Source: Octopus sinensis (taxonomy: Eukaryota). From it: 64,000 nt of DNA. The notes beneath the pieces were generated by a model. The model searched no databases. It had not been told where the DNA came from and saw nothing but the letters and a program-made list of their open reading frames with translations. A program made the position numbers and the translations under genes. Location of the stretch: positions 191,456,001 through 191,520,000 of the forward strand of contig NC_042997.1 of NCBI RefSeq assembly GCF_006345805.1. The letters run 5' to 3'. Below, piece after piece: positions 1 through 64,000 of this stretch; positions within the stretch are counted from its first letter, which is position 1, and each line of letters opens with the position of its first letter.

Positions 1-424
1 CCTGTTTTGTCCCTTTATGTTTTCCAATCATGTTTGTCAGCCCTTGTAGCCAATAAAAAGAATTAATTATTATTATTATTATTAGGGTGCTTTGCCATGT
101 CTTGGGGATGACAGAGTAATCCAGGATTTTTTGCATGGGATTTACCTCGAATTATCCTAAGTGGACTCCTTCCACTATTAGGGATTCTAATTATCTTTTT
201 ATGAATTTATTTATTTCCCTAATTTCTATTTATATATCCTTTGTTATATCTTTTAATGTTGTAATATCTCTCTTTGATTGATATAAAAACCCCACATTTT
301 TTTTTTGTGTCTGTTGTAATTTGTCCTTTGATATTGTCGTCCATGTCTTGGGCCCTTGTGGCCAATAAAAGAAATCATTGTTATTATTATTATTAGTAGT
401 AGTAGTAGTAGTAGTATAGTACAA

Positions 425-1080
425 GATGCTTAGTGGCATTTTGTCTGCTATGATGTTCTGAGTTCAAATTCCACCGAGGTCGATTTTGCCTTTCATCCTT
501 TCGGGGTCGATAAATTAAGTGTCAGTGAAATACTGGGGTCAATGTAATTGACTAGACCCTTCCTCACAAATTTCAGGTCTTGTATACCTTTAGTAGAGAG
601 GATTGTTTTGGAGCCTGGTGCAGCCATCTGGTTCGCCAGACCTCAGTCAAATCATCCAACCCATGCTAGCATGGAAAGCGGATGTTAAACGATGATGATA
701 ATGATGATTGAGGTAGTGAGCTGGCACAATCATTAGCACACTGGGTGAAATGCTTAGCAGTATTTTCTGTCTTCACGTTCTGAGTTCAAATTTCGCCAAT
801 TTCTTAATGGGGCCTGGTTTCTGTCTTTTGTTGTATTAGTGATTGCATTGTGTGCTGTGTGCAGCACTGGATTAACCATTAAGCAAAATAAGCATGTGCT
901 TAGGGCATCAAGGGAAAGAAGGGAAACCACAGAAATGGTAAATGGTTTATGGTACAAAAGAAATCACTTTCAACTTGCTAAGCAGAGTCGATAAATTAAG
1001 TACTAGTTGCATATTGGGGTCAGTCTAATCAACTGGCACCCCCAAAAAATTTGGGGCCTTGTGCCTAGAGTAGAAAATTA
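425..1080 (+). mobile_element. SINE family A fragments (425-605, 711-800, 985-1080) with family D piece 609-708
   Basis: Similarity to 32072-32302 and 11485-11890. Confidence 0.75.
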
Positions 1081-1149
1081 TTGATGGTGTCTTGCATAGG
1101 AAGTCAGCTGTTCTTGGCAGGTTTTATTATTATTATGCTTTTCTTTAAT

Positions 1150-1470
1150 TTTGCCAGCTCTGTCTGGCCCCTGTGTTGGTGGCACGTAAAAGCACCATCC
1201 GTTCGTGTCCGTTGCCAGCCTCGCCTGGCCCCCGTGCCGGTGACACATAAAAGCACCATCCGTTCATGTCCATTTGCCAGCTCTGTCTGGCACCTGTGCG
1301 GGTGGGAAGTAAAAAGCACCCACTACACTCATGGAGTGGTTGGCGTTAGGAAGGGTATCCAGCCGTAGAAACACTGCCAGATCTGGCTGGGCCTGATGAA
1401 GCCTTCCAGCTTCACAGACCCCAGTTGAACCGTCCAATGAACGCTAAATGATGATGATGATGATGATGAT
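1150..1470 (+). mobile_element. Family D copy (others: 14755-14885, 22795-22940 -, 25615-25950, 29375-29515, 33190-33390 -)
   Basis: Shared core and (GAT)n tail. Confidence 0.8.
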
Positions 1471-1575
1471 ATAAGCTGCCTCCCAAGTCTCAAGCAGAAA
1501 CCTGAAGGAACAAGTTTTTGCATCTAAAAAGGCAAACAGGTTTGGTGCCATGCAACTGAAAAAAAATTAATGATA

Positions 1576-1748
1576 GATGCAGGAATAGCTGTGTGGTAAG
1601 TAGCTTGCTTACCAACCACATGGTCCTGAGTTCAGACCCTCTGCATGGCACCTTGGACAAGTGTCTTCTACTGTAACCTCGGGCCGACCAAAGCCTTGTG
1701 AGTGGATTTGGTAGATGGAAACTGATGGAAACTGAAAGAAGCCCATCG

Positions 1749-1781
<33 letters not shown>

Positions 1782-1990
1782 GTTTGTGCATGTGTCTGTG
1801 TGTCTCCCCCTATATCGCTTGACAACTGATGGTGGTGTGTTTATGTCCCTGTAACTTAGCAGTTTGGCATAAGCGACCAATAGAATAAGTACTAGGTTTA
1901 CAAAGAATAAGTCCTGGGGTCGATTTGTTTGTCTAAAGGCAGCACTCCAGCATGGCCACAGCCAAATGACGGAAACAAGTAAAAGAGTTA
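1576..1990 (+). mobile_element. tRNA-derived SINE family B (CORE-like ACCTTGGGCAAGT, internal microsatellite)
   Basis: A-box-like GCTGTGTGG, B-box-like GTTCAG..CC, GAAACAAGTAAAAGAG tail. Confidence 0.85.
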
Positions 1991-2307
1991 ATAAAATAAA
2001 CAGATGTCTGCGTGTTTTAAAAACAAAATATCTCTTTATAAAATTTATAAATAATTTAATGGATAAGATTGTATCAACAGAGTGAGGAATGTAAGTAAAA
2101 CATCTGAGATGCACATAAATACAATCTTTTGCAATTTACTTATTTCAAAGCTGCAAGGAATTTGGTTTGCATATTTGGTTGGCTTCTTTTGATATCGTTC
2201 CAATAGCAATGGTTACTGTTGTTTTGAGACTCCACATTCCTCTGATTTGCTTGATTTCTCAAAAGTTTTCAGAGATGATGATACTACTACTACTACTACT
2301 GCTGCTG

Positions 2308-2450
2308 CCGCCAAGGTTGACTTTGTCTTTCATCTTTTTGGGGTTGATAAATACTAGTTGAGTACTGGGGTCGATGCAATAGACTGGACCTCTCCCCACA
2401 AAAATTTCAGGTCTTGTGCCTATAGCAGAAATGATTATTATTGTTATTAC

Positions 2451-2481
<31 letters not shown>

Positions 2482-2519
2482 GTTGTTGTTGTTGTTGCTG
2501 TTGCTGTTGTTGTTGTTGT

Positions 2520-2557
<38 letters not shown>

Positions 2558-2762
2558 TTATGGCACTGAGCTGGCAGAATCGTTAGCATGCTGGGTGAAA
2601 TGCTTAGTGGGCTATTTCGCCTGTCTTTATATTCTGAGATCAAATTCCATCAAGGTCAACTTTGCTTTTCATCCTTTCAGGGTTGATAAATTAAGTAGTA
2701 GTCTAATTGACTGGCCCCTCCCCCCAAAATTCGGGCCTTGTGACTATAGTACAAAGAATTGT
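2308..2762 (+). mobile_element. Two SINE family A copies around a compound (ATT)(GTT)(AGT) microsatellite
   Basis: 2308-2435 and 2561-2762. Confidence 0.8.
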
Positions 2763-3019
2763 TATTATTATTATTATTTAATATTGAGGATGTATAATTG
2801 GTTTAATTATACTTCCTATCAGATGAGGATCATATGTTTATATCAGGCATTTTTACATTTGGAAATCAAAACGTACCATCTCCACCACCTCTGACATCAA
2901 ATTCTATAACAACTATGCAATGCTGCAACGTCACCTTAAGAATAAGTGCAACTATGCCTCTCCTGGCCATGATGGTGTTACATACCTGCTTTTCAAATGT
3001 GGTGGGTACTTTCTCCTGC

Positions 3020-4547
3020 ACTAGCTTTCACTCTTCTTTCAATTCTGTCTTAACAATGGTGCTACTCTGGAGTAGTGGATAATTGCTAGTGCCATTCCTT
3101 TGTTCAAAAAGGGTGACTGCATGTTGCCTGTCAACTATCGTCCAGTCAGTCTTACTAGCTTCATTGCCAAACTGATGGAATCCTGTGTCAGAGAAACATA
3201 CTGGAATGTCTGGAATTCCCACAACCTTATCCAGCCCTCACAATTTGGATTTATCCCTAACTCCAGCTGTTGTGATCAGCTTATTGAGTTTCTTGAAGAC
3301 ATCACCCAGATCACTGATGGTGGTTCATGGGTGGGTGTTGTTTACCTTGACTTTGCTAAAGCTTTAAATTATGTGCCACACAAAAGACTTATGGCAAAAC
3401 TCTCTACAATGGGTGTAAAAGATGATTTGTTTTTAACTGGTCGGAGTCCTTCATTCTCAGCCAAAAAGTGGTAGTCACAGTTCTAGGACAGCATTCTTCA
3501 CCCTATGAGATATCATCTGGTGTACTACAGGGATCTGTTCTTGATCATTAATGACATACATGCCAAACTTAAAGAATGTCACAGTGCTGAAATATGCAGA
3601 TGACATCAAGCTGTATTTTGAGATGAAAAGGACAGATCCTGAACATTATAGATCTTTCCTGCAATTGGACTGGGACACAATGCAGCAATGGATCATGGAC
3701 TAGCAACTCAAGTTGGCTGTGGACAAGTGTACCACCATGCAATTTTGAGAGGAAAAAACCCAGCGTCCACATACTCTTTCCACAATATTAATATCAAGAA
3801 GTCCTTTTGTGAACGTGACCTGGGCATTGCTGTCAGCAGTGATTTGCATTGGACAAAGCCTATCTCTAAAATTGTCAAGAAGGCCAAGGGTGCCTTGGCA
3901 TCACTCAGCAAGACCTTTGTTAACCGCTCTCCAGTTATCTATTTAAGGATGTATATGGCTTTGGTGCAGCCACACTTGGAATTTGCATCACCAGCTTGCT
4001 CAGAACATTGACTTCCTGGAAAATGTTCTGAGTCGTGCAACCAAGCAAATACTGTCTATCAGGTATCTACGATATGCTGAACACCTTGCTTCCCTGGGCA
4101 TGGATACACTGAAGCTCTGATGTCTGACAGCTGACTTGGTAAACACTCACAGAATTATTAATCTTTGTGCCAACAACTTTGAGCCCTTTTTTAAATTCTA
4201 TATGTCTAACACACATGGGCGTGCCTACAAAATCAGAAAACAGCTCAACTCCCAAGACTTTCGGAAACATTTTTTCACACTCAGAGTTGCTAAAGCATGG
4301 AACAAACTACATACATCGGTTGTTAGCTGCTGAGACATTGCATTCTTTAAAACCTCCATGATTCCTGAAATTCACCAACACTACACCTGATATTCTCCCC
4401 AACTTCATATACATGCACACATGTATATCATGACTCATACACTGTTCACTTTCCTGACATTTGCACATAATCCTCTGTATTATACATGCATCTTTGATAA
4501 GTTGTAGTGCACCTTAGCACTACAAAGAATAATTTCATTATTATTAT
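3020..4547 (+). mobile_element. CR1-like LINE, 5'-truncated, degenerate RT and 3' end
   Basis: NYRPVSLTS, QFGF, VVYLDFAKA, YADD (tatgcagatgac ~3593), ERDLGI, FFTLRVAKAWNKL; ends in (ATT)n. Confidence 0.9.
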
Positions 4548-5009
4548 CTAGTAATATTCATAGCGCAAGAGGACATCTCCTTTCTTAGGGTTAAAAAGTC
4601 GCAATAGTGTTCACTCGAAGGGACAGCCATTTTAAAGTGGCTACAAATATTACTTGTCAGTACAATTACTGTGTTGATCTCTTAGAGAGATTTTTAGAAC
4701 TAGCATTTTTGATTATCATTATCATCTTCTATAAAAGCATTGTTTTCTGTTATTCATTTCTGTTCTGACTTTGTATTGAGTACTTTCTCAATAATTCTTG
4801 TTGAACTAAGTAAACAAGTTTTCTGTATTCTTCCCACGTTTGGATTATGGTCTAGTTTTCTAAGGTTTGCTCCCAAATTCTTTGCCATAGTTCCCAGGAT
4901 TACAACTCTGTTAATTTCCTTGTTCTAGCACAATCTGAACCCCTGCTGGTCCACAAAGGTAATACTGGGGGTCCGTGAACTAAATAAAAAATTTTGCATA
5001 TATAATCAA

Positions 5010-6492
5010 AAATCAAAATACAAATCAAATTCGATGACTGGCGTCCGTGCTAGTGGGGTGCAAAGAGCACCATACGAGTGTGATCATTGACAGAGTGGCT
5101 AACCGGCTTCCGTGCCAGTGGCACTTAAAAGGCACCGTTCGAGCGTGATCGTTACCAGCGTCGCCTTACTGGCACTCGAGCCCCGTGCTAGCAGGGTGTT
5201 AAGAGCACCATCTGAGCATAATCATTGCCAGAACGGCTATCTGGCCTCCGTGCCGGTGGCACGTAAAAGACACCATTCGAGCGTGATTGTTACCAGCATT
5301 GCTTTACTGGCACCTGTGCTGGTGGCATGTGTAAAAGATTCTAGCAAGGTCGTTGCCAGTACCGCCTGACTGGCCACATGCCGGTGGCACGTAAAAGCAC
5401 CCACTACACTCTTGGAGTGGTTGGCATTAGGAAGGGTATCCAGCTGTAGAAACTCTGCCAGATCAAGATTGAAGCCTGGTGCAGCCATCTGGTTCGCTAG
5501 CCCTCAGTCATTCTTCCAACCCATGCTAGCATGGAAAGCAGACATTAAACGATGATGATGATGATGATATATATATTTATTGTAATTTGTATCTTGTGGT
5601 ACCAGTGCCTGTGGCACACAAGAAATCCATCAGTGCCGTAGTCAGTGCGGTGGGCACATGACAAACACCATCCGATCGTGGCCGTTCGCCAGCCTCATCT
5701 AGCACCTGTGTCGGTGGCACATAAAAACACCATCCGAAGACCCGGCAAGACTAGTCAGGCCATAACCCATGGCCCCTACCTGGGACGTAGTCAGTCCACC
5801 TGTGCATACCTTCCTTCTTGTGACACTTGTGAGACCTGTTGAGGCAAGTGAAAATCAAATCAAATCAAAACAAATCAAAATAGATGAACATCAATGGAAT
5901 TGTATCTTTGTGGTACCAGTGCCGGTGGCACGTGGCACATAAGAAAAACATCCGAACGTGGCCGTAGCCAGTACCGCATCGACTGGCCTCCGTGCTGTGG
6001 GCACGTAACAAGCACCATCCGATCGTGGCCGTTTGCCAGCCTCATCTGGCACCTGTGTCGGTGGTGGCACATAAAAACACCATCCGAGCGTGGCCGTCTG
6101 CCAGCCTCGTCTGGCACCTGTGTCAGTGGCACATAAAAACACCGTCGAGCGTGGCCGTCTGCCAGCCTCGTCTGGCACCTGTGTCGGTGGCACATAAAAA
6201 ACATCATCCGAGCGTGGCCGTCTGCCAGCCTCGTCTGGCACCTGTGGCGGTGGTACACATAAAAAACACCATCCGAGCGTGGCGTTTGTCAGCCTCGTCT
6301 GGCACCTGTGTCGGTGCCATAAAATCACCCACTACACTCTCGGAGTGGTTGGCGTTAGGAAGGGCATCCAGCTGTAGAAACACTGCCAGATATGACTGGA
6401 CTGGTGCAGCTTTCGGGCTCCCCAGACCCCAGTTGAACCGTCCAACCCATGCTAGCATGGAAAGCGGACGTTAAATGATGATGATGATGATA
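5010..6492 (+). mobile_element. Family D (RTE-3'-like retroposon) copies with ~62-63 bp tandem units at 5940-6320
   Basis: GTGGCAC.TAAAA.CACCATCCGA units, GGTTGGCGTTAGGAAGGGCATCCAGC core, (GAT)n tails. Confidence 0.8.
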
Positions 6493-6506
6493 TATATATA
6501 TATATA

Positions 6507-6850
6507 CAGGGCCGGATTAAGACCCATCAGGGCCCTAAGCACTTAAAGATTTTGGTGTCCCCATAAAATATTATGTAATTCAATATATAAACAATAACAA
6601 ACCATAAAATAAATTTCTATTTTCCAAAAGCAAAACAAAAAGTAAGAGGGAAAATAATGTTTATTTTTGTATACTTCCACTTTATTTATATGTGAAAAGT
6701 TTCCTCCTACTTTTTTGAATTGAAAAGTCTTTTATCAGATCTTCAAAATAAATTTTATGTAACACATCTGCTTCTATACTTAGTGGAGATAAAGACATCC
6801 CAAATATTATTTTAGCGAGTTTAAAGTGATTTCTTTTGTACCATAAACCA
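6507..6850 (-). mobile_element. hAT transposon end fragment
   Basis: CAGGGCCGGATTAAG-type terminus; minus strand LSIEADVL..FEDLIKDFSIQKSRR resembling hAT C-terminus. Confidence 0.6.
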
Positions 6851-7000
6851 TTTACCATTTCTGTGGTTCCCCCTCCTTCCCTTGATGTCCACTGTTGGGA
6901 GCCACTGTGAAGAGATTGGGAACCATTGTTCTAATATTTAAGAATTTCACACTCCAAGCTGGTTTTGTTGTTATAATTATTATTATTGTTAGCAGAAAAA

Positions 7001-7212
7001 GGTGTGATGGCAGAATCATTAGCATGCTCGGTGAAATGGTTAGTGGCATTTCATCCATTTTCATGTTCTGCATTCAAATTCCATTGAGGCTGACTTTGCC
7101 TTTCATCCTTACAGGGTCAATAAATTAAGTACCAGTGAAACATGGGGTTGATGTAATCGACTAGTCCCCTCCCACCCAAATTTCAGACCTTGTGCCTTTA
7201 GTAGAAAGGATT
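7001..7212 (+). mobile_element. SINE family A
   Basis: Head and body motifs; gtagaaaggatt tail. Confidence 0.8.
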
Positions 7213-7216
7213 ATTA

Positions 7217-8228
7217 TTATTACCTCCGCCCTAGCGAAGGCAGAGGTATTGTTTTCAGTTGTGTTTGTTTGGTTGTCTGTCTGTGGAAAGATATCTCAAG
7301 ATCCACTGGATGGATTCGGATGAAACCTTTAGGAATGTTTGGCCTTGTGACTGACATGAAATGATTAGATTTTGGGATTGATCTGCTGCTGGACAAGGAT
7401 TCTGGATTATTTGTTATATTTACTTTACATGAAGTATTACAATCTTTGATTATCTCCCTTGAAAGCATGCTCATGGTTTCCGTGTAAGTTCTGGCGGCGT
7501 TGCTGTTTCCAAAGTTTTATTTTCATTTCTCTATTATTAATTTTACTCACTTCTCTATCTTTTAGAAACTGATGGATAAAGAAATCAAACTACATAAACA
7601 AAAGGCAGGAAAACCATTCAGAAATTAAATAACACTAGCATATTCAGTAAAAATATTAAATTCAATTTATCCTTAACAATTTTGAATATATCACTCCTGT
7701 TTAAAACCTCTTACCTATTTGACAATTGCATTTCTAGCTCTGCTTTCAAGGAAGCTTTATTTCTTGGACTCATGTTTTTGTGCGCAACGATCTTGTTAAA
7801 CCTCCGTTAACAGCACCATATGCAGGTCCTTTCCGTTTTCTTTTATGCATGGACAAATTTTTCACTACAGACATTAATTGTCTTTAAGACACTACATCAG
7901 TGGATAGACTAAAAAAGGCCTTCATAGAGAAAACTGTCTCTGTTCCCACTGCAGATGACACACACACACAGCATTACAAACATGGCCTGCACACCCACCT
8001 TCACATTCCATGACTACCATCGGGATCAATCAGGTACAAGACAAGGATTCTGGATTATTTTTCCTGTCTTTTTTAATTTTTGTGAGCGGTTGGGTTCATT
8101 TTTAGTATTCTCATTTGGGAGAGCAGTCAAGTTTTTCAGATATTCTCATTTAAAAAATCATCTCTGGTGAATCATTGAGAGGACGTTGGTGTTGCCTTGC
8201 TGGAGGTTTGCCCTCTCTGAGTGCTCTT
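7217..8228 (+). mobile_element. Helentron-associated (HINE/DINE-1-like) element
   Basis: 5' TTATTACCTCCGCC..GGCAGAGG sub-TIR palindrome, (GTTT/GTCT)n tract, 3' GGAGGT sub-TIR plus small hairpin. Confidence 0.6.
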
Positions 8229-8242
8229 ATTATTATTATTAT

Positions 8243-9041
8243 ATTTTTCTTCTTTCTTTCTTCAAATTTTCTTCTGTTTCTCGCCAAGTGTTTTCCATAC
8301 ACCTAGGGCATAGAAGCTCATTGTATGCATTCCCAGATTACACACGCAAATTCACAAATAAAATATGTATTTAAAAAATTAATAAATTCATGAATGGATG
8401 TTGTTTTCACAAAGATAATGCTCTTCTCAGTATATGAGTCATTCTAGTTAACACAATTTTTTTGCACTTCCTGTAGGGATGGTAAGCCTAGTGTCATTTT
8501 CAAATAGGTTTCAGTACCTTTTTTTTTATCATTCCTAGAGATCCTACAATCACTGGTACTGTAGTCGCCTTGAGATGCCACATTTTTTCAATTTCTATTA
8601 GCAGGTCTTTATATTTACTAATCTTGTCAAATTCTTTCGCCGCTATATTGTGATCGCTAGGAATACTCATGTCAATTAATAAACACACCTTTTTTGTCTG
8701 ATCTTTTATAATCATATCCAGTTTATTAGCTTTTATAGTTTGTCAGTCTGTACGGGGAAGTCCCATAGAATCGACACATTTTCTCCCTCAGTCACAGCTT
8801 CAGGATGGTGTTTATACCATTTGTCAGCAGTTTTGATTTTATAATGCCAACATATTGTCCAGTGTAAATACTGGCCAACTCTGTCATATCTTGCTTTATA
8901 TTCTGCAGGTGCTAAGATTATACACCCTGAGATTAGGTGGTCTATTGTTTCAATCTCCTTGTTACAGAATCGGCATTTTGGGTCAGCTCCATTTTTATCA
9001 CATTGGCTTGGTAGTCCGGGTTAATAAGCTTTGGTCATGAG
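8243..9041 (-). mobile_element. R4/Dong-like non-LTR retrotransposon 3' part (CCHC knuckle + restriction-like endonuclease)
   Basis: Minus strand: KCRFCNKEIE..IDHLISGC, DRVGQYLHW, ILWDFPVQTD, LLIDMSIPSD..KY.DL..EIEKMW..PVIVGSLG; 3' end abuts (TAA)n; 5' cut by gap. Confidence 0.85.
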
Positions 9042-9141
9042 NNNNNNNNNNNNNNNNNNNNNNNNNNNNNNNNNNNNNNNNNNNNNNNNNNNNNNNNNNN
9101 NNNNNNNNNNNNNNNNNNNNNNNNNNNNNNNNNNNNNNNNN
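9042..9141. other. Assembly gap (100 N)
   Basis: Run of N. Confidence 1.
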
Positions 9142-9275
9142 AAGTACCAGTTACGCACTGGGGTCGATGTAGTCGACTTAATCCCTTTGTCTGTCCTTGT
9201 TTGTCCCCTCTGTGTTTAGCCCCTTGTGGGTAGTAAAGAAATATATATGTATATACACACACACACACACACATA

Positions 9276-9531
9276 CAGGGTGCAATGGGTAAATTGTCGC
9301 CATTTTATATTTTTAATTTTGTGCATGCACATTGTTTTTGATTTTGTTGACTACACAGTAGGCGTAGGAGTGGGTGTGTGGTAAGTAGCTTGCTTACCAA
9401 CCATATGGTTCTGGGTTCATTCCCACTGCGTGGCACCTTGGGCAAGTGTCTTCTACTATAGCCTTGGGCTGACCGAAGCTTTGTGAGTGGATTTAGTAGA
9501 AGGAAACTGAAGGAAGCCCATCATATATATG

Positions 9532-9564
<33 letters not shown>

Positions 9565-10939
9565 TTATGTGTCTGTGTTTGTTCCCTCCAACATTGCTTG
9601 ACAACCGATGGTGGTGTGTTTGCGTCCCCGTCACTTAGCAGTTTGGCAAAAGAGACCGATAGAATAAGTAACAGGCTTACAAAGAATAACTCCTGGGGTC
9701 GATTTGCTCAACTAAAGGCTGAAACAAGTAAAAAGAAAACAGTATAGAAGGGTCAGTTGGGCACTGTCTGTCAGAAAAACAGTACTTTGGCACAATTCAT
9801 TGTGCCAGAAATTTGGAAACGACATACTGTACTGCTTGGCATTTGCACAAGAAGCTCCAATACGAACACTTCAGAGTATTTGGGTTTCAATCTGAGGACA
9901 GTGCAGAGCATTCGGAAAGAGTTGGATGAGTCTAAAGGTGATTATAAATGTATGACAGCTTAGAAAACTCTGATTGTTCTGATGAGAAAAGAACTCCAGA
10001 ATTTGTTAGTGAGATCCAGGCCATGATTGACAACAATCCCTTTAAGTCAATCAGGTTTATTGTCAGGGACATGGGAGTGCCTGAATTTCTTATCAGGCAG
10101 GTAGTACATGAAGACATTTGGTATTCCTCATACAAGATGAGAAAGGGCCAATTTTTATCCCAAGCCATCAAGGACAAGAGGGAAGACCGTGATACGAAGC
10201 TTTTGAACAAACCCAAGCAGCCCCTCCAATCAAACATGCTTTGGTTTTCTCAGAGGAGAAAAATTTCTGCCAGGATCAAACCAGGTGAACACGCAGAACA
10301 ACTGCTGGCTTGCCATATCCCCAAAACATATATTGAGAGTGATAAAAATCAAACCTACAGTCAACATCATGGTATTTGGAGTGTTACTAGTGATGGCGAC
10401 ATTATGCCTCCATTCATCTTCCCAAACGACCTCAGATTCAACACAGAGGCCTATATCAAGTACCTGGAGGAGGTAGTACTGCCCTGGGTCAAGAGGGTGG
10501 CTGCTAGAAGACCCTATGTCTGGCAACAGGACTCTGCACCATGTCACACAAGCAGCAGAGCCCAGTCATGGCTATCAGACAATTTCTGTGACCATACCAC
10601 CCCTAACAACTGGCCACCTAACTCCCCAGACTGCTACCCCCTTGATTATTGTGTGGGTTGCAGTTGAGCGAGAGACCAGCAAAACTCCTTGTAACACCAA
10701 AGATGAACTGAAGGCAAGGATTATGGCAGCATTCACCAACTTAAACAAGGAGACCATCAAGAAGTGTTGCAGGAGATTCTGAAGAGCATGGTTGAAGCCA
10801 ATGGCAATTTTTATTGAATAAATTTACTCTTTAATATTTCAAGATATTTTTACGTAATTTTGGTAAATATATCTGTTAAAATGAGACGTCAGTGTTTTTT
10901 TTTTTTGTAATTTAGATGACAATTATTCATCGCACCCTG
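9276..10939 (+). mobile_element. Tc1/mariner transposon, DD37D (maT-type), frameshifted, with SINE insertion
   Basis: TA|CAGGGTGCAATG ... CATCGCACCCTG|TA ends; WQQDSAPCH...WPPNSPDCYPLDY with 37 residues between 2nd and 3rd catalytic D. Confidence 0.9.
9361..9738 (+). mobile_element. SINE family B inserted in the maT transposon
   Basis: TSD ACAGTA at 9355-9360 and 9739-9744. Confidence 0.9.
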
Positions 10940-11194
10940 TAATATATATATATATTATATATATTATATATATATAGTATACATACATAGGCACAGTAAT
11001 CCCTGCATGATAAGAAGCTTGCTTCCCAACCACATGGTTCCAGGTTCACTCCCACTGCGTGGCACATTGGGCAATGTCTTCTCGGATCAATCAAAGCCTT
11101 GTCAGTGGATTTGAAAAACAGAAACTGAAAGAAACCCGTTGTGTGTGTGTGTGTTGACAACCATACACATTCTCAGTTTTATATATATACACAC

Positions 11195-11312
11195 ATAATT
11201 GGCAGATGTTACAGAGTCATTCAGGGGTCAAGAGCTATATGCATTGGCACTTATTGATAAGTGCCAAAGAATGAAATTCTTGACTCATGAGTCACTCAGT
11301 AGCTTGAATTTA
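11195..11312. repeat. Palindromic short repeat, second copy at ~12550-12667
   Basis: GGCACTTAT-TG-ATAAGTGCC core; both copies share upstream cacattctcagtttta (second interrupted by a SINE). Confidence 0.6.
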
Positions 11313-11484
11313 TATATATATATATATATATACACATACACACACGCATAATAATATATATATATATACACACATACACACACGCATAATAATAATATAT
11401 ATATATATACACATACACACACGCATAATAATAATATATACATATATACACATACACACACGCATAATAATATATATATATAAC

Positions 11485-11890
11485 GCAGTAACGCATCGAC
11501 TGGCCTCCGTGCTGTGGGCACGTAACAAACACCATCCGATCGTGGCCGTTCGCCAGCCTCGTCTGGCACCTGTGTCGGTGGCACATAAAAAACACCATCC
11601 GAGCTTGGCCGTCTGCCAGCCTCGTCTGGCACCTGTGTCGGTGGCACATAAAAAACACCATCCGAGCGTGGCCGTTCGCCAGCCTCGTCTGGCACCTGTG
11701 TCGGTGGCACATAAAATCACCCACTACACTCTCGGAGTGGTTGGCGTTAGGAAGGGCATCCGGCTGTAGAAACACTGCCAGATCTGACTGGCCTGGTGCA
11801 GCCTTCGGGCTCCCCAGACCCCAGTTGAACCATCCAACCCATGCTAGCATGGAAAGCGGACGTTAAACGATGATGATGATGATGATGATA
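11485..11890 (+). mobile_element. Family D copy with 63-bp units, preceded by ~36-bp TA/CA minisatellite (11320-11480)
   Basis: Period 63 (11581 vs 11644); (GAT)n tail. Confidence 0.85.
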
Positions 11891-12211
11891 TATATACACA
11901 TAATATATATGTATATATTATATACATAGTATAACTATTAAAAATGAAACTATATCTCACATTACAATAGAGATGTTATTGTTTCACCTTTGACACATAA
12001 TGCTGAAACAGATTAAGAGATTACTCACGACTTGCATTTAGCAAGAATTTAAAAATTTTAGCCCATGGCAGTCCATGGACCCCAAGTAGTGAATGTGTAA
12101 AATTTGAATGAAATCAGTTGGGTAGTTCTCAAGTTTTAGTCATGCACACACACACACATACACACAGACAGGCAGATACACATTCTCAGTTTTATATATA
12201 TATATATATAT

Positions 12212-12517
12212 CACGTGATCACGTGACCGACCAGACCATCAGATGTTGTTACACATCACTGGTCACAATGCGTTTTGCATTGTTTTAGCCTTCGAATGAC
12301 GCCACCCCGCTGGCTAAGCGAGCAGGCCAATAGAAGAAAGAGTGGGAGAAAGAGTGGTGAAAGAGTACAGCAGGGATCACCACCCCCTGCCGGAGCCTAG
12401 TGGAGCTTTTTAGGTGTTTTCGCTCAATAAACACTCACAACGCCTGGTCTGGGAATCGAAACCGCGATCCTACGACCGCGAGTCCGCTGCCCTAACCACT
12501 AGGCCATTGCGCCTCCA
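12212..12517 (-). mobile_element. tRNA(Arg)-like-head SINE family C
   Basis: Minus strand GGCGCAATGGCCTAGTGGTTAGGGCAGCGGACTCGCGGTCG..GGTTTCGATTCCC (TCG at anticodon position). Confidence 0.85.
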
Positions 12518-12827
12518 CACACACACATATATATATATGTATAGACAGATAATTGGCAGAGGTTACAGGGTCATTCAGGGGTCAAGAGCTATACACATTG
12601 GCACTTATTGATAAGTGCTAAAGAATGAAATTCTTGACCTTTGAGTCACTCTGTAGCTTGAGTTTATATATATATGTATGTATGTATATATATATACGTA
12701 TATCATATACACACACATCCATATATATACATAAATATACATATATATATAATTGAGACACAGTTGAATTAAGTGCTTAAGTTGAAGCATCAAGTCAGTC
12801 TGGTATTATCTGCACCAGCTCATAGTA

Positions 12828-13260
12828 AGGTGAATAAAATCTAAATAAGCAATAGGAGATCAAGTAGTAATGCAGTACAACTGTTTTAAGCAGCTCCATT
12901 TAATTGAACAATGCAATCATTACATCAAGTTAAATACATTTTATTGCAACCACAGTCTGGTATACTTGTATGTACTGAATACAGTAAATTTTTCAATTAT
13001 AAAATTTATATAATATTTGTACGCCTATTTGCAACATAGGTCGCATTTCTACTATGACTTCAAACAATTAGACTTGGCCAAAAAATTGTCCAGTAATTGC
13101 CATTTGAATGGAAATTTTGTTTGCACTATAAAACACATATTGCTAGGTTTGTACCACCCACTTGAGACCCAATTACACTCTAGGTGAAAAATATAGAATA
13201 CCTCATAAGTAATTAAATATCCTAAATTCAGTGACAGCATTAATGAAGATGTTACGTGTT
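12828..13260 (-). mobile_element. Degenerate Penelope-like 3' fragment with terminal repeat
   Basis: Minus strand KCDLCCK* (CxLCxxE-like); 12830-12940 resembles the hammerhead-bearing repeat at 39121-39240. Confidence 0.55.
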
Positions 13261-13344
13261 AATTTAATGTGTTAAACTTATCTTTATTAATGTATATCGA
13301 ATTGTACATACATACATATATATATATATATATACAAGAATTAC

Positions 13345-13758
13345 ACAACACCTTACTTCCCATAAAATTATTAACCATCTTACAAACAATAACTCTGAGC
13401 ACCTTTTCAAACACCACCCATCTAACACCCGTGGACATATTTACAAAGTCAGAAAACAGCACAGCTCCCATGACTTCAGGAAACATTTTTTCACGCTGAG
13501 AGTTGCTGAAGCATGGAACAAACTGCCGGCATCAGTTGTTAGTTGTCGGAGCACTGCATCCTTCAAAACTTCCATGCTTTCTGAGATTCGCCAACACTAC
13601 ACCTGATTTTCTCCCCTCCATACACACACAAGCATGTATCTGACTCATACATTGTTCGCTTTCCAGACATTTTTACATTACTGCATGTACTTTATATGCA
13701 CCTTCTGACAAGTTGTGGTGCACCTGAGCACTGTATACAAAAATTTCATTATTATTAT
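13345..13758 (+). mobile_element. 3' fragment of the same CR1-like LINE family
   Basis: Clear similarity to 4150-4547, including aatttcattattatta tail. Confidence 0.85.
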
Positions 13759-13875
13759 ATATTACAAATATAAGAGTTAGAACTTGTGGTCCAGTGGCAG
13801 ACCTTTATCTTTGGAAATTTTTACCTGCCATACTAAAACGTTTCCCCATCCCTGGTTTAAAAGAAATGTCATACA

Positions 13876-14929
13876 GGCATGGCTGTGTGGTAACAAGCTT
13901 GCTTCCTAATTCCATGCTTCCACATTCAGTTCCACTGTGTGGCACCTTGGGCAATTGTCTTCTACTGTATCCTCATGCCGACCAAAGCTTTGTGAATGGA
14001 TTTGGTCGATGGAAACTGAAAGAAGCCCATTGTATGTATGTATGTACGTACATGCATATGTATGTTTGTGTGTGTGTGTGTGTGTGTGTGTTTTTGTGTC
14101 TGTGTTTGTCCCCCACCACTGATAGTCGGTGTTGGTGTGTTTACATCCATGTAACTTAGCAAAAGATACTGATAAAATAAGCACCAGGCTCAACAAAAAA
14201 ATAAGTACCAGGGTTGATTCATTCAACTAAAAATACTTCAAGGTGGTGCTCCAGCATGGCTGCAGTCAAATGACTGGAACGAGTAAAAGATTAAAAACAG
14301 GTGAGCAGGTAAGGGTAGATATGTAGAAAGGCAGGTAAAAAAGTAGACACTATTTTTACAAGGGAATTGTTAACAGTAAGGAGTTAGCGTAGGAGTGGCT
14401 GTGTGGTAAGTAGTTTGCTTACCAACCATATGGTTCCAGGTTCAGTCCCACTGCGTGGCACCTTGGGCAAGTGTCTTCTACTATAGCCTTGGGCCGACCT
14501 AAGCCTTGTGAGAGGATCTGGTAGACGGAAACTGAAAGAAGCCCCCCATTTATAACCCACAAGAGTGAAAAAGAGTGACAGAGACAGGCAGAAACAAAGG
14601 AAATGCCACTTGTATTTGAAAACTGTGCAAATATTCTTTCAAAATAACTTTTCTTTTAATTTTTCCAAATTTAATTGTTTTCCATACTTACAGTTGAAAA
14701 AGTCTAAATGACTGAAACTGGTACTGAAATGTTTTTTATAAAATTATTTTAATGTCTGCTTTCCATGCTAGCATGGGTTGGACGATTTTGACTGGTGCAG
14801 CCATCTGATTCGCCAGCCCTCAGTCAAAATCGTCTTACCCATGGTAGCATGGAAAGCGGATGTTAAACGATGATGATGATGATGATCTTAGCATTTTCTA
14901 TCTTGACTTTTTTTTCCACACACACACAC

Positions 14930-14992
<63 letters not shown>

Positions 14993-16270
14993 ATATGTTT
15001 ATGTGTCTCTGTTTGACCCTCTCCCCCCAACATTGCTTGACAACCGATGCTGGTGTGTTTACGTCCCCGTAACTTAGCGGTTCGGCAAAAGAGACTAATA
15101 GAATAAGTACTAGGCTTACAAAGAATAAGCCCCGGGGTCGATTTGCTTGACCAAAGGCGGTGCTCCAGCATGGCCACAGTGAAATGACTGAAACAAGTAA
15201 AAGAGTAAAGAGTAAATCTGAAGTATACATTAGAGAAAGGCAACTAAGCTGAAACCTCAGGTCACTGTCAACATTTTCTGTATAAAGATAAAATAAATCT
15301 GACACTCTACTTTAAAAATATTGAATGTAATGTTTCGCTTTTAGTATATATGACTATTAATAAGCACACACACACACTTTCTCTCTCTCTCACTCTCTGA
15401 CACATACGTATGGTATTCTTTTATTCTGTTACTTGTTTCAGTCATTTGACTGCAGCCATGCTGGAGCACTGCTTTTAGTCGAGCAAATCGACCCCAGGAC
15501 TTATTCTTTGTAAGCCTAGTACTTATTCTATCGGAGTCTTTTGCTGAACCGCTAAGTTACGGGGATGTAAACACACCAGCATCGGTTGTCAAGCGATGTT
15601 GGGGGGACAAACACAGACACACAAACATATACATATATATGACGGGCTTCTTTCAGTTCCCGTCTACTAAATCCACTCACAAGGCTTTGGTTGGCCCGAG
15701 GCTATAGTAGAAGTCACTTGCCCATGGTGCCATGCAGTGGGACGGAACCCGGAACCATGTTGTTAGTAAGCACTCCTGCACCTTTAGTATATATTGAATG
15801 TAATATTTCGTTTTTAGTATATAAGACTATTAATAAACTCACACACACACACATACGTATGTATTCTTTTACTCTTTTACTTACTTCAGTCATTTGACTG
15901 CAGCCATGCTGGAGAACTGCCTTTAGTTGAACAAATTGATCCCAGAACTTATTCTTTGCAGGCCTTGTACTTATTCTATCATTCTCTTTTGCCGAATTGC
16001 TAAGTTATGGGGATGCAAACACACCCACATCGGTTGTCAAGTGATGGTGGGGAGACAAACACAGACACACCTTTGGATTTAATTATTCCTTCGAGGTTTT
16101 AAACTCCTCTAACTGATACCTACACAACTATATATATATATGTATACATATATACGACGGGCTTCTTTCAGTTTCCATCTACTAAATCCACTCACAAGGC
16201 TTTGGTCGGCCCAAGGCTATAGTAGAAGACACATGCTCAAGGTGCAAGCTACTTACCACACAGCCACTCC
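13876..16270. mobile_element. Cluster of SINE family B copies (13876-14295 +, 14387-14545 +, 14985-15215 +, 15415-15780 -, 15862-16270 -)
   Basis: Repeated matches to family B in both orientations. Confidence 0.85.
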
Positions 16271-16289
16271 TTATAAAAGATTTGGTAAA

Positions 16290-17370
16290 GAAGCAAGTCA
16301 ATCCTAAAACAAAGGATTGACCTGGGTGCAGAAGTGATACCATGTTGCTTTTGGCGATAATCTCACAAGTCAGGAGAGATCAGTGACAGAGTGCATTGTT
16401 GTCAGGAAGAATCCAGATCTGGTTGCTTTTGCCAAAATGTCCTCCATCAAATGCTTCAAAACATCACAGTAGGGCTCTAGATTGACGGTCTGGTCCTGGG
16501 AAATGAATTCTTGATGCACAATACCACATTTCTGGGGCTGATTCTTGTGACAGGTCTTCCAGATTGCTCATCATCTTTCAAGAATGTTCTTCCACTTCTA
16601 AAGTGCCTGTGCCACTTGAAACATTGATGCATTTGACTCATTGCCTTGTCACTATGACCCTGTCATCTGGTCATCGAATCTAAATAGAGACTTCAAACTT
16701 GAAATCTTCAAAGCCACAGTCGAACCAATTCTACTATATGGCTCAGAAACCTGGACATTATCAAAGAAGCTTGAGAGGCAGTTGGATGGAACCTACACTC
16801 GCCTCCTTATGAGAGCTCAAAATCTCTTGTGGAAGCGTCATCCAACCAAAATGCAAATATATGGGAAACTTCCACCTGTGTCATCTCTTGTGAAAGGTAG
16901 GAGAGTCCAGTTTGCTGGACATTGTTGTAGAGCTGAAAACGAGGGAAGCCATCTGCTCATGATACCAGAGGGCGCACACTCTCCTACCCTGATGTAATCT
17001 CCAGGGATACAGGCATCCAGCAACAGGACGTCCGTAATGCTATGATGGACCGTGAAGTCTGGCATAGCATGGTAAATTCCATTGTCTCGACCACAGTCGA
17101 ACAATGATGATGATGATGATGATGACCCTGTCAAAGCATGCTCAACGTCCCAAGTTTAATGCAAAATTTCACGTTGGCTCTTTGTTCTTGTCAAGGACAA
17201 AATCACAGACTACAGCATCCATGTGATCACAAAAACATAATTTTCACAAGATTAGGAACGCTTAGCTGGAGAGAGACGCAGGGGACAAGCCTGTATGCAA
17301 GAACAACCGCTCTTTTACTTAGCTCCGGTGTACATATGTACGTAAATGAGTGTGACTTCGTCATCATAGG
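16290..17370 (-). mobile_element. Degenerate mariner fragment (N-terminal HTH) interrupted by RTE insertion
   Basis: Minus strand EQRANVKFCIKLG and HQCFKWHRHFRSGRTFLKDDEQSGRP. Confidence 0.75.
16666..17121 (+). mobile_element. RTE-clade LINE 3' fragment
   Basis: EPILLYGSETWTL...QFAGHCCR; (GAT)n tail; 12-bp TSD ATGACCCTGTCA at 16654-16665 and 17122-17133. Confidence 0.9.
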
Positions 17371-17459
17371 GCGAGCATGAGTAATTACACATAGATACAT
17401 GCGTGCGTACATACATAGATGACCAACAAAAAGATATTTCAACTACATCAATATATGTC

Positions 17460-17771
17460 AACTGAGAGGAAGTATAACAAACACAAAATTGTTGTTGAGA
17501 TGTTACTTCCTGTGAAGTAAGACGTCCAGATATCTGTGAAGCACTTAGTATAGTGTGATACATACGAAGAATAAAACAGGAAATTGATGTACAGTAATAA
17601 TAGTGTGAAGTGTGTACACACCTATTAATATAAACAATACTTGTCGATAGATGAGAAATATTCTGTCAGTAAATGTTAAGATATAGTGTGACTAGTCTTC
17701 TTTAAGACAAAGGCAAAACAAGACCACAGAAAGATAGCCATCCCTCAAAGAATGAATTAATTACGGTAAGC
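17460..17771 (+). promoter_or_regulatory. Possible promoter / non-coding first exon of the adaptor-like gene
   Basis: Unique sequence with GAGGAAGT (17466), ACTTCCTGT (17505), ACAGGAAAT (17576), GACCACA (17722), AGATAG (17732) and donor-like ACG|GTAAGC at 17766. Confidence 0.3.
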
Positions 17772-17941
17772 GTATAAGAATTATCTCTAATTAATTTTGT
17801 TTTTCTTTCTTGTTTATATAAACGTTTTATACATACACACATATATGTATGTATACATATATATGTATGTATATGTATGCATGTATCTATCTATCTATCT
17901 ATATATATATATAAACTGGCAAAATGACCATTTCGAAATAT

Positions 17942-17984
<43 letters not shown>

Positions 17985-18072
17985 GTATTAGAAGAAATGA
18001 GGTACTCAAAAATTTGGATGGTTTTATATTTACAGATATTTATTTGTATATTACATGTTTTTATACATCATA

Positions 18073-18450
18073 TTAGCAGTACTGCCCGTCGTTGCTCGGG
18101 TTTGTTTTGACCCTTTAGAATTGGAATTTTTGAAAAGTAAAAATTTTGCATTATGTAGCTTGTTCTCTTCAGGTGAACATTTTTCTGGTTGAAATACACC
18201 AAAAAATGGTGACACAGCAGTCAAAAAATAGGGATTTTTATAGAAAAAAAACACCTTTTTGATGTAAATAATTTTTGGTGTTAACATGTACTGATTTGAA
18301 TTTTATCTTCTATGAAATGAAGAGCAAGCCTTCTTCTATCATACTCTGAATTTTGGTCAACTTGCGCCGCAGGGTCTCAGAGGAGATAGTGTTAGTTGAA
18401 GGCTACCACACCGGCCACACACAAACTTCAGCTTTATATATATATATAGA
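18073..18450 (-). mobile_element. Non-autonomous Helitron
   Basis: Same terminal motifs as 35698-36092 in reverse orientation (CTAG mutated). Confidence 0.75.
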
Positions 18451-18736
18451 TATATATAATAGGGGAGTTTAGTTCACTGGTGATTTAAACAAATAGGTAC
18501 ACTGAGTAAGTGCTGTAATGGATTATCAGGGTTCTGGATATTTATGCTGTGAAAATACTTTGCTGTAATACATACAGACTAACATCCATACCCTCTGAAA
18601 AATGAACTGTGAACTATATTTCTTTACTCTCTACTCTTTCATTTCATTGCTTATTATCTGCAAATTTTCCATGTCTAGATCTTTCATATGTTCTCTACTT
18701 GTCTCTGATGATGGAATGTCCCATATTCAGGCATAC

Positions 18737-18945
18737 TTATTTCTTTACTGCTCACAAGGGGCTACACACAGAGGGGACAAACAAGGACAGACCACAGTGC
18801 GTAAATGGTACTTATTTAATTGACACCGAAAGGATGAAAGGCAAAGTCGACCTAGGCGGAATTTGAACTCAGAACGTAGTGGCAAATGAAATACTGCTAA
18901 GCATTCGCCCGGTGTGCTAACATTTCTGCCAGCTCACTGCCTATC
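18737..18945 (-). mobile_element. SINE family A
   Basis: Reverse-complement match. Confidence 0.8.
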
Positions 18946-19050
18946 ACTTGGGATATCCCAGTAACAGCTGTAAGACCTCAGCTAATTTAAGAATAATAAT
19001 GTATATGACTTGAGGTGTTTGTTATGCCTTGGCGTTTGTTGTCCTCTTTC

Positions 19051-19104
<54 letters not shown>

Positions 19105-19157
19105 ATATATATATGTATGTATATATATATATGTATGTATATATATATATATATATA

Positions 19158-19361
19158 TCGGAGTAAGCACATAAATGTGAAACAAGGTTGAAAAAAGAGT
19201 ACTCAATACCAGAGGTAGAGTATATGCTTTATTTAAAAGCAGCAGAAATGTAACGAAAGCCATTACTCAGAGTTTCACGTTCCCATTCGTCGGACAGTTT
19301 TGTTCACGTGAAACTCTGAGTAACGGCTTTTGTTACATTTCTGCTGCTTTTAAATAAAGCA
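19158..19361. mobile_element. Asymmetric fold-back element between microsatellites
   Basis: Inverted arms 19225-19280 / 19306-19361 plus one-sided extension. Confidence 0.8.
19260..19297 (-). ncRNA. Hammerhead-like core (CCGACGA variant)
   Basis: Minus strand CTGT-CCGACGA-ATG-GGAA-CGT-GAAA-CTCTGAG-TA-ATGG. Confidence 0.4.
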
Positions 19362-19363
19362 CA

Positions 19364-19443
<80 letters not shown>

Positions 19444-19460
19444 TATATATATATACATAC

Positions 19461-19728
19461 AACTAATGTAGGATAAAATCTTTTTTGAAAAAAAATTTTA
19501 TCAATGGCCTGCATATCAAAAAATACCTTTAAAGGTTAAATTTATAAATAACATATAAAATAAGGGCAAAAGAAAAATTCTAATGCCAAATATGCCAAAA
19601 AAGACAAAATTGTCAATAACCATTATAATTTATGCGTTTCGGCTGCATAAATTATAATGGTTATTGACAATTTTGTCTTTTTCGGCATATTTGGCATTAG
19701 AATTTTTCTTTTGCCCTTATTTTATATG

Positions 19729-19732
<4 letters not shown>
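19461..19732. mobile_element. Asymmetric fold-back element in (TA)n
   Basis: 88-bp arms 19548-19635 / 19645-19732; loop GTTTCGGCT (minus strand GCCGAAAC). Confidence 0.8.
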
Positions 19733-19763
<31 letters not shown>

Positions 19764-20492
19764 CATACACACATATTCATCATATATATTAATCCAAACA
19801 AGTGGAGGAATAGAAGAAATGAAGTTGCAAAACCAGAGAGACTATATCAGAATTATTTCAAAATTCATTATATCTTAAAATATAGGAATGCACTTGGCTG
19901 GTTCCACACAAGATTTTTCGAAAGTGTATAGTGTATGGACTTGTGTTGTAAATTATTTCTATTCTGATCATTATTATAAAAATAGTTTGTTTTTAAAATA
20001 GGAATCCGGCGATATATATAAACATCCTCTAAATCTATACATACCATTAAAAGGCATGATGTTATGGAATTGTCTGAGATAAAATATCTTTATTGATCTG
20101 TGTTAAAAACACAATGTATATCAGAGCGAGATAAATGTCACTGTAGTGACTCGTGAGAATGACTTTCTTGAGACTCATCAATGGCAAGCATTTGTCACCT
20201 GCTTCAACAAAATTTGTACCTTGATATATAGGAAACAGTGAATAAAACATTTACTAGCACTGCTGATGTTTGCCACGCTGTGGAAAAATTTGGTAAACAC
20301 AATGGAAACAGCATTAAATTAAAATAGCCATCTGTGTATCATACTAAATGTATATTTACTGTTAGAAGGCATAATACTGTGTTTGTTTCATATATTTAGC
20401 TTTCTCACAAGCCACTACAGGGTTGTTATTTCATCTCCCTCTGATATCTATCTATCTATCTCTATCTCTCTATCTCTCTATCTATATATATA

Positions 20493-20778
20493 TATATATT
20501 AGAAGAAATGAGGTACTCAGAAATCCAGATGGTTTTATATTTACAGATATTTATTAGTATGTTACATGTTTTTATAAATCATATATCATATATTAGCGCT
20601 TTCGTCCATTCTAGTGGAGTCTTCAAATTGAAGACTCCACTAGAATGGACGAAAGCATATATATATGATTTATAAAGACATGTAACATACTAATAAATAT
20701 CTGTAAATATAAAACCATCCAAATTTCTGAGTACCTCATTTCTTCTAATATATAATACCTGTACATCATCTCCAAACC

Positions 20779-20783
<5 letters not shown>
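20493..20783. mobile_element. Asymmetric fold-back element in (TA)n; partial copy at ~17980-18072
   Basis: ~130-bp arms centred at 20627, extension to 20783. Confidence 0.8.
20592..20628 (-). ncRNA. Hammerhead-like core at the turn of a fold-back element
   Basis: Minus strand TTGAAGA-C-TCCA-ctagaa-TGGA-C-GAAA-GCGC-TA; C3>U variant, stem I truncated. Confidence 0.45.
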
Positions 20784-20855
<72 letters not shown>

Positions 20856-20856
<1 letters not shown>

Positions 20857-21403
20857 AGGTTCAAATGATGAATAGCTTCGCGTAAACCATAGGTTCATTT
20901 TGTTCTCTTACTTTATTATCATCTTATAATCATCTCATAATAATGACTTTTATGACTCGTATTACTACCTCAGTCAATCTAAATGTATATATTTGTCGTT
21001 ACCTGTCATAAATAGCCTTTTTCTATTTGCAATATGCATTTTTGTTGATTTTTTTATATTTTACCCTTACATTTCCACGTGTATTTTATATTTTCTTTTC
21101 GTAACATATTTCTACTATATATATATATTATATATATATATAAGGTTCAAATGATGAATAGCTTCGCGTAAACCATAGGTTCATTTTGTTCTCTTACTTT
21201 ATTATCATCTTATAATCATCTCATAATAATGACTTTTATGACTCGTATTACTACCTCAGTCAATCTAAATGTATATATTTGTCGTTACCTGTCATAAATA
21301 GCCTTTTTCTATTTGCAATATGCATTTTTGTTGATTTTTTTATATTTTACCCTTACATTTCCACGTGTATTTTATATTTTCTTTTCGTAACATATTTCTA
21401 CTA
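20856..21403 (+). repeat. Two direct ~260-bp copies (20856-21117, 21142-21403) separated by (TA)n
   Basis: Near-identical copies; same family as right arm of 57441-57941. Confidence 0.85.
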
Positions 21404-22499
21404 TATATATATATTGTGTTTTCAAATGCAGTACATCCATAAGAGATGTTGTCTTGGATGAATATTCTTCCTAGCTTCTTCAAATGATTAATTAATGATC
21501 GTAATGCTAACATTAACTTCAGTGGAAAGCTCTCTCACTGTCACAGCTGGATTGCTCATTATGTTGACTCCAGTATTTCATTATTGAATTCAAGTTCATC
21601 AGGCTACCTGAAATTGCCAAGTTTGAATTTTTCAAACCTTTTTTTGTTATGTTGTGTCTGGGGAAGAGTCATTTTCTTTTTTGCCTTATTATGTAACACA
21701 CTCACCGGTAAAATTTCCACTTATTTCTTATTTTTATTTTCCTAAAATTATCGTGTCTAGCTTGAAAGTCATAAACACACCGAAGGGAAATAACAATTCG
21801 GTGAGACAAGCTGACTGACAGGTGACGGTCGTTTAGAAAAAGTACGGGCTAAAACTACGTGCCTTCACTAGTCAGTTAAGGTGAGACAGTGTCATGTGAC
21901 AACTTGCTGGGGCTGCATGCTGGAGCCTATGCGGCAGATATTTAAAGGGAAAAATTTGACAAGACAGTCAGTCACCGGCTGACACTCACTGACGATACAT
22001 CGAAGAGGCCAGGGAACAGAAGAAAGAAGACATGCACCCAACACCAGAGCTGAAGACACCTCCGAAAGTAAGGGCCCCGCCACGTCAAAATGGTAGAGGA
22101 GTAGGGGCCAAAACCGAACGTGGTTCCTCCCGATGATGTCTTGAGCTAACTGGATCCTATAAAGGAGCTGTTGTGGTAGCAGACGACGAAACACAGTTGT
22201 AATTCCTCCTTCAATAGTCCTGACTCTGTCTGTTATTTACACTTTTTTTGTTATTTCTTACGTATATACATACATGAATTGCCATCGTTGTCTAATGCCC
22301 ATGTTTTATGCTGGCATGGGTTGGAAGGTTTGACAGGATCTGATGGGATCAAGGACTGCATCACACATCAGTGTCTACTTGGGGGCATGAGGATAGCCTC
22401 TTAAGTCATATTTATTGTAATTATTCATTAATGCTTTGTCTGTTAATTTGCAGAGATTACAAACCATCAATAAAAAAGAAAGAAAACTTGTATTAAATA

Positions 22500-22584
22500 A
22501 TGAAGAACTTCCAAACAACACCAATTCTTGAAAGGAATAATTCAACAGATTCAGACCAATCACATATACTACATTTCCATGCAA
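22500..22584 (+). CDS. Coding exon 1 of putative transmembrane adaptor-like protein (MKNFQTTPILERNNSTDSDQSHILHFHA)
   Basis: Acceptor ttaatttgcAG at 22452-22453; in-frame upstream TAA at 22494; ATG 22500; donor A|GTAAGT at 22585; phase 1 matches next exon; NNS/NST glycosylation sequons. Confidence 0.6.
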
Positions 22585-23644
22585 GTAAGTTCTTAATTAT
22601 TTTAATACATTTCATATATTAGTGTATGTCATCTGGGAGTGTTACCATACTTGCCACGCTTGGCACAGTGGGTTTGTAAGCCCCTTTAGAGAGCTTTTAC
22701 CTCATTGCAGGAATATGTTAGGGCTTGTTCTTTACTGTTGAAACTCACATGACACATGGACACACACACACACACACACACATGAAAATCATCATCAACA
22801 TCATTATCATCATCGTTTAACGTCCGTTTTCCATGCTAGCATGGGTTGGACGGTTCAACTGGGGTCTGGGAAGCCAGAAGTCTGCGCCAGGCCCAGTCTG
22901 ATTTGGCAGTGTTTCTACAGCTGGATGCCCTTCCTAACATGAAAATAAATAAGTAAAAAAGTTGAAAGGTTAAAAATTATATACATACATGCTCACAGTC
23001 CCTCCACCACCACCACCACCACCACCACCACTGGATGGCCACTGACTTTCCTGAATTCCTCTGCTCTTTTGGATGGGTTTTGTTTTCTGTCCTGCAGGGT
23101 GTCTAATAACCACCCTCCTCACCCAACTCATTTGGTGGGGTCACCAGTTTAGTTACCAATGACCCAACCAAGACAAAATACAATATGACAAGATGATCTC
23201 AGCTGCTATCTGGGCCTGCATGATTGTGACTGATCAGAAATAGGCAGTAGTGGAAGGAATCCAGAAAGGGATCCCGCTTTTAGGAGCAACAAAGCCCAGG
23301 TTGAGGTTTAATGCAATGGTTGGAAATTTCTATAGAAAAACAACTAGTAGGGACCTACAAATCTTCTGGTGTGACTTAGTAGTTCGGCAAAACGGCCCAG
23401 TCGAATAAGTACTAGGCTTACAAAGAATTAGTCCTGGGGTCCATTTCATACACTAAAACTCTTTAACTGAAACAAGTAGAATGCTATATTTGTGTAGCCA
23501 ACTTTCCTTTTGTCAATGTTAAGTTTAATTAATAAAGGGAGATAACTCCTTCTGAACCTGAATTATTTCCCTCTTCTCATCTATCGTGTACTCTTTCGCT
23601 TTATAGTCATAATTTCCACCTTCTTATACACATATATATATGAT

Positions 23645-23823
23645 AGATCGGTAGCCACTACACACATTATTTTTCTCTCCTTGTTTTTTTCTGTGTCCCT
23701 TTCTGTAGAAGAGCGTAGGCTCGAAACGTAAAAGACTTTTTCTATTCCTGAGCATTATACTAATACATCTGTTTGTTTTGTACACCACCTGTCTTCGTCT
23801 TTTGTTTTCTTTCGTGAACTCCC
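23645..23823 (+). mobile_element. Solo PLE terminal-repeat-like element with hammerhead-like motif (23699-23734)
   Basis: CTTT-CTGTAGA-A-GAGC-gtag-GCTC-GAAA-CG-TA-AAAG; flanked by (TA)n. Confidence 0.5.
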
Positions 23824-24459
23824 TATATATATATATATATATATATATGTGTATGTATCAGCAATAATAAAATAATTATAATAATAAGGATTATTAATAA
23901 TTTTTTTTTTGCCAAATAAATTATTACTGCTCTTATTCTAACTGAGCCCTGGCCAACTCGAATTACATGGTGGGTCACCTTAATCATAGAAAGTTTTTGG
24001 AGGGCTGCTTGTATGCTGACAGAATTGAAAGCATTTTGCTTTCTCATGCTAGTATTACAATAATGAATGAATGATCATTGATTCAACATGAAATATTATC
24101 GTTGCAAAAACAGTAGCATCTTTCTTTTTAGCTTTCCATTACAATCTTTAATTTTTGATAAAAATTTTTTAATGTTTGTTTAAAGAAACCCATTTCAAGA
24201 AAGTATCAAGCAGGCCGCAAGATAAAAGTCTGCGGGTCACATGCAGCCCACGGGTCTTAGGTTGGCCAGCCGTGTTCTAACACATGTCCATTGTCTGGGA
24301 ATCTTTCGTCACACATCTGTGACCTCTTCAGTGACACTTTTCGTCTTTGTGTGTGCTCTTGCTCCACTTATTTAATTCTGCCCTTCTATGATGCGTATCC
24401 TTATGTGCGCGTGCATTTGCATCCGCGTTTATGTATGTTTGCATGTATGTGTGTGTCAT

Positions 24460-24690
24460 TGAGCTGGCAGAAACGTTAGCACGCCAGGCGAAATTCTTAG
24501 CGGTATTTTGTCTGCCGCCATGTTCTGAGTTCAAATTCCGCCGAGGTCGACCTTGCTTTTCATCCTTCCGGTGTCGATTAAATAAGTACCAGTTATGCAT
24601 TTGGGTTGATATAATCGACTTAATCAGTTTGTCTGTCCTTGTTTGCACCCTCTGTGTGTAGCCCCTTGTAGGCACTAAAGAAATAAGAGT
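24460..24690 (+). mobile_element. SINE family A
   Basis: Full-length match. Confidence 0.85.
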
Positions 24691-25140
24691 ATAACCTTTC
24701 CCTCAGTCCCATCCTCTTCCCCTGTTGTCGCTGCAGATCTCCTAGGACCCCAAAATTTGGTATAGTTTCTGTATCTCTCTGTGTTTGTGTGTTCGCCTAT
24801 GATGCTGCCATCGTGGTAGTTGTTGTTGTTATTATTGCCATCGTTATCACTGCCACTGTCATTGTTAGTACTGTTGCAGCTGTCTGTGAAGTTATTGTGT
24901 GTGTGTGTGTGTGTGTGTGTGGGTTTGCTTATTATATTGTTTGTATCCATGCCCCTTATTTTCATCTACTTCTATTTCTTATATTTATCACAGGTATGTG
25001 ACAAATATATTAATTTATTTATCTATATTTCTTATATGTATCACAGGTATGTGCATATATGTCTACTGTGTGTGTATTACCCTGTTTGTGTCTGCGTTTT
25101 ATTTAGATTATTATTTTTTCCTTCTCTCTTCTGTCTTTAG

Positions 25141-25612
25141 TCATGTGGTGTGGCGGTGGGTGTTACTGTTCCATTTGTGTTTTCTATTGAGGCTCAGCCT
25201 GTCTACTGTTATGTGTGTAGCCTTTGTGATCTGTCTAAGTGTTATATCAGTTCTATATGTCGATAATACTTTAACCTCTATGCTGTTAATCAAGCCTCCA
25301 AGTTCTGCTTGAGTATGTTAGTAGAGGACTGACGAGCCTTTCTCTTCTTTGAGCTCCTGCCAGTGCTCATCTATACGCTCCCCTATGCTGCATGCAGTCT
25401 ATCCAATGTAAGTAGTTGTCATGTTTCCACACTGTTCCTCAGTACATCATCAGCTATACACTATATTCCTAACCTTACAGTTAATCCGTAGGTTCATCCT
25501 ACATACAACACAATTGTTCTCTGTAGATAGGAACTTATCAAAGGGATAGGTTCTACAGATCAAGGATTTTATAGGGGCATCAGGCCTTTCTTCTACCTTA
25601 ATCCGTAGAGTA
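25141..25612 (-). mobile_element. Degenerate PLE GIY-YIG endonuclease fragment, Naiad-like
   Basis: Minus strand CVVCRMNLRINCKVRNIVYS**CTEEQC..TYIG*TACSIGERIDEH...LRQITKA.HI....LNRKHKW. Confidence 0.7.
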
Positions 25613-26757
25613 AACTTACTGGCACTTGTGCTGGTAGCACGTGAAAAAACATTCATGTGAGGTCGTTGCCAGTGCTGCTGGACTGGCTCCTGTGCAGTTG
25701 GCATGTAAAAAACACTATCTGAGCATGGCCGTTGCCAGTACCTCTTGACTGGCCCTTGTACCGGTGGCACGTAAAAGCACCCACTACACTCACAGAGTGG
25801 TTAGCATTAGGAAGGGCATCCAGCTGTAGAAACACTGCCAGATCAGATTGGAGCCTGGTGCAGCCATCTGGTTCGCCACTCCTCAGTCAAATCGTCCAAC
25901 CTATGCTAGCATGGAAAGCGGACATTAAACGATGATGATGATGATGATAGCCTTATATATATATATATATATATATATATCTCAATCACAAGATTTGGAC
26001 TCAGAATGCAAAGAACTGAGACAGATCTCATCTGGCACTCCAGTGATTTTGCTAGTCCCCCGCCCTAGATTGCTACTTCATTCTATTGACCCCAAACAGG
26101 TTGAAATACAAAGGTGACCTCAGCATACACAGGTTTTAGTTGGTTATTTTGAATATCTAATATTTACCTGTGAAATATCTAATCCAGCCATAAATTATTT
26201 CCTAATGAACGTGGGAATTATTTATCCATACACGAGATGATTAACCTCTATCTGCCAATGAATTATCTACTAAATACTTATCCACTAACGATATAAATTA
26301 TTCATGAGATATCAGCTATAAAATATTTTAATATTCATCCAACCATGAAATAATTGACATTTATTCAGCTATGAAATATCTAACACATATTTATCTCCAT
26401 TCAGAGCTCATTGCTCATCATCCTCATGGGTCGGGCATAATTTGCTGAGGCAGAGTTTCTTATGGCTGGACGCCCTTCCTGTCACCAAACCTCACCTGTT
26501 TCCAAGAAACATAATATATCTAGGAAGAACAGAAACAAGGGACACCACTTGTATGATGGTGACACTTATTTACACCTACTGCATGATATCAAGGCAAGGG
26601 GACAGTAACACACACACACAACAGGCTTCCACACAAGTTTCCATCTACCAGATTCATTCACAAGGCTTTGGTCGGCCAGAAGCTGTAGCAGAAGAGACTT
26701 GCCCAAGGTACAATGCAGTAGTACTGAATCTAAAACCATCTGGTTAGGAGGTAAACT

Positions 26758-27200
26758 TCTTATTTCTTTATTGCCCACAGGAGGCTAAACACAGAGGGGA
26801 CAAACAAGGTCAGATAACAGGATTAAGTTGATTACATCGACTCCAGTACATAACTGGTACTTAATTTATCGACCCCGAAAGGATGAAAGGCAAAGTCGAC
26901 CTCAGTGGAATTTGAACTCAGAATGTAGCGGCAGACGAAATACCGCTAAGCATTTCACCTGGCGTGCCAACTCTTCTGCTAGCTCGCCGCCTTACTTCTT
27001 AACTTCTTCTTTCTTTATTGCCCACAAGGGGCTAAACAGAGAGGACAAACAAGGACAGACAAAGGGATTAAGTCGATGATATCGAGCCCAGTGCGTAACT
27101 AGTAAAATTCATCGACCCTGAAAGGATGAAAGGCAAAGCCAACCTCAGCAGAATTTGAACTCGGAACGTAGTGGCAGACGAAATACCGCTAAGCATTTTG
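26758..27200 (-). mobile_element. Two tandem SINE family A copies nested in a family B SINE
   Basis: 26758-26995 and 27005-27200; B-SINE halves at ~26600-26757 and ~27210-27240. Confidence 0.8.
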
Positions 27201-27315
27201 CCTTACTTCTTAACTTCTTAACTACACAGCCATGCCTGCCCCTATCTGACAAAAAAATCTCATGCTTATGTCTTTTCATGTTTATATTTTTATCCTTTTC
27301 CTAATTTTCTTTTAG

Positions 27316-27400
27316 GATTAATTACTTATATTGGCGCTACCATATCTATTGGATTATGCATCATCACTCTTTGTGTCTTGATTTGGTACATCAGGAAACA
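27316..27400 (+). CDS. Transmembrane exon (RLITYIGATISIGLCIITLCVLIWYIRKQ)
   Basis: Pyrimidine-rich acceptor ttttcttttAG, donor CA|GTGAGT; 85 nt, phase 1 to 2; hydrophobic stretch followed by RK stop-transfer. Confidence 0.75.
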
Positions 27401-27544
27401 GTGAGTATCCATTTTTCATTCTTTATTAGGAAGTTATTCCTCAGAGAATAAAGAATTTGATAAACCTAGCATTCCAATCAAACCAAATTCCCAGATAAAT
27501 TCTACAGAATATGTTTGCATTGTTTTCATCATTATCATCATCAT

Positions 27545-28495
27545 TATTATCAGCATGTAAAAAGCACCATCCAAACGTGATAGATGCCAGTGTTCCCCCA
27601 CTGGCTCCCGTGCTGGTGGCATCATCCAAATATGGTCGCTGCCGGTGGCACGTAAAAAGCACCATCCAAACATGGTCGATGCCAGTGCCCCCTGACTGGT
27701 AGCACGTGAAAAGCACCATCCGCACATAGTCGATGCCATGCCCCCTGACTGGTTCCTGTGCTGGTAGCACGTAAAAAGCACCATCCAAACATGGTCGATG
27801 CCAGTGCCCCCTGACTGATTCCTGTGCTGGTAGCACGTGAAAAGCACCATCTGAACATAGTCGATGCCATGCCCCCTGACTGGTTCCTGTGCTGGTAGCA
27901 CGTAAAAAGCACCATCCAAACATGGTCGATGCCAGTGCCCCCTGACTGGTTCCTGTGCTGGTAGCACGTGAAAAGCACCATCCGAACATAGTCGATGCCA
28001 GTGCCCCCTGACTGGTTCCTGTGCTGGTAGCACGTGAAAAGCACCATCCGAACATAGTCGATGCCAGTGCCCCCTGACTGATTCCTGTGCTGGTAGCACG
28101 TGAAAAGCACCATCCGAACATGGTCGATGCCAGTGCCCCCTGACTGATTCCTGTGCTGGTAGCACGTGAAAAGCACCATCCGAACATGGTCGATGCCAGT
28201 GCCCCCTGACTGATTCCTGTGCTGGTAGCACGTGAAAAGCACCATCCGAACATGGTCGATGCCATGCCACCTGACTGGTTCCTGTGCCAGTGGCATGTAA
28301 AAAGCACCATCCGAACATGGTCGATGCCAGTGCCATGTAAAATGCACCCACTACATCTCGGAGTGGTTGGCATTAGGAAGGGCATCCGTGCCAGGTCAGA
28401 TAGGAGCTTGGTGCAGCCTGCTGGCTTGCCAGTCCTCAGTCAAACCATCCAACCTTTACCAGCATGGAAAACGGACGTTGAAATAATGATGAATA
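27545..28495 (+). repeat. Family D copy with expanded ~66-bp tandem array (~11 units)
   Basis: Period 66 (27964 vs 28030); standard family D 3' end. Confidence 0.9.
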
Positions 28496-28584
28496 AGTGA
28501 GAGACATAGCAATTATTAACTGAACACAGCTAACACAAACACTTTCTCCTCATTACAAAAATTTTTTTTTCGCCCTTTTCAAAC

Positions 28585-28845
28585 TCATGGGCCCAGTTTC
28601 TTGGTTTCTGTGACGTATGTGTTCCCCCCAGCTGGACGGGACACCAGTCCATCGCAGCATTACTCAAGAAACAGGAAGAGAGAATGAGAGCAAGTTGTGG
28701 CAAAAGAGTACAACAGGGATCACCACCCCCTGCCGGAGCCTCGTGGAGCTTTTAGGTGTTTTCGCTCAATAAACACACACAACGCCTGGTCTGGGAATCG
28801 AAACCGCAAGTCCGCTGCCCTAACCACTGGGCCATTGCACCTCCA
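28585..28845 (-). mobile_element. SINE family C
   Basis: Same head, different 3' part. Confidence 0.8.
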
Positions 28846-28990
28846 CTAAGAAAAATATGCTCGCATACATAAGCTGAGAGAAAGAGACAGATGGAAAGTG
28901 AAGGAACTCACTGCATTGCACAGACCACAGCTTGCTCATCTCTAAAGGTCCAAGCAATCCTTTTGCTTTCTTGATAAAAGGACTGCTATC

Positions 28991-29180
28991 AAGGTGGCAA
29001 GTTGGCAGAAACGTCAGCATGCCAGGCGAAATGCTTAGCAGTATTTCATGTCTTTATGTTCTGAGTTCAAATTCCGCCGAGGTCAACTTTGCCTTTCATC
29101 CTTTTGGGGTGGATAAATTAAGTACTAGTTGCGTACTGGGATCAATCTAATTGACTGCCCCATCCCACCAAAATTTTAGG
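28991..29180 (+). mobile_element. SINE family A
   Basis: Head and body match. Confidence 0.8.
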
Positions 29181-29537
29181 TCAACGGTTTATACTTTTAA
29201 CTTGTATTTCAAGGTTAGCATTAGGAAGGGCATCCGTTCTTCAGAAAATCTTCTGAGAAATGGTCTTGTAAAAAAATACAAACCATCAATCTGTATTATT
29301 TCTAAACACACACATATATATACATACATACACACACACACACATATATATATATATACACACACGTTATATTTGGTGTTAGGAAGGGCATCCAGCTGTA
29401 GAAACATTGCCAGATAAGACTGGAGCCTGGTGCAGCCTTCTGGCTTCCCAGATCCCCGGTCAAACCGTCCAACCCATGCTAGCATGGAGAACGGATGTTA
29501 AACGATGATGATGACACACAAGGTTTAAAAAAAAGAC

Positions 29538-30300
29538 CTGGCTGTGTGATAAGAAGATAACTTCCTAATCACATGGTTCTGGGTTCAGTCCCACTATGTT
29601 GCATCTTGGGCAATTGTCATCTACAAAAATCCTCAGGTTCACCAAAACCTTGTGAATGGATTTGATAGATGGAAACTGAAAGAAGCCTATCATATATATA
29701 TGTGTGTGTGTGTGTGTGTCTGAGTTTGTCCCCCACCACCATTTCACAACTGGGCTTGGTGTTTACATGACCATAACTTAGCAGTTCAGTAGAAGGCAGC
29801 AATAAAATAAGTACCAGGTTTTGTACAAAAGATAAATACTGGGGTTGATTTGTTGGACTGGAAAAAATAAAAATTCAAATAGGTGCAGGAGTGGCTGTGT
29901 GGTAAGTAGCTTGTTTACGAACCACATGGTTCCGAGTTCAGTCCCACTGCGTGGCATCTTGGGCAAGTGTCTTCTGCTATAGCCCCGGGCCGACCAATGC
30001 CTTGTGAGTGGATTTGGTAGACGGAAACTGAAAAAAGCCTGTCGTATATATGTGTGTTTGTGTTTGTACCCCTAGCATGACTTGACAACCGATGCTGGTG
30101 TGTTTACGTCCCTGTCACTTAGCGGTTCGGCAAAAGAGACCGATAGAATAAGTACTGGGCTTACAAAGAATAAGTCCCGGGGTCGATTTGCATGACTAAA
30201 AGCGGTGCTCCAGCATGGCCGCAGTCAAATGACTGAAACAAGTAAAAGAGTAGTGCCCTAATATGGCTACAGTTTAATGACTGAAGCAAGTAAAAGATAG
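29538..30300 (+). mobile_element. Nested SINE family B copies (young 29881-30252 inside older)
   Basis: Two heads; older tail resumes after 30253. Confidence 0.8.
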
Positions 30301-30377
30301 ATAACATGCATCTTCATTCATCATCTGTTCATCAAATTTCCTTAATTAAGAAATAATTATTTTATTTTCTCTCACAG

Positions 30378-30693
30378 AAAAACTTTAACTTTTGAGCAAG
30401 TTCCAGTAGAAGATGGCAATACAAACGATGCTAAAAGTAACACGAAAAACGTATACGATGACTTCCAATATCTCCGATGTAAAATCACTGAGAACAACAC
30501 GCAACAGAGTGACAACAGAATGCAACAGACCAGTGTTGTCTATGAAACACCGACAATACAAAGGGAACACGTGACACCAAGAGGAAACATTGCAGATGAA
30601 GATGCAAATATTTATGGCAATACTCTGCAACACCAGAGGCTTGAAAGGCAGCCCACAAATGAAATATATATGAACATGGATACCAATAGATAG
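30378..30693 (+). CDS. Terminal coding exon: cytoplasmic tail with tyrosine motifs NVYDDF, VVYETP, NIYGNT, EIYMNM
   Basis: Acceptor ttttctctcacAG; phase 2 joins previous exon (CA+A=Gln); 104 open codons to TAG 30691-30693 in unique sequence. Confidence 0.75.
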
Positions 30694-30909
30694 AAGAGGT
30701 AGAGTAATTAGAAGAGGACTTGTACATATCTTAATCAAAAATGTCTACTGAATTTTCCCCTTGTCTGTATTCCATTTGTTTTAGCTAATACAGCTAAGGC
30801 CTACCAGGACATGTCAGGTCAGAGCAGCAATGTTATATATATTTATTCAAACTGAGATTTTTAGCCTACATTTCAGTAATGGCCTAAAATATCAATTTTA
30901 AAATATATG

Positions 30910-31434
30910 CAGGATGGGCCAAAAGTCACGCACCAAAACATTTGACATTTTATTTATAACATGTTGTTTTATGCTTTTATTTGTTTGTCATTTGACTGCG
31001 ACCATGCTGGAGCACCGCTTTTAGTCAAACAAATCGACCCCAGGACTTATTCTTTGTAAGCTTAGTACTTTTTCTATTGGTCACTTCTGCTGAACTGCTA
31101 AGTTACGGGGACGTAAACACATCAGCATCGGTTGTCAAGCGATGGTGGGGGACAAACATATACACACACACATACACATATATATATATATATACATGAG
31201 CTTCTTTCGGTTTCCATCTACCAAATCCACTCACAAGGCTTTGGTTGGCCCACGGCTATAGTAGAAGACACCTGCCCAAGGTACCACACAGTGGGACTGA
31301 ACCTGGAACCATGTGGTTGGGAAGCAAGCTACCTAGCACACAGCCACTCCTGTGCCTACTAAAAATTGAAGCTACCCCTTAACAATTCCATAGCGTAAGT
31401 TTTAATCTTGGTGCCTGAATTTTGGTCCACCCTG
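30910..31434. mobile_element. Tc1/mariner-type MITE containing a SINE
   Basis: CAGGATGGGCCAAAAGTCACGCACCAA / TTGGTGCCTGAATTTTGGTCCACCCTG|TA. Confidence 0.7.
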
Positions 31435-31830
31435 TATATTTACAATAAATGTATTTATAAACTGTTACATGTGAGTGTGCATGCATGTGTGTGGTTAAGG
31501 TCATGTTGCAACCACTTGATTTTGAGTTCAATCCCACTGCATGGCAGCTTAATCAAGTGTCTTTTACTTACAACCCTGGGCTGACCAATGCCTTGTTAAT
31601 GAATTTAGCAAATGGAAACAGTGTGGTAGCCTGATATTGTGTGTGTGTGAATGCATGTACATGTTTATCTTATTACTTGACGGTGTTAGTTTGTTTATGT
31701 CCCTGTAACTTGGCAGTTTGGTAAAAAAAAAAAAATCAATGCAAAAACAAAAATGCTGGACCACTTTGATAGACCGAAATCTTTGAGACAATGCTCCAGC
31801 ATGGCCACAATCCAATGACTGAAACAAGTA
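30975..31830. mobile_element. SINE family B copies (30975-31358 -, 31485-31830 +)
   Basis: Family B motifs. Confidence 0.8.
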
Positions 31831-32001
31831 AAAAAAATATATACACAGACACATTTGTGTAGCACACTGTTGTTGAAACATTGTCCTTTTTTACTTACTT
31901 TATTGTGAACACCATTGAATTTTCAACTGTTATTGAAGAAAATTTTCAAAAATATATTTTATTCGGTAAAGATGTTATGGACTTGGCAGGTCAATTTAGA
32001 C

Positions 32002-32993
32002 CAGGGGTCAGTGAGCAATTACAGCGGGGTCGATGAAAGCCAAGGGGCCGAATAGGGGTCAGTATGCGAAAGCGGTGAGCTTGCAGAAGAGTTAGCACGC
32101 CGGACGAAATGCGTAGCCGTATTTCGTCTGTCGTTACGTTGTGAGTTCAAATTCCGCCGAGGTCGACTTTGCCTTTCATCCTTTCGGGGTCGATAAATTA
32201 AGTACCAGTTATGCACTGGGGTCGATGTAATCGACTTAATACCTATGTCTGTCCTTGTTTGTCCCCTCTATGTTTAGCCCCTTGTGGGTAATAAAGAAAT
32301 AGGTATGCGAAAGACCAGCTCACACAGATGAACTGTTTGAAATACTTAGTGCCATGAAACGTGGGAAAACAAATTTTCACAGCAGTGAGAAGTCTGCTGT
32401 TGCTAACGTTTGAGGCCTGGTGTCATAATCTGTATCATAATTGAAGATTGAGAGGTGAGATTGAACGGATATGGACTGTCAAGTGTTTGCTTATAGAAAT
32501 TGCCTGAACCTGGAGGAATGAGGTGATTTGAAACTGAAATTGACCGACATTCAGCCTGATATCAATGCCTCAATTCAGGATCACTTTGCTCATACCTCGC
32601 TTTGATGTTGTCAATTTCAATAAAAGATATTCCAACAATATGTGTTTTTCACATTTTCTAACTGTGAGAACAATTTCATAAAAATTGAAAGTTTATACTC
32701 AAACATGTCTTAAATATAAAAAGTATGTCATCTTCAATAGAATTTCTTAATTTGTCATACATGTATATTTTAGCTAACATTTTAATTGCCAGCATCAGTA
32801 CTGGGTATGCATTTAAGATATGGTATGGTAGGGTATTAAGATATTTTAAATGAGGAGGGTGGTCAATGTAGAAGAAGTGGATAAAGGGGCTCAATGTGGA
32901 AGGAGGGGTTAATGCGGAAGTAGTGGCTAAAGGGGGTTCATGTAGAAGAAGTGGCTAATGGGGTCAATGGTCAAAAAAGTTTGGTAACCACTG
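32002..32993 (+). mobile_element. Non-autonomous hAT (Buster/Charlie-like) element with SINE insertion
   Basis: CAG...CTG ends; 8-bp TSD ATTTAGAC/ATTTAGAT with central TA; GDLKLKLTDIQPDI remnant. Confidence 0.75.
32072..32302 (+). mobile_element. tRNA-derived SINE family A, full-length young copy
   Basis: B-box-like GTTCAAATTCC, body GTCGACTTTGCCTTTCATCC; TSD GTATGCGAAAG at 32062 and 32303. Confidence 0.9.
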
Positions 32994-33794
32994 ATTTAGA
33001 TGATGCTAGAAATCAATATATCTGTTGGAAAGGTCAAAAGGATGGCGGGGGGGGGGGAAGAAGGGTAGTGGCAGCTAGAAGTTTGTGTGAGGTGTTTAGG
33101 GTTGGGTTTGGGGAGTTGAAAAGCAGGAGAGGAATTGCAGGTGAAATGAGTAGCACATAAGCTTACCGGTTCAAAAGAGTTGGAATCATTATTTAACGTC
33201 AATTTTCCATGCAGGCCATGGGTTGGACAGTTTGAGTGTAGCTAACCAGCCAAAGAGCTGCCTGGGCTTCAGTTGTCTGTTTAGGCATGGTTTCTACAGC
33301 TGGATTCCCTTCTTAACACCAACCACTTTAGAAAGTGCACTGGGTGCTTCTTACAAGGCACTGGGGCATTTTTACATGGCACCAGCAGAAATAGAGGGAG
33401 GATGCTGGAGTTAGTGTGAAGGCATGTGGACTAGTGGTCAAGGAGTTCCACTTGCAATCAGAAGATCAGTCTTTGTTCTCAGATCAGGCCAAGCCTTGAG
33501 TTCTTTAGCAAAACATTTCATTCTACATTGCTCAAGTCCACTCAGCCATAGACGAGTTTTTGAAATAACTGGGAAGTTAACCAAATGATGGACTAGTGCC
33601 TCGTTCAATGGAGAAGTGTTGTAATCTCAGTCACTTGTACACCATGGAAATCCGGTTAATCTTTGGCCTTATGAGGCCCACGGCTTCATGACAGACCCAA
33701 GTCCTAACTGGTGCTAGCAGTTGTCATATTAGTCGGTAGAGATTTGTCAGAAATAGACGGGTACAGTCTACAATGTTTGAGTCTGCAATATCTG

Positions 33795-34185
33795 ACGGAA
33801 TTGTTAGCACGCTGAGCAAAATGCTTAGTGGCATTTCGTCTGCCGTTACATTCTGAGTTCAAATTCCGCTGAGGTCGGCTTTGCCTTTCATCCTTTCGTG
33901 GTCGATTAAATAAGTAGCAGTTACACACTGGGGTTGATATAATTGACTTAATCCGTTTGTCTGTCCTTGTTTGTCCCCTCTCTGTGTAGCCCCTTGTTGG
34001 CAGTAAAGAAATAGGTATTTTGTCTGCCATTAAGTTTTGAGTTCAAATTCCGCTGAGGTTGATTTTGCCTTTTGTCCTTTCAGGGTCAATTAAGTAAGTA
34101 CGAGTTACGCACCAGGGCCAATGCAATCGACTTATTCCCTTTGTCTGTCCTTGTTTGTCCCCTCTTGGGCAATAAAGAAATATCT
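33795..34185 (+). mobile_element. Two tandem SINE family A copies
   Basis: 33795-34015 and 34015-34185. Confidence 0.8.
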
Positions 34186-34888
34186 GGTCCATTTTAGGAT
34201 CTGCTCTCATACTTTGGAGAGAGAAACATTGGAATAGGGTTGGAGTTCAGATGAATTTAGACCAGTGGTTCTTAAGCGAGCTAAAAGAATTCCTTGGGGC
34301 TGGGCATGCACTGCAGATGTCAAGATATTATGTACACTAGTGAAGGCACGTGGCTTAGTGTTTAGGATATTTGGTTTATGATCATAAAATTGTGAGTTTG
34401 ATTTCCAGTGGCACGTCATGTCCTTGAATAAAACACTACTTCATGTTACAAATGAGTAGCGCCTGTATTTCAAAGGGTCAACTTTGTCACATTGAGATTG
34501 TGAATCTCTCTCTGAGAACTACGTTTCGACCAGAGCTAGGAAGCCAGAGAGCTGCACAATGCTCCAGTTTGATCTGGCTTGGGTTCTACAGCTGGATGCC
34601 CTTCCTAATGCCAACCACTTTATAGTGTGCTTTTAACATGGGACCAGCACTATACACACACACACGTTTGTAACTGTCACCTCCCCACCACCACAACCAC
34701 TTGACAACCGGTGTTGGTGTGTTAACATCCCCATAACTTAGCAGTTTGACAAAAGAAACCAACAGAATAAGTACCAAACTTAAAATACGTACTGGGGTCA
34801 ATTGATTCGATTAAAAATTCATCAAGGTTGTGCTCCAGCTTGGCCACAGTCTGATGACTGAAACAAGTAGAAGATATATATATATATA

Positions 34889-35085
34889 GTTAATCCAAAC
34901 ATGAAAGCACAAAGAGAAAACACAACAATGTGAGGACATAGAACAAGTATAGTGTTATTGGACGCTCAGGAAAGAAGGAGGATTTAATGTTTCGAGCAGA
35001 GCTCTTCGGCAGAAACATAGGAAAAGGAAAGATCCAAGGAAGGGAAGACGGAGGAAAAATATTGCCAACGGTGCACACGTGGTCA
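34889..35085 (-). mobile_element. Solo PLE terminal-repeat-like element with hammerhead-like motif (34982-35016)
   Basis: Minus strand GTTT-CTGCCGA-A-GAGC-tct-GCTC-GAAA-CA-TT-AAAT; shares TTCCTGAGC with 23645 element. Confidence 0.5.
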
Positions 35086-35099
35086 CACACACACATTTT

Positions 35100-35303
35100 T
35101 TTTTTTCTAGTTTCAGCTCAGAGCTGCGGCCATGCTGATGCACCGCCGTTGTAGTGAAGGAGTACAGCAGGGATCACCACCCCCTGCCGGAGCATCGTGG
35201 AGCTTTTAGGTGTTTTCGCTCAATAAACACTCACAACGCCCGGTCTGGGAATCGAAACCGCGATCCTACGACCGCGAGTCTGCTGCCCTAACCACTGGGC
35301 CAT
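35100..35303 (-). mobile_element. SINE family C
   Basis: Same head and body. Confidence 0.8.
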
Positions 35304-35311
35304 TTAATATA

Positions 35312-35684
35312 TATATTAAATATAATAAAGGGTTAATTACAAGTTGCTCAAAACCACATACCGAAAATATTAGAAATAGCAGCCAAATAGATCACTATTT
35401 CTACTACTATTAAAAAAGTCTCCACAAACAAACAGAATTTGTAACCCGTCTATGGCAAAGAGAAAGAAAACAACGAAATCCCAGCCAATTGGATTAGTAG
35501 AAATAGTATTCTATTTGGCTGCTATTTCTAATATTTTTGGTATGCGGTTTTGAGCAACTTGTTGCAATTAACCCTTTATTATAATTAATATAATTCTTAC
35601 CAAATATGGTCATTTCCATACCGAAAAAAATACTAGGTGAAATTTATTAATTTTATCAAATTAATTATATTTCACCCTTTTTGT
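35312..35684. mobile_element. Asymmetric fold-back element in (TA)n
   Basis: Arms ~35312-35405 / 35496-35592, extension to ~35684. Confidence 0.7.
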
Positions 35685-35697
35685 ATATATATATATA

Positions 35698-36092
35698 TCT
35701 TTATATATAAAACTGTAGTTGTGTGAGTGTCTGTCCCCTTCGATTTAGATTCCTAACTACTCCCACATTTTGCGGTGCAGTTTAACCAAAACCGGGTATC
35801 CTATAGTCGTGATTCATATCGAGCCCTTCTGGGTATTAGTGCTTGTCTATGATGAGCCTACGATTTTAAAAATAATTTACCATCACTTTTTTTCCATTTT
35901 CATGCATATTTTTTTAAAGGGAAGTAACTCTCTAAAAATGTCTACGATGAGTCAACGATTTAAAAAAAAATTTACCATCATATTTTTTCCATTTTAAATG
36001 CATTATTTTGCTATTTTTTGGCTATAACTCTCTAAAAATGCTGTATAGTTATTTCCCTTACAAACCCGAGCAACGCCGGGCGATACTGCTAG
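35698..36092 (+). mobile_element. Non-autonomous Helitron
   Basis: A|TC start, 3' hairpin CCCGAGCAACGCCGGG, CTAG|T end. Confidence 0.85.
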
Positions 36093-36254
36093 TATATATA
36101 TATATATAAAAATACAGTAAAACATTAATGGCAAGTGAACCGAGTACCTGTGGAGTATAATATATTATTTTAACGAAAGCAAAAGAGAAAAAAAAATACA
36201 TATACAAACACAAAGGAAAAATAAACAAAAACAAATAGCTTCCAACTTGTAACA

Positions 36255-36801
36255 TTTATTCAAAAGCAAAATTTGAATATAGTATAAGAAAATGTTTCAA
36301 GCAAAAATTATTTTACGCCATGAATATATTCTGCAGAGGTGAACTTTTTAGCTTGCAAGGCAAACTTATTTCTTTTGGGAACACTGACATCAGATTTTTA
36401 AAAAAATTTTCCATGTTCCATCAATGACAAACGAACTCTGACCCCATGTAACCACACTATGCAGAAAGAGGGAAAACACTTGGCGTTAGCCAGTCATACA
36501 GCCACAACTGCTGCCACTGTTTTTTGTTTTGTTTTGTATTTTTTGTTGGGATTTTTTTTTTTTTTTAATTCTCAAATTTAATTATTATTTTTTTTTTATT
36601 GTTCAGTAATGTAATTTTAGTTTATGTCTTCAATGACTATTAGTGACCCTCACAAAACACCAAACACATATCGATACTATTTATAGACTGAACTGTCAAG
36701 ATGATGATTCACTTTAGAAGGAACACTGTACCCTCTATTTAAAAACCAAACCTAGGCACATACTTTTAGAAGGGGGGTGGGAGATGGAGTGGGAGTGTGG
36801 T

Positions 36802-36839
<38 letters not shown>

Positions 36840-37615
36840 AAAAACAACAACGACCCCCCGACCAAAAATAAAAAAAAATTAAATTCTTGTCAATCTTTCT
36901 CCAATTTCATGGAACTATACCAAATAAGAGATTTAATGGAAAGTCAATATCTGATGGTTTTTTGCTTGTTTTTACGCATTATTTTGTGTGTCAGAATTCG
37001 ACTTCAAAGAATAGGTACAAGCAGAGGAAAAGAAAGGAGAAATAGATTAATTCTATTTACAATCAATAATTAAGATTTTTTTTTTCTGTTTGATGAGGGT
37101 AGTTGGTTTTCTATAAAACTAATAACTCTACAAAGGTAACATTAGACTTAAGAAAAAAAAACAAAAAAAAAACAGTCTTAAGTACATTGTTATTTTCTTC
37201 AGTTTTGGGTTTTAAAAAAAAAAAATTTTACTTTTACCCCCAGCATAAGTGTGTGTGTGTTTGTACAAATGAACATAATAATGAGAGCTACCTTTGTGAC
37301 AGAAGATTTAATCTATAACTTTTGCTCTGAAATAATAATTATAAAAAATATTTGAAATAAAATAAAAGGTGATATTGTTTAAAAAAAAACCCCCAAAAAC
37401 CTAACTTAACCCTAACTTCCATTAGCAAAGTCAATGAGAGAAGAGGAGTGTGTGTAATGGTGATAGGGGTAAATTCAAATGCTAAGTGAAAAAAGAACTC
37501 AATACTTGATTTAAGATGAATTCTTTTTAAGTTGAGAAAAAGAATTCAGTATATACGTGTATGTACATATATACATGTATATGTATGTATATACGTACAC
37601 ACCTGTGTGTATGTG

Positions 37616-37682
<67 letters not shown>

Positions 37683-38053
37683 TATTCAGCTGATGGTGGT
37701 ATACAATAAAGTAGGGAGTATACCAAAGAGACAAAAAGAGAGAGATGAGAGAGGTTCTTACATTCTTTGAATGGCCAATTCGAAAGTTTAAAAAGAGAAA
37801 AAACAAAAAAAAAACCCAGATTTATTCGATATTGGAAAGTATAAAGGTTGCTTTTAGTTTACATGTATTGCTTTTTTTTTTACTCTATTTAGGAAAAATA
37901 TAGGTCTATGCATACACACACACACAATGCACTATTTACCTCCTCCCTCATTTAAGCATTCTGTAACAGTAAACCATAGACATTAGACGAGGTAATGCTG
38001 GTGATAGTTGTTCAGTGGCAACTAAAAACTGTTGTTGGTTAGCACTGCATTGT
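36255..38053 (-). other. Candidate alternative terminal exon / 3' UTR of the minus-strand gene (would add TMQC*)
   Basis: T-rich acceptor attctttattAG at 38054-38055; transposon-free U-rich tract; AATAAA on minus strand at 36255-36260. Confidence 0.25.
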
Positions 38054-38445
38054 CTAATAAAGAATAATAATAATAATAATAATAATGATGATGATGATGA
38101 TGATATGCAATACTAATCTAAATCATTTAGATTTGTATAAGGAATATCTGACCCCCAACTAAACTACCATAATTATTTATCATTATTATTATTATTATTA
38201 TTATTACTGTGACTTAGCACTGTATAGAACAGACTGCACGACCGAGAAATATATCTAAACAAACCAGATTACCACAAACCAACCATTACAAATAACGAAC
38301 ACTGAAAGACTTGTCAAGAAGTATAGAATTCCACATTCCAGAAACATTACACTAAATCTCTTACAGAATTAAGAAAGCTTTAACTGAAGGTCACTAATGT
38401 AGAAACATACATTACATATATGTTCAGAAAAGAACCACAACCAAT

Positions 38446-39060
38446 ATGATTTCAAAAACAGCAACAGAATTTGATAATTGTGTCAACATGGTACTATCTT
38501 CCAAGAAGGAATCAAATATTGCAGAGCCATCTGAAAAAGCAGGTAAAAAAATTGGAAAAAAATTCATTGGAAAATGTTTCAGAAATTTGACTCCCTTGAT
38601 GTGTATTTAGAAAAAAAAAACAAAAAACAAACGTGCTCAGAAACTGCTTACACCTGCACGACTTGCTAAACAGATAGTGGAAGAGAATAAAAAAAATATC
38701 AGAAAAACAAAGTTGCCGATCGCTGCAATCTAAGATTCCAAAACGTGCTCCTGCGACTAGTTTCATTCCTAAAGTTTACAGTTCACAAACTCCTGTTCTA
38801 AATTACCAAAGTCTACGAAAAAAGGGCAGGAAACATCTGCAAAGAAGTTGAGTGCCAAGAAAGTGTCTAGCTCTTCTAAAAAAAACTGATTGTAGAGCAC
38901 CTTTCATGTCACCAAGGATGAATGAGAGCAAAACCAAGAAAAAAGTTTTTACACCTTTCAATTTTATTGCAAACAAAAACACATCATCTTCTGGAGCCAA
39001 AAAACCAAAATTTGATCTGCAAGCCAGTCTAGCCAAGCCAATTACATGGAAGCAACATAC
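38446..39060 (+). pseudogene. NUSAP1: NUSAP1-like (nucleolar and spindle-associated protein) pseudogene fragment
   Basis: NWKKIHWKMFQKFDSLDVYLEKK and KKPKFDLQASLAKPITWKQH resemble the two conserved NuSAP blocks (NFKKLH..F..MESID.Y; FDLKASLSRPL.Y.PH); frameshifts in A-runs; truncated at (TA)n. Confidence 0.7.
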
Positions 39061-39066
39061 ATACAT

Positions 39067-39118
<52 letters not shown>

Positions 39119-39124
<6 letters not shown>

Positions 39125-39449
39125 CAAAATAAGCAACAAGGATATCCAGAGGTAATGCAGTACGATCGTTTCATGCGACTCCATTTAATTGAACGATGCA
39201 AACATTACATCAATTTAAAATGCAGAGCAATCTTCAGCTGCATAAAAATATAGAATTTAGTTAAATTCGAAGGATTCATTTGTATAGTTTTCTTTTTATC
39301 CAAAATCACAAAGAGGATAAGTAGATAGACAAAAAACATGTTTGGATATCCTTGTTGCTTATTTTGATTATAATCACCCCCATTTTGAATTATATGGATA
39401 ATACCATAATAAATTCTGGTGCCTTTAACTTAAGTACCATATTCAACTA
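39119..39449. mobile_element. Fold-back PLE terminal repeat with hammerhead
   Basis: 30-bp arms 39119-39148 / 39343-39372; follows long (TA)n. Confidence 0.7.
39155..39243 (-). ncRNA. Type I hammerhead ribozyme in fold-back PLE terminal repeat
   Basis: Minus strand ATGCAG-CTGAAGA-long stem II-GAAA-CGATCG-TA-CTGCAT; palindromic stem III, GUA triplet; U.U at base of stem II. Confidence 0.7.
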
Positions 39450-41690
39450 TGTTGATTCAATCTGATAAGACTGGAAATCTGTACAAACTTTATAAAGACT
39501 ATTATTTGGAATTACTTAAAAAAGAAATTCAGAAAAAGTATAAAATTGCTGATAAAAGAATATTTAAGAAAGCCAACATTGAGGCTATGAAAATCATGGA
39601 GTAATATAACCTACAAACGAAGACAGAACCACTTGTTCCTAAGCAACCTCGGTTCATTTTGAAGGATCACAAACCAAATTTTTTTACTAACCCATCATTA
39701 AGGCTTATCTGCCCTTCTAGCTCTGACATCGGTATCCTTAGTAAAAATATACTAGATAAATATATTCCTAATTTAATCAAAACATTAAAACTTAGTTTAT
39801 GGACTAATTCGTTTGAAGTAGTTGACTGGTTGGTTTAGTTCTATTAACAATAAGGTGAGTACTAAGTTTATCCAGTTTGATATTTCCAATTTTTATTCTT
39901 CTATCAATCCAATAGTACTTAATAAGGCACTTTGGCTTGCTCATAACAAAGCTGGTCTCACCCGAGAAGAAATTAATGTTGTGTTGGCAGCCAGAAGATC
40001 TATTATTAAATTTGATGATAAGTTGTGGGTCCGTAAAGACACACCAGATAGTTTCGATACACCAATGGGAAGTTCTGATTCAGCACAGACAGCCGATTTG
40101 GTCTGTATATATATTCTTTTTGAAATGGCTGAAGAGTTCCCTAACATTTATGGAGGTCTATATCGTGATGATTGTTTACTTTACCTAAAAATCGTTTTTG
40201 ATGACGATATGATGAAGGCCAACTTTTTAGATATTACGCTTAATTTACACAGTGACTCTTACCTCCCATATCGTAAACCGTTGACCAATCTTAAGTCCAT
40301 TAGCAAATTTAGTAATCATCCTGGAGCAATTACTAAGAACTTGGTTAAGAATATTTCATTTAGATTATCTAAATTATCTGCTAATGTTGATATTTTCAAT
40401 AATAATGCTGAATTCTATAACTCTGCCTTAATCAAAGCAGGTTATACAGAGACAATTTTCTACATAGATTCTGCTCAGTCTAATTGTAAATTCAATAATG
40501 TAGATAAGATTTCTAGTCGTAAAAGAATTATTGATAACAAACATAACTTACGCACCGATACAAAGCGAATGAAGGCAGATAACCCTTATTTAATCCCCTA
40601 TTATTGATCTATAAGTAAATATAACACCTTCAAAAAGTAAATACGCTATGAATACTAGTAAAAATATTTGGTTAATAATTCCTTACGGGAGACAAATTAA
40701 ATCTAATCTCCCACTGCTGTGTCGTCAAGCTATTGCTAGGAATTTTCCAAACAATTCTAGATATTACTCTATAATCAATTCACATAAGATTAGGATAGGT
40801 TTTTCAAACACAAAAAATCTCTTGCAAATTATCTCTTCTCATAATAACAAACTGTTAAATATTAATACATTTACTAATACTAACATTAATTTAGCTAATA
40901 CCATCCAACCCTCTAGAAATATTAATAACAAGGTTATTGTATCTGAAGTCAATTCCAATAGAATTAAGTTTATGTCAAGTAACTCTAAGATTAAAAATTC
41001 TATATACCAGTGTATAATCAGTACTCGTAATAAAGTACGATTTTACATTGGAAGTACATCGTTAGAGTTATCTAAAAGAATTTCTATCCATTACTCAACA
41101 TTTAGGGATAGAAATAAATGGAATAGTACCGGTGTCAGTAAACTGATTTGGGATTTAAAAGACCACAATGAACAATTTCATTTAGAATGGTTGATTCTCT
41201 CAATTTCGATACCATATGACAAAGGCAAGAAATTCTGTCTTCTCTGCAATTCTGAGCTATTTTTCATTATTTTTTCTAAAAATACTCTAGTAAACACGGT
41301 TATAGAGCGAGCATACAGATGTAAGCATTGGCAAAAACATACATTTAGTGCATATAAGTAGTCTCTATCATTATATATAATTTAAACTTTAATTTCCTTT
41401 ATATTTAACATTCACTATTAATATCCCTACTCTTTCTGTTAGCTACTTATGACGTGATATCATATAACGTTTTTTTTAAACAATATTAATAGCGTTCTGT
41501 CTATCGCTATACAAATCCATCATTTTTTGCTAAAATGTCTTATTGACGAGTTTCGTTTTTTTCACTTTCCTGAGGAGAAGATTGCATTGTTTATACCATT
41601 TATTCTTTTGAATAGTATCAGTGGAATTTTCGAAACATGTGTCGAAAGTAAAAATATTTGATTACACCTGCGTTAACTCCATTCTTTTAT
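39450..41690 (+). mobile_element. Penelope-like element (RT + GIY-YIG endonuclease), degenerate, with 3' hammerhead
   Basis: DKTGNLY, LKDHKPNF, QFDISNFY, MGS, LYRDD, NFLDITL, YRKP, SNHP; IYQC..FYIGST; CLLCNSE..CKH; several stops/frameshifts. Confidence 0.9.
41564..41649 (+). ncRNA. Type I hammerhead ribozyme at PLE 3' end
   Basis: Stem I ACTTTC/GAAAGT, CTGAGGA, stem II GAAGATT..AATTTTC, GAAA, short stem III C-ATGT-G, GUC cleavage triplet. Confidence 0.75.
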
Positions 41691-41714
41691 ACATATATAT
41701 ATATACCTCATGGA

Positions 41715-42322
41715 CTTTCCCATCGTTAAATGATGTATGAGGGTTCGGTAAGAAATTGCCAAACAACCACACAGGATTTGTTTATAGTGATCCAATGTTT
41801 GTGTTCGTGTAAGTTCACACCCTCCATCAAATCGACATTACCTGTACAGGTACACTGTGTGCCACATGTCAGATGACGAAATGATCGCAGAGCAATGTGA
41901 AATGAAGTGCTTTTGCTCAAGAACACAACGCAATGCCCGGTCTGGGAATCAGACCCACGATCTCGCAATCTTGAGTGCAACACCCTAACCACTAAGCCAA
42001 GCACCTTCACACACACACATACCTAACTCACATGATGGACTAGACTATTGGGTGTTGTTATACATCGCTGATCACAATGTACTTTGCATTGTTTTAGCTT
42101 TTGAATGACGCCACCCAACTGGCTAGGTGAGCAGGCTAACATTATCCCTGTTCAGAACACTATTCCATCACATGGTTCCCCATCTACAGCTGAGTGGACT
42201 GGAGCAACATGAAATGAAGTGTTTTGCTCAAGAACACAACACACCACCCAGTCCAGGAATCAAACCCAAGAATACTAGATCGTGAGTGCAACACCCTAAC
42301 CACTAGGCCATGTGCCTTCACA
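41715..42322 (-). mobile_element. Two SINE family C-related copies
   Basis: Heads at ~42010 and ~42322 (GTGAAGG..TGGC.TAGTGGTTAGGG). Confidence 0.75.
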
Positions 42323-43047
42323 TGCACACACACATACATACATACATACATACATACACATATATATAATGTATGGAATACAGCTAATTAAGGAAGGGTT
42401 AGTATATTTTGGAATCATCAAAGGCCAGACGTTAACAAAGAAAAAATAAAAGGTTTACACCATAGAAAAACAGAAGGAACCAAAGATGAAACTACACACC
42501 TTAATGTCAAATTGGAATCTTTTTGGCGATGGTATTTGGGATAGGGGTGGGGCACTGGATTAATCACAAAGAAACAAGCTCCTTCTTCAATTATAATCAG
42601 ACTGTTGACAAATGAACCTGAATGAAATATCTATGAAAGTATCTGCATTGAGTACTGTCGTCAGCTGTTTTAAGGTCGAAAGTAAGGTAAAAGGAAATTC
42701 CCCACCCTCTTACCAAAAAGGAGGGAAAAAAAATCTAAAGACATTACAAGACTCCTGCTTCACAGATGTGCACGCTAAATACCTTCTTTGGTTGTTCTGT
42801 TAATGATATGTAATATACAATGCCGAAAGCATTGTACAAGAAGCAAACATATCTTCCCCCCACCGCCCACATTTAGTTTATAAAGCAGAAATAAATACTT
42901 CACAAGTTTAAATACTGACTCATTTTGCTATGTGAGGAAAACACCTGACATTTAGATAACTAATTCTTATATTTCATAAATATACAGACACACAAACACA
43001 CACCTTATATGTGTGTGTGTGTGATAATATATGTGTGTGTATGTGTA

Positions 43048-43091
<44 letters not shown>

Positions 43092-43284
43092 CATACACAC
43101 ACACACTTTTTGAGGGGCTTGCTATCCATATCACATTTTGTTCTTGCTTGCATTTGGATGTGTAAATGGTTGCTATGGTAACATTTAATATTGTGCACCT
43201 CTATATCCATTACATTTAATGACATCTGCATCAAAATAGTTTGACTTGTGTCTTGTAGGATACTTTTAAAAAAGAGTATGTGTA

Positions 43285-43319
<35 letters not shown>

Positions 43320-45376
43320 TTATGTATGTATATAAGAAAATATTTAATCCATAACCAATAAAATGTATTTGGTTGAACTAAGAATTATAGATTAAATATT
43401 TTATTCACTCTCAGACTTATCCTGGAGCTGTTTATTCTAAGTGGCCAGACACAGCTTCTTTTGAACTTGCCAACCCCTGGAATATGTATTTGTTTATTTG
43501 CAGTTAAGGCAAAAACTTTGAAAAAGAAAAACAAGAAATTATACGACTGGGTTAATTGGTTATTAGCAATCACACGTGTCTTAAAATATACACTGAAAGT
43601 CTTCAAAAGTATCAACAGTTTGGCCTGTAGGGAACAGCGATGTCTGATTTTCAACCTCAGTAATTGATTGTGAAGTTTTATGAAACCACCCATATCTCAC
43701 ATTGACGATAAGTATTCGTTTTGTTAAAACCCTTAAACAGAGAGAGGCCAGGTCTCTATAAACCCTCCAGCTATGTAAAGAAGCAATCAGTTGAATCGAA
43801 ACAATCTTCCAATGCAATTACATATGACAAGTTACCAAACCACATCACTATTTCCAATACAGAGATTTGAAAATAAAACAATCTGTTTTTCTTTCAGTGT
43901 TACAAGAAAAAAAAAAATTTTAAAGGAGGGAGAGCAGGGGGAAGGGGGGGGGAGAGAAAAAGCATTAAATCAATCACTTTGAATTATTTCCTAAAATCAA
44001 TAACTTTTCAACTGTTCATTACTCATTACCACGAAAAGCTTCTTACAAGAAAAAAAAGTAAATAAAAACAAAAACAAACAAAAATAAACAGCCACTAATG
44101 AACCTGAAAACTATCCAGTTTTAGTAGACAAGTAAATCTGTGGAAGCCACTCTGATGAGATGCATTATGGGACACTAATCTAAGAGTTAAAAAAACAACA
44201 ACAATAAAACAAAAAAAGGGGTGGGGAATTTAAGACCTTCTCTAGGTCAATCATTTAATGTACAACAGAATTTAACCATACTGCCCAGCTTATCCTTTAA
44301 TCAAACCAAAAGTGTTGTGGTTTAAACTGTGAACACATTCAAACATATTGGAAGCAGCTTTCAAAAATATTTCATCTACAGACAAGTAAAATGACAGAAT
44401 GATTAAATGTCGGAATATTTTATATATCGTACAAAATGTATTTACTAGGTCTGTTCTCTTTCTCCACTTCCAAGTTTAAAAAAAAATTTTTTTTTTTCCT
44501 TTTTAAACTGCTTTTATATCCCCATTTGCTGAATGTGTACGTTTATAAAAAATGGCAGAATTTTGTCACTAATCTCCAGAGAAAAATTAACTTCTAGCAC
44601 CATTCACAGAAAAAGACACTTGCTTTATCCACAGACGGACGTAGGAAACTAAACTCTGATCAGCTTAGAACCAACAAAAATACCACTGATCTGGACATAG
44701 GATTTAACAGACTGGAAATATTTATTTCTGCAATTATTTATTTATACATATTTTTTTTTTTTAATTAGAGCTCCACGTAAAATATCTTTATTTCTCAGAT
44801 TTGGCAATTCATTTTGATTAAAGAATTTTAGGCATGTGAAAAAAGAACCCTCTGACATATACATGTTAATAAATTCATAAGCAGTGAGGAGTTATTAAAA
44901 CACTCTCACCCAAGAGACATCACTGCCATCAATCATATCCGACTGTTTGTACATTACCTCAAGGCAGAATATCATAGGGCATACGCAGCTTTCCAACAAA
45001 GGTGAAAGATGGGGGCTGGGGGAATTTGAAATTTCACCTTTGTAATCATAAACCATTACATGCAGGTTGTAGTTATTTTAATTGCATCTAAATTAACAAG
45101 CTATAAATCACTAGTGAAGGAGACCAAATGATCTGTTCAGACTTTTTTTTTTATGCATAAATACGGTAAAAACCAAATCCGAGAGAAAGCTATCTAAAAT
45201 AACTCAACATTATTAAGTGTTTTCTTTGAAACAGTATGAAATGCAAGCTGCAATTTTTGTTGTAATAACTGAATATAAAATTCAATATTTTTTCCAAACA
45301 TTTTCCATTAGGGAGTATAGCTCCAAACTTACAGGGAAAAATTAGATTTAGTATTAAATCAAATTTCACAGTATAA

Positions 45377-45638
45377 ATATATAAAATATGAATTAGAGAT
45401 AAAACCACTATTAGGCAACTCAAACAGTGATAGACATAAACCAATACATAAATAACAAATAATATAAATATAATTAATATAGTATAAAAAAAATTATTTT
45501 TAATTTTTAAATTTTTATATATATATTATATACGACATTAATTATATTTATATTATTTGTTATTTATGTATTGGTTTATGTCTATCACTGTTTGAGTTGC
45601 CTAATAGTGGTTTTATCTCTAATTCATATTTTATATAT
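45377..45638. repeat. Fold-back element, 102-bp near-perfect arms
   Basis: 45377-45478 / 45537-45638; explains the mirror ORFs 45190..45444(-) and 45571..45780(+). Confidence 0.85.
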
Positions 45639-46438
45639 ATATAATGATATATATATATATGAGAGAGAGAGAGAGATGCAGATAAACAGGTTGTCAAAGA
45701 TTTCAGTGTGTTTAAGCTCAAATCATTTGAGCAACACAATGTGTTTTCTATACAGAAAATCTTTAGTTCTCGCTTTTTGATATATATCGAAATGTGTAGA
45801 TTTTTACATGGATCTAATATGCTATGAATGAGTCAGTTACCCAGTAATAACTATATAAAACAACATTTAAATTAGCTTCCAAGACAACTGATCTAAGCTC
45901 TTTATAAGTGAGCTATATACCAATTTGCAATAATTAAAAATAATTTATAGCAAAAAGAAACAGGCTAACAGCAACAAAATGTATTTTTAATTAATTTTTT
46001 GTTTTATAGCTATTTAATTCAAGAGAGAAACCAAAACCAAATAAAAACAAAACCGAGAGGGAAAATATTAAAAAGTACCAGAATTTAAATCTGACAGTAC
46101 ATTTATATTTATAAATAAAGAACCTCATGAAACTCAAATTGAAACTTTTGAATTATACTGAAAATCTCTTGACTATTTGTACAAACTAAAGTTATTGATC
46201 AAAATTATTTACAAACCAAACAGCTCTAATTGTCAGAAAGAAACCCTAGTAATTAATGAGTAATCTGTTTGAAATAAAGGTTATTACTTATTTTGAGGAC
46301 TGGCTGGAGTAAACCTAAGAATTATGAGTAGATCATAACTCAGACATAAGCAAAAATTATATTATATTCTTACTATGTGCTCAAATTACATACACGAATA
46401 AATATTTTGTAATTATATATATAAAATGGAAAATCTTA

Positions 46439-46630
46439 GATACAGTAGGGTGCTTTTGAAAAAATGAAATAAGAATGACTGACTTTTTGATAATTATTTC
46501 CCATTTAAATGATTAGATGTTTACAAATCGTAATGACAGGTTGTAAACATCTAATCATCAAAGTGGAAAATAATTATCAAAAAAAATCACTCTTAATTGT
46601 TTTTTTTGTTCAAAGGCATGCTACTGTATC
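46439..46630. repeat. Imperfect palindrome (old MITE-like)
   Basis: GATACAGTAG/CTACTGTATC ends; inner ATGATTAGATGTTTACAA/TTGTAAACATCTAATCAT. Confidence 0.6.
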
Positions 46631-46698
46631 AAGGATGTACTGCTTCTCTGAAAATATATATCTGTAAATATAATATGTGACAATTATTCGGTAGTTAT

Positions 46699-46759
46699 GA
46701 TAAAACTCCGAGTTTCGGATGTCAGGGTGGAAATCCACGCTGCCATCTCTTCAGTTATC
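46699..46759 (-). ncRNA. Type I hammerhead ribozyme (left arm of fold-back element)
   Basis: Minus strand GATAA-CTGAAGA-GATG..CATC-C-GAAA-CTCGGAG-TT-TTATC. Confidence 0.65.
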
Positions 46760-46795
46760 TGGCCGTCGGAAAAAATGCATTTTTTCTGATGGGTG

Positions 46796-46856
46796 GATAA
46801 CTGAAGAGATGGTGGCATAGATTTCCACCCCGACATCCAAAACTCGGAGTTTTATC
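46796..46856 (+). ncRNA. Hammerhead copy in right arm with GAAA>AAAA core mutation
   Basis: GATAA-CTGAAGA-GATG..CATCC-AAAA-CTCGGAG-TT-TTATC. Confidence 0.5.
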
Positions 46857-46979
46857 ATGGCTACCGAATAATTGTCGCATATTACATTTACAGATAAATT
46901 CCTCTATTTACATAATATCGAGGTCTCTTTCATTCTTTTGTTGTCTTACCATTTCTAACAATATATATATATATCGATG

Positions 46980-47027
<48 letters not shown>

Positions 47028-47217
47028 TTTTTTTTTTTAAATGAGTTTTTATATGCATAAAAACAGTGAACAATAAAGGACTTGCTATAAGTGTAGACCC
47101 CGGTGTCTGTAACAATTTTATTGACTGTAACTTTGAAGTTTTGTTGGCTGTATTCCTTGTCAGACTGACAACAGCCAGTAAAACCTCTAAGTTATTGTCA
47201 ATGAAATCGTATATATA

Positions 47218-47340
47218 CAGGGTGATTCAAAAGTCACCATACATAGGAAAAACATTTTTTTTATAAGAAACAGTTAAATAAAAAACTGTCTTATAAAAAA
47301 ATAAATTGTTCTTATGTATGGCGACTTTTGAATCACCCTA
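47218..47340. mobile_element. Tc1/mariner-type MITE
   Basis: TA|CAGGGTGATTCAAAAGTC ... GACTTTTGAATCACCCT; near-fully palindromic. Confidence 0.8.
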
Positions 47341-47504
47341 AATATTATATATCATGTAAAGAAAGAGAGACAGAAAGACGAAGTATTTGAAAATGTTGGT
47401 ACATAGATTTTAATTTCAGACATAACTAACAAAGGCATTTCAGACTCATAGAAAACTATCATGTTGAGAGTGAAGTAAATGCAGGCAACACTCTTGGAAC
47501 AAGG

Positions 47505-47566
<62 letters not shown>

Positions 47567-49832
47567 CCCTGACAGAGGACAAAAATAGGGAGGAGCAAAT
47601 GATAGGGGAGTGCAGTAAATTATTCAAACAGTGGTTTGGAGTGTGTATGCAAGCAGTGTTTATGTTTGGAAGAAATAAACCTTACAATGATTAAAAAATG
47701 AAACTTTTTTTTTTTTGTTTAACTTGAGAAATGGGTTAATAAGAGATTAACAAGTTAACTGACAAAATATTTAAATCAATTGAAAAAGGGGAAAGAAAAC
47801 GCATACCAAAAGGAGAGATGGGCAACAAGGATCTGCAAAAAAAAAGTCAACAATCAGTTTGGTATCCTCTTTGGTATAACAATTCTTAATTAGTGTAATT
47901 GCAATAAGTTAATATAGTGTAGAGAAAGAGGATGTGGTAGATGAAATATTAACTGAGATGGAATGAGAATCGGGATTATGTTATCTAATTTCTAAGTGTT
48001 TGTTATTTAATACACTAGTCTTAACTATAAATCATCTTGATCCCAGGTCTCAATCCATTCACAACAAATATTTAGCCATATCTTAACAAGCTTTGGGTAA
48101 TGTATATAGATCGACTAATTTATCAGCCAGACAGATAATAAAGTTAGTTAGAGGCACCTGTAACATACCAATATTTGGTCAAACTGATTTCTCCAAATAC
48201 CTATGTAGACAAACTTGATATTTGAGTAAGAGACTGTGTTAGCAGGAGTGAGATGACAGAGCAGGTGTAGATTTTTTTTAAAGATAGCCTACCAGAAAAT
48301 ACACCTGTCTGCCTTACAAAATGTAATTTGCTCTTATAAGCAACCAAAACTACCTGTCATTAATGGGTAGAGTAATATAATCAACAATTCTTTGGAAAAA
48401 CAAAACTGTTCTTGGCATACTTACACCAGGTTATCACATAGCGCTACTCTACACTATAAAGTGACTGAAAGATTTCAATAAGGAGTAATTTTGGGGGAGT
48501 GTATTGGTGCTTAGTGTTGCTATCAGACATATACATTCATTCATTAATACAACCAAACTGGCATACACACAGACAAAGCTGGGACAATGGTCAGGGCAAT
48601 ACTTCCGAGAGGAGGCAGAAAGTGGTGTCATCAGGTTTTGTCTTGTGGCACATTGCCAGGCCGTACAAACTTCTCAGGGCTTGGTCTGGGTTTCTGAAAG
48701 GAAAAATTTTCCACATTAAGTTCCATGATAATAAAGAAATATTTACATTTAAAATAATAATAGTGAAATTTACATAGTTTATAGGGAAAATATTTTTTTT
48801 TTTTTACAGTGCTCTAATTTAAGAGGGGCAGATAACAATCTAGGATGTTGATATAATATACCATGCCATTTCCCAATAATAAAATAGATCTATGTGCCTA
48901 TTTTCTGAGATCTATCAACCTTTTATAGTAGCATGGTATCCATTAGGAAGAATTGATTACATATTAATGTCCAGAATTCAAGAGTCAACCTTATTATACA
49001 TGCTGACTTTGACATCAACCCTGTTACTTCAAATATTTTTGCAAAGATGCCCTCTTTCTGATTGTTCCACAGAGTGGTCTAAATTATCTACAGTTCTTAC
49101 AGCTTAACAAGCAGCAAACATAGAGAGTACAGACATTAAAAGTAGAACTGTGTTGTTCAAACAACAAACATATAGACAACAGCTTTAACATATATATAAC
49201 TGACACAGAAAATTCATCATTGAAAACTGTCAACACACTAACCCCTGCTCTGATCTACTGAAAGACTTAACTAAGAAAAATGATTTTACTTCGCTAAACA
49301 ATGAGCAAAAAGGAGAAATTTGTTTTTAATTATGTGATTTCTGAAGAAGAAACTGCATGTTTTTCTGCTTTGTTTTTGACACACTCTTGTATGTAGATTA
49401 ATATGTAGTGTGACTGGAATGTATATATATAGAGAGGACAGAATACCAACAATGCATGGACTTAAATCTCCATACCATCACTGAAATCAATACTATTACT
49501 AAAAAATAATTGATAAATAATTAGGAAGACAAAAGCCAAACTGTCCAAAGGAGATAACTCGTGGCTCCTTTACTTACATACCAAATTAGTGGATTGACAA
49601 GAAAGCCACCTATTAGCATCTAATGTTACCAAGGCTTAGCTTTTCACTCCAAGACAAACAGGAAAAGAGCAATCAATGTACATTTAACCTACAAAGGTAC
49701 TCAATAAGCAATAACTAAAGTAATAGCCTTTCTATAAAATTATGTAAAAAATCATGGAGGTGAGGGGAATGAATCACTGAAGAGGTACTCTGATAAAACC
49801 ACATGCTTTAATGAAATTCATGTCTATCTGCC

Positions 49833-49870
<38 letters not shown>

Positions 49871-50264
49871 GATAATATGTGGTATGGCCAAGTGACCAAT
49901 GTAAGGGAGATAATCTCTACACGCTATTTGGCTAGATTAGAAGTTTGTAATTAAAACTCGAAGAACAAAGAAGGTAATGAATAGAATACATAATTCATTA
50001 ACTAGCTTCAGCTCAAGAGCTGCAGCCATGCTGGAGCACATACACACATATTCTTACATATTACGAAGATCTGGATACTTCCTAACTCCAAGCCTTTAGG
50101 TTCCATCCCAAAGTGTAGCACCTTAGGCAAGTATCTTCTTTTATGGCCTGTATTTCATGTGGGCCCGCTTTCTGCATATCTTTGCATGGAACCATTTGAG
50201 GGACGATGATGTCATGTTTATGTCCTTTGTAAACAATCTGCCCTGCAGCAATGGCAACATGTAT

Positions 50265-50645
50265 AGGTGCAGGCATGGCTGTGTGGTAAGAAGTTTGCTT
50301 CCCAAGAAACACATGGTTCTGGGTTCAATGCAAGAGTCTTCCACAATAGCCTCAAGCTGACCAAAGCCTTGTGGGTAGATTTGGCAGGCAGAAACTGAAA
50401 AAATCCTCTGCTTTATACATCTGTGTGTGAATATCTTTGTATCTGTGTTTGTCTCCCACCACCATTTAACAATTGGTGTTGGTGTGTTTATATGCCGTAA
50501 AACTTAGCAGTTTGGCAAAAGAGAGCGCTAAAATAAATACTAAGCTTTTTTTTTTTTAAATGAAGTATTGGGATTGATTTGCTTGACTAAAATGCTTCAA
50601 GGCAGTGCTCCAGCAAGGCTGCAGTACAATGACTGAAACAAAAGA
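50265..50645 (+). mobile_element. SINE family B
   Basis: Diverged full-length match. Confidence 0.8.
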
Positions 50646-51724
50646 CATTTTTAAGCATTTCAATGATGAATCCTGAGCAACTGGTTGAATTTGTTGTATG
50701 AAGTTAAATCCCATCTGATGCTAAATTAAAGAAGACAGTTCCGGTATAAATTGTTCAAGATAATACTAATGTAGAGAATCAAAACAAACTAAAGATAGTA
50801 TTCTCATAGTTATGTGATTCTGGTGACAGATATTGTACATACTAGAGTGACTGATTGGACTGAAGGGCCAGGAATAACCAATAACAGACATTGTAGATTG
50901 ACGAAAATTAAAGAGAATTCCAGGTTTAGAAGCAAATTAAAGATGAAATATGCAAACAGCTTTATTCTTTAATTTTTCTCGTTATGAATCCTAGCCTAAC
51001 ATTTTCAGCAATTTAAGAAACTGCTCAGAAATCTCCACCTACAGTCGTATAATGAGGTGAGGAAATGAAGAGTATGATGATTTTTATTCTGGTAAGAAAA
51101 ATGTATAGTATTCAGATAGGCAAAGACTTAAAAATAGAAAAACTCTACCTTGGTAGGGAGAGCAAAAATGTTTGAGTGGACATTGTAAGGTACATCTATA
51201 TTTGTTCTCCTTGATGATTCTTGGACAAATATAGATGGGATGGTCACATCACATGACTGAAGGATAACATGCACAATCAGAGTGATAGAATGGACAAGAT
51301 GAAGAGGCCGACCAATGACAAGATGATCTCACTTGCTATATAGGACCTGCATAGCCATGACTGACCAGAGATAGACAGCCGTAGAAGGAGTCCAGTACAA
51401 CCAGCCTGGAGGCTGCCACTGTGTTATGTCTATGGACAAGAACCTTGACTTACAACTAAAAACAGGTAGGTACTAGGTGGGATGAACTGTGCGTTATGAA
51501 TAGCAACAACATTGTAAGATTGAGAAGTGGCTTGTCAGCGAAGAGTGCTGAGTTCAATTTCTTTTGTGGCTATGAAAATGATTTTTCCCAGTTGTGTCCC
51601 AATAACTGGAAAACTTCAAAAATATCACCACACAAGGTGGAGATCAACATCTGGATGGATGGTTTAGAAGCAAATGACTAAAGAAACATGATAGAAACAC
51701 CAGTGGTGAGATACGATTTATATG

Positions 51725-52180
51725 TTCCAGTCACTGGGCTGTGGCCACGCTGCAGCACAGCCCTGAAAGGTTTAACCAAGCAAAGAGACCCCAGTGGTAG
51801 TTCTTAGTCTATCAGTCTCTTTTGCTGAAATGCTAGGTTATGAAGGAAGTGAACAAACCAATACTGGTTGTCAGGGTGTGTGTGAGTATGTGGGGGTAAC
51901 AAATACACAGACATTCATTACTAGCAAAAGAAGCAGTATTGGTTCAGAATAGTATTCTGTATGTCTTACTTAAAGTGGATATACTGTTTTGAGATTTTCT
52001 ACCATAGATCCACATTTACATACATACACATATATATTTTTTTCAGGCTTCCACAGTTTGCTCATAAGGCATTGGTTGACTTGATGCTATAATAAAAGGC
52101 ATTTCCCCAAGGTGCCGTACAGTGGGATTGAACCTGAAATCATGTGGTTACAGACACACATACCCATGCCTGTACCTATA
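51725..52180 (-). mobile_element. SINE family B, old
   Basis: Diverged reverse-complement match. Confidence 0.65.
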
Positions 52181-53145
52181 TAGTTGAGGTTTATAGAAAC
52201 CCCACTTGGATAAAATCTCTTAGAAGGAAACTACAAAAGAATAATTGATGTTTAGGAATTTGGCAAAGTATTCGGGATCTGGAGGAACTTCTTGAAAGAA
52301 TCACTTTCCAAAGTGGTTTTTCAGTTATACTTTTCAAAGCAACTTGAAGCAGTGAATCAAGTTACAAGACTTTTGGATAATCTGACAGCTGCTTACTTTC
52401 GCAAAGAACAAGAGGCTGGATGTGATTCAGATTTTAAATTCATTAAATCAATAACCAGATGTTTTTGAGAGGAAGTCCTATTTTGCTTGCTAAGGTAAAT
52501 AGGTTAAGAGAGCACTAAGCATATTACAAAATAACCTAAGCAACAAAATTTTGTTGAATGAAAAGGTGGTGGTTAAAACCTTGTTGTATAAAGATTACAT
52601 TGGAACTGAGAGAAATTTCCTGACAATCATAAATGATGTTTGGCTTTATTTTCATTGGAAGGAATAATCTAAAGCCTAGCTCTATAGCTGTAAGGTAAAG
52701 TGGTAGATTTCTAACAACATTGTAAGAAGTTTAGATTTGCCTTTAGCCATCATGCATTGTGATTGACCCTAGTTTGATGACTAAATAAAATACTTTATGA
52801 TTGGGTGGTTAGTAGAAAGAAGGGGTTACAACTAAAAAATTAAAAAATAACAAAATTCCCAACCATGATAGCATGGGAAAATTGAATCTAAAATGTCAGG
52901 AAATTCATGATTTTGTTAAACTGAAGACCAGAAAGCTGGTATAAAGTACAAAAATATTTAGAGAACTACCCTCTATGGGTGTGTGTGTGTGTGTGTATCT
53001 AGTTGTAATAATGAAGTCAAATCAAATAATGATATTTTGAAATCACTTAATATGTTTCAGGTTTGCATAATATATAATAGGAAATGCATCCATTATGTAA
53101 ACCTTCATTTTTATATATTTATATTTTCATATATATATATATATT

Positions 53146-53420
53146 ACCGTGACCGACCAGGCTATCAGATGTTGCTACACATTGCTGGTCGCAATGTGCT
53201 TTGCATTGTTTTAGCCTTCAAATGACACAACCCCGCTGGCTAAGCGAGTAGGCCAACAGAAGAAAGAGTGAAAGAAAGTCGTGGCGAAAGAGTACACCCC
53301 CCCTGCCGGAGCCTTGTTGAGCTTTAGGTGTTTTCGCACAATAAACACTATCAACGCCCGGTCTGGGAATTGAAACCATGATCCTACGACTGCAAGTTCG
53401 CTGGGCCATTGCACCTCCAC
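53146..53420 (-). mobile_element. SINE family C (partial copy also at 57271-57385)
   Basis: Match to 12212-12517. Confidence 0.8.
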
Positions 53421-54768
53421 ATATATGTGTGTGTGTGTATAGCTTTGACCAATCAGATGATTGATTTGATTAGAAATCAAGTGGTTATCAGATGAACTGC
53501 CTACTGAATGCAACAAATTAATATGAAAATATGAGAAAACATGATGAACAAAGAAATGTTGCAAATTGCTAATGGAAGGGGGTCATGATGGAGCTAAATT
53601 AATGAAGATTGAAACAAACCCCCAAACAACCCTTAAAATGTTTAAGCCCCTTCAACACTTGCTTGCACACCTGCCAATAAACAAAAACATAATAAATAGC
53701 AGTATCATATCATCAGGTGATACAACATTTGTATCACTAGTTAATATATATATAACTAGGTTAATCCAGTTAAGATTTCCCTAAAAATACCTAGGAACTG
53801 ATGCTGTAAAAAAATAAAAAAGAAGAAAAATGTCAACACTTTCTCTATCAGAAGCTCATGAAACAAAAATTCTAGCCTGCCTACCAGAGACACAATTGAA
53901 ATTATCACACAAAAATTGACTGAACACAACGACTCTTCGTTACTTTAAAATTGGTTTCCTTGATTAATAACGAAGAAAAAGTAAATGCAATGCATTTATT
54001 AATCACCCTTATAGGAGTTTGGAATATTTACTAATGGACTTTTAAAACAGTAATGATTATTACAACATGGAAAAATCAAACAATGAATAAGAGATAATAA
54101 AAAAAGAAACATGCAGAATCAAATAAACTTTCAACATTGATGACATGTGCAAAAAATATTTAGAAATATAAAACAAAGAAATAACACTTACTTGTGAAGA
54201 GCACTTACTTTTCATTAGAGTGGGGGGGAGGTCTCTATGTGCATGTGTGCGTGCATGTGCATGTGTGTGGTGTATATATATATATATTTTTGCATGGTTT
54301 TGTGCAAATGTATGTGTACGTATGTATTTGTTTATATATCATGCATATAATTAAGCGAAACCAAAGTAGTATTTAGATTGCTTCCAGCTTTGGTAACCCC
54401 AATAATGGTATTCAAATTTGAAGATTTATTTATATTATTTATCCCGTCACATAATTCTACAAGGTCGAATGCATTTCTAAACTTTTCTGGTACAACATGT
54501 TTTTAATCAACGAATTAATTAAAAAATGTAAACGTAACATTACAAATAAAAAAAATATATATATATATATACTTTAAATTCTTTTTCTTTTCTTTTTTTT
54601 AATAAAATCAACAACAAAGGAAAGAAAATGAAATTAACAGAATAGTAATAAAACAATACAGTTAAATATTTGAATAAAATATTGAAAATAAATTCATAAC
54701 GATGTAAAAGATATAAGTAGCATAAAGAAGGGATAGGAGGGGAGATGTAATGGGTAAACACGCTCCAC

Positions 54769-54828
54769 TTATCCTCGCAAACCCAAATCTAAAGGTAAAT
54801 GTATCGGCAGGAAGTATAGTTTGGTCCA
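54769..54828 (-). CDS. Candidate terminal coding exon (WTKLYFLPIHLPLDLGLRG*)
   Basis: Acceptor ctctctctctgtgctAG; phase 0 compatible with both upstream donors; followed by U-rich UTR-like sequence. Confidence 0.4.
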   Translation of the reverse strand, partial: WTKLYFLPIHLPLDLGLRG

Positions 54829-55131
54829 CTAGCACAGAGAGAGAGAGTGTGTCGCTACTACGTTATAGTCCTGGGACACTAAGATGTTGACATCTCAACA
54901 GTTGGCCTCTATTATTATCATTATTATTATTATTATTATTAACATTATAAGAGTAATTATTATTACTCTTAACTGTAGTCTTCTTTTTGTATTTTTAATA
55001 CCAATTTACAAAATTTATATATTAATCACTAAAGTTTTGTGTTAGACATTAAAATCAACAGAAAATATTAAAGGAGTAAGAATTAGTCTTAGGGTTTCTG
55101 TGTAAACTATTACTATTACTATACAAGCAGG

Positions 55132-55186
<55 letters not shown>

Positions 55187-56039
55187 TTTTTAATATATTT
55201 TTTTAAAACTTTTCTCACAGTTTTCCAGCAAGGCATAGCCATACTTACTGATTGTAAGTTATTGAGACATTTCAGAATAGAATTCTAATGTAATCAAAAT
55301 GACAGAGATAACGGTGGTATTCTATTAAAAGCATAAATGACACAAAGAAAATGGCTTTGAGTAACAAGCGTAATGATAATGTGGTGTATCTCTGGAGGAA
55401 GGATCCTGATAGATACTAAAAGGAAAGAACTCTGCAGCTAAATGAGAACCACATGAGAAGAATGGTTTAAAGAAAAACAAATATTAAAAGAAAACTGTGG
55501 CAAGTGTATGTTAAGTCTTGCGGGTGGGTGGCAGCATGGTTAGTAGAGAGAAGCGAAATACCAAGTGGAGGAAAGGAAAGATTAGGTGTAAGGGTGTCAA
55601 AAAAAAAAGTAAAAAGGTGGAAGTTTCATTAGTGAAGAAAGAAAAAATAGTGAATGTGTAACTGAGTAGACAGCCATACTGTCAAAGGACAAGAAGGAAA
55701 ACAACATGACAATGTTTAATGAATAACCGTATGATGATGAATGACAAAATGAAAAGCTTGTTTTAAGCAGACTGATCTCAGAGGAAAGAAAGAAGTAGAG
55801 AAAGTCAGAAAAGACGAGGAGTATTTTACTATTGTATATGGAAATTAACATTTCGGAAGGAGCAAAAATCAAGTTAAGCAAACTGGACCGTATCTTCTTG
55901 ATGTAGATGGTAGTGATGTTGCCAAATGTGATGGAAGGATGGCAAGTGGGGGGTCAGGATGGAGAAGAACTTGAGGGAGCAAAATGTAAAGGAAAACTGC
56001 AATGGAACCACTGACAGTTTCATTTTGTATGAAGGCCCA

Positions 56040-56875
56040 TAGTGACCGAGACATTTGGAGATATGCTGTGCAATATGCTGTGCTTGTGAAGACCTGTCGG
56101 ACCAAGTGAAATTGTGGATAATGCTAGTGCCATCTGACTGGTACATAAAAAGCACTGTTTGAGCATTGAGCCTCAAGGAGGCAGTGAAAAGTGACCAAGA
56201 CCTTTGGCGATATACCATGCTTGTGTAAACCTGTCAAGCCAAGTGAGATCATAGTCATGGCTGATGCCGGTGTCAGGTGAATGATACCTGCGTTGGTGAG
56301 ACGTAAAAAACGCTCACTACACTTTCGGAGTAGTTGGCATTAGAAATGGCATCCAGCTATAGAAGCCTTGCCAAATCAGACCAGAACCCCCCCCCCCCAG
56401 TTTTCAGTCAAACCCCACAACCCATGCCATTAAATGACGATCATAATAATGACAAATTCCAGAAAACTGCTTGGTAAAGAGCAAGTGCTAATTATCTAAC
56501 CTGAAATTGATAAATCTGTTAAGAAATGTGTGTACTGACCAAATAAAGGTAGTGAAATTTCAGGATCAACACCATTTACAGTGAAGTTGTATTAGTCTCT
56601 TTTTATTCTTAAAGCAAGATAATTTTAATAATTTCTTAGTATATGTTCATCATCATCATCATCATCATTGTTTAACGTCCGTTCTCTATGCTAGCATGGG
56701 TTGGACGGTTCGACCGGGGATCTGGGAAGCCAGAAGGCTGCCCCAGGCTCCAGTCTAGAAACATTGCCAGATAAGACCGGAGCATGGTGCAGCCTTCTGG
56801 CTTCCCAGATCCCCAGTCGAACCGTCCAACCCATGCTAGCATGGAGAACGGATGATGATAATGATGATGATGATG
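56040..56875. mobile_element. RTE-like 3' end joined to family D sequence, plus head-to-head family D pair (56648-56875)
   Basis: gaccgagacatttggagatatgctgtg (DRDIWRYAV, RTE C-terminus-like) upstream of family D core; (CAT)n...(GAT)n palindrome. Confidence 0.6.
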
Positions 56876-57379
56876 TTGTTAACTAGAAGTTTGCAGTATT
56901 TTGACCACTCAGAACTTAATAGAAATAGCTGAAATATAGCTACTTGGCGGAAATGTCATTTAATAGCAAACAAAACTATTAAATACACTTTAAATTTCAT
57001 TTTATGAGGAGTTAAGATTTCTGTTACACAACTATAACCTAGTCACCGACACTGCAATTTTGATACCTTGTGAAAAACTTAAAATTTCACAGCTGTGTGT
57101 AATATTAATTAGCTCTTCTACCATGTAGTAACTTTAGTTTCAACTTGGTCTCAGATCAAATCATGTGCTAAACAAGTACAACTCCTTTAGCTATAAAATT
57201 ACACATTACAGAGCATTTACAAAGATGGAAATAATTATACAAACAACACACATACAGATATATATATATATCACCGTGACCGATCAGGCTATCAGATGTT
57301 GCTACACATCGCTGGTCACAATGCGCTTCGCATTATTTTAGCCTTCAAATGACGCCACCCCGCTGGCTAGGCGAGCAGG

Positions 57380-57440
<61 letters not shown>

Positions 57441-57442
<2 letters not shown>

Positions 57443-57937
57443 GTAAAATATGAAAAATCAACGAAAATGCATATTGCAAATAGAAAAAGGCTATTTATGA
57501 TTGGTAACGACAAATATATACATTTAGATTGACTGAGGTAGTAATACGAGTCGTAAAAGTCATTATTATGAGACGATTATAAGATGATAATAAAGTAAGA
57601 GAACAAAACGGACCAATGGTTTACGCAAAGCTATTCATCATTTGAACAACACTGGTTAATACACCTTTTGTATTAACCAGTGTTGTTCAAACGATGAATA
57701 GCTTTGCATAAACCATTGGTTCGTTTTGTTCTCTTACTTTATTATCATCTTATAATCATCTCATAATAATGACTTTTACGACTCGTATTACTACCTCAGT
57801 CAATCTAAATGTATATATTTGTCGTTACCTGTCATAAATAGCCTTTTTCTATTTGCAATATGCATTTTCGTTGATTTTTCATATTTTACCCTTACATTTC
57901 CACGTGTATTTTATATTTTCTTTTCGTAACATATTTC

Positions 57938-57941
<4 letters not shown>
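57441..57941. mobile_element. Asymmetric fold-back element in long (TA)n
   Basis: 223-bp arms 57441-57663 / 57669-57891, 5-nt loop, 50-bp extension. Confidence 0.9.
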
Positions 57942-58010
<69 letters not shown>

Positions 58011-58119
58011 AATAAAATTTCAGAGCTATACTTGTCTAGCAAGTAAGTTGATCTGATAATGTTGAAACTAATGCTATTATAGCATGAAAGGCATCATCCA
58101 TTGAAAGAGACACCAAAAC

Positions 58120-58246
58120 TTAACTTCACTAAAACATTCATTATTTGGTGTCAAAAAACTGAAATTAGTGGAACTGTGTCAGTGACCAGGTTGCAGTGGG
58201 TGCAACAAACACGTTGACACCAAATAAATCTTTTAAGTGAAGTTAA
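58120..58246. repeat. Imperfect inverted repeat (MITE-like)
   Basis: TTAACTTCACT..TTATTTGGTGTCAA / TTGACACCAAATAA..AGTGAAGTTAA. Confidence 0.55.
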
Positions 58247-59599
58247 CAGTCTTTGTGTGTTTCTGAATGGCTATATATACATAATTGTTTTGTATGAAAA
58301 GCTAAATTCAAGAGTAAGATAGAAGAGTGTTTAATTTGTTTCAAGTACTGAAGAACATATAAAAACAAATGTTAGAAGGCTCTGGTAAATGCAGTTGGGA
58401 GACTGAAAAATTTCTCTTTACCTTTCACCTATGGAAGCAACCTAAGACACTCGCAACAACACTGTGAACAAACGTGAAGGTCAAGACATTGGACCAGCCA
58501 TGTTCCCTCAATAGTCTAACATGACACTTTGGTTAGATACGATACTAAAGAGGTCAAGATCTTTGAGTTTAGCAGCCCAGCTTCACCAAGCTTTTCAAAT
58601 ACCATGGGTCAAAATCTGTAAGTTACCTTGTATTTGGCAATGCTTATACAACTTTGTTCAACCATGGATGCAATGGTCTGTATTTATACTGCAACATTTA
58701 GAATATATGAAGGAGTTAAAGAATCATTTACAGTAGTATCCCATGTAAGGTGTTTTTGTCTAGAGACAAAGGGATTGAGCCATCAGGCCTGTTCCTATCA
58801 TCCCTAGACATTCCCCACAGGGGCTCCAAAACTGAAGAGATATTTTTGTTAAGGCCCTCTTTAAAATTACATTTCTTTCTGCATCAAATGAAGCAGGCAA
58901 TATTTAGTCGACATGATGGTCCATGAGGTCTGCCAGATCAAATTATTCAATACAGAAGACAAAATGAAAATAACTCAATGTATAATCAGTACATATAAGA
59001 TAACAAAACATGAGGTGTGGAAATAGAAATATGGGCTATAGTCATGGGATTGATGGAAAGATATAGAATATTTAAGAGATTATGTCAATAATACAGGAAC
59101 CTGTTTTTGGCATACCGTCCCAAGTTTTGTAATAGCAGAATAAAAATTCCAGCTTAAAAAAATTTGAAACTTTTTCCAAAAAATAGCTTCTAATTCTGAT
59201 GGAGAGAATAGTACTGCGATATGACAAGTGCATGATTTAAGACGAAGAAATACAGCAATTAAGCAACATGATAGTGGAAAACGGATTTAGAGAGTGGGGA
59301 GGTTATTTATGATGGAAATAGTGACAATAGTTAAAAATTTGGTATAAAATGTCCGAAAGAAGATTAGTTAGGGCCATAATTAATGAAAGTTGATAGATCC
59401 AACCATGAAAAATTGTTTATTAAATTAAGTGATAAGTTACAGAATTTCAGAATTAATTAATTAATTATGCATTATTTACTCTGGAATTTCAGATTTCAAT
59501 GCGTTACATTTTGCAATTAGTTACACATAATGTCATAATTTAATGAAAGGAATAACACATTTTTCATTAGTTTCCCTTAACAATAATAAAAAAAAAATA

Positions 59600-59812
59600 A
59601 TCCTTTCTACTATAGGCACAGGGCCTGACATTTTTGTGGAGGGAGCTAATCAATTACATCAACCCTAGTACACAACTGGTATTTTATTGAACCTTAAAGG
59701 ATGAAAGGCAAAGTCAACCTCTGTGGCATCTGAACTCAGAGCGTAAAGACGGACAAAGTGCTGCCAAGCATCCGGTACAGTGTGTGTTAACAATTCTGCC
59801 AGCTTGCCACCT
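59600..59812 (-). mobile_element. SINE family A
   Basis: Reverse-complement match. Confidence 0.75.
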
Positions 59813-61476
59813 TAATAATAATAATAACACAGTGGTTTGAGATCAAAACAATTCATTCAAGATTTTCCATATCTCAAACAAATCATAGATTTTATTTAAG
59901 ACAATTTTTGTACTGGAGCTTTGGCAGGTTTCGCAAGTAAAAAAAAAATATTATTTTGGAAGCATAAAATTAAGAGAACGCGTGGGAAAACAACAATAAT
60001 AATAGACTAACAAAGCTCAAAGCTGTCTATTCAAAATGTGCTATTATGATATTCCAAGAGACCTACATACTGGACAGAAGCATTTTTATAACGGATGGAC
60101 AAAATGGCCATCAGACAAGTGTAGTGTTTATGATAGTATAAACAAAAGCAATGTTTACAGGTTTTAATTTATACATATACAGACATTAATATGCCCACAC
60201 ACACACATGCATACATGAAGTGTATGTCATTTCTGAGAGTGCAATTAAGTAAGTAAACATGCTCACCTAGCTATTCCAGATAAAGGGAGAAGGAAGATTT
60301 ATACATGGAATCTAAACCTATCAGTGCTTAATGCTTTGAAATAGAGAGAAAGTAAGACAAGCAAATGTTGGGGAAAAAAAAAATAACAAACAATCATGAT
60401 AAATTAGAACAGTTGTATTGATTGTCATGACAACTTCACTAAATCAACACTATATCATACCATGATCTCTATAGAACATACCACATTGCATAGAGAGTTG
60501 AATAGGTGGGTGGGTGAGTGAGTGAGTGAGTGGCTATACAAAACTTGCAGGCAATCTAGATAACATGACAATAGCTAACATTAACATTTACTATCAGGAA
60601 TTCGCTTTTGTTGATTTTTCATGATAAAAACTAAGACAAGGCTTGCGTTCAATACTGGCTGGAAACTCATTGAGTTAGGATGCAATTAAATATATTCTTC
60701 TGTTGATAAACGACTAGAGAATTTAAAGAGAATTAAGCCAACTGAGGGAAATAGATACAGAAATGATAATGAACTGCAATTTTAATAATAATGATGGCAT
60801 TTGAGATAAAGCATTGTTATTTTTTACTTGATGAACTTTAACAAATCTCACTTGGTATTAGAATGTGTTAGTTCATGTCCCTAAAAAGGAAGAAAAAACA
60901 TTTAAGTTTCTTCTTTCGATATTTTAGAAAATGGTTTTGTAAGAATTAATTAGTTGTACTTTTTAAATTAGAAATTCAAATCTCTGTAGATAATTCAGAG
61001 AGAACTTATTGAGAATGAGTTAGTGGCTACATAGCTGTGAGTAGATGCAACTTGACAAAGGTTTTTCAGAAAGTTTAAACTTTTAACACATTTCAAACGG
61101 CGTGGAGACGAGAAAAATTAGTGGAAACTATTTACCCCAAGTTGATATTTAAATGTATAAATATATATTCTTTGTTCTTCAAATTATTAAGAAGTAAACA
61201 TCTAAAAGGGGTTCAGAAAACAAAAGATTTCCTGAAAATGAAGAATAAATGAGTGAAAATATTCAGTTGACTTCTCCTTCAGCTGTCAATGAAGATGTTC
61301 TACTGTTAGCAGTAGATCTAGACAAAGTCACCCTAATGATGTAAGGAGGAGGTGTGTTACAACTTAGGGAAGCCAAGGCTGTATTGATTGTGTATTGAAC
61401 GCCAACCGTGTTATATCCTAAAATCTACTACAAACAGTAGCGACACTTCCCTGAGCTCCTCCAACCGGTAACTTAC

Positions 61477-61685
61477 CGTAAGATCTGAGGCGAAGACAGG
61501 GGGAGAGCTTCCCAGAAGAAAGGTAGGTGGGTAGAAAGACGACTGGTCCTCAGGAGAGTTACTTACTGTAACGTTTGGACTGTGTGTGAAAACTGGGGGA
61601 GAGGTCCCAGGAAGAAATGTGGGTGTGTAGAATGATGGCTGGCTCCCTGGCGTATTCCGCCGCATTGGACTTGGTGGACTGAAAG
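61477..61685 (-). CDS. Internal Ser/Pro-rich exon of unidentified minus-strand gene, with two in-frame 5' splice sites (exon ends 61567 or 61477)
   Basis: Long polypyrimidine tract + AG (61686-61687); FSPPSPMRRNTPGSQPSFYTPTFLPGTSPPVFTHSPNVT; two GTAAGT donors 90 nt apart; GC-richer than flanks. Confidence 0.65.
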
Positions 61686-61967
61686 CTAAAAAGGAAGAGG
61701 AGAAGGAAAAAAAAGGAAAAGAAAAAAGGGGGAAGTGCAAATATAATTAATTCAACAAATTTGCAAATCACATGGTTTTGAGGGAGTCTAAATATTCCAG
61801 GACTCATAACTTTGCAAAAATTACAAGTGAAAATTAGAAAAGAAATTATGTAGAATATAGTAAATATGGTTGTTACTTCTGTGGATGCCAAGATGAAAAT
61901 TAAAACAAAGAGAAAATTAATATTTCATATTTTTGTGTTTTAAATACAAAACCTGTGAAAAGATTTA

Positions 61968-62180
61968 CCCTTATAGCCAGCCCTATCTGGCCCATATATT
62001 CTACCTCCTTTTTGTACAAACTGGCTAGATCTAGCCTTTCACACCTATCCTACAATGTCATTCTAAAAATAAACAATCATGTCACTGAAATCTTGAAGCT
62101 ATGAGATAATGCACGATTAATTCAAAACAATGTGAATCAAAAAGCATTACATTTGAATAAACAATCTGAATGTTAAAGGG
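61968..62180. mobile_element. piggyBac-type MITE
   Basis: TTTA|CCCTT ... AAGGG|TTAA ends. Confidence 0.55.
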
Positions 62181-62214
62181 TTAAAACCTAATTCCAATAC
62201 TTTATTTGGATCCT

Positions 62215-62450
62215 GTGGAGGCACATGGCTTAATGGTTAGGATGTTAGACTCATGATTGTAAGATTGTGATTTCAACTCCTGGACCAGGCAGTGCATTGT
62301 GTTCTTGAGCAAAACACTTCATTTTCACGTTGTTCCAGTCCATTCACAGCTGGCAAAAATGAGTAATCTTGCAACAGACCAATGTCCTGTCTGGGAGGGT
62401 ATATATGTGCCACAGAAACTGGCCCTACCAGTCAATATGACTCAAGAAGG
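62215..62450 (+). mobile_element. SINE family C-related, old
   Basis: GTGGAGGCACATGGCTTAATGGTTAGG head. Confidence 0.7.
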
Positions 62451-64000
62451 ATCTTCATCCTTTATCTTTTTTATTTGTATTTTAACTGTAAGGTTACTGA
62501 TCCTAACTTTCAGCTGGGTAAGATGAAAACCAAAATTAATCCGGGTAGAATTTTGAGTTTGAAACTTGCAAAATTTAACAAGCCCATTTATCTTCAGTGA
62601 ATGCTTCACTCTGTTCCATTCAGCTGACAAGCTGAGTAGTTAAGCCAAGCTTATTTTTCTTGAGTCATTTTACTAAATGGACCTTTTTCACTTTTTTTTT
62701 TTTTTTGGAAGTCAGATGAGAAATGTTTAGGCAGTAACTACTATCCAGTTTATTTCACCACCATGTAACATCTAAAATTGTTTGGTAAAAAAAATATTCT
62801 TAAGACTAAAGCATTATAGTTCTTGTATACATTTGTAATGGCACTGTGCAATAATGCAGCAAATAGTGGTAGTCCAATGTACTAATATCCCTAGCTGTAA
62901 CCAATTATCCCTACGCTATCAATCAACACTATTACAAAACTACCAGTAAGGGCTGTTGACTAAAAAGCCATCCTTAACATATACCTAGCTACATTTGGTA
63001 GAAACCACTTCTAATTTTGCATGGACTTACGAAAACTAATTTGCTTATTCAGTTAATGATTAGCAGAAATCATTAACAAACTATTAGTTTTTAAAGAGTG
63101 TGTGTGTGTGTGTGTGTGGGTGGGTGCAAAAGTGATCAAACAATTTGTGGGATAACAGTCTGTGTAACAGCAATAATAAAAGTTGTGTTAAAAATAATTA
63201 AGATAAAATAATGTTGTTGTTGCATTTTCTCTTTCCTTCAAGACGCAAAGTATTCCGCAGAAGAAACCAACAAAACAGTCAACACTTCAATTTGACAGTC
63301 TATGTTTTTTTTCTTTTCTTTTTTTAAGAGATCTATTTTGCAAAAACTTATAAATAATATTAGCGCTCAAATAAGTATGTACAGTTTGGCAACTGAAAAT
63401 TGAATCTCTAATAGAAGGAAAAAAACCAAAAAAACGAAGGCAATGTAGCAATTATCACAATAATTATAGAATGACATGTGATAACTTTTCGTCCATAAAA
63501 TAATATTATGCAATGAACTGAACTGGATAGTTTCTAGCAATTAAAGGGTCAGTGAGATAAAACTGCTATCAGAGTTTCAACTAGGTAGGATTAAGTTTCA
63601 TTAATCAATCAATTAAAAAACAGAAGAAACATCAATGACACACCATAAATCAATCAATTTATTAGGTTTAGTCATTTTAGAATATAACAACCTAATGATT
63701 TAGGTCTTATGGACCTAATAATTTAGGTCTTAAATTTTGATGAGCTAAATGCCTAATTACTGCAGTTGACAAATTAATCCACTGAATTGAAGATGAAACC
63801 AGTTCAAGGTTCTAATTATGCTTGAACTGAGACCTTTTTTTCTTTTTCTTTCATAAAACATATTTATAGCAAAAATTACTTCATGTTGTATTTCAGAGAA
63901 GCTCTTTAAATTATCAACATCATTATAAAAAATATTTTTTTAAATTTAAAGAAAAAATGATTGCCTACAACTCTAGATACCAAGTTACCTGAACTCTTCC

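What the first reader, a model, noticed from the sequence alone, without database searches (positions are those of the whole stretch)
19158..57941. Multiple unrelated hammerhead-linked fold-back mini-elements concentrated in (TA)n tracts
At least eight elements of different sequence (19158, 19461, 20493, 35312, 39119, 45377, 46659, 57441) share one design: inverted arms of 30-223 bp, usually a one-sided unpaired extension, and microsatellite flanks with no ORF. Four carry full hammerhead-type cores, and one has only the GAAAC half in its loop. In three (19158, 19461, 20493) the hairpin turn falls at or within the ribozyme motif. Known: PLEs carry minimal type I hammerheads and often an inverted terminal repeat. 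Inference: these are extreme PLE truncations or a non-autonomous retrozyme-like class, with the fold-back point tied to the ribozyme (self-priming or template switch) and a (TA)n target preference.
Basis: partly seen in the sequence, partly recalled or inferred. Interest (0 to 1): 0.75.

Follow-up and report, generated by a model that had tools for sequence, protein, structure and literature searches.

The report
Fold-back Penelope-like retroelement stubs in (TA)n
The eight hairpin-shaped mini-elements are real copies of eight different repeat families, each with over a thousand candidate copies sitting beside (TA)n tracts; they are most likely head-to-head stubs left by Penelope-like retrotransposons, an insertion style already described, and only two of the eight carry an intact hammerhead-type core, which is predicted but untested as a ribozyme.

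Summary
All eight fold-backs exist at the stated places. Each belongs to a separate family with at least 1345-3133 candidate copies in this 2.7-Gb genome. All share one design: two inverted arms plus a 33-96-nt "tail" on one side only. That held in 29 of 29 further copies of four families. 75 of 118 element ends abut (TA)n, against 6% of control windows.

[quoted passage not shown] An unlisted PLE copy lies at 39822-41692.

Inverted 5'-truncated copies, a one-sided tail and (TA)n targeting are published PLE signatures. In vitro, a PLE protein nicks and extends both target strands from two RT start sites.

The hammerhead claim is only partly right. Rfam finds none. My own descriptor finds three in the window (39119 element, 46659 element, unlisted PLE) against 0.06 expected. 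The 19158 and 20493 elements carry cores with a departure at a conserved position. Four elements have none.

In three fixed-axis families the turn lies 1-23 nt upstream of the core, not at the cleavage site.

Verdict: ordinary PLE biology in an unusually compact, non-autonomous form.

The parts
19159..19365 (-). E1 fold-back. Tail 19159-19221, tail-side arm ~19222-19299, other arm 19306-19365. Hammerhead-like scaffold on the minus strand at 19299-19264, but with C at core position 4.
   Evidence: >=2269 candidates, 84-90% identity over the full length; CCGACGA in 90 of 100 listed of 1230 exact matches.
19461..19745 (-). E2 fold-back. Tail 19461-19536, arms 19537-19635 and 19645-19743. No hammerhead core.
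   Evidence: (>=1542 candidates, 85-93%).
20501..20783 (+). E3 fold-back. Arms 20493/20501-20586 and 20661-20750, tail 20751-20783. Near-core TTGAAGA...CGAAA next to the axis; not a canonical hammerhead.
   Evidence: >=1938 candidates; only 2 genome matches with CTGAAGA; helix I 2 bp; C.C at 10.1/11.1.
35312..35690 (+). E4 asymmetric fold-back. Inverted tail-less copy 35312-35496, direct copy 35495-35592 with tail ~35593-35690. No core.
   Evidence: >=1676 candidates; elsewhere single units match query 184-379 and, overlapping on the other strand, 1-185.
39121..39448 (-). E5 asymmetric fold-back. Inverted tail-less copy 39121-39343 carries a predicted type I hammerhead on the minus strand (core starts at 39237, cut after 39161). 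Direct stub 39343-39372 plus tail 39373-39448.
   Evidence: (>=3133 candidates, 94-97%).
45307..45646 (-). E6 fold-back. Tail ~45307-45376, arms 45369/45377-45494 and 45521-45646, 26-nt spacer. No core.
   Evidence: (>=1729 candidates).
46659..46966 (+). E7 fold-back. Arms 46656-46777 and 46778-46899 (ending at 46893 by the family alignment), tail ~46894-46966. Predicted hammerhead intact on the minus strand of the left arm (core at 46754, cut after 46704). The right-arm copy (core at 46801) has CAAAAC instead of CGAAAC.
   Evidence: (>=3088 candidates, 86-92%).
57441..57940 (+). E8 fold-back. Inverted tail-less arm 57441-57663, direct arm 57669-57892, tail 57893-57940. This is the 3' UTR end of a PLE with RT and GIY-YIG. 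No core found.
   Evidence: (>=1345 candidates).
39822..41692 (+). Unlisted 5'-truncated PLE copy ('PLE-W'). RT-like ORF 39822-40607 (YRDD), GIY-YIG-like ORF 40615-41361. Predicted hammerhead 41564-41649 (core 41570-41576, GUC, cut after 41643). 3' end at 41692 abutting (TA)n.
   Evidence: (>=2683 candidates, 97-99%).
20859..21401 (+). Two further single units of the E8 family (20859-21115 and 21145-21401), starting at the (TA)n tract that also borders E3.
   Evidence: 96.5% identity to the E8 arm plus tail.

Best explanation
These eight fold-backs are copies of separate high-copy repeat families that most likely were inserted by Penelope-like retroelement (PLE) machinery. Shown: each has an arm, an inverted arm and a tail on one side only. 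Shown: they sit beside (TA)n. Shown: one family is continuous with a PLE reading frame. Inferred: a PLE protein (reverse transcriptase plus GIY-YIG nuclease) would nick both strands of a (TA)n tract and prime reverse transcription of a short 3'-terminal RNA module from both nicks. One cDNA would start at the distal start site and keep the tail. The other would start at the proximal site and lack it. The two cDNAs would then be joined head to head, probably by a template jump. Where the template is a short RNA with a fixed 5' end, both cDNAs run off at the same point, giving a symmetric palindrome with a fixed axis (E1, E2, E3, E7). Where copying stops early, the arms are unequal (E4, E5). Most of the families are predicted to be non-autonomous parasites of the genome's autonomous PLEs. 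In four families (E1, E5, E7, PLE-W) the module reads: hammerhead or hammerhead-like motif, then 37-49 nt, then the proximal end, then the tail.
For: (1) Real families. There are 1345-3133 candidates per family, and the scored copies match over the full fold-back plus extension. (2) Exactly one tail in 29 of 29 non-window fold-backs that I read (E1 6, E2 7, E3 7, E7 9) and in all 8 window copies. (3) 75 of 118 ends abut (TA)>=4, against 176 of 2950 control windows. (4) E8 continues upstream into RT, a CX4CXXC linker and GIY-YIG. Pfam gives GIY-YIG E=0.0013, 19.5 bits, below the 22.6 cut-off. Related ORFs lie next to (TA)n in two other loci. (5) Published PLE signatures match. Craig et al. 2021 (PMC8557442, passages) report heavy 5' truncation, an adjacent inverted 5'-truncated copy, a tail at one end only and (TA)n preference. 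Frangieh et al. 2024 (PMC11167929, main text) show a PLE protein cutting AT-rich DNA, extending both strands and starting RT at two internal sites whose interval is the tail. (6) Hammerhead descriptor: 3 hits in the window against a mean of 0.06 in 200 shuffles, with none of 200 reaching 2. Reversed sequence gave 0 hits. (7) Spacing from the predicted cut to the proximal end is 49, 40, 42 and 37 nt in PLE-W, E5, E7 and E1. (8) Junctions look newly made at each insertion. Indels concentrate at the axis (alignments). Arms show no side-specific lineage (same-side identity equals opposite-side identity). Shared minor alleles sit in both arms of a copy more often than in column shuffles: 8/7/6/22 observed against means of 3.2/2.8/1.2/11.9. 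(9) In E4 and E5 the tail-less arm is the longer one (185 vs 98 nt; 223 vs 30 nt). That fits two independent primings better than snap-back. (10) The E8 axis coincides with a 5'-end hot spot: 33 of 100 listed copies join TA-type repeat there (counted by eye).
Against: No ORF-bearing parent was found for E1-E7, so their PLE dependence rests on architecture alone. Protein-family support is weak: Pfam gives only a sub-threshold GIY-YIG hit and no RVT_1 on the fragments. Rfam hammerhead models match nothing. Four of eight elements, including the one with the proven PLE link, have no core in the stretch I examined, although Craig et al. state that canonical hammerheads are universal in C-terminal-nuclease PLEs. 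Tails here are 33-96 nt (about 175-225 nt in PLE-W), against the published 30-40 bp. One-arm-only alleles outnumber both-arm alleles (84 vs 43), so copying of whole palindromes is not excluded. No empty orthologous site was seen, and no contig bridged an element. The (TA)n could therefore be partly made by the elements rather than targeted. Two-ended priming by itself does not explain why exactly one arm always keeps the tail.
Confidence: 0.72

Rival explanations
1. PLE-mediated, but the fold-back arises by snap-back. A single target-primed cDNA reaches the RNA 5' end, folds on itself and self-primes. The returning strand then pairs with the (TA)n on the other side of the break at the first TA-rich patch, so it lacks the tail.
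For: Near-zero spacers occur in E7 (0 nt), E8 (5 nt) and E2 (9 nt). The rule of one tail per fold-back held in 29 of 29 copies. By eye, the arm/tail boundary is TA-rich in 6 of 8 families. Both-arm sharing of alleles is in excess.
Against: In E4 and E5 the tail-less arm is longer than the tail-bearing arm, which simple snap-back cannot give. In E8 the few extra upstream bases at the turn belong to the tail-less arm. In vitro, a PLE protein extends both strands (PMC11167929).
Confidence: 0.2
2. They are MITE- or Foldback-type DNA transposons that use TA target sites, so (TA)n tracts are simply rich in targets.
For: They have palindromic structure, small size, no ORF, high copy number and TA-rich flanks. 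A genuine MITE-like element with terminal inverted repeats reaching both ends lies in the window at about 47218-47338.
Against: The outer ends are not inverted repeats of each other, because of the one-sided tail. E8 is continuous with an RT/GIY-YIG ORF. E4, E5 and E8 occur elsewhere as single arms or 5'-truncated series with one constant end. Axis sequences differ from copy to copy.
Confidence: 0.06
3. Each family is propagated as a whole palindrome from hairpin master copies (by RNA or by DNA). The hairpins could be hairpin-RNA or miRNA-like genes rather than by-products of integration.
For: Fixed axis and fixed outer ends in E1, E2, E3 and E7. Within-copy arm identity is only slightly above between-copy identity (0.92/0.916/0.957/0.886 against 0.90/0.91/0.94/0.87). 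One-arm-only alleles are the majority. Contigs from a run guessed to be RNA hold pieces of E1-E3.
Against: There is no arm-specific lineage. Both-arm alleles exceed every column shuffle in E1, E3 and E7 and equal the maximum in E2. Indels pile up at the axis. All Rfam miRNA matches are far below gathering scores.
Confidence: 0.1
4. They are assembly artefacts, or repair-generated palindromes at fragile (TA)n tracts, with no mobile element involved.
For: (TA)n tracts are hard to assemble and break-prone (general knowledge). No short-read contig bridged an element.
Against: Over a thousand candidate copies per family, and the copies read share the same ends across many contigs. Contigs from other runs hold the arms at very high depth and contain an opposite-strand joint at 19249/19304.
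Confidence: 0.02

Closest known systems
Penelope-like element insertions (Neptune/Naiad-type targeting of (TA)n; Craig, Yushenova, Rodriguez, Arkhipova 2021, PMC8557442)
   Same: Heavy 5' truncation, an adjacent inverted 5'-truncated copy that creates inverted repeats, an extension ('tail') at one end only, and insertion in (TA)n. For E8, also a C-terminal GIY-YIG nuclease preceded by a CX2-5CxxC-type linker.
   Different: Seven of the eight have no ORF-bearing parent in what I fetched and are only 145-640 nt per unit. Four have a fixed axis in every copy seen. Tails are 33-96 nt rather than 30-40 bp. No hammerhead core was found in E8.
Poseidon PLE of Anolis (PAc) in vitro (Frangieh et al. 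2024, PMC11167929)
   Same: AT-rich cleavage, both target strands nicked and extended, two RT start sites whose interval is the tail, and a hammerhead a short way upstream of the start sites.
   Different: In PAc the cut site lies 85-92 nt from the RT starts, against 37-49 nt to the proximal end here. Initiation in PAc shows no homology to the target, whereas most arm/tail boundaries here are TA-rich. Nothing here was tested biochemically.
Non-LTR retrozymes (Cervera and de la Pena 2020, PMC7229834; Li, Clavereau, Pollet 2026, bioRxiv 10.64898/2026.07.22.740005)
   Same: Small non-autonomous repeats with type I hammerheads, proposed to derive from PLE pseudo-LTRs. Helix III of 2 bp with a palindromic loop, as in E5. 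A U.U mismatch at the base of helix II is reported for one axolotl motif and is also seen in E5.
   Different: Retrozymes are head-to-tail tandem arrays that give circular RNAs. The copies seen here are dispersed and head-to-head. Half have no core. 'Inverted' occurs 0 times in the first paper's text and only in a reference of the second.
PLE minimal hammerheads (Cervera and de la Pena 2014, PMC4209133)
   Same: Type I topology, a larger-than-usual helix II, a short palindromic helix III (ACGAUCGU in E5, ACAUGU in PLE-W), and location near the element's 3' module.
   Different: The helix II segment is 31-58 nt here, far longer than the 7-8 bp described. E7 has a bulge on the 3' side of helix II and a non-palindromic helix III. 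None reaches any Rfam hammerhead model.
MITEs with TA target sites, and L1 twin priming (both recalled, not looked up)
   Same: Small hairpin-forming repeats in TA-rich DNA (MITEs). Inverted segments produced by priming from both target strands (twin priming).
   Different: The element ends are not inverted repeats of each other. Both arms start from the same 3' module instead of from different parts of the RNA.

Membership tests
Penelope-like element (PLE) insertion | Single ORF with telomerase-like RT plus GIY-YIG endonuclease | tested here: inconclusive
   For the E8 family, upstream ORFs carry RT-like motifs, a CX4CXXC linker and a GIY...YIG...R..H motif. Pfam GIY-YIG scores E=0.0013, below the cut-off. 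PLE-W ORFs are collinear with a 725-aa database protein (E=6e-23 and 4e-15). No ORF was found for E1-E7.
Penelope-like element (PLE) insertion | 5'-truncated copies with an adjacent inverted 5'-truncated copy (complex tandem/inverted structure) | tested here: met
   Met by all eight window elements and by fold-backs at other loci.
Penelope-like element (PLE) insertion | 'Tail' extension present at one end only | tested here: met
   Met in 8 of 8 window copies and 29 of 29 other fold-backs read. Lengths are 33-96 nt, longer than the published 30-40 bp.
Penelope-like element (PLE) insertion | AT-rich or (TA)n insertion sites | tested here: met
   75 of 118 ends against 176 of 2950 control windows. 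Whether the tract was targeted or made by the element could not be separated.
Penelope-like element (PLE) insertion | Hammerhead motif in the pseudo-LTR / 3' module | tested here: inconclusive
   Met by my descriptor for E5, E7 and PLE-W. E1 and E3 have near-cores. No core in E2, E4, E6 or E8.
Hammerhead ribozyme, type I | Conserved core CUGANGA ... GAAA ... U-H | tested here: inconclusive
   Met in E5, E7 (one arm) and PLE-W. Not met in E1 (C at position 4 in 90 of 100 listed copies), E3 (U at position 3) or the other four.
Hammerhead ribozyme, type I | Helices I, II and III around the core | tested here: met
   For the three descriptor hits, helix I is 6/5/6 bp, helix II has at least 3/4/7 contiguous pairs and helix III is 3 bp. 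The PLE-W centroid fold shows helices I and II. Fold z-scores are not significant (-0.6 to -1.7).
Hammerhead ribozyme, type I | Match to curated covariance models (Rfam hammerhead families) | tested here: not met
   No hammerhead family at gathering score or at E<=10, nor at E<=0.1 in nine other loci with descriptor hits.
Hammerhead ribozyme, type I | Self-cleavage | not testable with these tools
   Needs in vitro transcription and cleavage assays, monomer and dimer.
MITE (DNA transposon derivative) | Terminal inverted repeats at both outer ends, plus a target-site duplication | tested here: not met
   The outer ends differ because of the one-sided tail. A TA duplication cannot be read inside (TA)n.
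Non-LTR retrozyme | Head-to-tail tandem repeats, each with a type I hammerhead | tested here: not met
   No head-to-tail array was seen among the copies read (6-11 loci per family; at most 40 candidates per family were scored). The E5 and E7 copies are dispersed and head to head. A wider survey was not possible.

The most novel reading that the evidence does not exclude
This genome holds a distinct class of obligate fold-back, 150-300-nt parasites of Penelope-like elements. Their unit is exactly the ribozyme-to-RT-start module: hammerhead or its relic, about 40 nt, the proximal start, the tail, the distal start. The palindrome axis marks the 5' end of a short template RNA that begins at the 5' edge of the hammerhead. 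Every integration builds a fresh inverted dimer by priming from both strands of a symmetric (TA)n target. The families would then be a natural map of the minimal cis-requirements of PLE retrotransposition, and living evidence for two-ended target-primed reverse transcription.
Probability: 0.3. Interest if true: 0.65.

Novelty: new variant of a known kind. Interest (0 to 1): 0.45.

Why it matters
How PLEs integrate is still poorly understood. Tails, inverted copies and microsatellite bias have only one in vitro study behind them. Here eight or more unrelated families, each with over a thousand candidate copies, repeat the same minimal layout. That layout gives many natural replicates of the integration product. 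It suggests what the shortest mobilisable RNA looks like. It also offers genomic support for priming from both target strands. For annotation, these hairpins would otherwise be mislabelled as MITEs or miRNA-like hairpins, as the sub-threshold Rfam miRNA matches show.

Tried and rejected
- Rfam gave no hammerhead family, only sub-threshold miRNA-like hits caused by palindromes and microsatellites. I ran it on the window at gathering score and at E<=10. I also ran it on the eight elements at E<=10 and on nine other loci at E<=0.1.
- A first, stricter scan that required a closed helix II missed E5 and E7. I replaced it with the descriptor.
- Pfam on ten ORFs gave only a sub-threshold GIY-YIG hit. 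A second Pfam scan was no better.
- The search for homologous proteins with the nuclease ORF against longer proteins gave none. With the RT ORF it gave 2 hits.
- ESM Atlas gave leads only: clusters carrying PF26215, RVT_1 or GIY-YIG in a minority of members.
- Parents of E1-E7 were not found. Local tblastn with the PLE ORFs showed only unrelated PLE copies beside E7 and E4 loci.
- A genome search for E3 with a canonical first core base gave 2 matches with a 2-bp helix I. I therefore reject E3 as a hammerhead.
- Thermodynamic folding of the three candidates gave z-scores of -0.6, -1.2 and -1.7, which are not significant.
- Sequencing runs: no RNA holder was listed. Contigs of four runs cover the arms at very high depth but none bridges an element, and no empty site was seen.
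- A second read-laying job, meant to map fold-back and truncation points on the PLE-W 3' module, did not complete five times because the machine was busy. The distribution of breakpoints against the cleavage site therefore remains unmeasured.
- The search of earlier findings held nothing for this genome.
- Covariation in E7 helix II was inspected by eye only. I judged it uninformative because the changes are CpG transitions.
- Repbase and Dfam were not available, so I could not check whether these families are already catalogued.

Full report
**Observation**

The window is AT-rich eukaryotic DNA (GC 0.28-0.46). It comes from a 2.72-Gb genome. Inverted arms are present at all eight stated places (sequence read). 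Arm lengths run from 30 to 229 nt and complementarity from 87 to 100%.

Local blastn found no cross-family similarity at E<1e-6, so the eight are indeed unrelated in sequence. There are more fold-backs than eight:
- two further single units of the 57441 family, at 20859-21115 and 21145-21401;
- fragments of the 20493 and 39119 families, at 17986-18073 and 12838-12934;
- other palindromes of different types.

**They are repeat families, not one-off palindromes**

Each element was searched in its own genome. Every one has many candidates, and only 40 per search were scored, so these are lower bounds:

| Element | Candidates |
|---|---|
| E1 (19158) | >=2269 |
| E2 (19461) | >=1542 |
| E3 (20493) | >=1938 |
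| E4 (35312) | >=1676 |
| E5 (39119) | >=3133 |
| E6 (45377) | >=1729 |
| E7 (46659) | >=3088 |
| E8 (57441) | >=1345 |

For E1, E2, E3 and E7 the scored copies match over the whole fold-back plus the extension, at 84-93% identity. For E4, E5, E6 and E8 many copies elsewhere are single arms or longer versions. The window copies of these four are therefore head-to-head pairs of a unit that also occurs alone.

This rules out an assembly artefact or a local repair product. Contigs from independent runs also hold the arms at very high depth. They contain an opposite-strand joint at 19249/19304. No contig bridged a whole element.

**One design**

I read aligned copies. Every family has one constant outer end that carries an extra stretch, the "tail". 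The inverted partner arm stops short of it.

| Element | Tail length (nt) |
|---|---|
| E1 | about 63-68 |
| E2 | 76 |
| E3 | 33 |
| E4 | about 96 |
| E5 | 76 |
| E6 | about 70 |
| E7 | about 71 |
| E8 | 48 |

Exactly one tail per fold-back held in all 8 window copies. It also held in 29 of 29 other copies that I read (E1 6, E2 7, E3 7, E7 9).

Because of the tail, the two outer ends are not inverted repeats of each other. This fails the defining test for a MITE. A true MITE-like element, whose inverted repeats reach both ends, lies at about 47218-47338 and serves as a contrast.

By eye, the arm/tail boundary is TA-rich in 6 of 8 families.

75 of 118 element ends in other loci abut (TA)>=4, against 176 of 2950 control 30-nt windows.

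**Link to Penelope-like elements**

In three loci the E8 arm continues upstream. Locus L006 shows three reading-frame pieces:
- RT-like motifs;
- a CX4CXXC linker;
- a GIY...YIG...R..H motif.

Pfam gives GIY-YIG at E=0.0013, 19.5 bits, which is below its cut-off of 22.6. L012 shows the same nuclease region folded back on itself. Related ORFs (43-63% identity) end at (TA)n in two other loci.

The window itself holds an unlisted 5'-truncated copy of another family, PLE-W, at 39822-41692. It has:
- an RT-like ORF with YRDD;
- a GIY-YIG-like ORF;
- a 3' end abutting (TA)n.

Both ORFs are collinear with one 725-aa database protein (E=6e-23; E=4e-15). That family is young: 97-99% identity, >=2683 candidates. 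It has two kinds of 3' end, short and about 175-225 nt longer.

Protein-family support stays weak throughout. The Atlas results are leads only.

**What is already published**

- Craig et al. 2021 (PMC8557442; passages seen) describe PLE insertions as heavily 5'-truncated. They often have an adjacent inverted 5'-truncated copy that forms inverted repeats. They have a 30-40-bp tail at one end only, and Naiad/Neptune types prefer (TA)n.
- Frangieh et al. 2024 (PMC11167929; abstract and whole main text read) show in vitro that a PLE protein cuts AT-rich DNA and nicks and extends both strands. It starts reverse transcription at two internal sites, and the interval between them corresponds to the tail. 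Hammerhead mutants did not affect insertion.

The design seen here is that signature.

**Hammerheads**

Rfam finds none. A strict CUGANGA occurs only in E5 and E7.

My descriptor required helix I of at least 4 bp, CUGANGA, helix II of at least 3 bp, GAAA, helix III ending in U, and then H. It gives three hits in the window:
- E5, minus strand, 39237-39161;
- E7, minus strand, 46754-46704;
- PLE-W, plus strand, 41570-41643.

Controls:
- 200 shuffles gave a mean of 0.06 hits, and none reached 2.
- The reversed window gave 0 hits.
- In 234 kb of other loci there were 34 hits, against 0 in the reversed sequence. These include ten further distinct motifs. Five of those ten have an AC-NNNN-GU helix III with a palindromic loop. 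Cervera and de la Pena 2014 report that trait for metazoan type I motifs (passages).

Features of the three window candidates:
- PLE-W has a 6-bp helix I, a GUC cut site and a palindromic ACAUGU.
- E5 has a 6-bp helix I and a palindromic ACGAUCGU, but a U.U pair at the base of helix II.
- E7 has a bulge in helix II and a non-palindromic helix III. Its tail-side copy in the window has lost G12.
- All three have a helix II segment of 31-58 nt, which probably explains the Rfam misses.

The other elements:
- E1 has the full scaffold but C at core position 4 in 90 of 100 listed copies, out of 1230 exact genome matches. It is predicted to be inactive.
- E3 has U at position 3, a C.C pair at 10.1/11.1 and a 2-bp helix I. 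Its 'core' varies between copies. I do not count it as a hammerhead.
- The E2 'GAAAC' is a variant of a variable palindrome centre.
- E4, E6 and E8 have no core.

Activity is untested everywhere.

**Regular spacing**

From the predicted cut site to the proximal (tail-less) end I count 49 nt in PLE-W, 40 in E5, 42 in E7 and 37 in E1. Four unrelated sequences share the same layout, which supports a common functional module.

**The axis**

In the fixed-axis families the turn lies about 11 nt (E1), 1-6 nt (E3) and 23 nt (E7) upstream of core position 3. That is the 5' edge of the motif, never the cleavage site.

In the window's E1 the shorter arm ends inside the motif.

The E8 axis has no ribozyme, yet it coincides with a 5'-end hot spot. 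Of 100 listed exact matches, 33 join TA-type repeat there, 61 continue as the longer element and 6 do neither (counted by eye). A fixed axis therefore looks like the 5' end of a short template or a strong stop. It is not shown to be a ribozyme effect.

**How the fold-back forms (inference)**

- The arms show no side-specific lineage. Same-side and opposite-side identities are equal.
- Indels pile up at the axis.
- Shared minor alleles occur in both arms of a copy more often than in column shuffles. Observed counts were 8/7/6/22, against means of 3.2/2.8/1.2/11.9 and maxima of 7/7/5/18. One-arm-only cases are still the majority (84 vs 43).
- In E4 and E5 the tail-less arm is the longer one (185 vs 98 nt; 223 vs 30 nt).

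I therefore favour priming from both nicked strands of the symmetric (TA)n target, followed by a template jump that joins the two cDNAs. Snap-back self-priming is the main rival. Neither was tested.

**Comparison and novelty**

This is PLE biology with known hallmarks. What I did not find in the papers searched (passages) is families of 145-300-nt non-autonomous units that exist essentially only as head-to-head dimers with one tail. About half of them carry a hammerhead or its relic. Retrozymes, the known non-autonomous PLE derivatives, are described as head-to-tail arrays. Repbase and Dfam could not be consulted, so prior cataloguing cannot be excluded.

**Verdict**

- The hammerhead emphasis is overstated.
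- The finding is a compact variant of a known kind, and of moderate interest.

Noticed in passing
window 39822-41692 (+): An unlisted 5'-truncated Penelope-like element copy with RT-like and GIY-YIG-like ORFs. It carries the best hammerhead candidate of the window (41564-41649, GUC cut after 41643). Its family is young (97-99% identity, >=2683 candidates) and has two alternative 3' ends.
   Followed up: partly
window 20859-21115 and 21145-21401: Two direct single units of the 57441 family, separated by a short (TA)n. They start at the same (TA)n tract that borders the 20493 element. Several families have therefore landed in the same microsatellite.
   Followed up: partly
window 14748-14867 and about 56665-56860: A GC-rich palindromic family flanked by (ATG/CAT)n rather than (TA)n. 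Similar ends appear in the flanks of several fetched loci (for example L049, L091). This may be a second microsatellite-associated fold-back class.
   Followed up: no
window about 47218-47338: A MITE-like element whose inverted repeats reach both outer ends, flanked by TA. It is a useful contrast to the one-tailed fold-backs.
   Followed up: no
window 35215-35300 and 41925-42000: tRNA-like SINE-type sequences (box A/B-like stretches, judged by eye) next to the fold-backs. An inverted pair of another SINE-like repeat lies at 14990-15209 / 15420-15633.
   Followed up: no
window 46435-46633: A further ~200-nt imperfect palindrome (78% complementary) just left of the 46659 element.
   Followed up: no
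loci L023, L031, L032, L035, L040, L058, L059, L081, L088: Ten further distinct hammerhead-descriptor hits lie in the flanks of unrelated loci. Five have palindromic helix III loops. The genome seems rich in type I hammerhead-like motifs, though Rfam reports none of them at E<=0.1.
   Followed up: partly
window 25453-25424 (-): CTGATGA ... GAAA with a 7-bp helix II (mostly wobble pairs). It failed the full descriptor and is probably chance.
   Followed up: no
window 9042-9141: An assembly gap of 100 N, far from all the elements discussed.
   Followed up: no
locus L053 1877-2760 and locus L061 2000-3006: Two other PLE families with a C-terminal GIY-YIG ORF. Their 3' ends abut the same (TA)n tracts as copies of the 46659 and 35312 families.
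   Followed up: partly

What the first reader, a model, noticed from the sequence alone, without database searches (positions are those of the whole stretch)
22500..30693. Hidden LAT/TRIM/SIT-like transmembrane adaptor gene with a CD28-type YMNM motif
Seen: three exons with canonical splice sites and matching phases give 161 aa. The protein has no signal peptide, a ~29-aa ectodomain with N-glycosylation sequons, one TM helix with two Cys, an RKQK stop-transfer, and a low-hydrophobicity tail with YDDF, YETP, YGNT and YMNM. Known: YxN binds Grb2 SH2, YxxM binds PI3K p85, YxxP binds Crk/Nck-type SH2, and this architecture defines vertebrate leukocyte transmembrane adaptors. Inference: a lineage-specific, possibly haemocyte, signalling scaffold in a cephalopod, invisible to the ORF track.
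Basis: partly seen in the sequence, partly recalled or inferred. Interest (0 to 1): 0.8.

Follow-up and report, generated by a model that had tools for sequence, protein, structure and literature searches.

The report
Octopod membrane adaptor with tyrosine docks
This octopus gene, already catalogued without a function, makes a spliced message for a small single-pass membrane protein whose tail tyrosines are kept in a distant octopod relative and likely serve as docking sites for signalling proteins, much as membrane adaptor proteins do in vertebrate immune cells.

Summary
The gene is real but not hidden. The three exons give a 161-aa protein identical to records for Octopus sinensis (LOC115214262) and O. 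vulgaris, all unnamed. Contigs splice 22584 to exon 2 in 3 of 4 runs; junction 27400/30378 is supported only indirectly. Exon 1 actually starts at acceptor 22454, fed by at least two upstream exons, and an in-frame TAA (22494-6) before the ATG blocks a larger ectodomain by that route. Orthologues: O. bimaculoides (86%) and Argonauta (42-46%); none found outside octopods. All five tail tyrosines are kept, including YDDF, YExP, YxN and YxNM; conservation is higher around them than elsewhere in the tail. Grb2, p85 and Nck SH2 exons exist in this genome. Best reading: a non-palmitoylated, LAX/GAPT-like transmembrane adaptor of independent origin (0.6). It has no detectable homology to LAT, TRIM or SIT, lacks CxxC, and loses the ectodomain sequons in O. 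bimaculoides. Phosphorylation, binding, topology and haemocyte expression are untested.

The parts
17589..17765 (+). Proximal upstream (5' untranslated) exon; donor G|GTAAGC after 17765. The start is inferred from the 177 upstream letters of one contig.
   Evidence: The loose end of run X2 at 22454 maps to 17736-17764. The ATGs in it open only 2-11 codon frames.
22454..22499 (+). Untranslated start of the first coding exon (acceptor TTTGCAG), with an in-frame TAA at 22494-22496 two codons before the ATG
   Evidence: Contigs of X18, X2 and X8 begin at 22454 and X17 at 22453. All three frames of 22454-22584 hold a stop.
22500..22584 (+). First coding part: ATG and 28-residue N-terminal segment with overlapping sequons N13/N14; phase-1 donor
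   Evidence: covered with 0 differences in X18, X1, X17 and X8
27316..27400 (+). Transmembrane exon: helix L30-Y53 (about 27318-27389, with GxxxS, C43 and C48) and the start of the basic RKQK stop-transfer
   Evidence: Loose ends behind 22585 read this exon's first 30 bases in 3 of 4 runs; AlphaFold2 helix with pLDDT 75-90 at residues 31-50
30378..30693 (+). Last coding exon: 104-residue predicted disordered tail and stop codon
   Evidence: single match in the genome; held by 20 of 24 listed runs
30454..30471 (+). Y83-D-D-F and Y88, a tyrosine pair kept in all three orthologues (YDDFxYL)
30541..30552 (+). Y112-E-T-P (YExP in all three; candidate Nck/Crk/Abl-type SH2 site, specificity recalled)
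30613..30624 (+). Y136-G-N-T (I-Y-x-N in all three; candidate Grb2 site)
   Evidence: motif rule from PMC3342071 passages
30667..30678 (+). Y154-M-N-M (E-I-Y-x-N-M in all three; candidate shared Grb2 and PI3K p85 site)
   Evidence: CD28 YMNM rule from the PMC2193818 abstract
30694..31039 (+). 3' untranslated region, at least this far if the contigs splice at 27400/30378
   Evidence: Contig lengths imply ends at 30829-31039; first AATAAA/ATTAAA after the stop is at 31444

Best explanation
The gene encodes a small single-pass membrane protein with a short N-terminal segment and a predicted disordered tail whose five tyrosines are conserved across octopods, and it likely works as a transmembrane adaptor: a tyrosine kinase, probably of the Src type, would phosphorylate the tail, which would then dock SH2 proteins at the membrane. 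Shown: the gene, the first junction, the stand-alone start, one helix, no catalytic domain, and conserved YDDFxYL, YExP, IYxN and EIYxNM. Inferred: N-out/C-in topology without a cleaved signal peptide; phosphorylation, since I or V precedes 4 of 5 tail tyrosines, as in the recalled Src-family substrate preference; Grb2 at the two YxN sites (towards Ras/MAPK); PI3K p85 at YxNM; an Nck/Crk-type SH2 at YExP (towards actin). Lacking CxxC, it would belong with the non-raft adaptors (LAX, SIT, TRIM). With no detectable homology to them, it would be an independent invention. The upstream receptor and the cell type are unknown.
For: Spliced contigs and an in-frame stop before the ATG. Annotations in four octopod species all give 159-175 aa with the same layout. 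5 of 5 tail tyrosines are kept in Argonauta at 44 of 107 tail identity. Positions -1..+3 around them are identical at 25 of 25 versus 62 of 78 elsewhere (O. bimaculoides, Fisher P=0.008) and 15 of 25 versus 28 of 78 (Argonauta, P=0.03). I/V at -1 occurs in 4 of 5 tyrosines (4 of 7 in Argonauta), shuffle P 0.0002-0.0008, a post hoc pattern. The model is one helix plus a low-confidence tail. Genome exons match Grb2 (E 6e-19, with the YFLW loop), p85 (E 4e-17) and Nck (E 1e-17) SH2 domains. The layout fits the published definition of these adaptors. The nearest language-model clusters include SCIMP, GAPT, vaccinia-type A36 and LIME1 at 0.83-0.88, a lead only.
Against: No phosphorylation, binding, localisation or tissue data. 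Single motifs are near chance in an Asn-rich tail. Conservation rests on three distinct sequences, two of them 86% identical; no dN/dS. The atlas top hit is opalin (0.89), not an adaptor, and all scores are under the 0.9 bar. Flanking charge favours N-out in both Octopus proteins (N/C -1/+1 and 0/+1) but not in Argonauta (+3/+1). YDDF and YMNM also fit the recalled YxxPhi sorting signal. Grb2, p85 and Nck are general animal proteins, so their presence only permits the model.
Confidence: 0.6

Rival explanations
1. A small structural or trafficking membrane glycoprotein, laid out like vertebrate opalin, whose tyrosines act mainly as YxxPhi sorting or endocytosis signals (YDDF, YMNM) rather than as SH2 docks.
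For: Top atlas neighbour is opalin, 0.89 (lead only). YDDF is invariant in all three orthologues, and YDDF/YxNM fit YxxPhi (rule recalled). N-terminal sequons occur in O. sinensis/vulgaris and Argonauta.
Against: Sorting signals do not explain the kept Asn at +2 in two sites (three in Argonauta), Pro at +3 in YExP, or I/V at -1. The sequons are missing in O. bimaculoides.
Confidence: 0.15
2. A dedicated signalling subunit that pairs in the membrane with one particular receptor, as DAP10 (YxNM; recalled) or TRIM do, rather than a free scaffold.
For: Terminal YxNM is kept in all three. The helix is the best-kept region (24 of 25 and 14 of 25 identical) with conserved GxxxS and C43, which suggests a helix-helix contact.
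Against: The helix has no charged residue, which DAP10-type pairing needs (recalled). There is no ectodomain cysteine for a TRIM/SIT-type disulfide dimer. Four to five motifs fit a multi-site scaffold better.
Confidence: 0.12
3. The 3' end of an ordinary receptor: a larger ectodomain is spliced onto the phase-1 acceptor at 27316 in some isoform, or was in an ancestor.
For: A phase-1 intron before the helix is typical of type I receptors (recalled). One contig carries 2,608 further upstream bases. Contigs drop rare isoforms. Exon-2 bin depth in X18 and X1 exceeded that of the single contig (33.5 versus 11.2 and 3.5 versus 1.7); repeats at the bin's end may explain this, but it was not resolved.
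Against: 3 of 3 contigs that cross the donor join 22584 to exon 2, and acceptor 22454 leads to stops in all frames. The upstream exons found have no long open frame, and the next coding gene upstream is a DUF5745 (CEP95-like) gene with its own stop. No longer protein with this tail was found among 29 candidates of 183-2000 aa (weak) or among 1.84 billion representatives. Argonauta has the same short start.
Confidence: 0.07
4. Inverted (type II) topology: the helix is a signal anchor, the acidic tyrosine-bearing tail lies outside the cell, and the tyrosines are sulfation or ligand sites.
For: Argonauta's flanking charge is more positive on the N side (+3 versus +1). The tyrosines have acidic neighbours. 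The tails carry 1-3 sequons.
Against: WY followed by a basic cluster (RKQK or SRKK) is kept on the C side. The helix is long (24 residues). Tail sequons are not kept in position. There are no repeated dibasic or amidation sites. The conserved +2 Asn and +3 Met/Pro match SH2 rules.
Confidence: 0.06

Closest known systems
Vertebrate non-raft transmembrane adaptors LAX, SIT, TRIM, and the similarly built GAPT
   Same: Short ectodomain, one helix, non-catalytic tail with tyrosine motifs. LAX has YxN sites plus a p85 YxxM and lacks CxxC; GAPT has four Grb2 motifs (PMC3342071 passages; PMC2803307 part 1 of 3). GAPT cluster scores 0.87 by features (lead only).
   Different: No sequence homology. Five tail tyrosines against 7-10. 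No ectodomain cysteine for the TRIM/SIT dimer (dimer recalled). A mollusc without lymphocytes; the SIT family is described as a vertebrate novelty (PMC5620054 passage).
Palmitoylated adaptors LAT, NTAL/LAT2, LIME, PAG/Cbp, SCIMP
   Same: Same overall layout and YxN sites; SCIMP and LIME1 clusters at 0.88 and 0.83 (lead only).
   Different: No juxtamembrane CxxC. C43 and C48 lie inside the helix and C48 is Ala in Argonauta. The ectodomain is longer (about 29 aa; PAG has 16).
CD28 YMNM motif and DAP10 YxNM motif
   Same: One tyrosine carrying both the Grb2 (+2 Asn) and the PI3K (+3 Met) code (PMC2193818 abstract; DAP10 recalled).
   Different: No Ig domain, no signal peptide, no acidic residue in the helix. 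The motif is at the far C terminus, not next to the membrane, and reads YYNM in Argonauta. A four-residue match does not show common descent.
Opalin (TMEM10) and poxvirus A36
   Same: Small single-pass proteins with a short N-terminal segment; atlas neighbours at 0.89 and 0.85. A36 recruits Nck and Grb2 through tail phosphotyrosines (recalled).
   Different: No alignment-level similarity; scores are under the tool's 0.9 bar.

Membership tests
Transmembrane adaptor proteins (TRAPs, an architectural class) | Short extracellular segment with no ligand-binding domain | tested here: met
   27-29 residues before the helix in 3 of 3 orthologues; in-frame stop upstream of the ATG in spliced contigs
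Transmembrane adaptor proteins (TRAPs, an architectural class) | Single transmembrane helix | tested here: met
   One hydrophobic peak; one helix in the model
Transmembrane adaptor proteins (TRAPs, an architectural class) | Tail without an enzymatic domain, carrying several tyrosine-based motifs | tested here: met
   No Pfam family over cut-off and no solved relative; five conserved tyrosines
Transmembrane adaptor proteins (TRAPs, an architectural class) | Tail faces the cytosol | tested here: inconclusive
   Flanking charge favours it in 2 of 3 sequences, not in Argonauta; no dedicated topology or signal-peptide predictor was run
Transmembrane adaptor proteins (TRAPs, an architectural class) | Tyrosines phosphorylated by Src/Syk-family kinases and bound by SH2 proteins | not testable with these tools
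   Only the presence of Grb2-, p85- and Nck-like SH2 exons was shown
Transmembrane adaptor proteins (TRAPs, an architectural class) | Expression in immune cells, downstream of an immunoreceptor | tested here: inconclusive
   Run libraries and tissues are not on record; identifier not found in the readable supplements of two papers, and the large files could not be read
LAT, TRIM, SIT, LAX, GAPT, SCIMP, PAG, LIME as sequence families | Detectable homology | tested here: not met
   Pfam returned only sub-threshold DUF6821, Col_cuticle_N and PFF1_TM hits; no such protein in phmmer or profile searches
Palmitoylated TRAPs (LAT, NTAL, LIME, PAG) | Juxtamembrane CxxC palmitoylation motif | tested here: not met
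   Cysteines at 43, 48 and 91; only C43 (mid-helix) is conserved; feature
TRIM/SIT-type disulfide-linked dimers | Ectodomain cysteine forming a homodimer (recalled) | tested here: not met
   No cysteine before the helix in 3 of 3 sequences; a non-covalent dimer was not modelled
DAP10-type receptor signalling subunits | Acidic residue in the helix (recalled) together with YxNM | tested here: not met
   YxNM present, helix uncharged in 3 of 3

The most novel reading that the evidence does not exclude
Octopods independently invented a LAT/LAX-style transmembrane adaptor: an orphan gene that couples a haemocyte (or neural) receptor to Grb2, PI3K and Nck through a CD28-type YxNM site and two or three further docks, showing that a signalling design thought typical of vertebrate leukocytes arose twice. 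Part of its expression may come by read-through from the neighbouring CEP95-like gene.
Probability: 0.25. Interest if true: 0.75.

Novelty: new member of a known kind. Interest (0 to 1): 0.45.

Why it matters
Transmembrane adaptors are described from vertebrate leukocytes, and the four literature searches run here (listings only) showed no invertebrate example. A verified octopod one would show convergent origin of the design and would give a handle on tyrosine-kinase signalling in cephalopod cells: phosphopeptide pull-downs and existing single-cell atlases can test it at once. The weight is limited, because the gene model is already public, the function is inferred from short motifs, and small tyrosine-tailed membrane proteins may be common and simply unstudied in invertebrates.

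Tried and rejected
(1) Larger ectodomain upstream: ab initio exon scans of 100 kb upstream plus the window found only a CEP95-like gene that ends at its own stop about 43 kb before exon 22454. (2) Longer homologues: none among 29 candidates (weak by the tool's own note). (3) Paralogues: one match with the tail; with the Argonauta protein, 2 of 4 matches are this gene and 2 are stop-ridden at E 0.57-0.79; two weak hits to a helix-plus-intron query at E 2-4 showed nothing like the helix. (4) P0004, a shark protein at E 3.8e-4, is a repeat of tyrosine-bearing low-complexity units with no helix in the aligned part, and was dropped as a relative. (5) A look-alike of exon 2's end at about 20200-20245 scored no better than the best of 297 random windows. 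(6) A recalled likeness of the helix to the first helix of adhesion GPCRs found no Pfam support. (7) PDB profile search: 3 hits at E 0.4-5, none meaningful; no fold search was run on the low-confidence model (mean pLDDT 52). (8) Atlas structure rows all had TM under 0.5; the second atlas search, with the Argonauta protein, gave unnamed clusters at 0.85-0.87 only. (9) No listed run is on record as RNA: no RNA holder listed. (10) Literature: 0 papers hold LOC115214262 or LOC106873026. (11) Orthologue DNA was not obtained, so dN/dS is open; a homodimer was not modelled.
Full report
Observation. They give 161 aa with one hydrophobic stretch (L30-Y53), sequons at N13/N14, C43 and C48, RKQK, and five tail tyrosines: Y83 DDF, Y88 LRC, Y112 ETP, Y136 GNT, Y154 MNM. 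The tail exon has one match in the genome.

The gene is transcribed and spliced. Twenty of 24 listed runs hold the last exon; none is on record as RNA and tissues are not given. Laid on 22400-22740, each of 4 runs gave one contig. All stay within 22453-22585 with no differences, and the intron bases on both sides have zero depth. In 3 of 4 (X18, X1, X17; three studies) the letters after 22585 are the start of exon 2; X2's contig stops at 22509. A fifth run, X8, also covers 22454-22584. The second junction (27400/30378) was not inside a laid stretch. It is supported indirectly: X8's depth in bin 27365-27560 (1.2) equals that of a contig leaving at 27400; contig lengths put the 3' ends at 30829-31039; and the annotated orthologues keep the frame. 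X18 and X1 had more depth in that bin than their single contig explains (33.5 versus 11.2; 3.5 versus 1.7). Repeats at the bin's end are the likely cause, but I did not resolve it.

The first coding exon opens at acceptor 22454, 46 bases before the ATG. X2 joins it to an exon ending at 17765. X18 joins it to an exon ending at G000:C1:191451503, about 4.5 kb before the window, with a canonical donor. X1's 25 extra letters look like a sequencing adaptor (recalled). All three frames of 22454-22584 contain a stop, including a TAA two codons before the ATG, so nothing upstream can extend the protein through this acceptor. The ATGs in the 177 and 203 upstream bases checked open frames of at most 11 codons. 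X18's contig has 2,608 bases upstream of 22454, and I saw only 30 of them. The nearest coding gene upstream on the same strand carries DUF5745 (E 2e-25; its link to CEP95 is recalled) and stops about 16 kb before the distal exon. Eleven of its exons sum to 1,582 bases, and more were seen, so read-through from it could account for the length. That is inference only.

It is already catalogued. The protein is identical to P0001: O. sinensis LOC115214262 (three RefSeq accessions for one protein, in line with alternative 5' ends) and O. vulgaris CAI9716530, both unnamed. Orthologues are O. bimaculoides LOC106873026 (159 aa, 86%) and Argonauta hians GAB1597841 (175 aa, 42-46%). A phmmer search of the tail over 1.84 billion representatives gave 3 hits: these two and a repetitive shark protein that I dropped. 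A profile search gave only the 3 inputs among 1,564 candidates of 87-307 aa, and a search among longer proteins gave 0 of 29. So it is octopod-restricted as far as these searches see; fast divergence in squid cannot be excluded.

What is conserved. Identity to O. bimaculoides and Argonauta is 21 and 8 of 29 in the N-terminal segment, 24 and 14 of 25 in the helix, and 91 and 44 of 107 in the tail. All five tail tyrosines have counterparts: YDDFxYL, VYExP, IYxN, and EIYMNM against EIYYNM (Argonauta has an extra VYAN, to which MAFFT aligned Y154). Positions -1 to +3 around the tyrosines are more conserved than the rest of the tail: 25 of 25 against 62 of 78 (P=0.008) and 15 of 25 against 28 of 78 (P=0.03). 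In tail shuffles the single motifs are weak (two YxN 0.11, YxxM 0.13, YxxP 0.17, YxNM 0.018); the joint set is about 0.001, and I/V before 4 of 5 tyrosines is 0.0002, both chosen after seeing the sequence. Not conserved: the N-terminal sequons (absent in O. bimaculoides, three in Argonauta) and C48. There is no CxxC and no ectodomain cysteine. Flanking charge favours N-out in Octopus but not in Argonauta. AlphaFold2 on three sequences gives one helix and a low-confidence tail (mean pLDDT 52). No Pfam family passes its cut-off and no solved relative was found.

Mechanism. Reviews define transmembrane adaptors by a short ectodomain, one helix and a non-enzymatic tail whose tyrosines are phosphorylated by Src/Syk kinases and dock SH2 proteins. 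They list YxN for Grb2 and YxxM for p85, and separate CxxC-bearing raft adaptors from LAX, SIT and TRIM (PMC3342071, passages; PMC2803307, part 1 of 3). They also note that NTAL and LAT share no major homology, so the class is architectural. YMNM in CD28 binds both PI3K and Grb2 (PMC2193818, abstract). The likely readers exist here: among 51 SH2 matches in the genome (I translated 50 and identified three by search), exons match Grb2 (E 6e-19, including the YFLW loop, with an SH3 exon downstream), p85 (E 4e-17) and Nck (E 1e-17). The first half of the Grb2-like domain alone scored equally with SHP2. I therefore favour a non-raft adaptor: inserted N-out, phosphorylated by a Src-type kinase when some receptor fires, then recruiting Grb2 at Y136 and Y154, p85 at Y154, and an Nck/Crk-type SH2 at Y112 (the last rule recalled). 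Every step after the anatomy is inferred. Language-model neighbours are opalin, SCIMP, GAPT, A36-type, C1orf162, TMEM154 and LIME1 at 0.83-0.89, all under the tool's bar and so only a lead.

Rivals. A sorting or structural glycoprotein (0.15), a dedicated receptor subunit (0.12), a receptor with an unseen long isoform (0.07) and inverted topology (0.06) remain open; evidence is in the rival entries.

Membership and novelty. It meets the three architectural features that could be tested, fails homology to any named vertebrate adaptor, fails CxxC, and cannot be tested for phosphorylation or SH2 binding. It works like LAX or GAPT on paper and is not a LAT, TRIM or SIT. The SIT family is described as a vertebrate novelty (PMC5620054, passage). 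Four searches showed no invertebrate adaptor of this kind in their listings: 20 of 37, 3 of 3, 25 of 13,095 and 15 of 35 papers seen as titles and abstract starts. Two passages of PMC10199209 added nothing. This is a thin basis for absence. Haemocyte expression is untested: the identifiers were not in the 2 searchable supplementary files of PMC9712504 (one further file was unreadable and two were too large) or in the 1 short file of PMC13230822.

Verdict. Observation confirmed; interpretation partly supported. A real, conserved, octopod-restricted, unnamed gene with a credible adaptor mechanism (0.6). New member of a known kind; interest 0.45.

Noticed in passing
L011:6664 to L008:9585 (G000:C1, about 191.403-191.436 Mb, + strand; upstream of the window): A multi-exon DUF5745 (CEP95-like) gene ends 16 kb before the adaptor's distal 5' exon. 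One contig with 2,608 upstream bases may be a read-through message carrying two reading frames; not shown.
   Followed up: partly
L008:3686-4492: An AT-AC minor-spliceosome-type intron in the CEP95-like gene: ATATCCTT donor, TTCTTAACC branch-like site, AC acceptor; one frame stays open across it.
   Followed up: partly
window:39434-41361: Three neighbouring + strand open frames (77, 261 and 248 aa) that look like a degraded Penelope-type retroelement (reverse transcriptase plus GIY-YIG-like end; recalled). The two longer frames were scanned and had no Pfam hit.
   Followed up: partly
window:3076-3474 and 9948-10667: A reverse transcriptase fragment (RVT_1, E 2e-10) and a 239-aa frame that resembles a mariner-type transposase (recalled; no Pfam hit).
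   Followed up: partly
window:20829-21415 and 27696-28334: A near-perfect 286-bp tandem duplication (99%) upstream of the first coding exon, and a 66-bp array of about 10 copies in the last intron.
   Followed up: no
G000:C3:148461865-148540134 (L020-L022): Three full-length SH2 exons within 80 kb, resembling Csk (recalled); possibly a local expansion.
   Followed up: no
window:17765: Run X2 reads A where the genome has G at the last base of the proximal 5' exon, probably an allele at the donor's -1 position.
   Followed up: no
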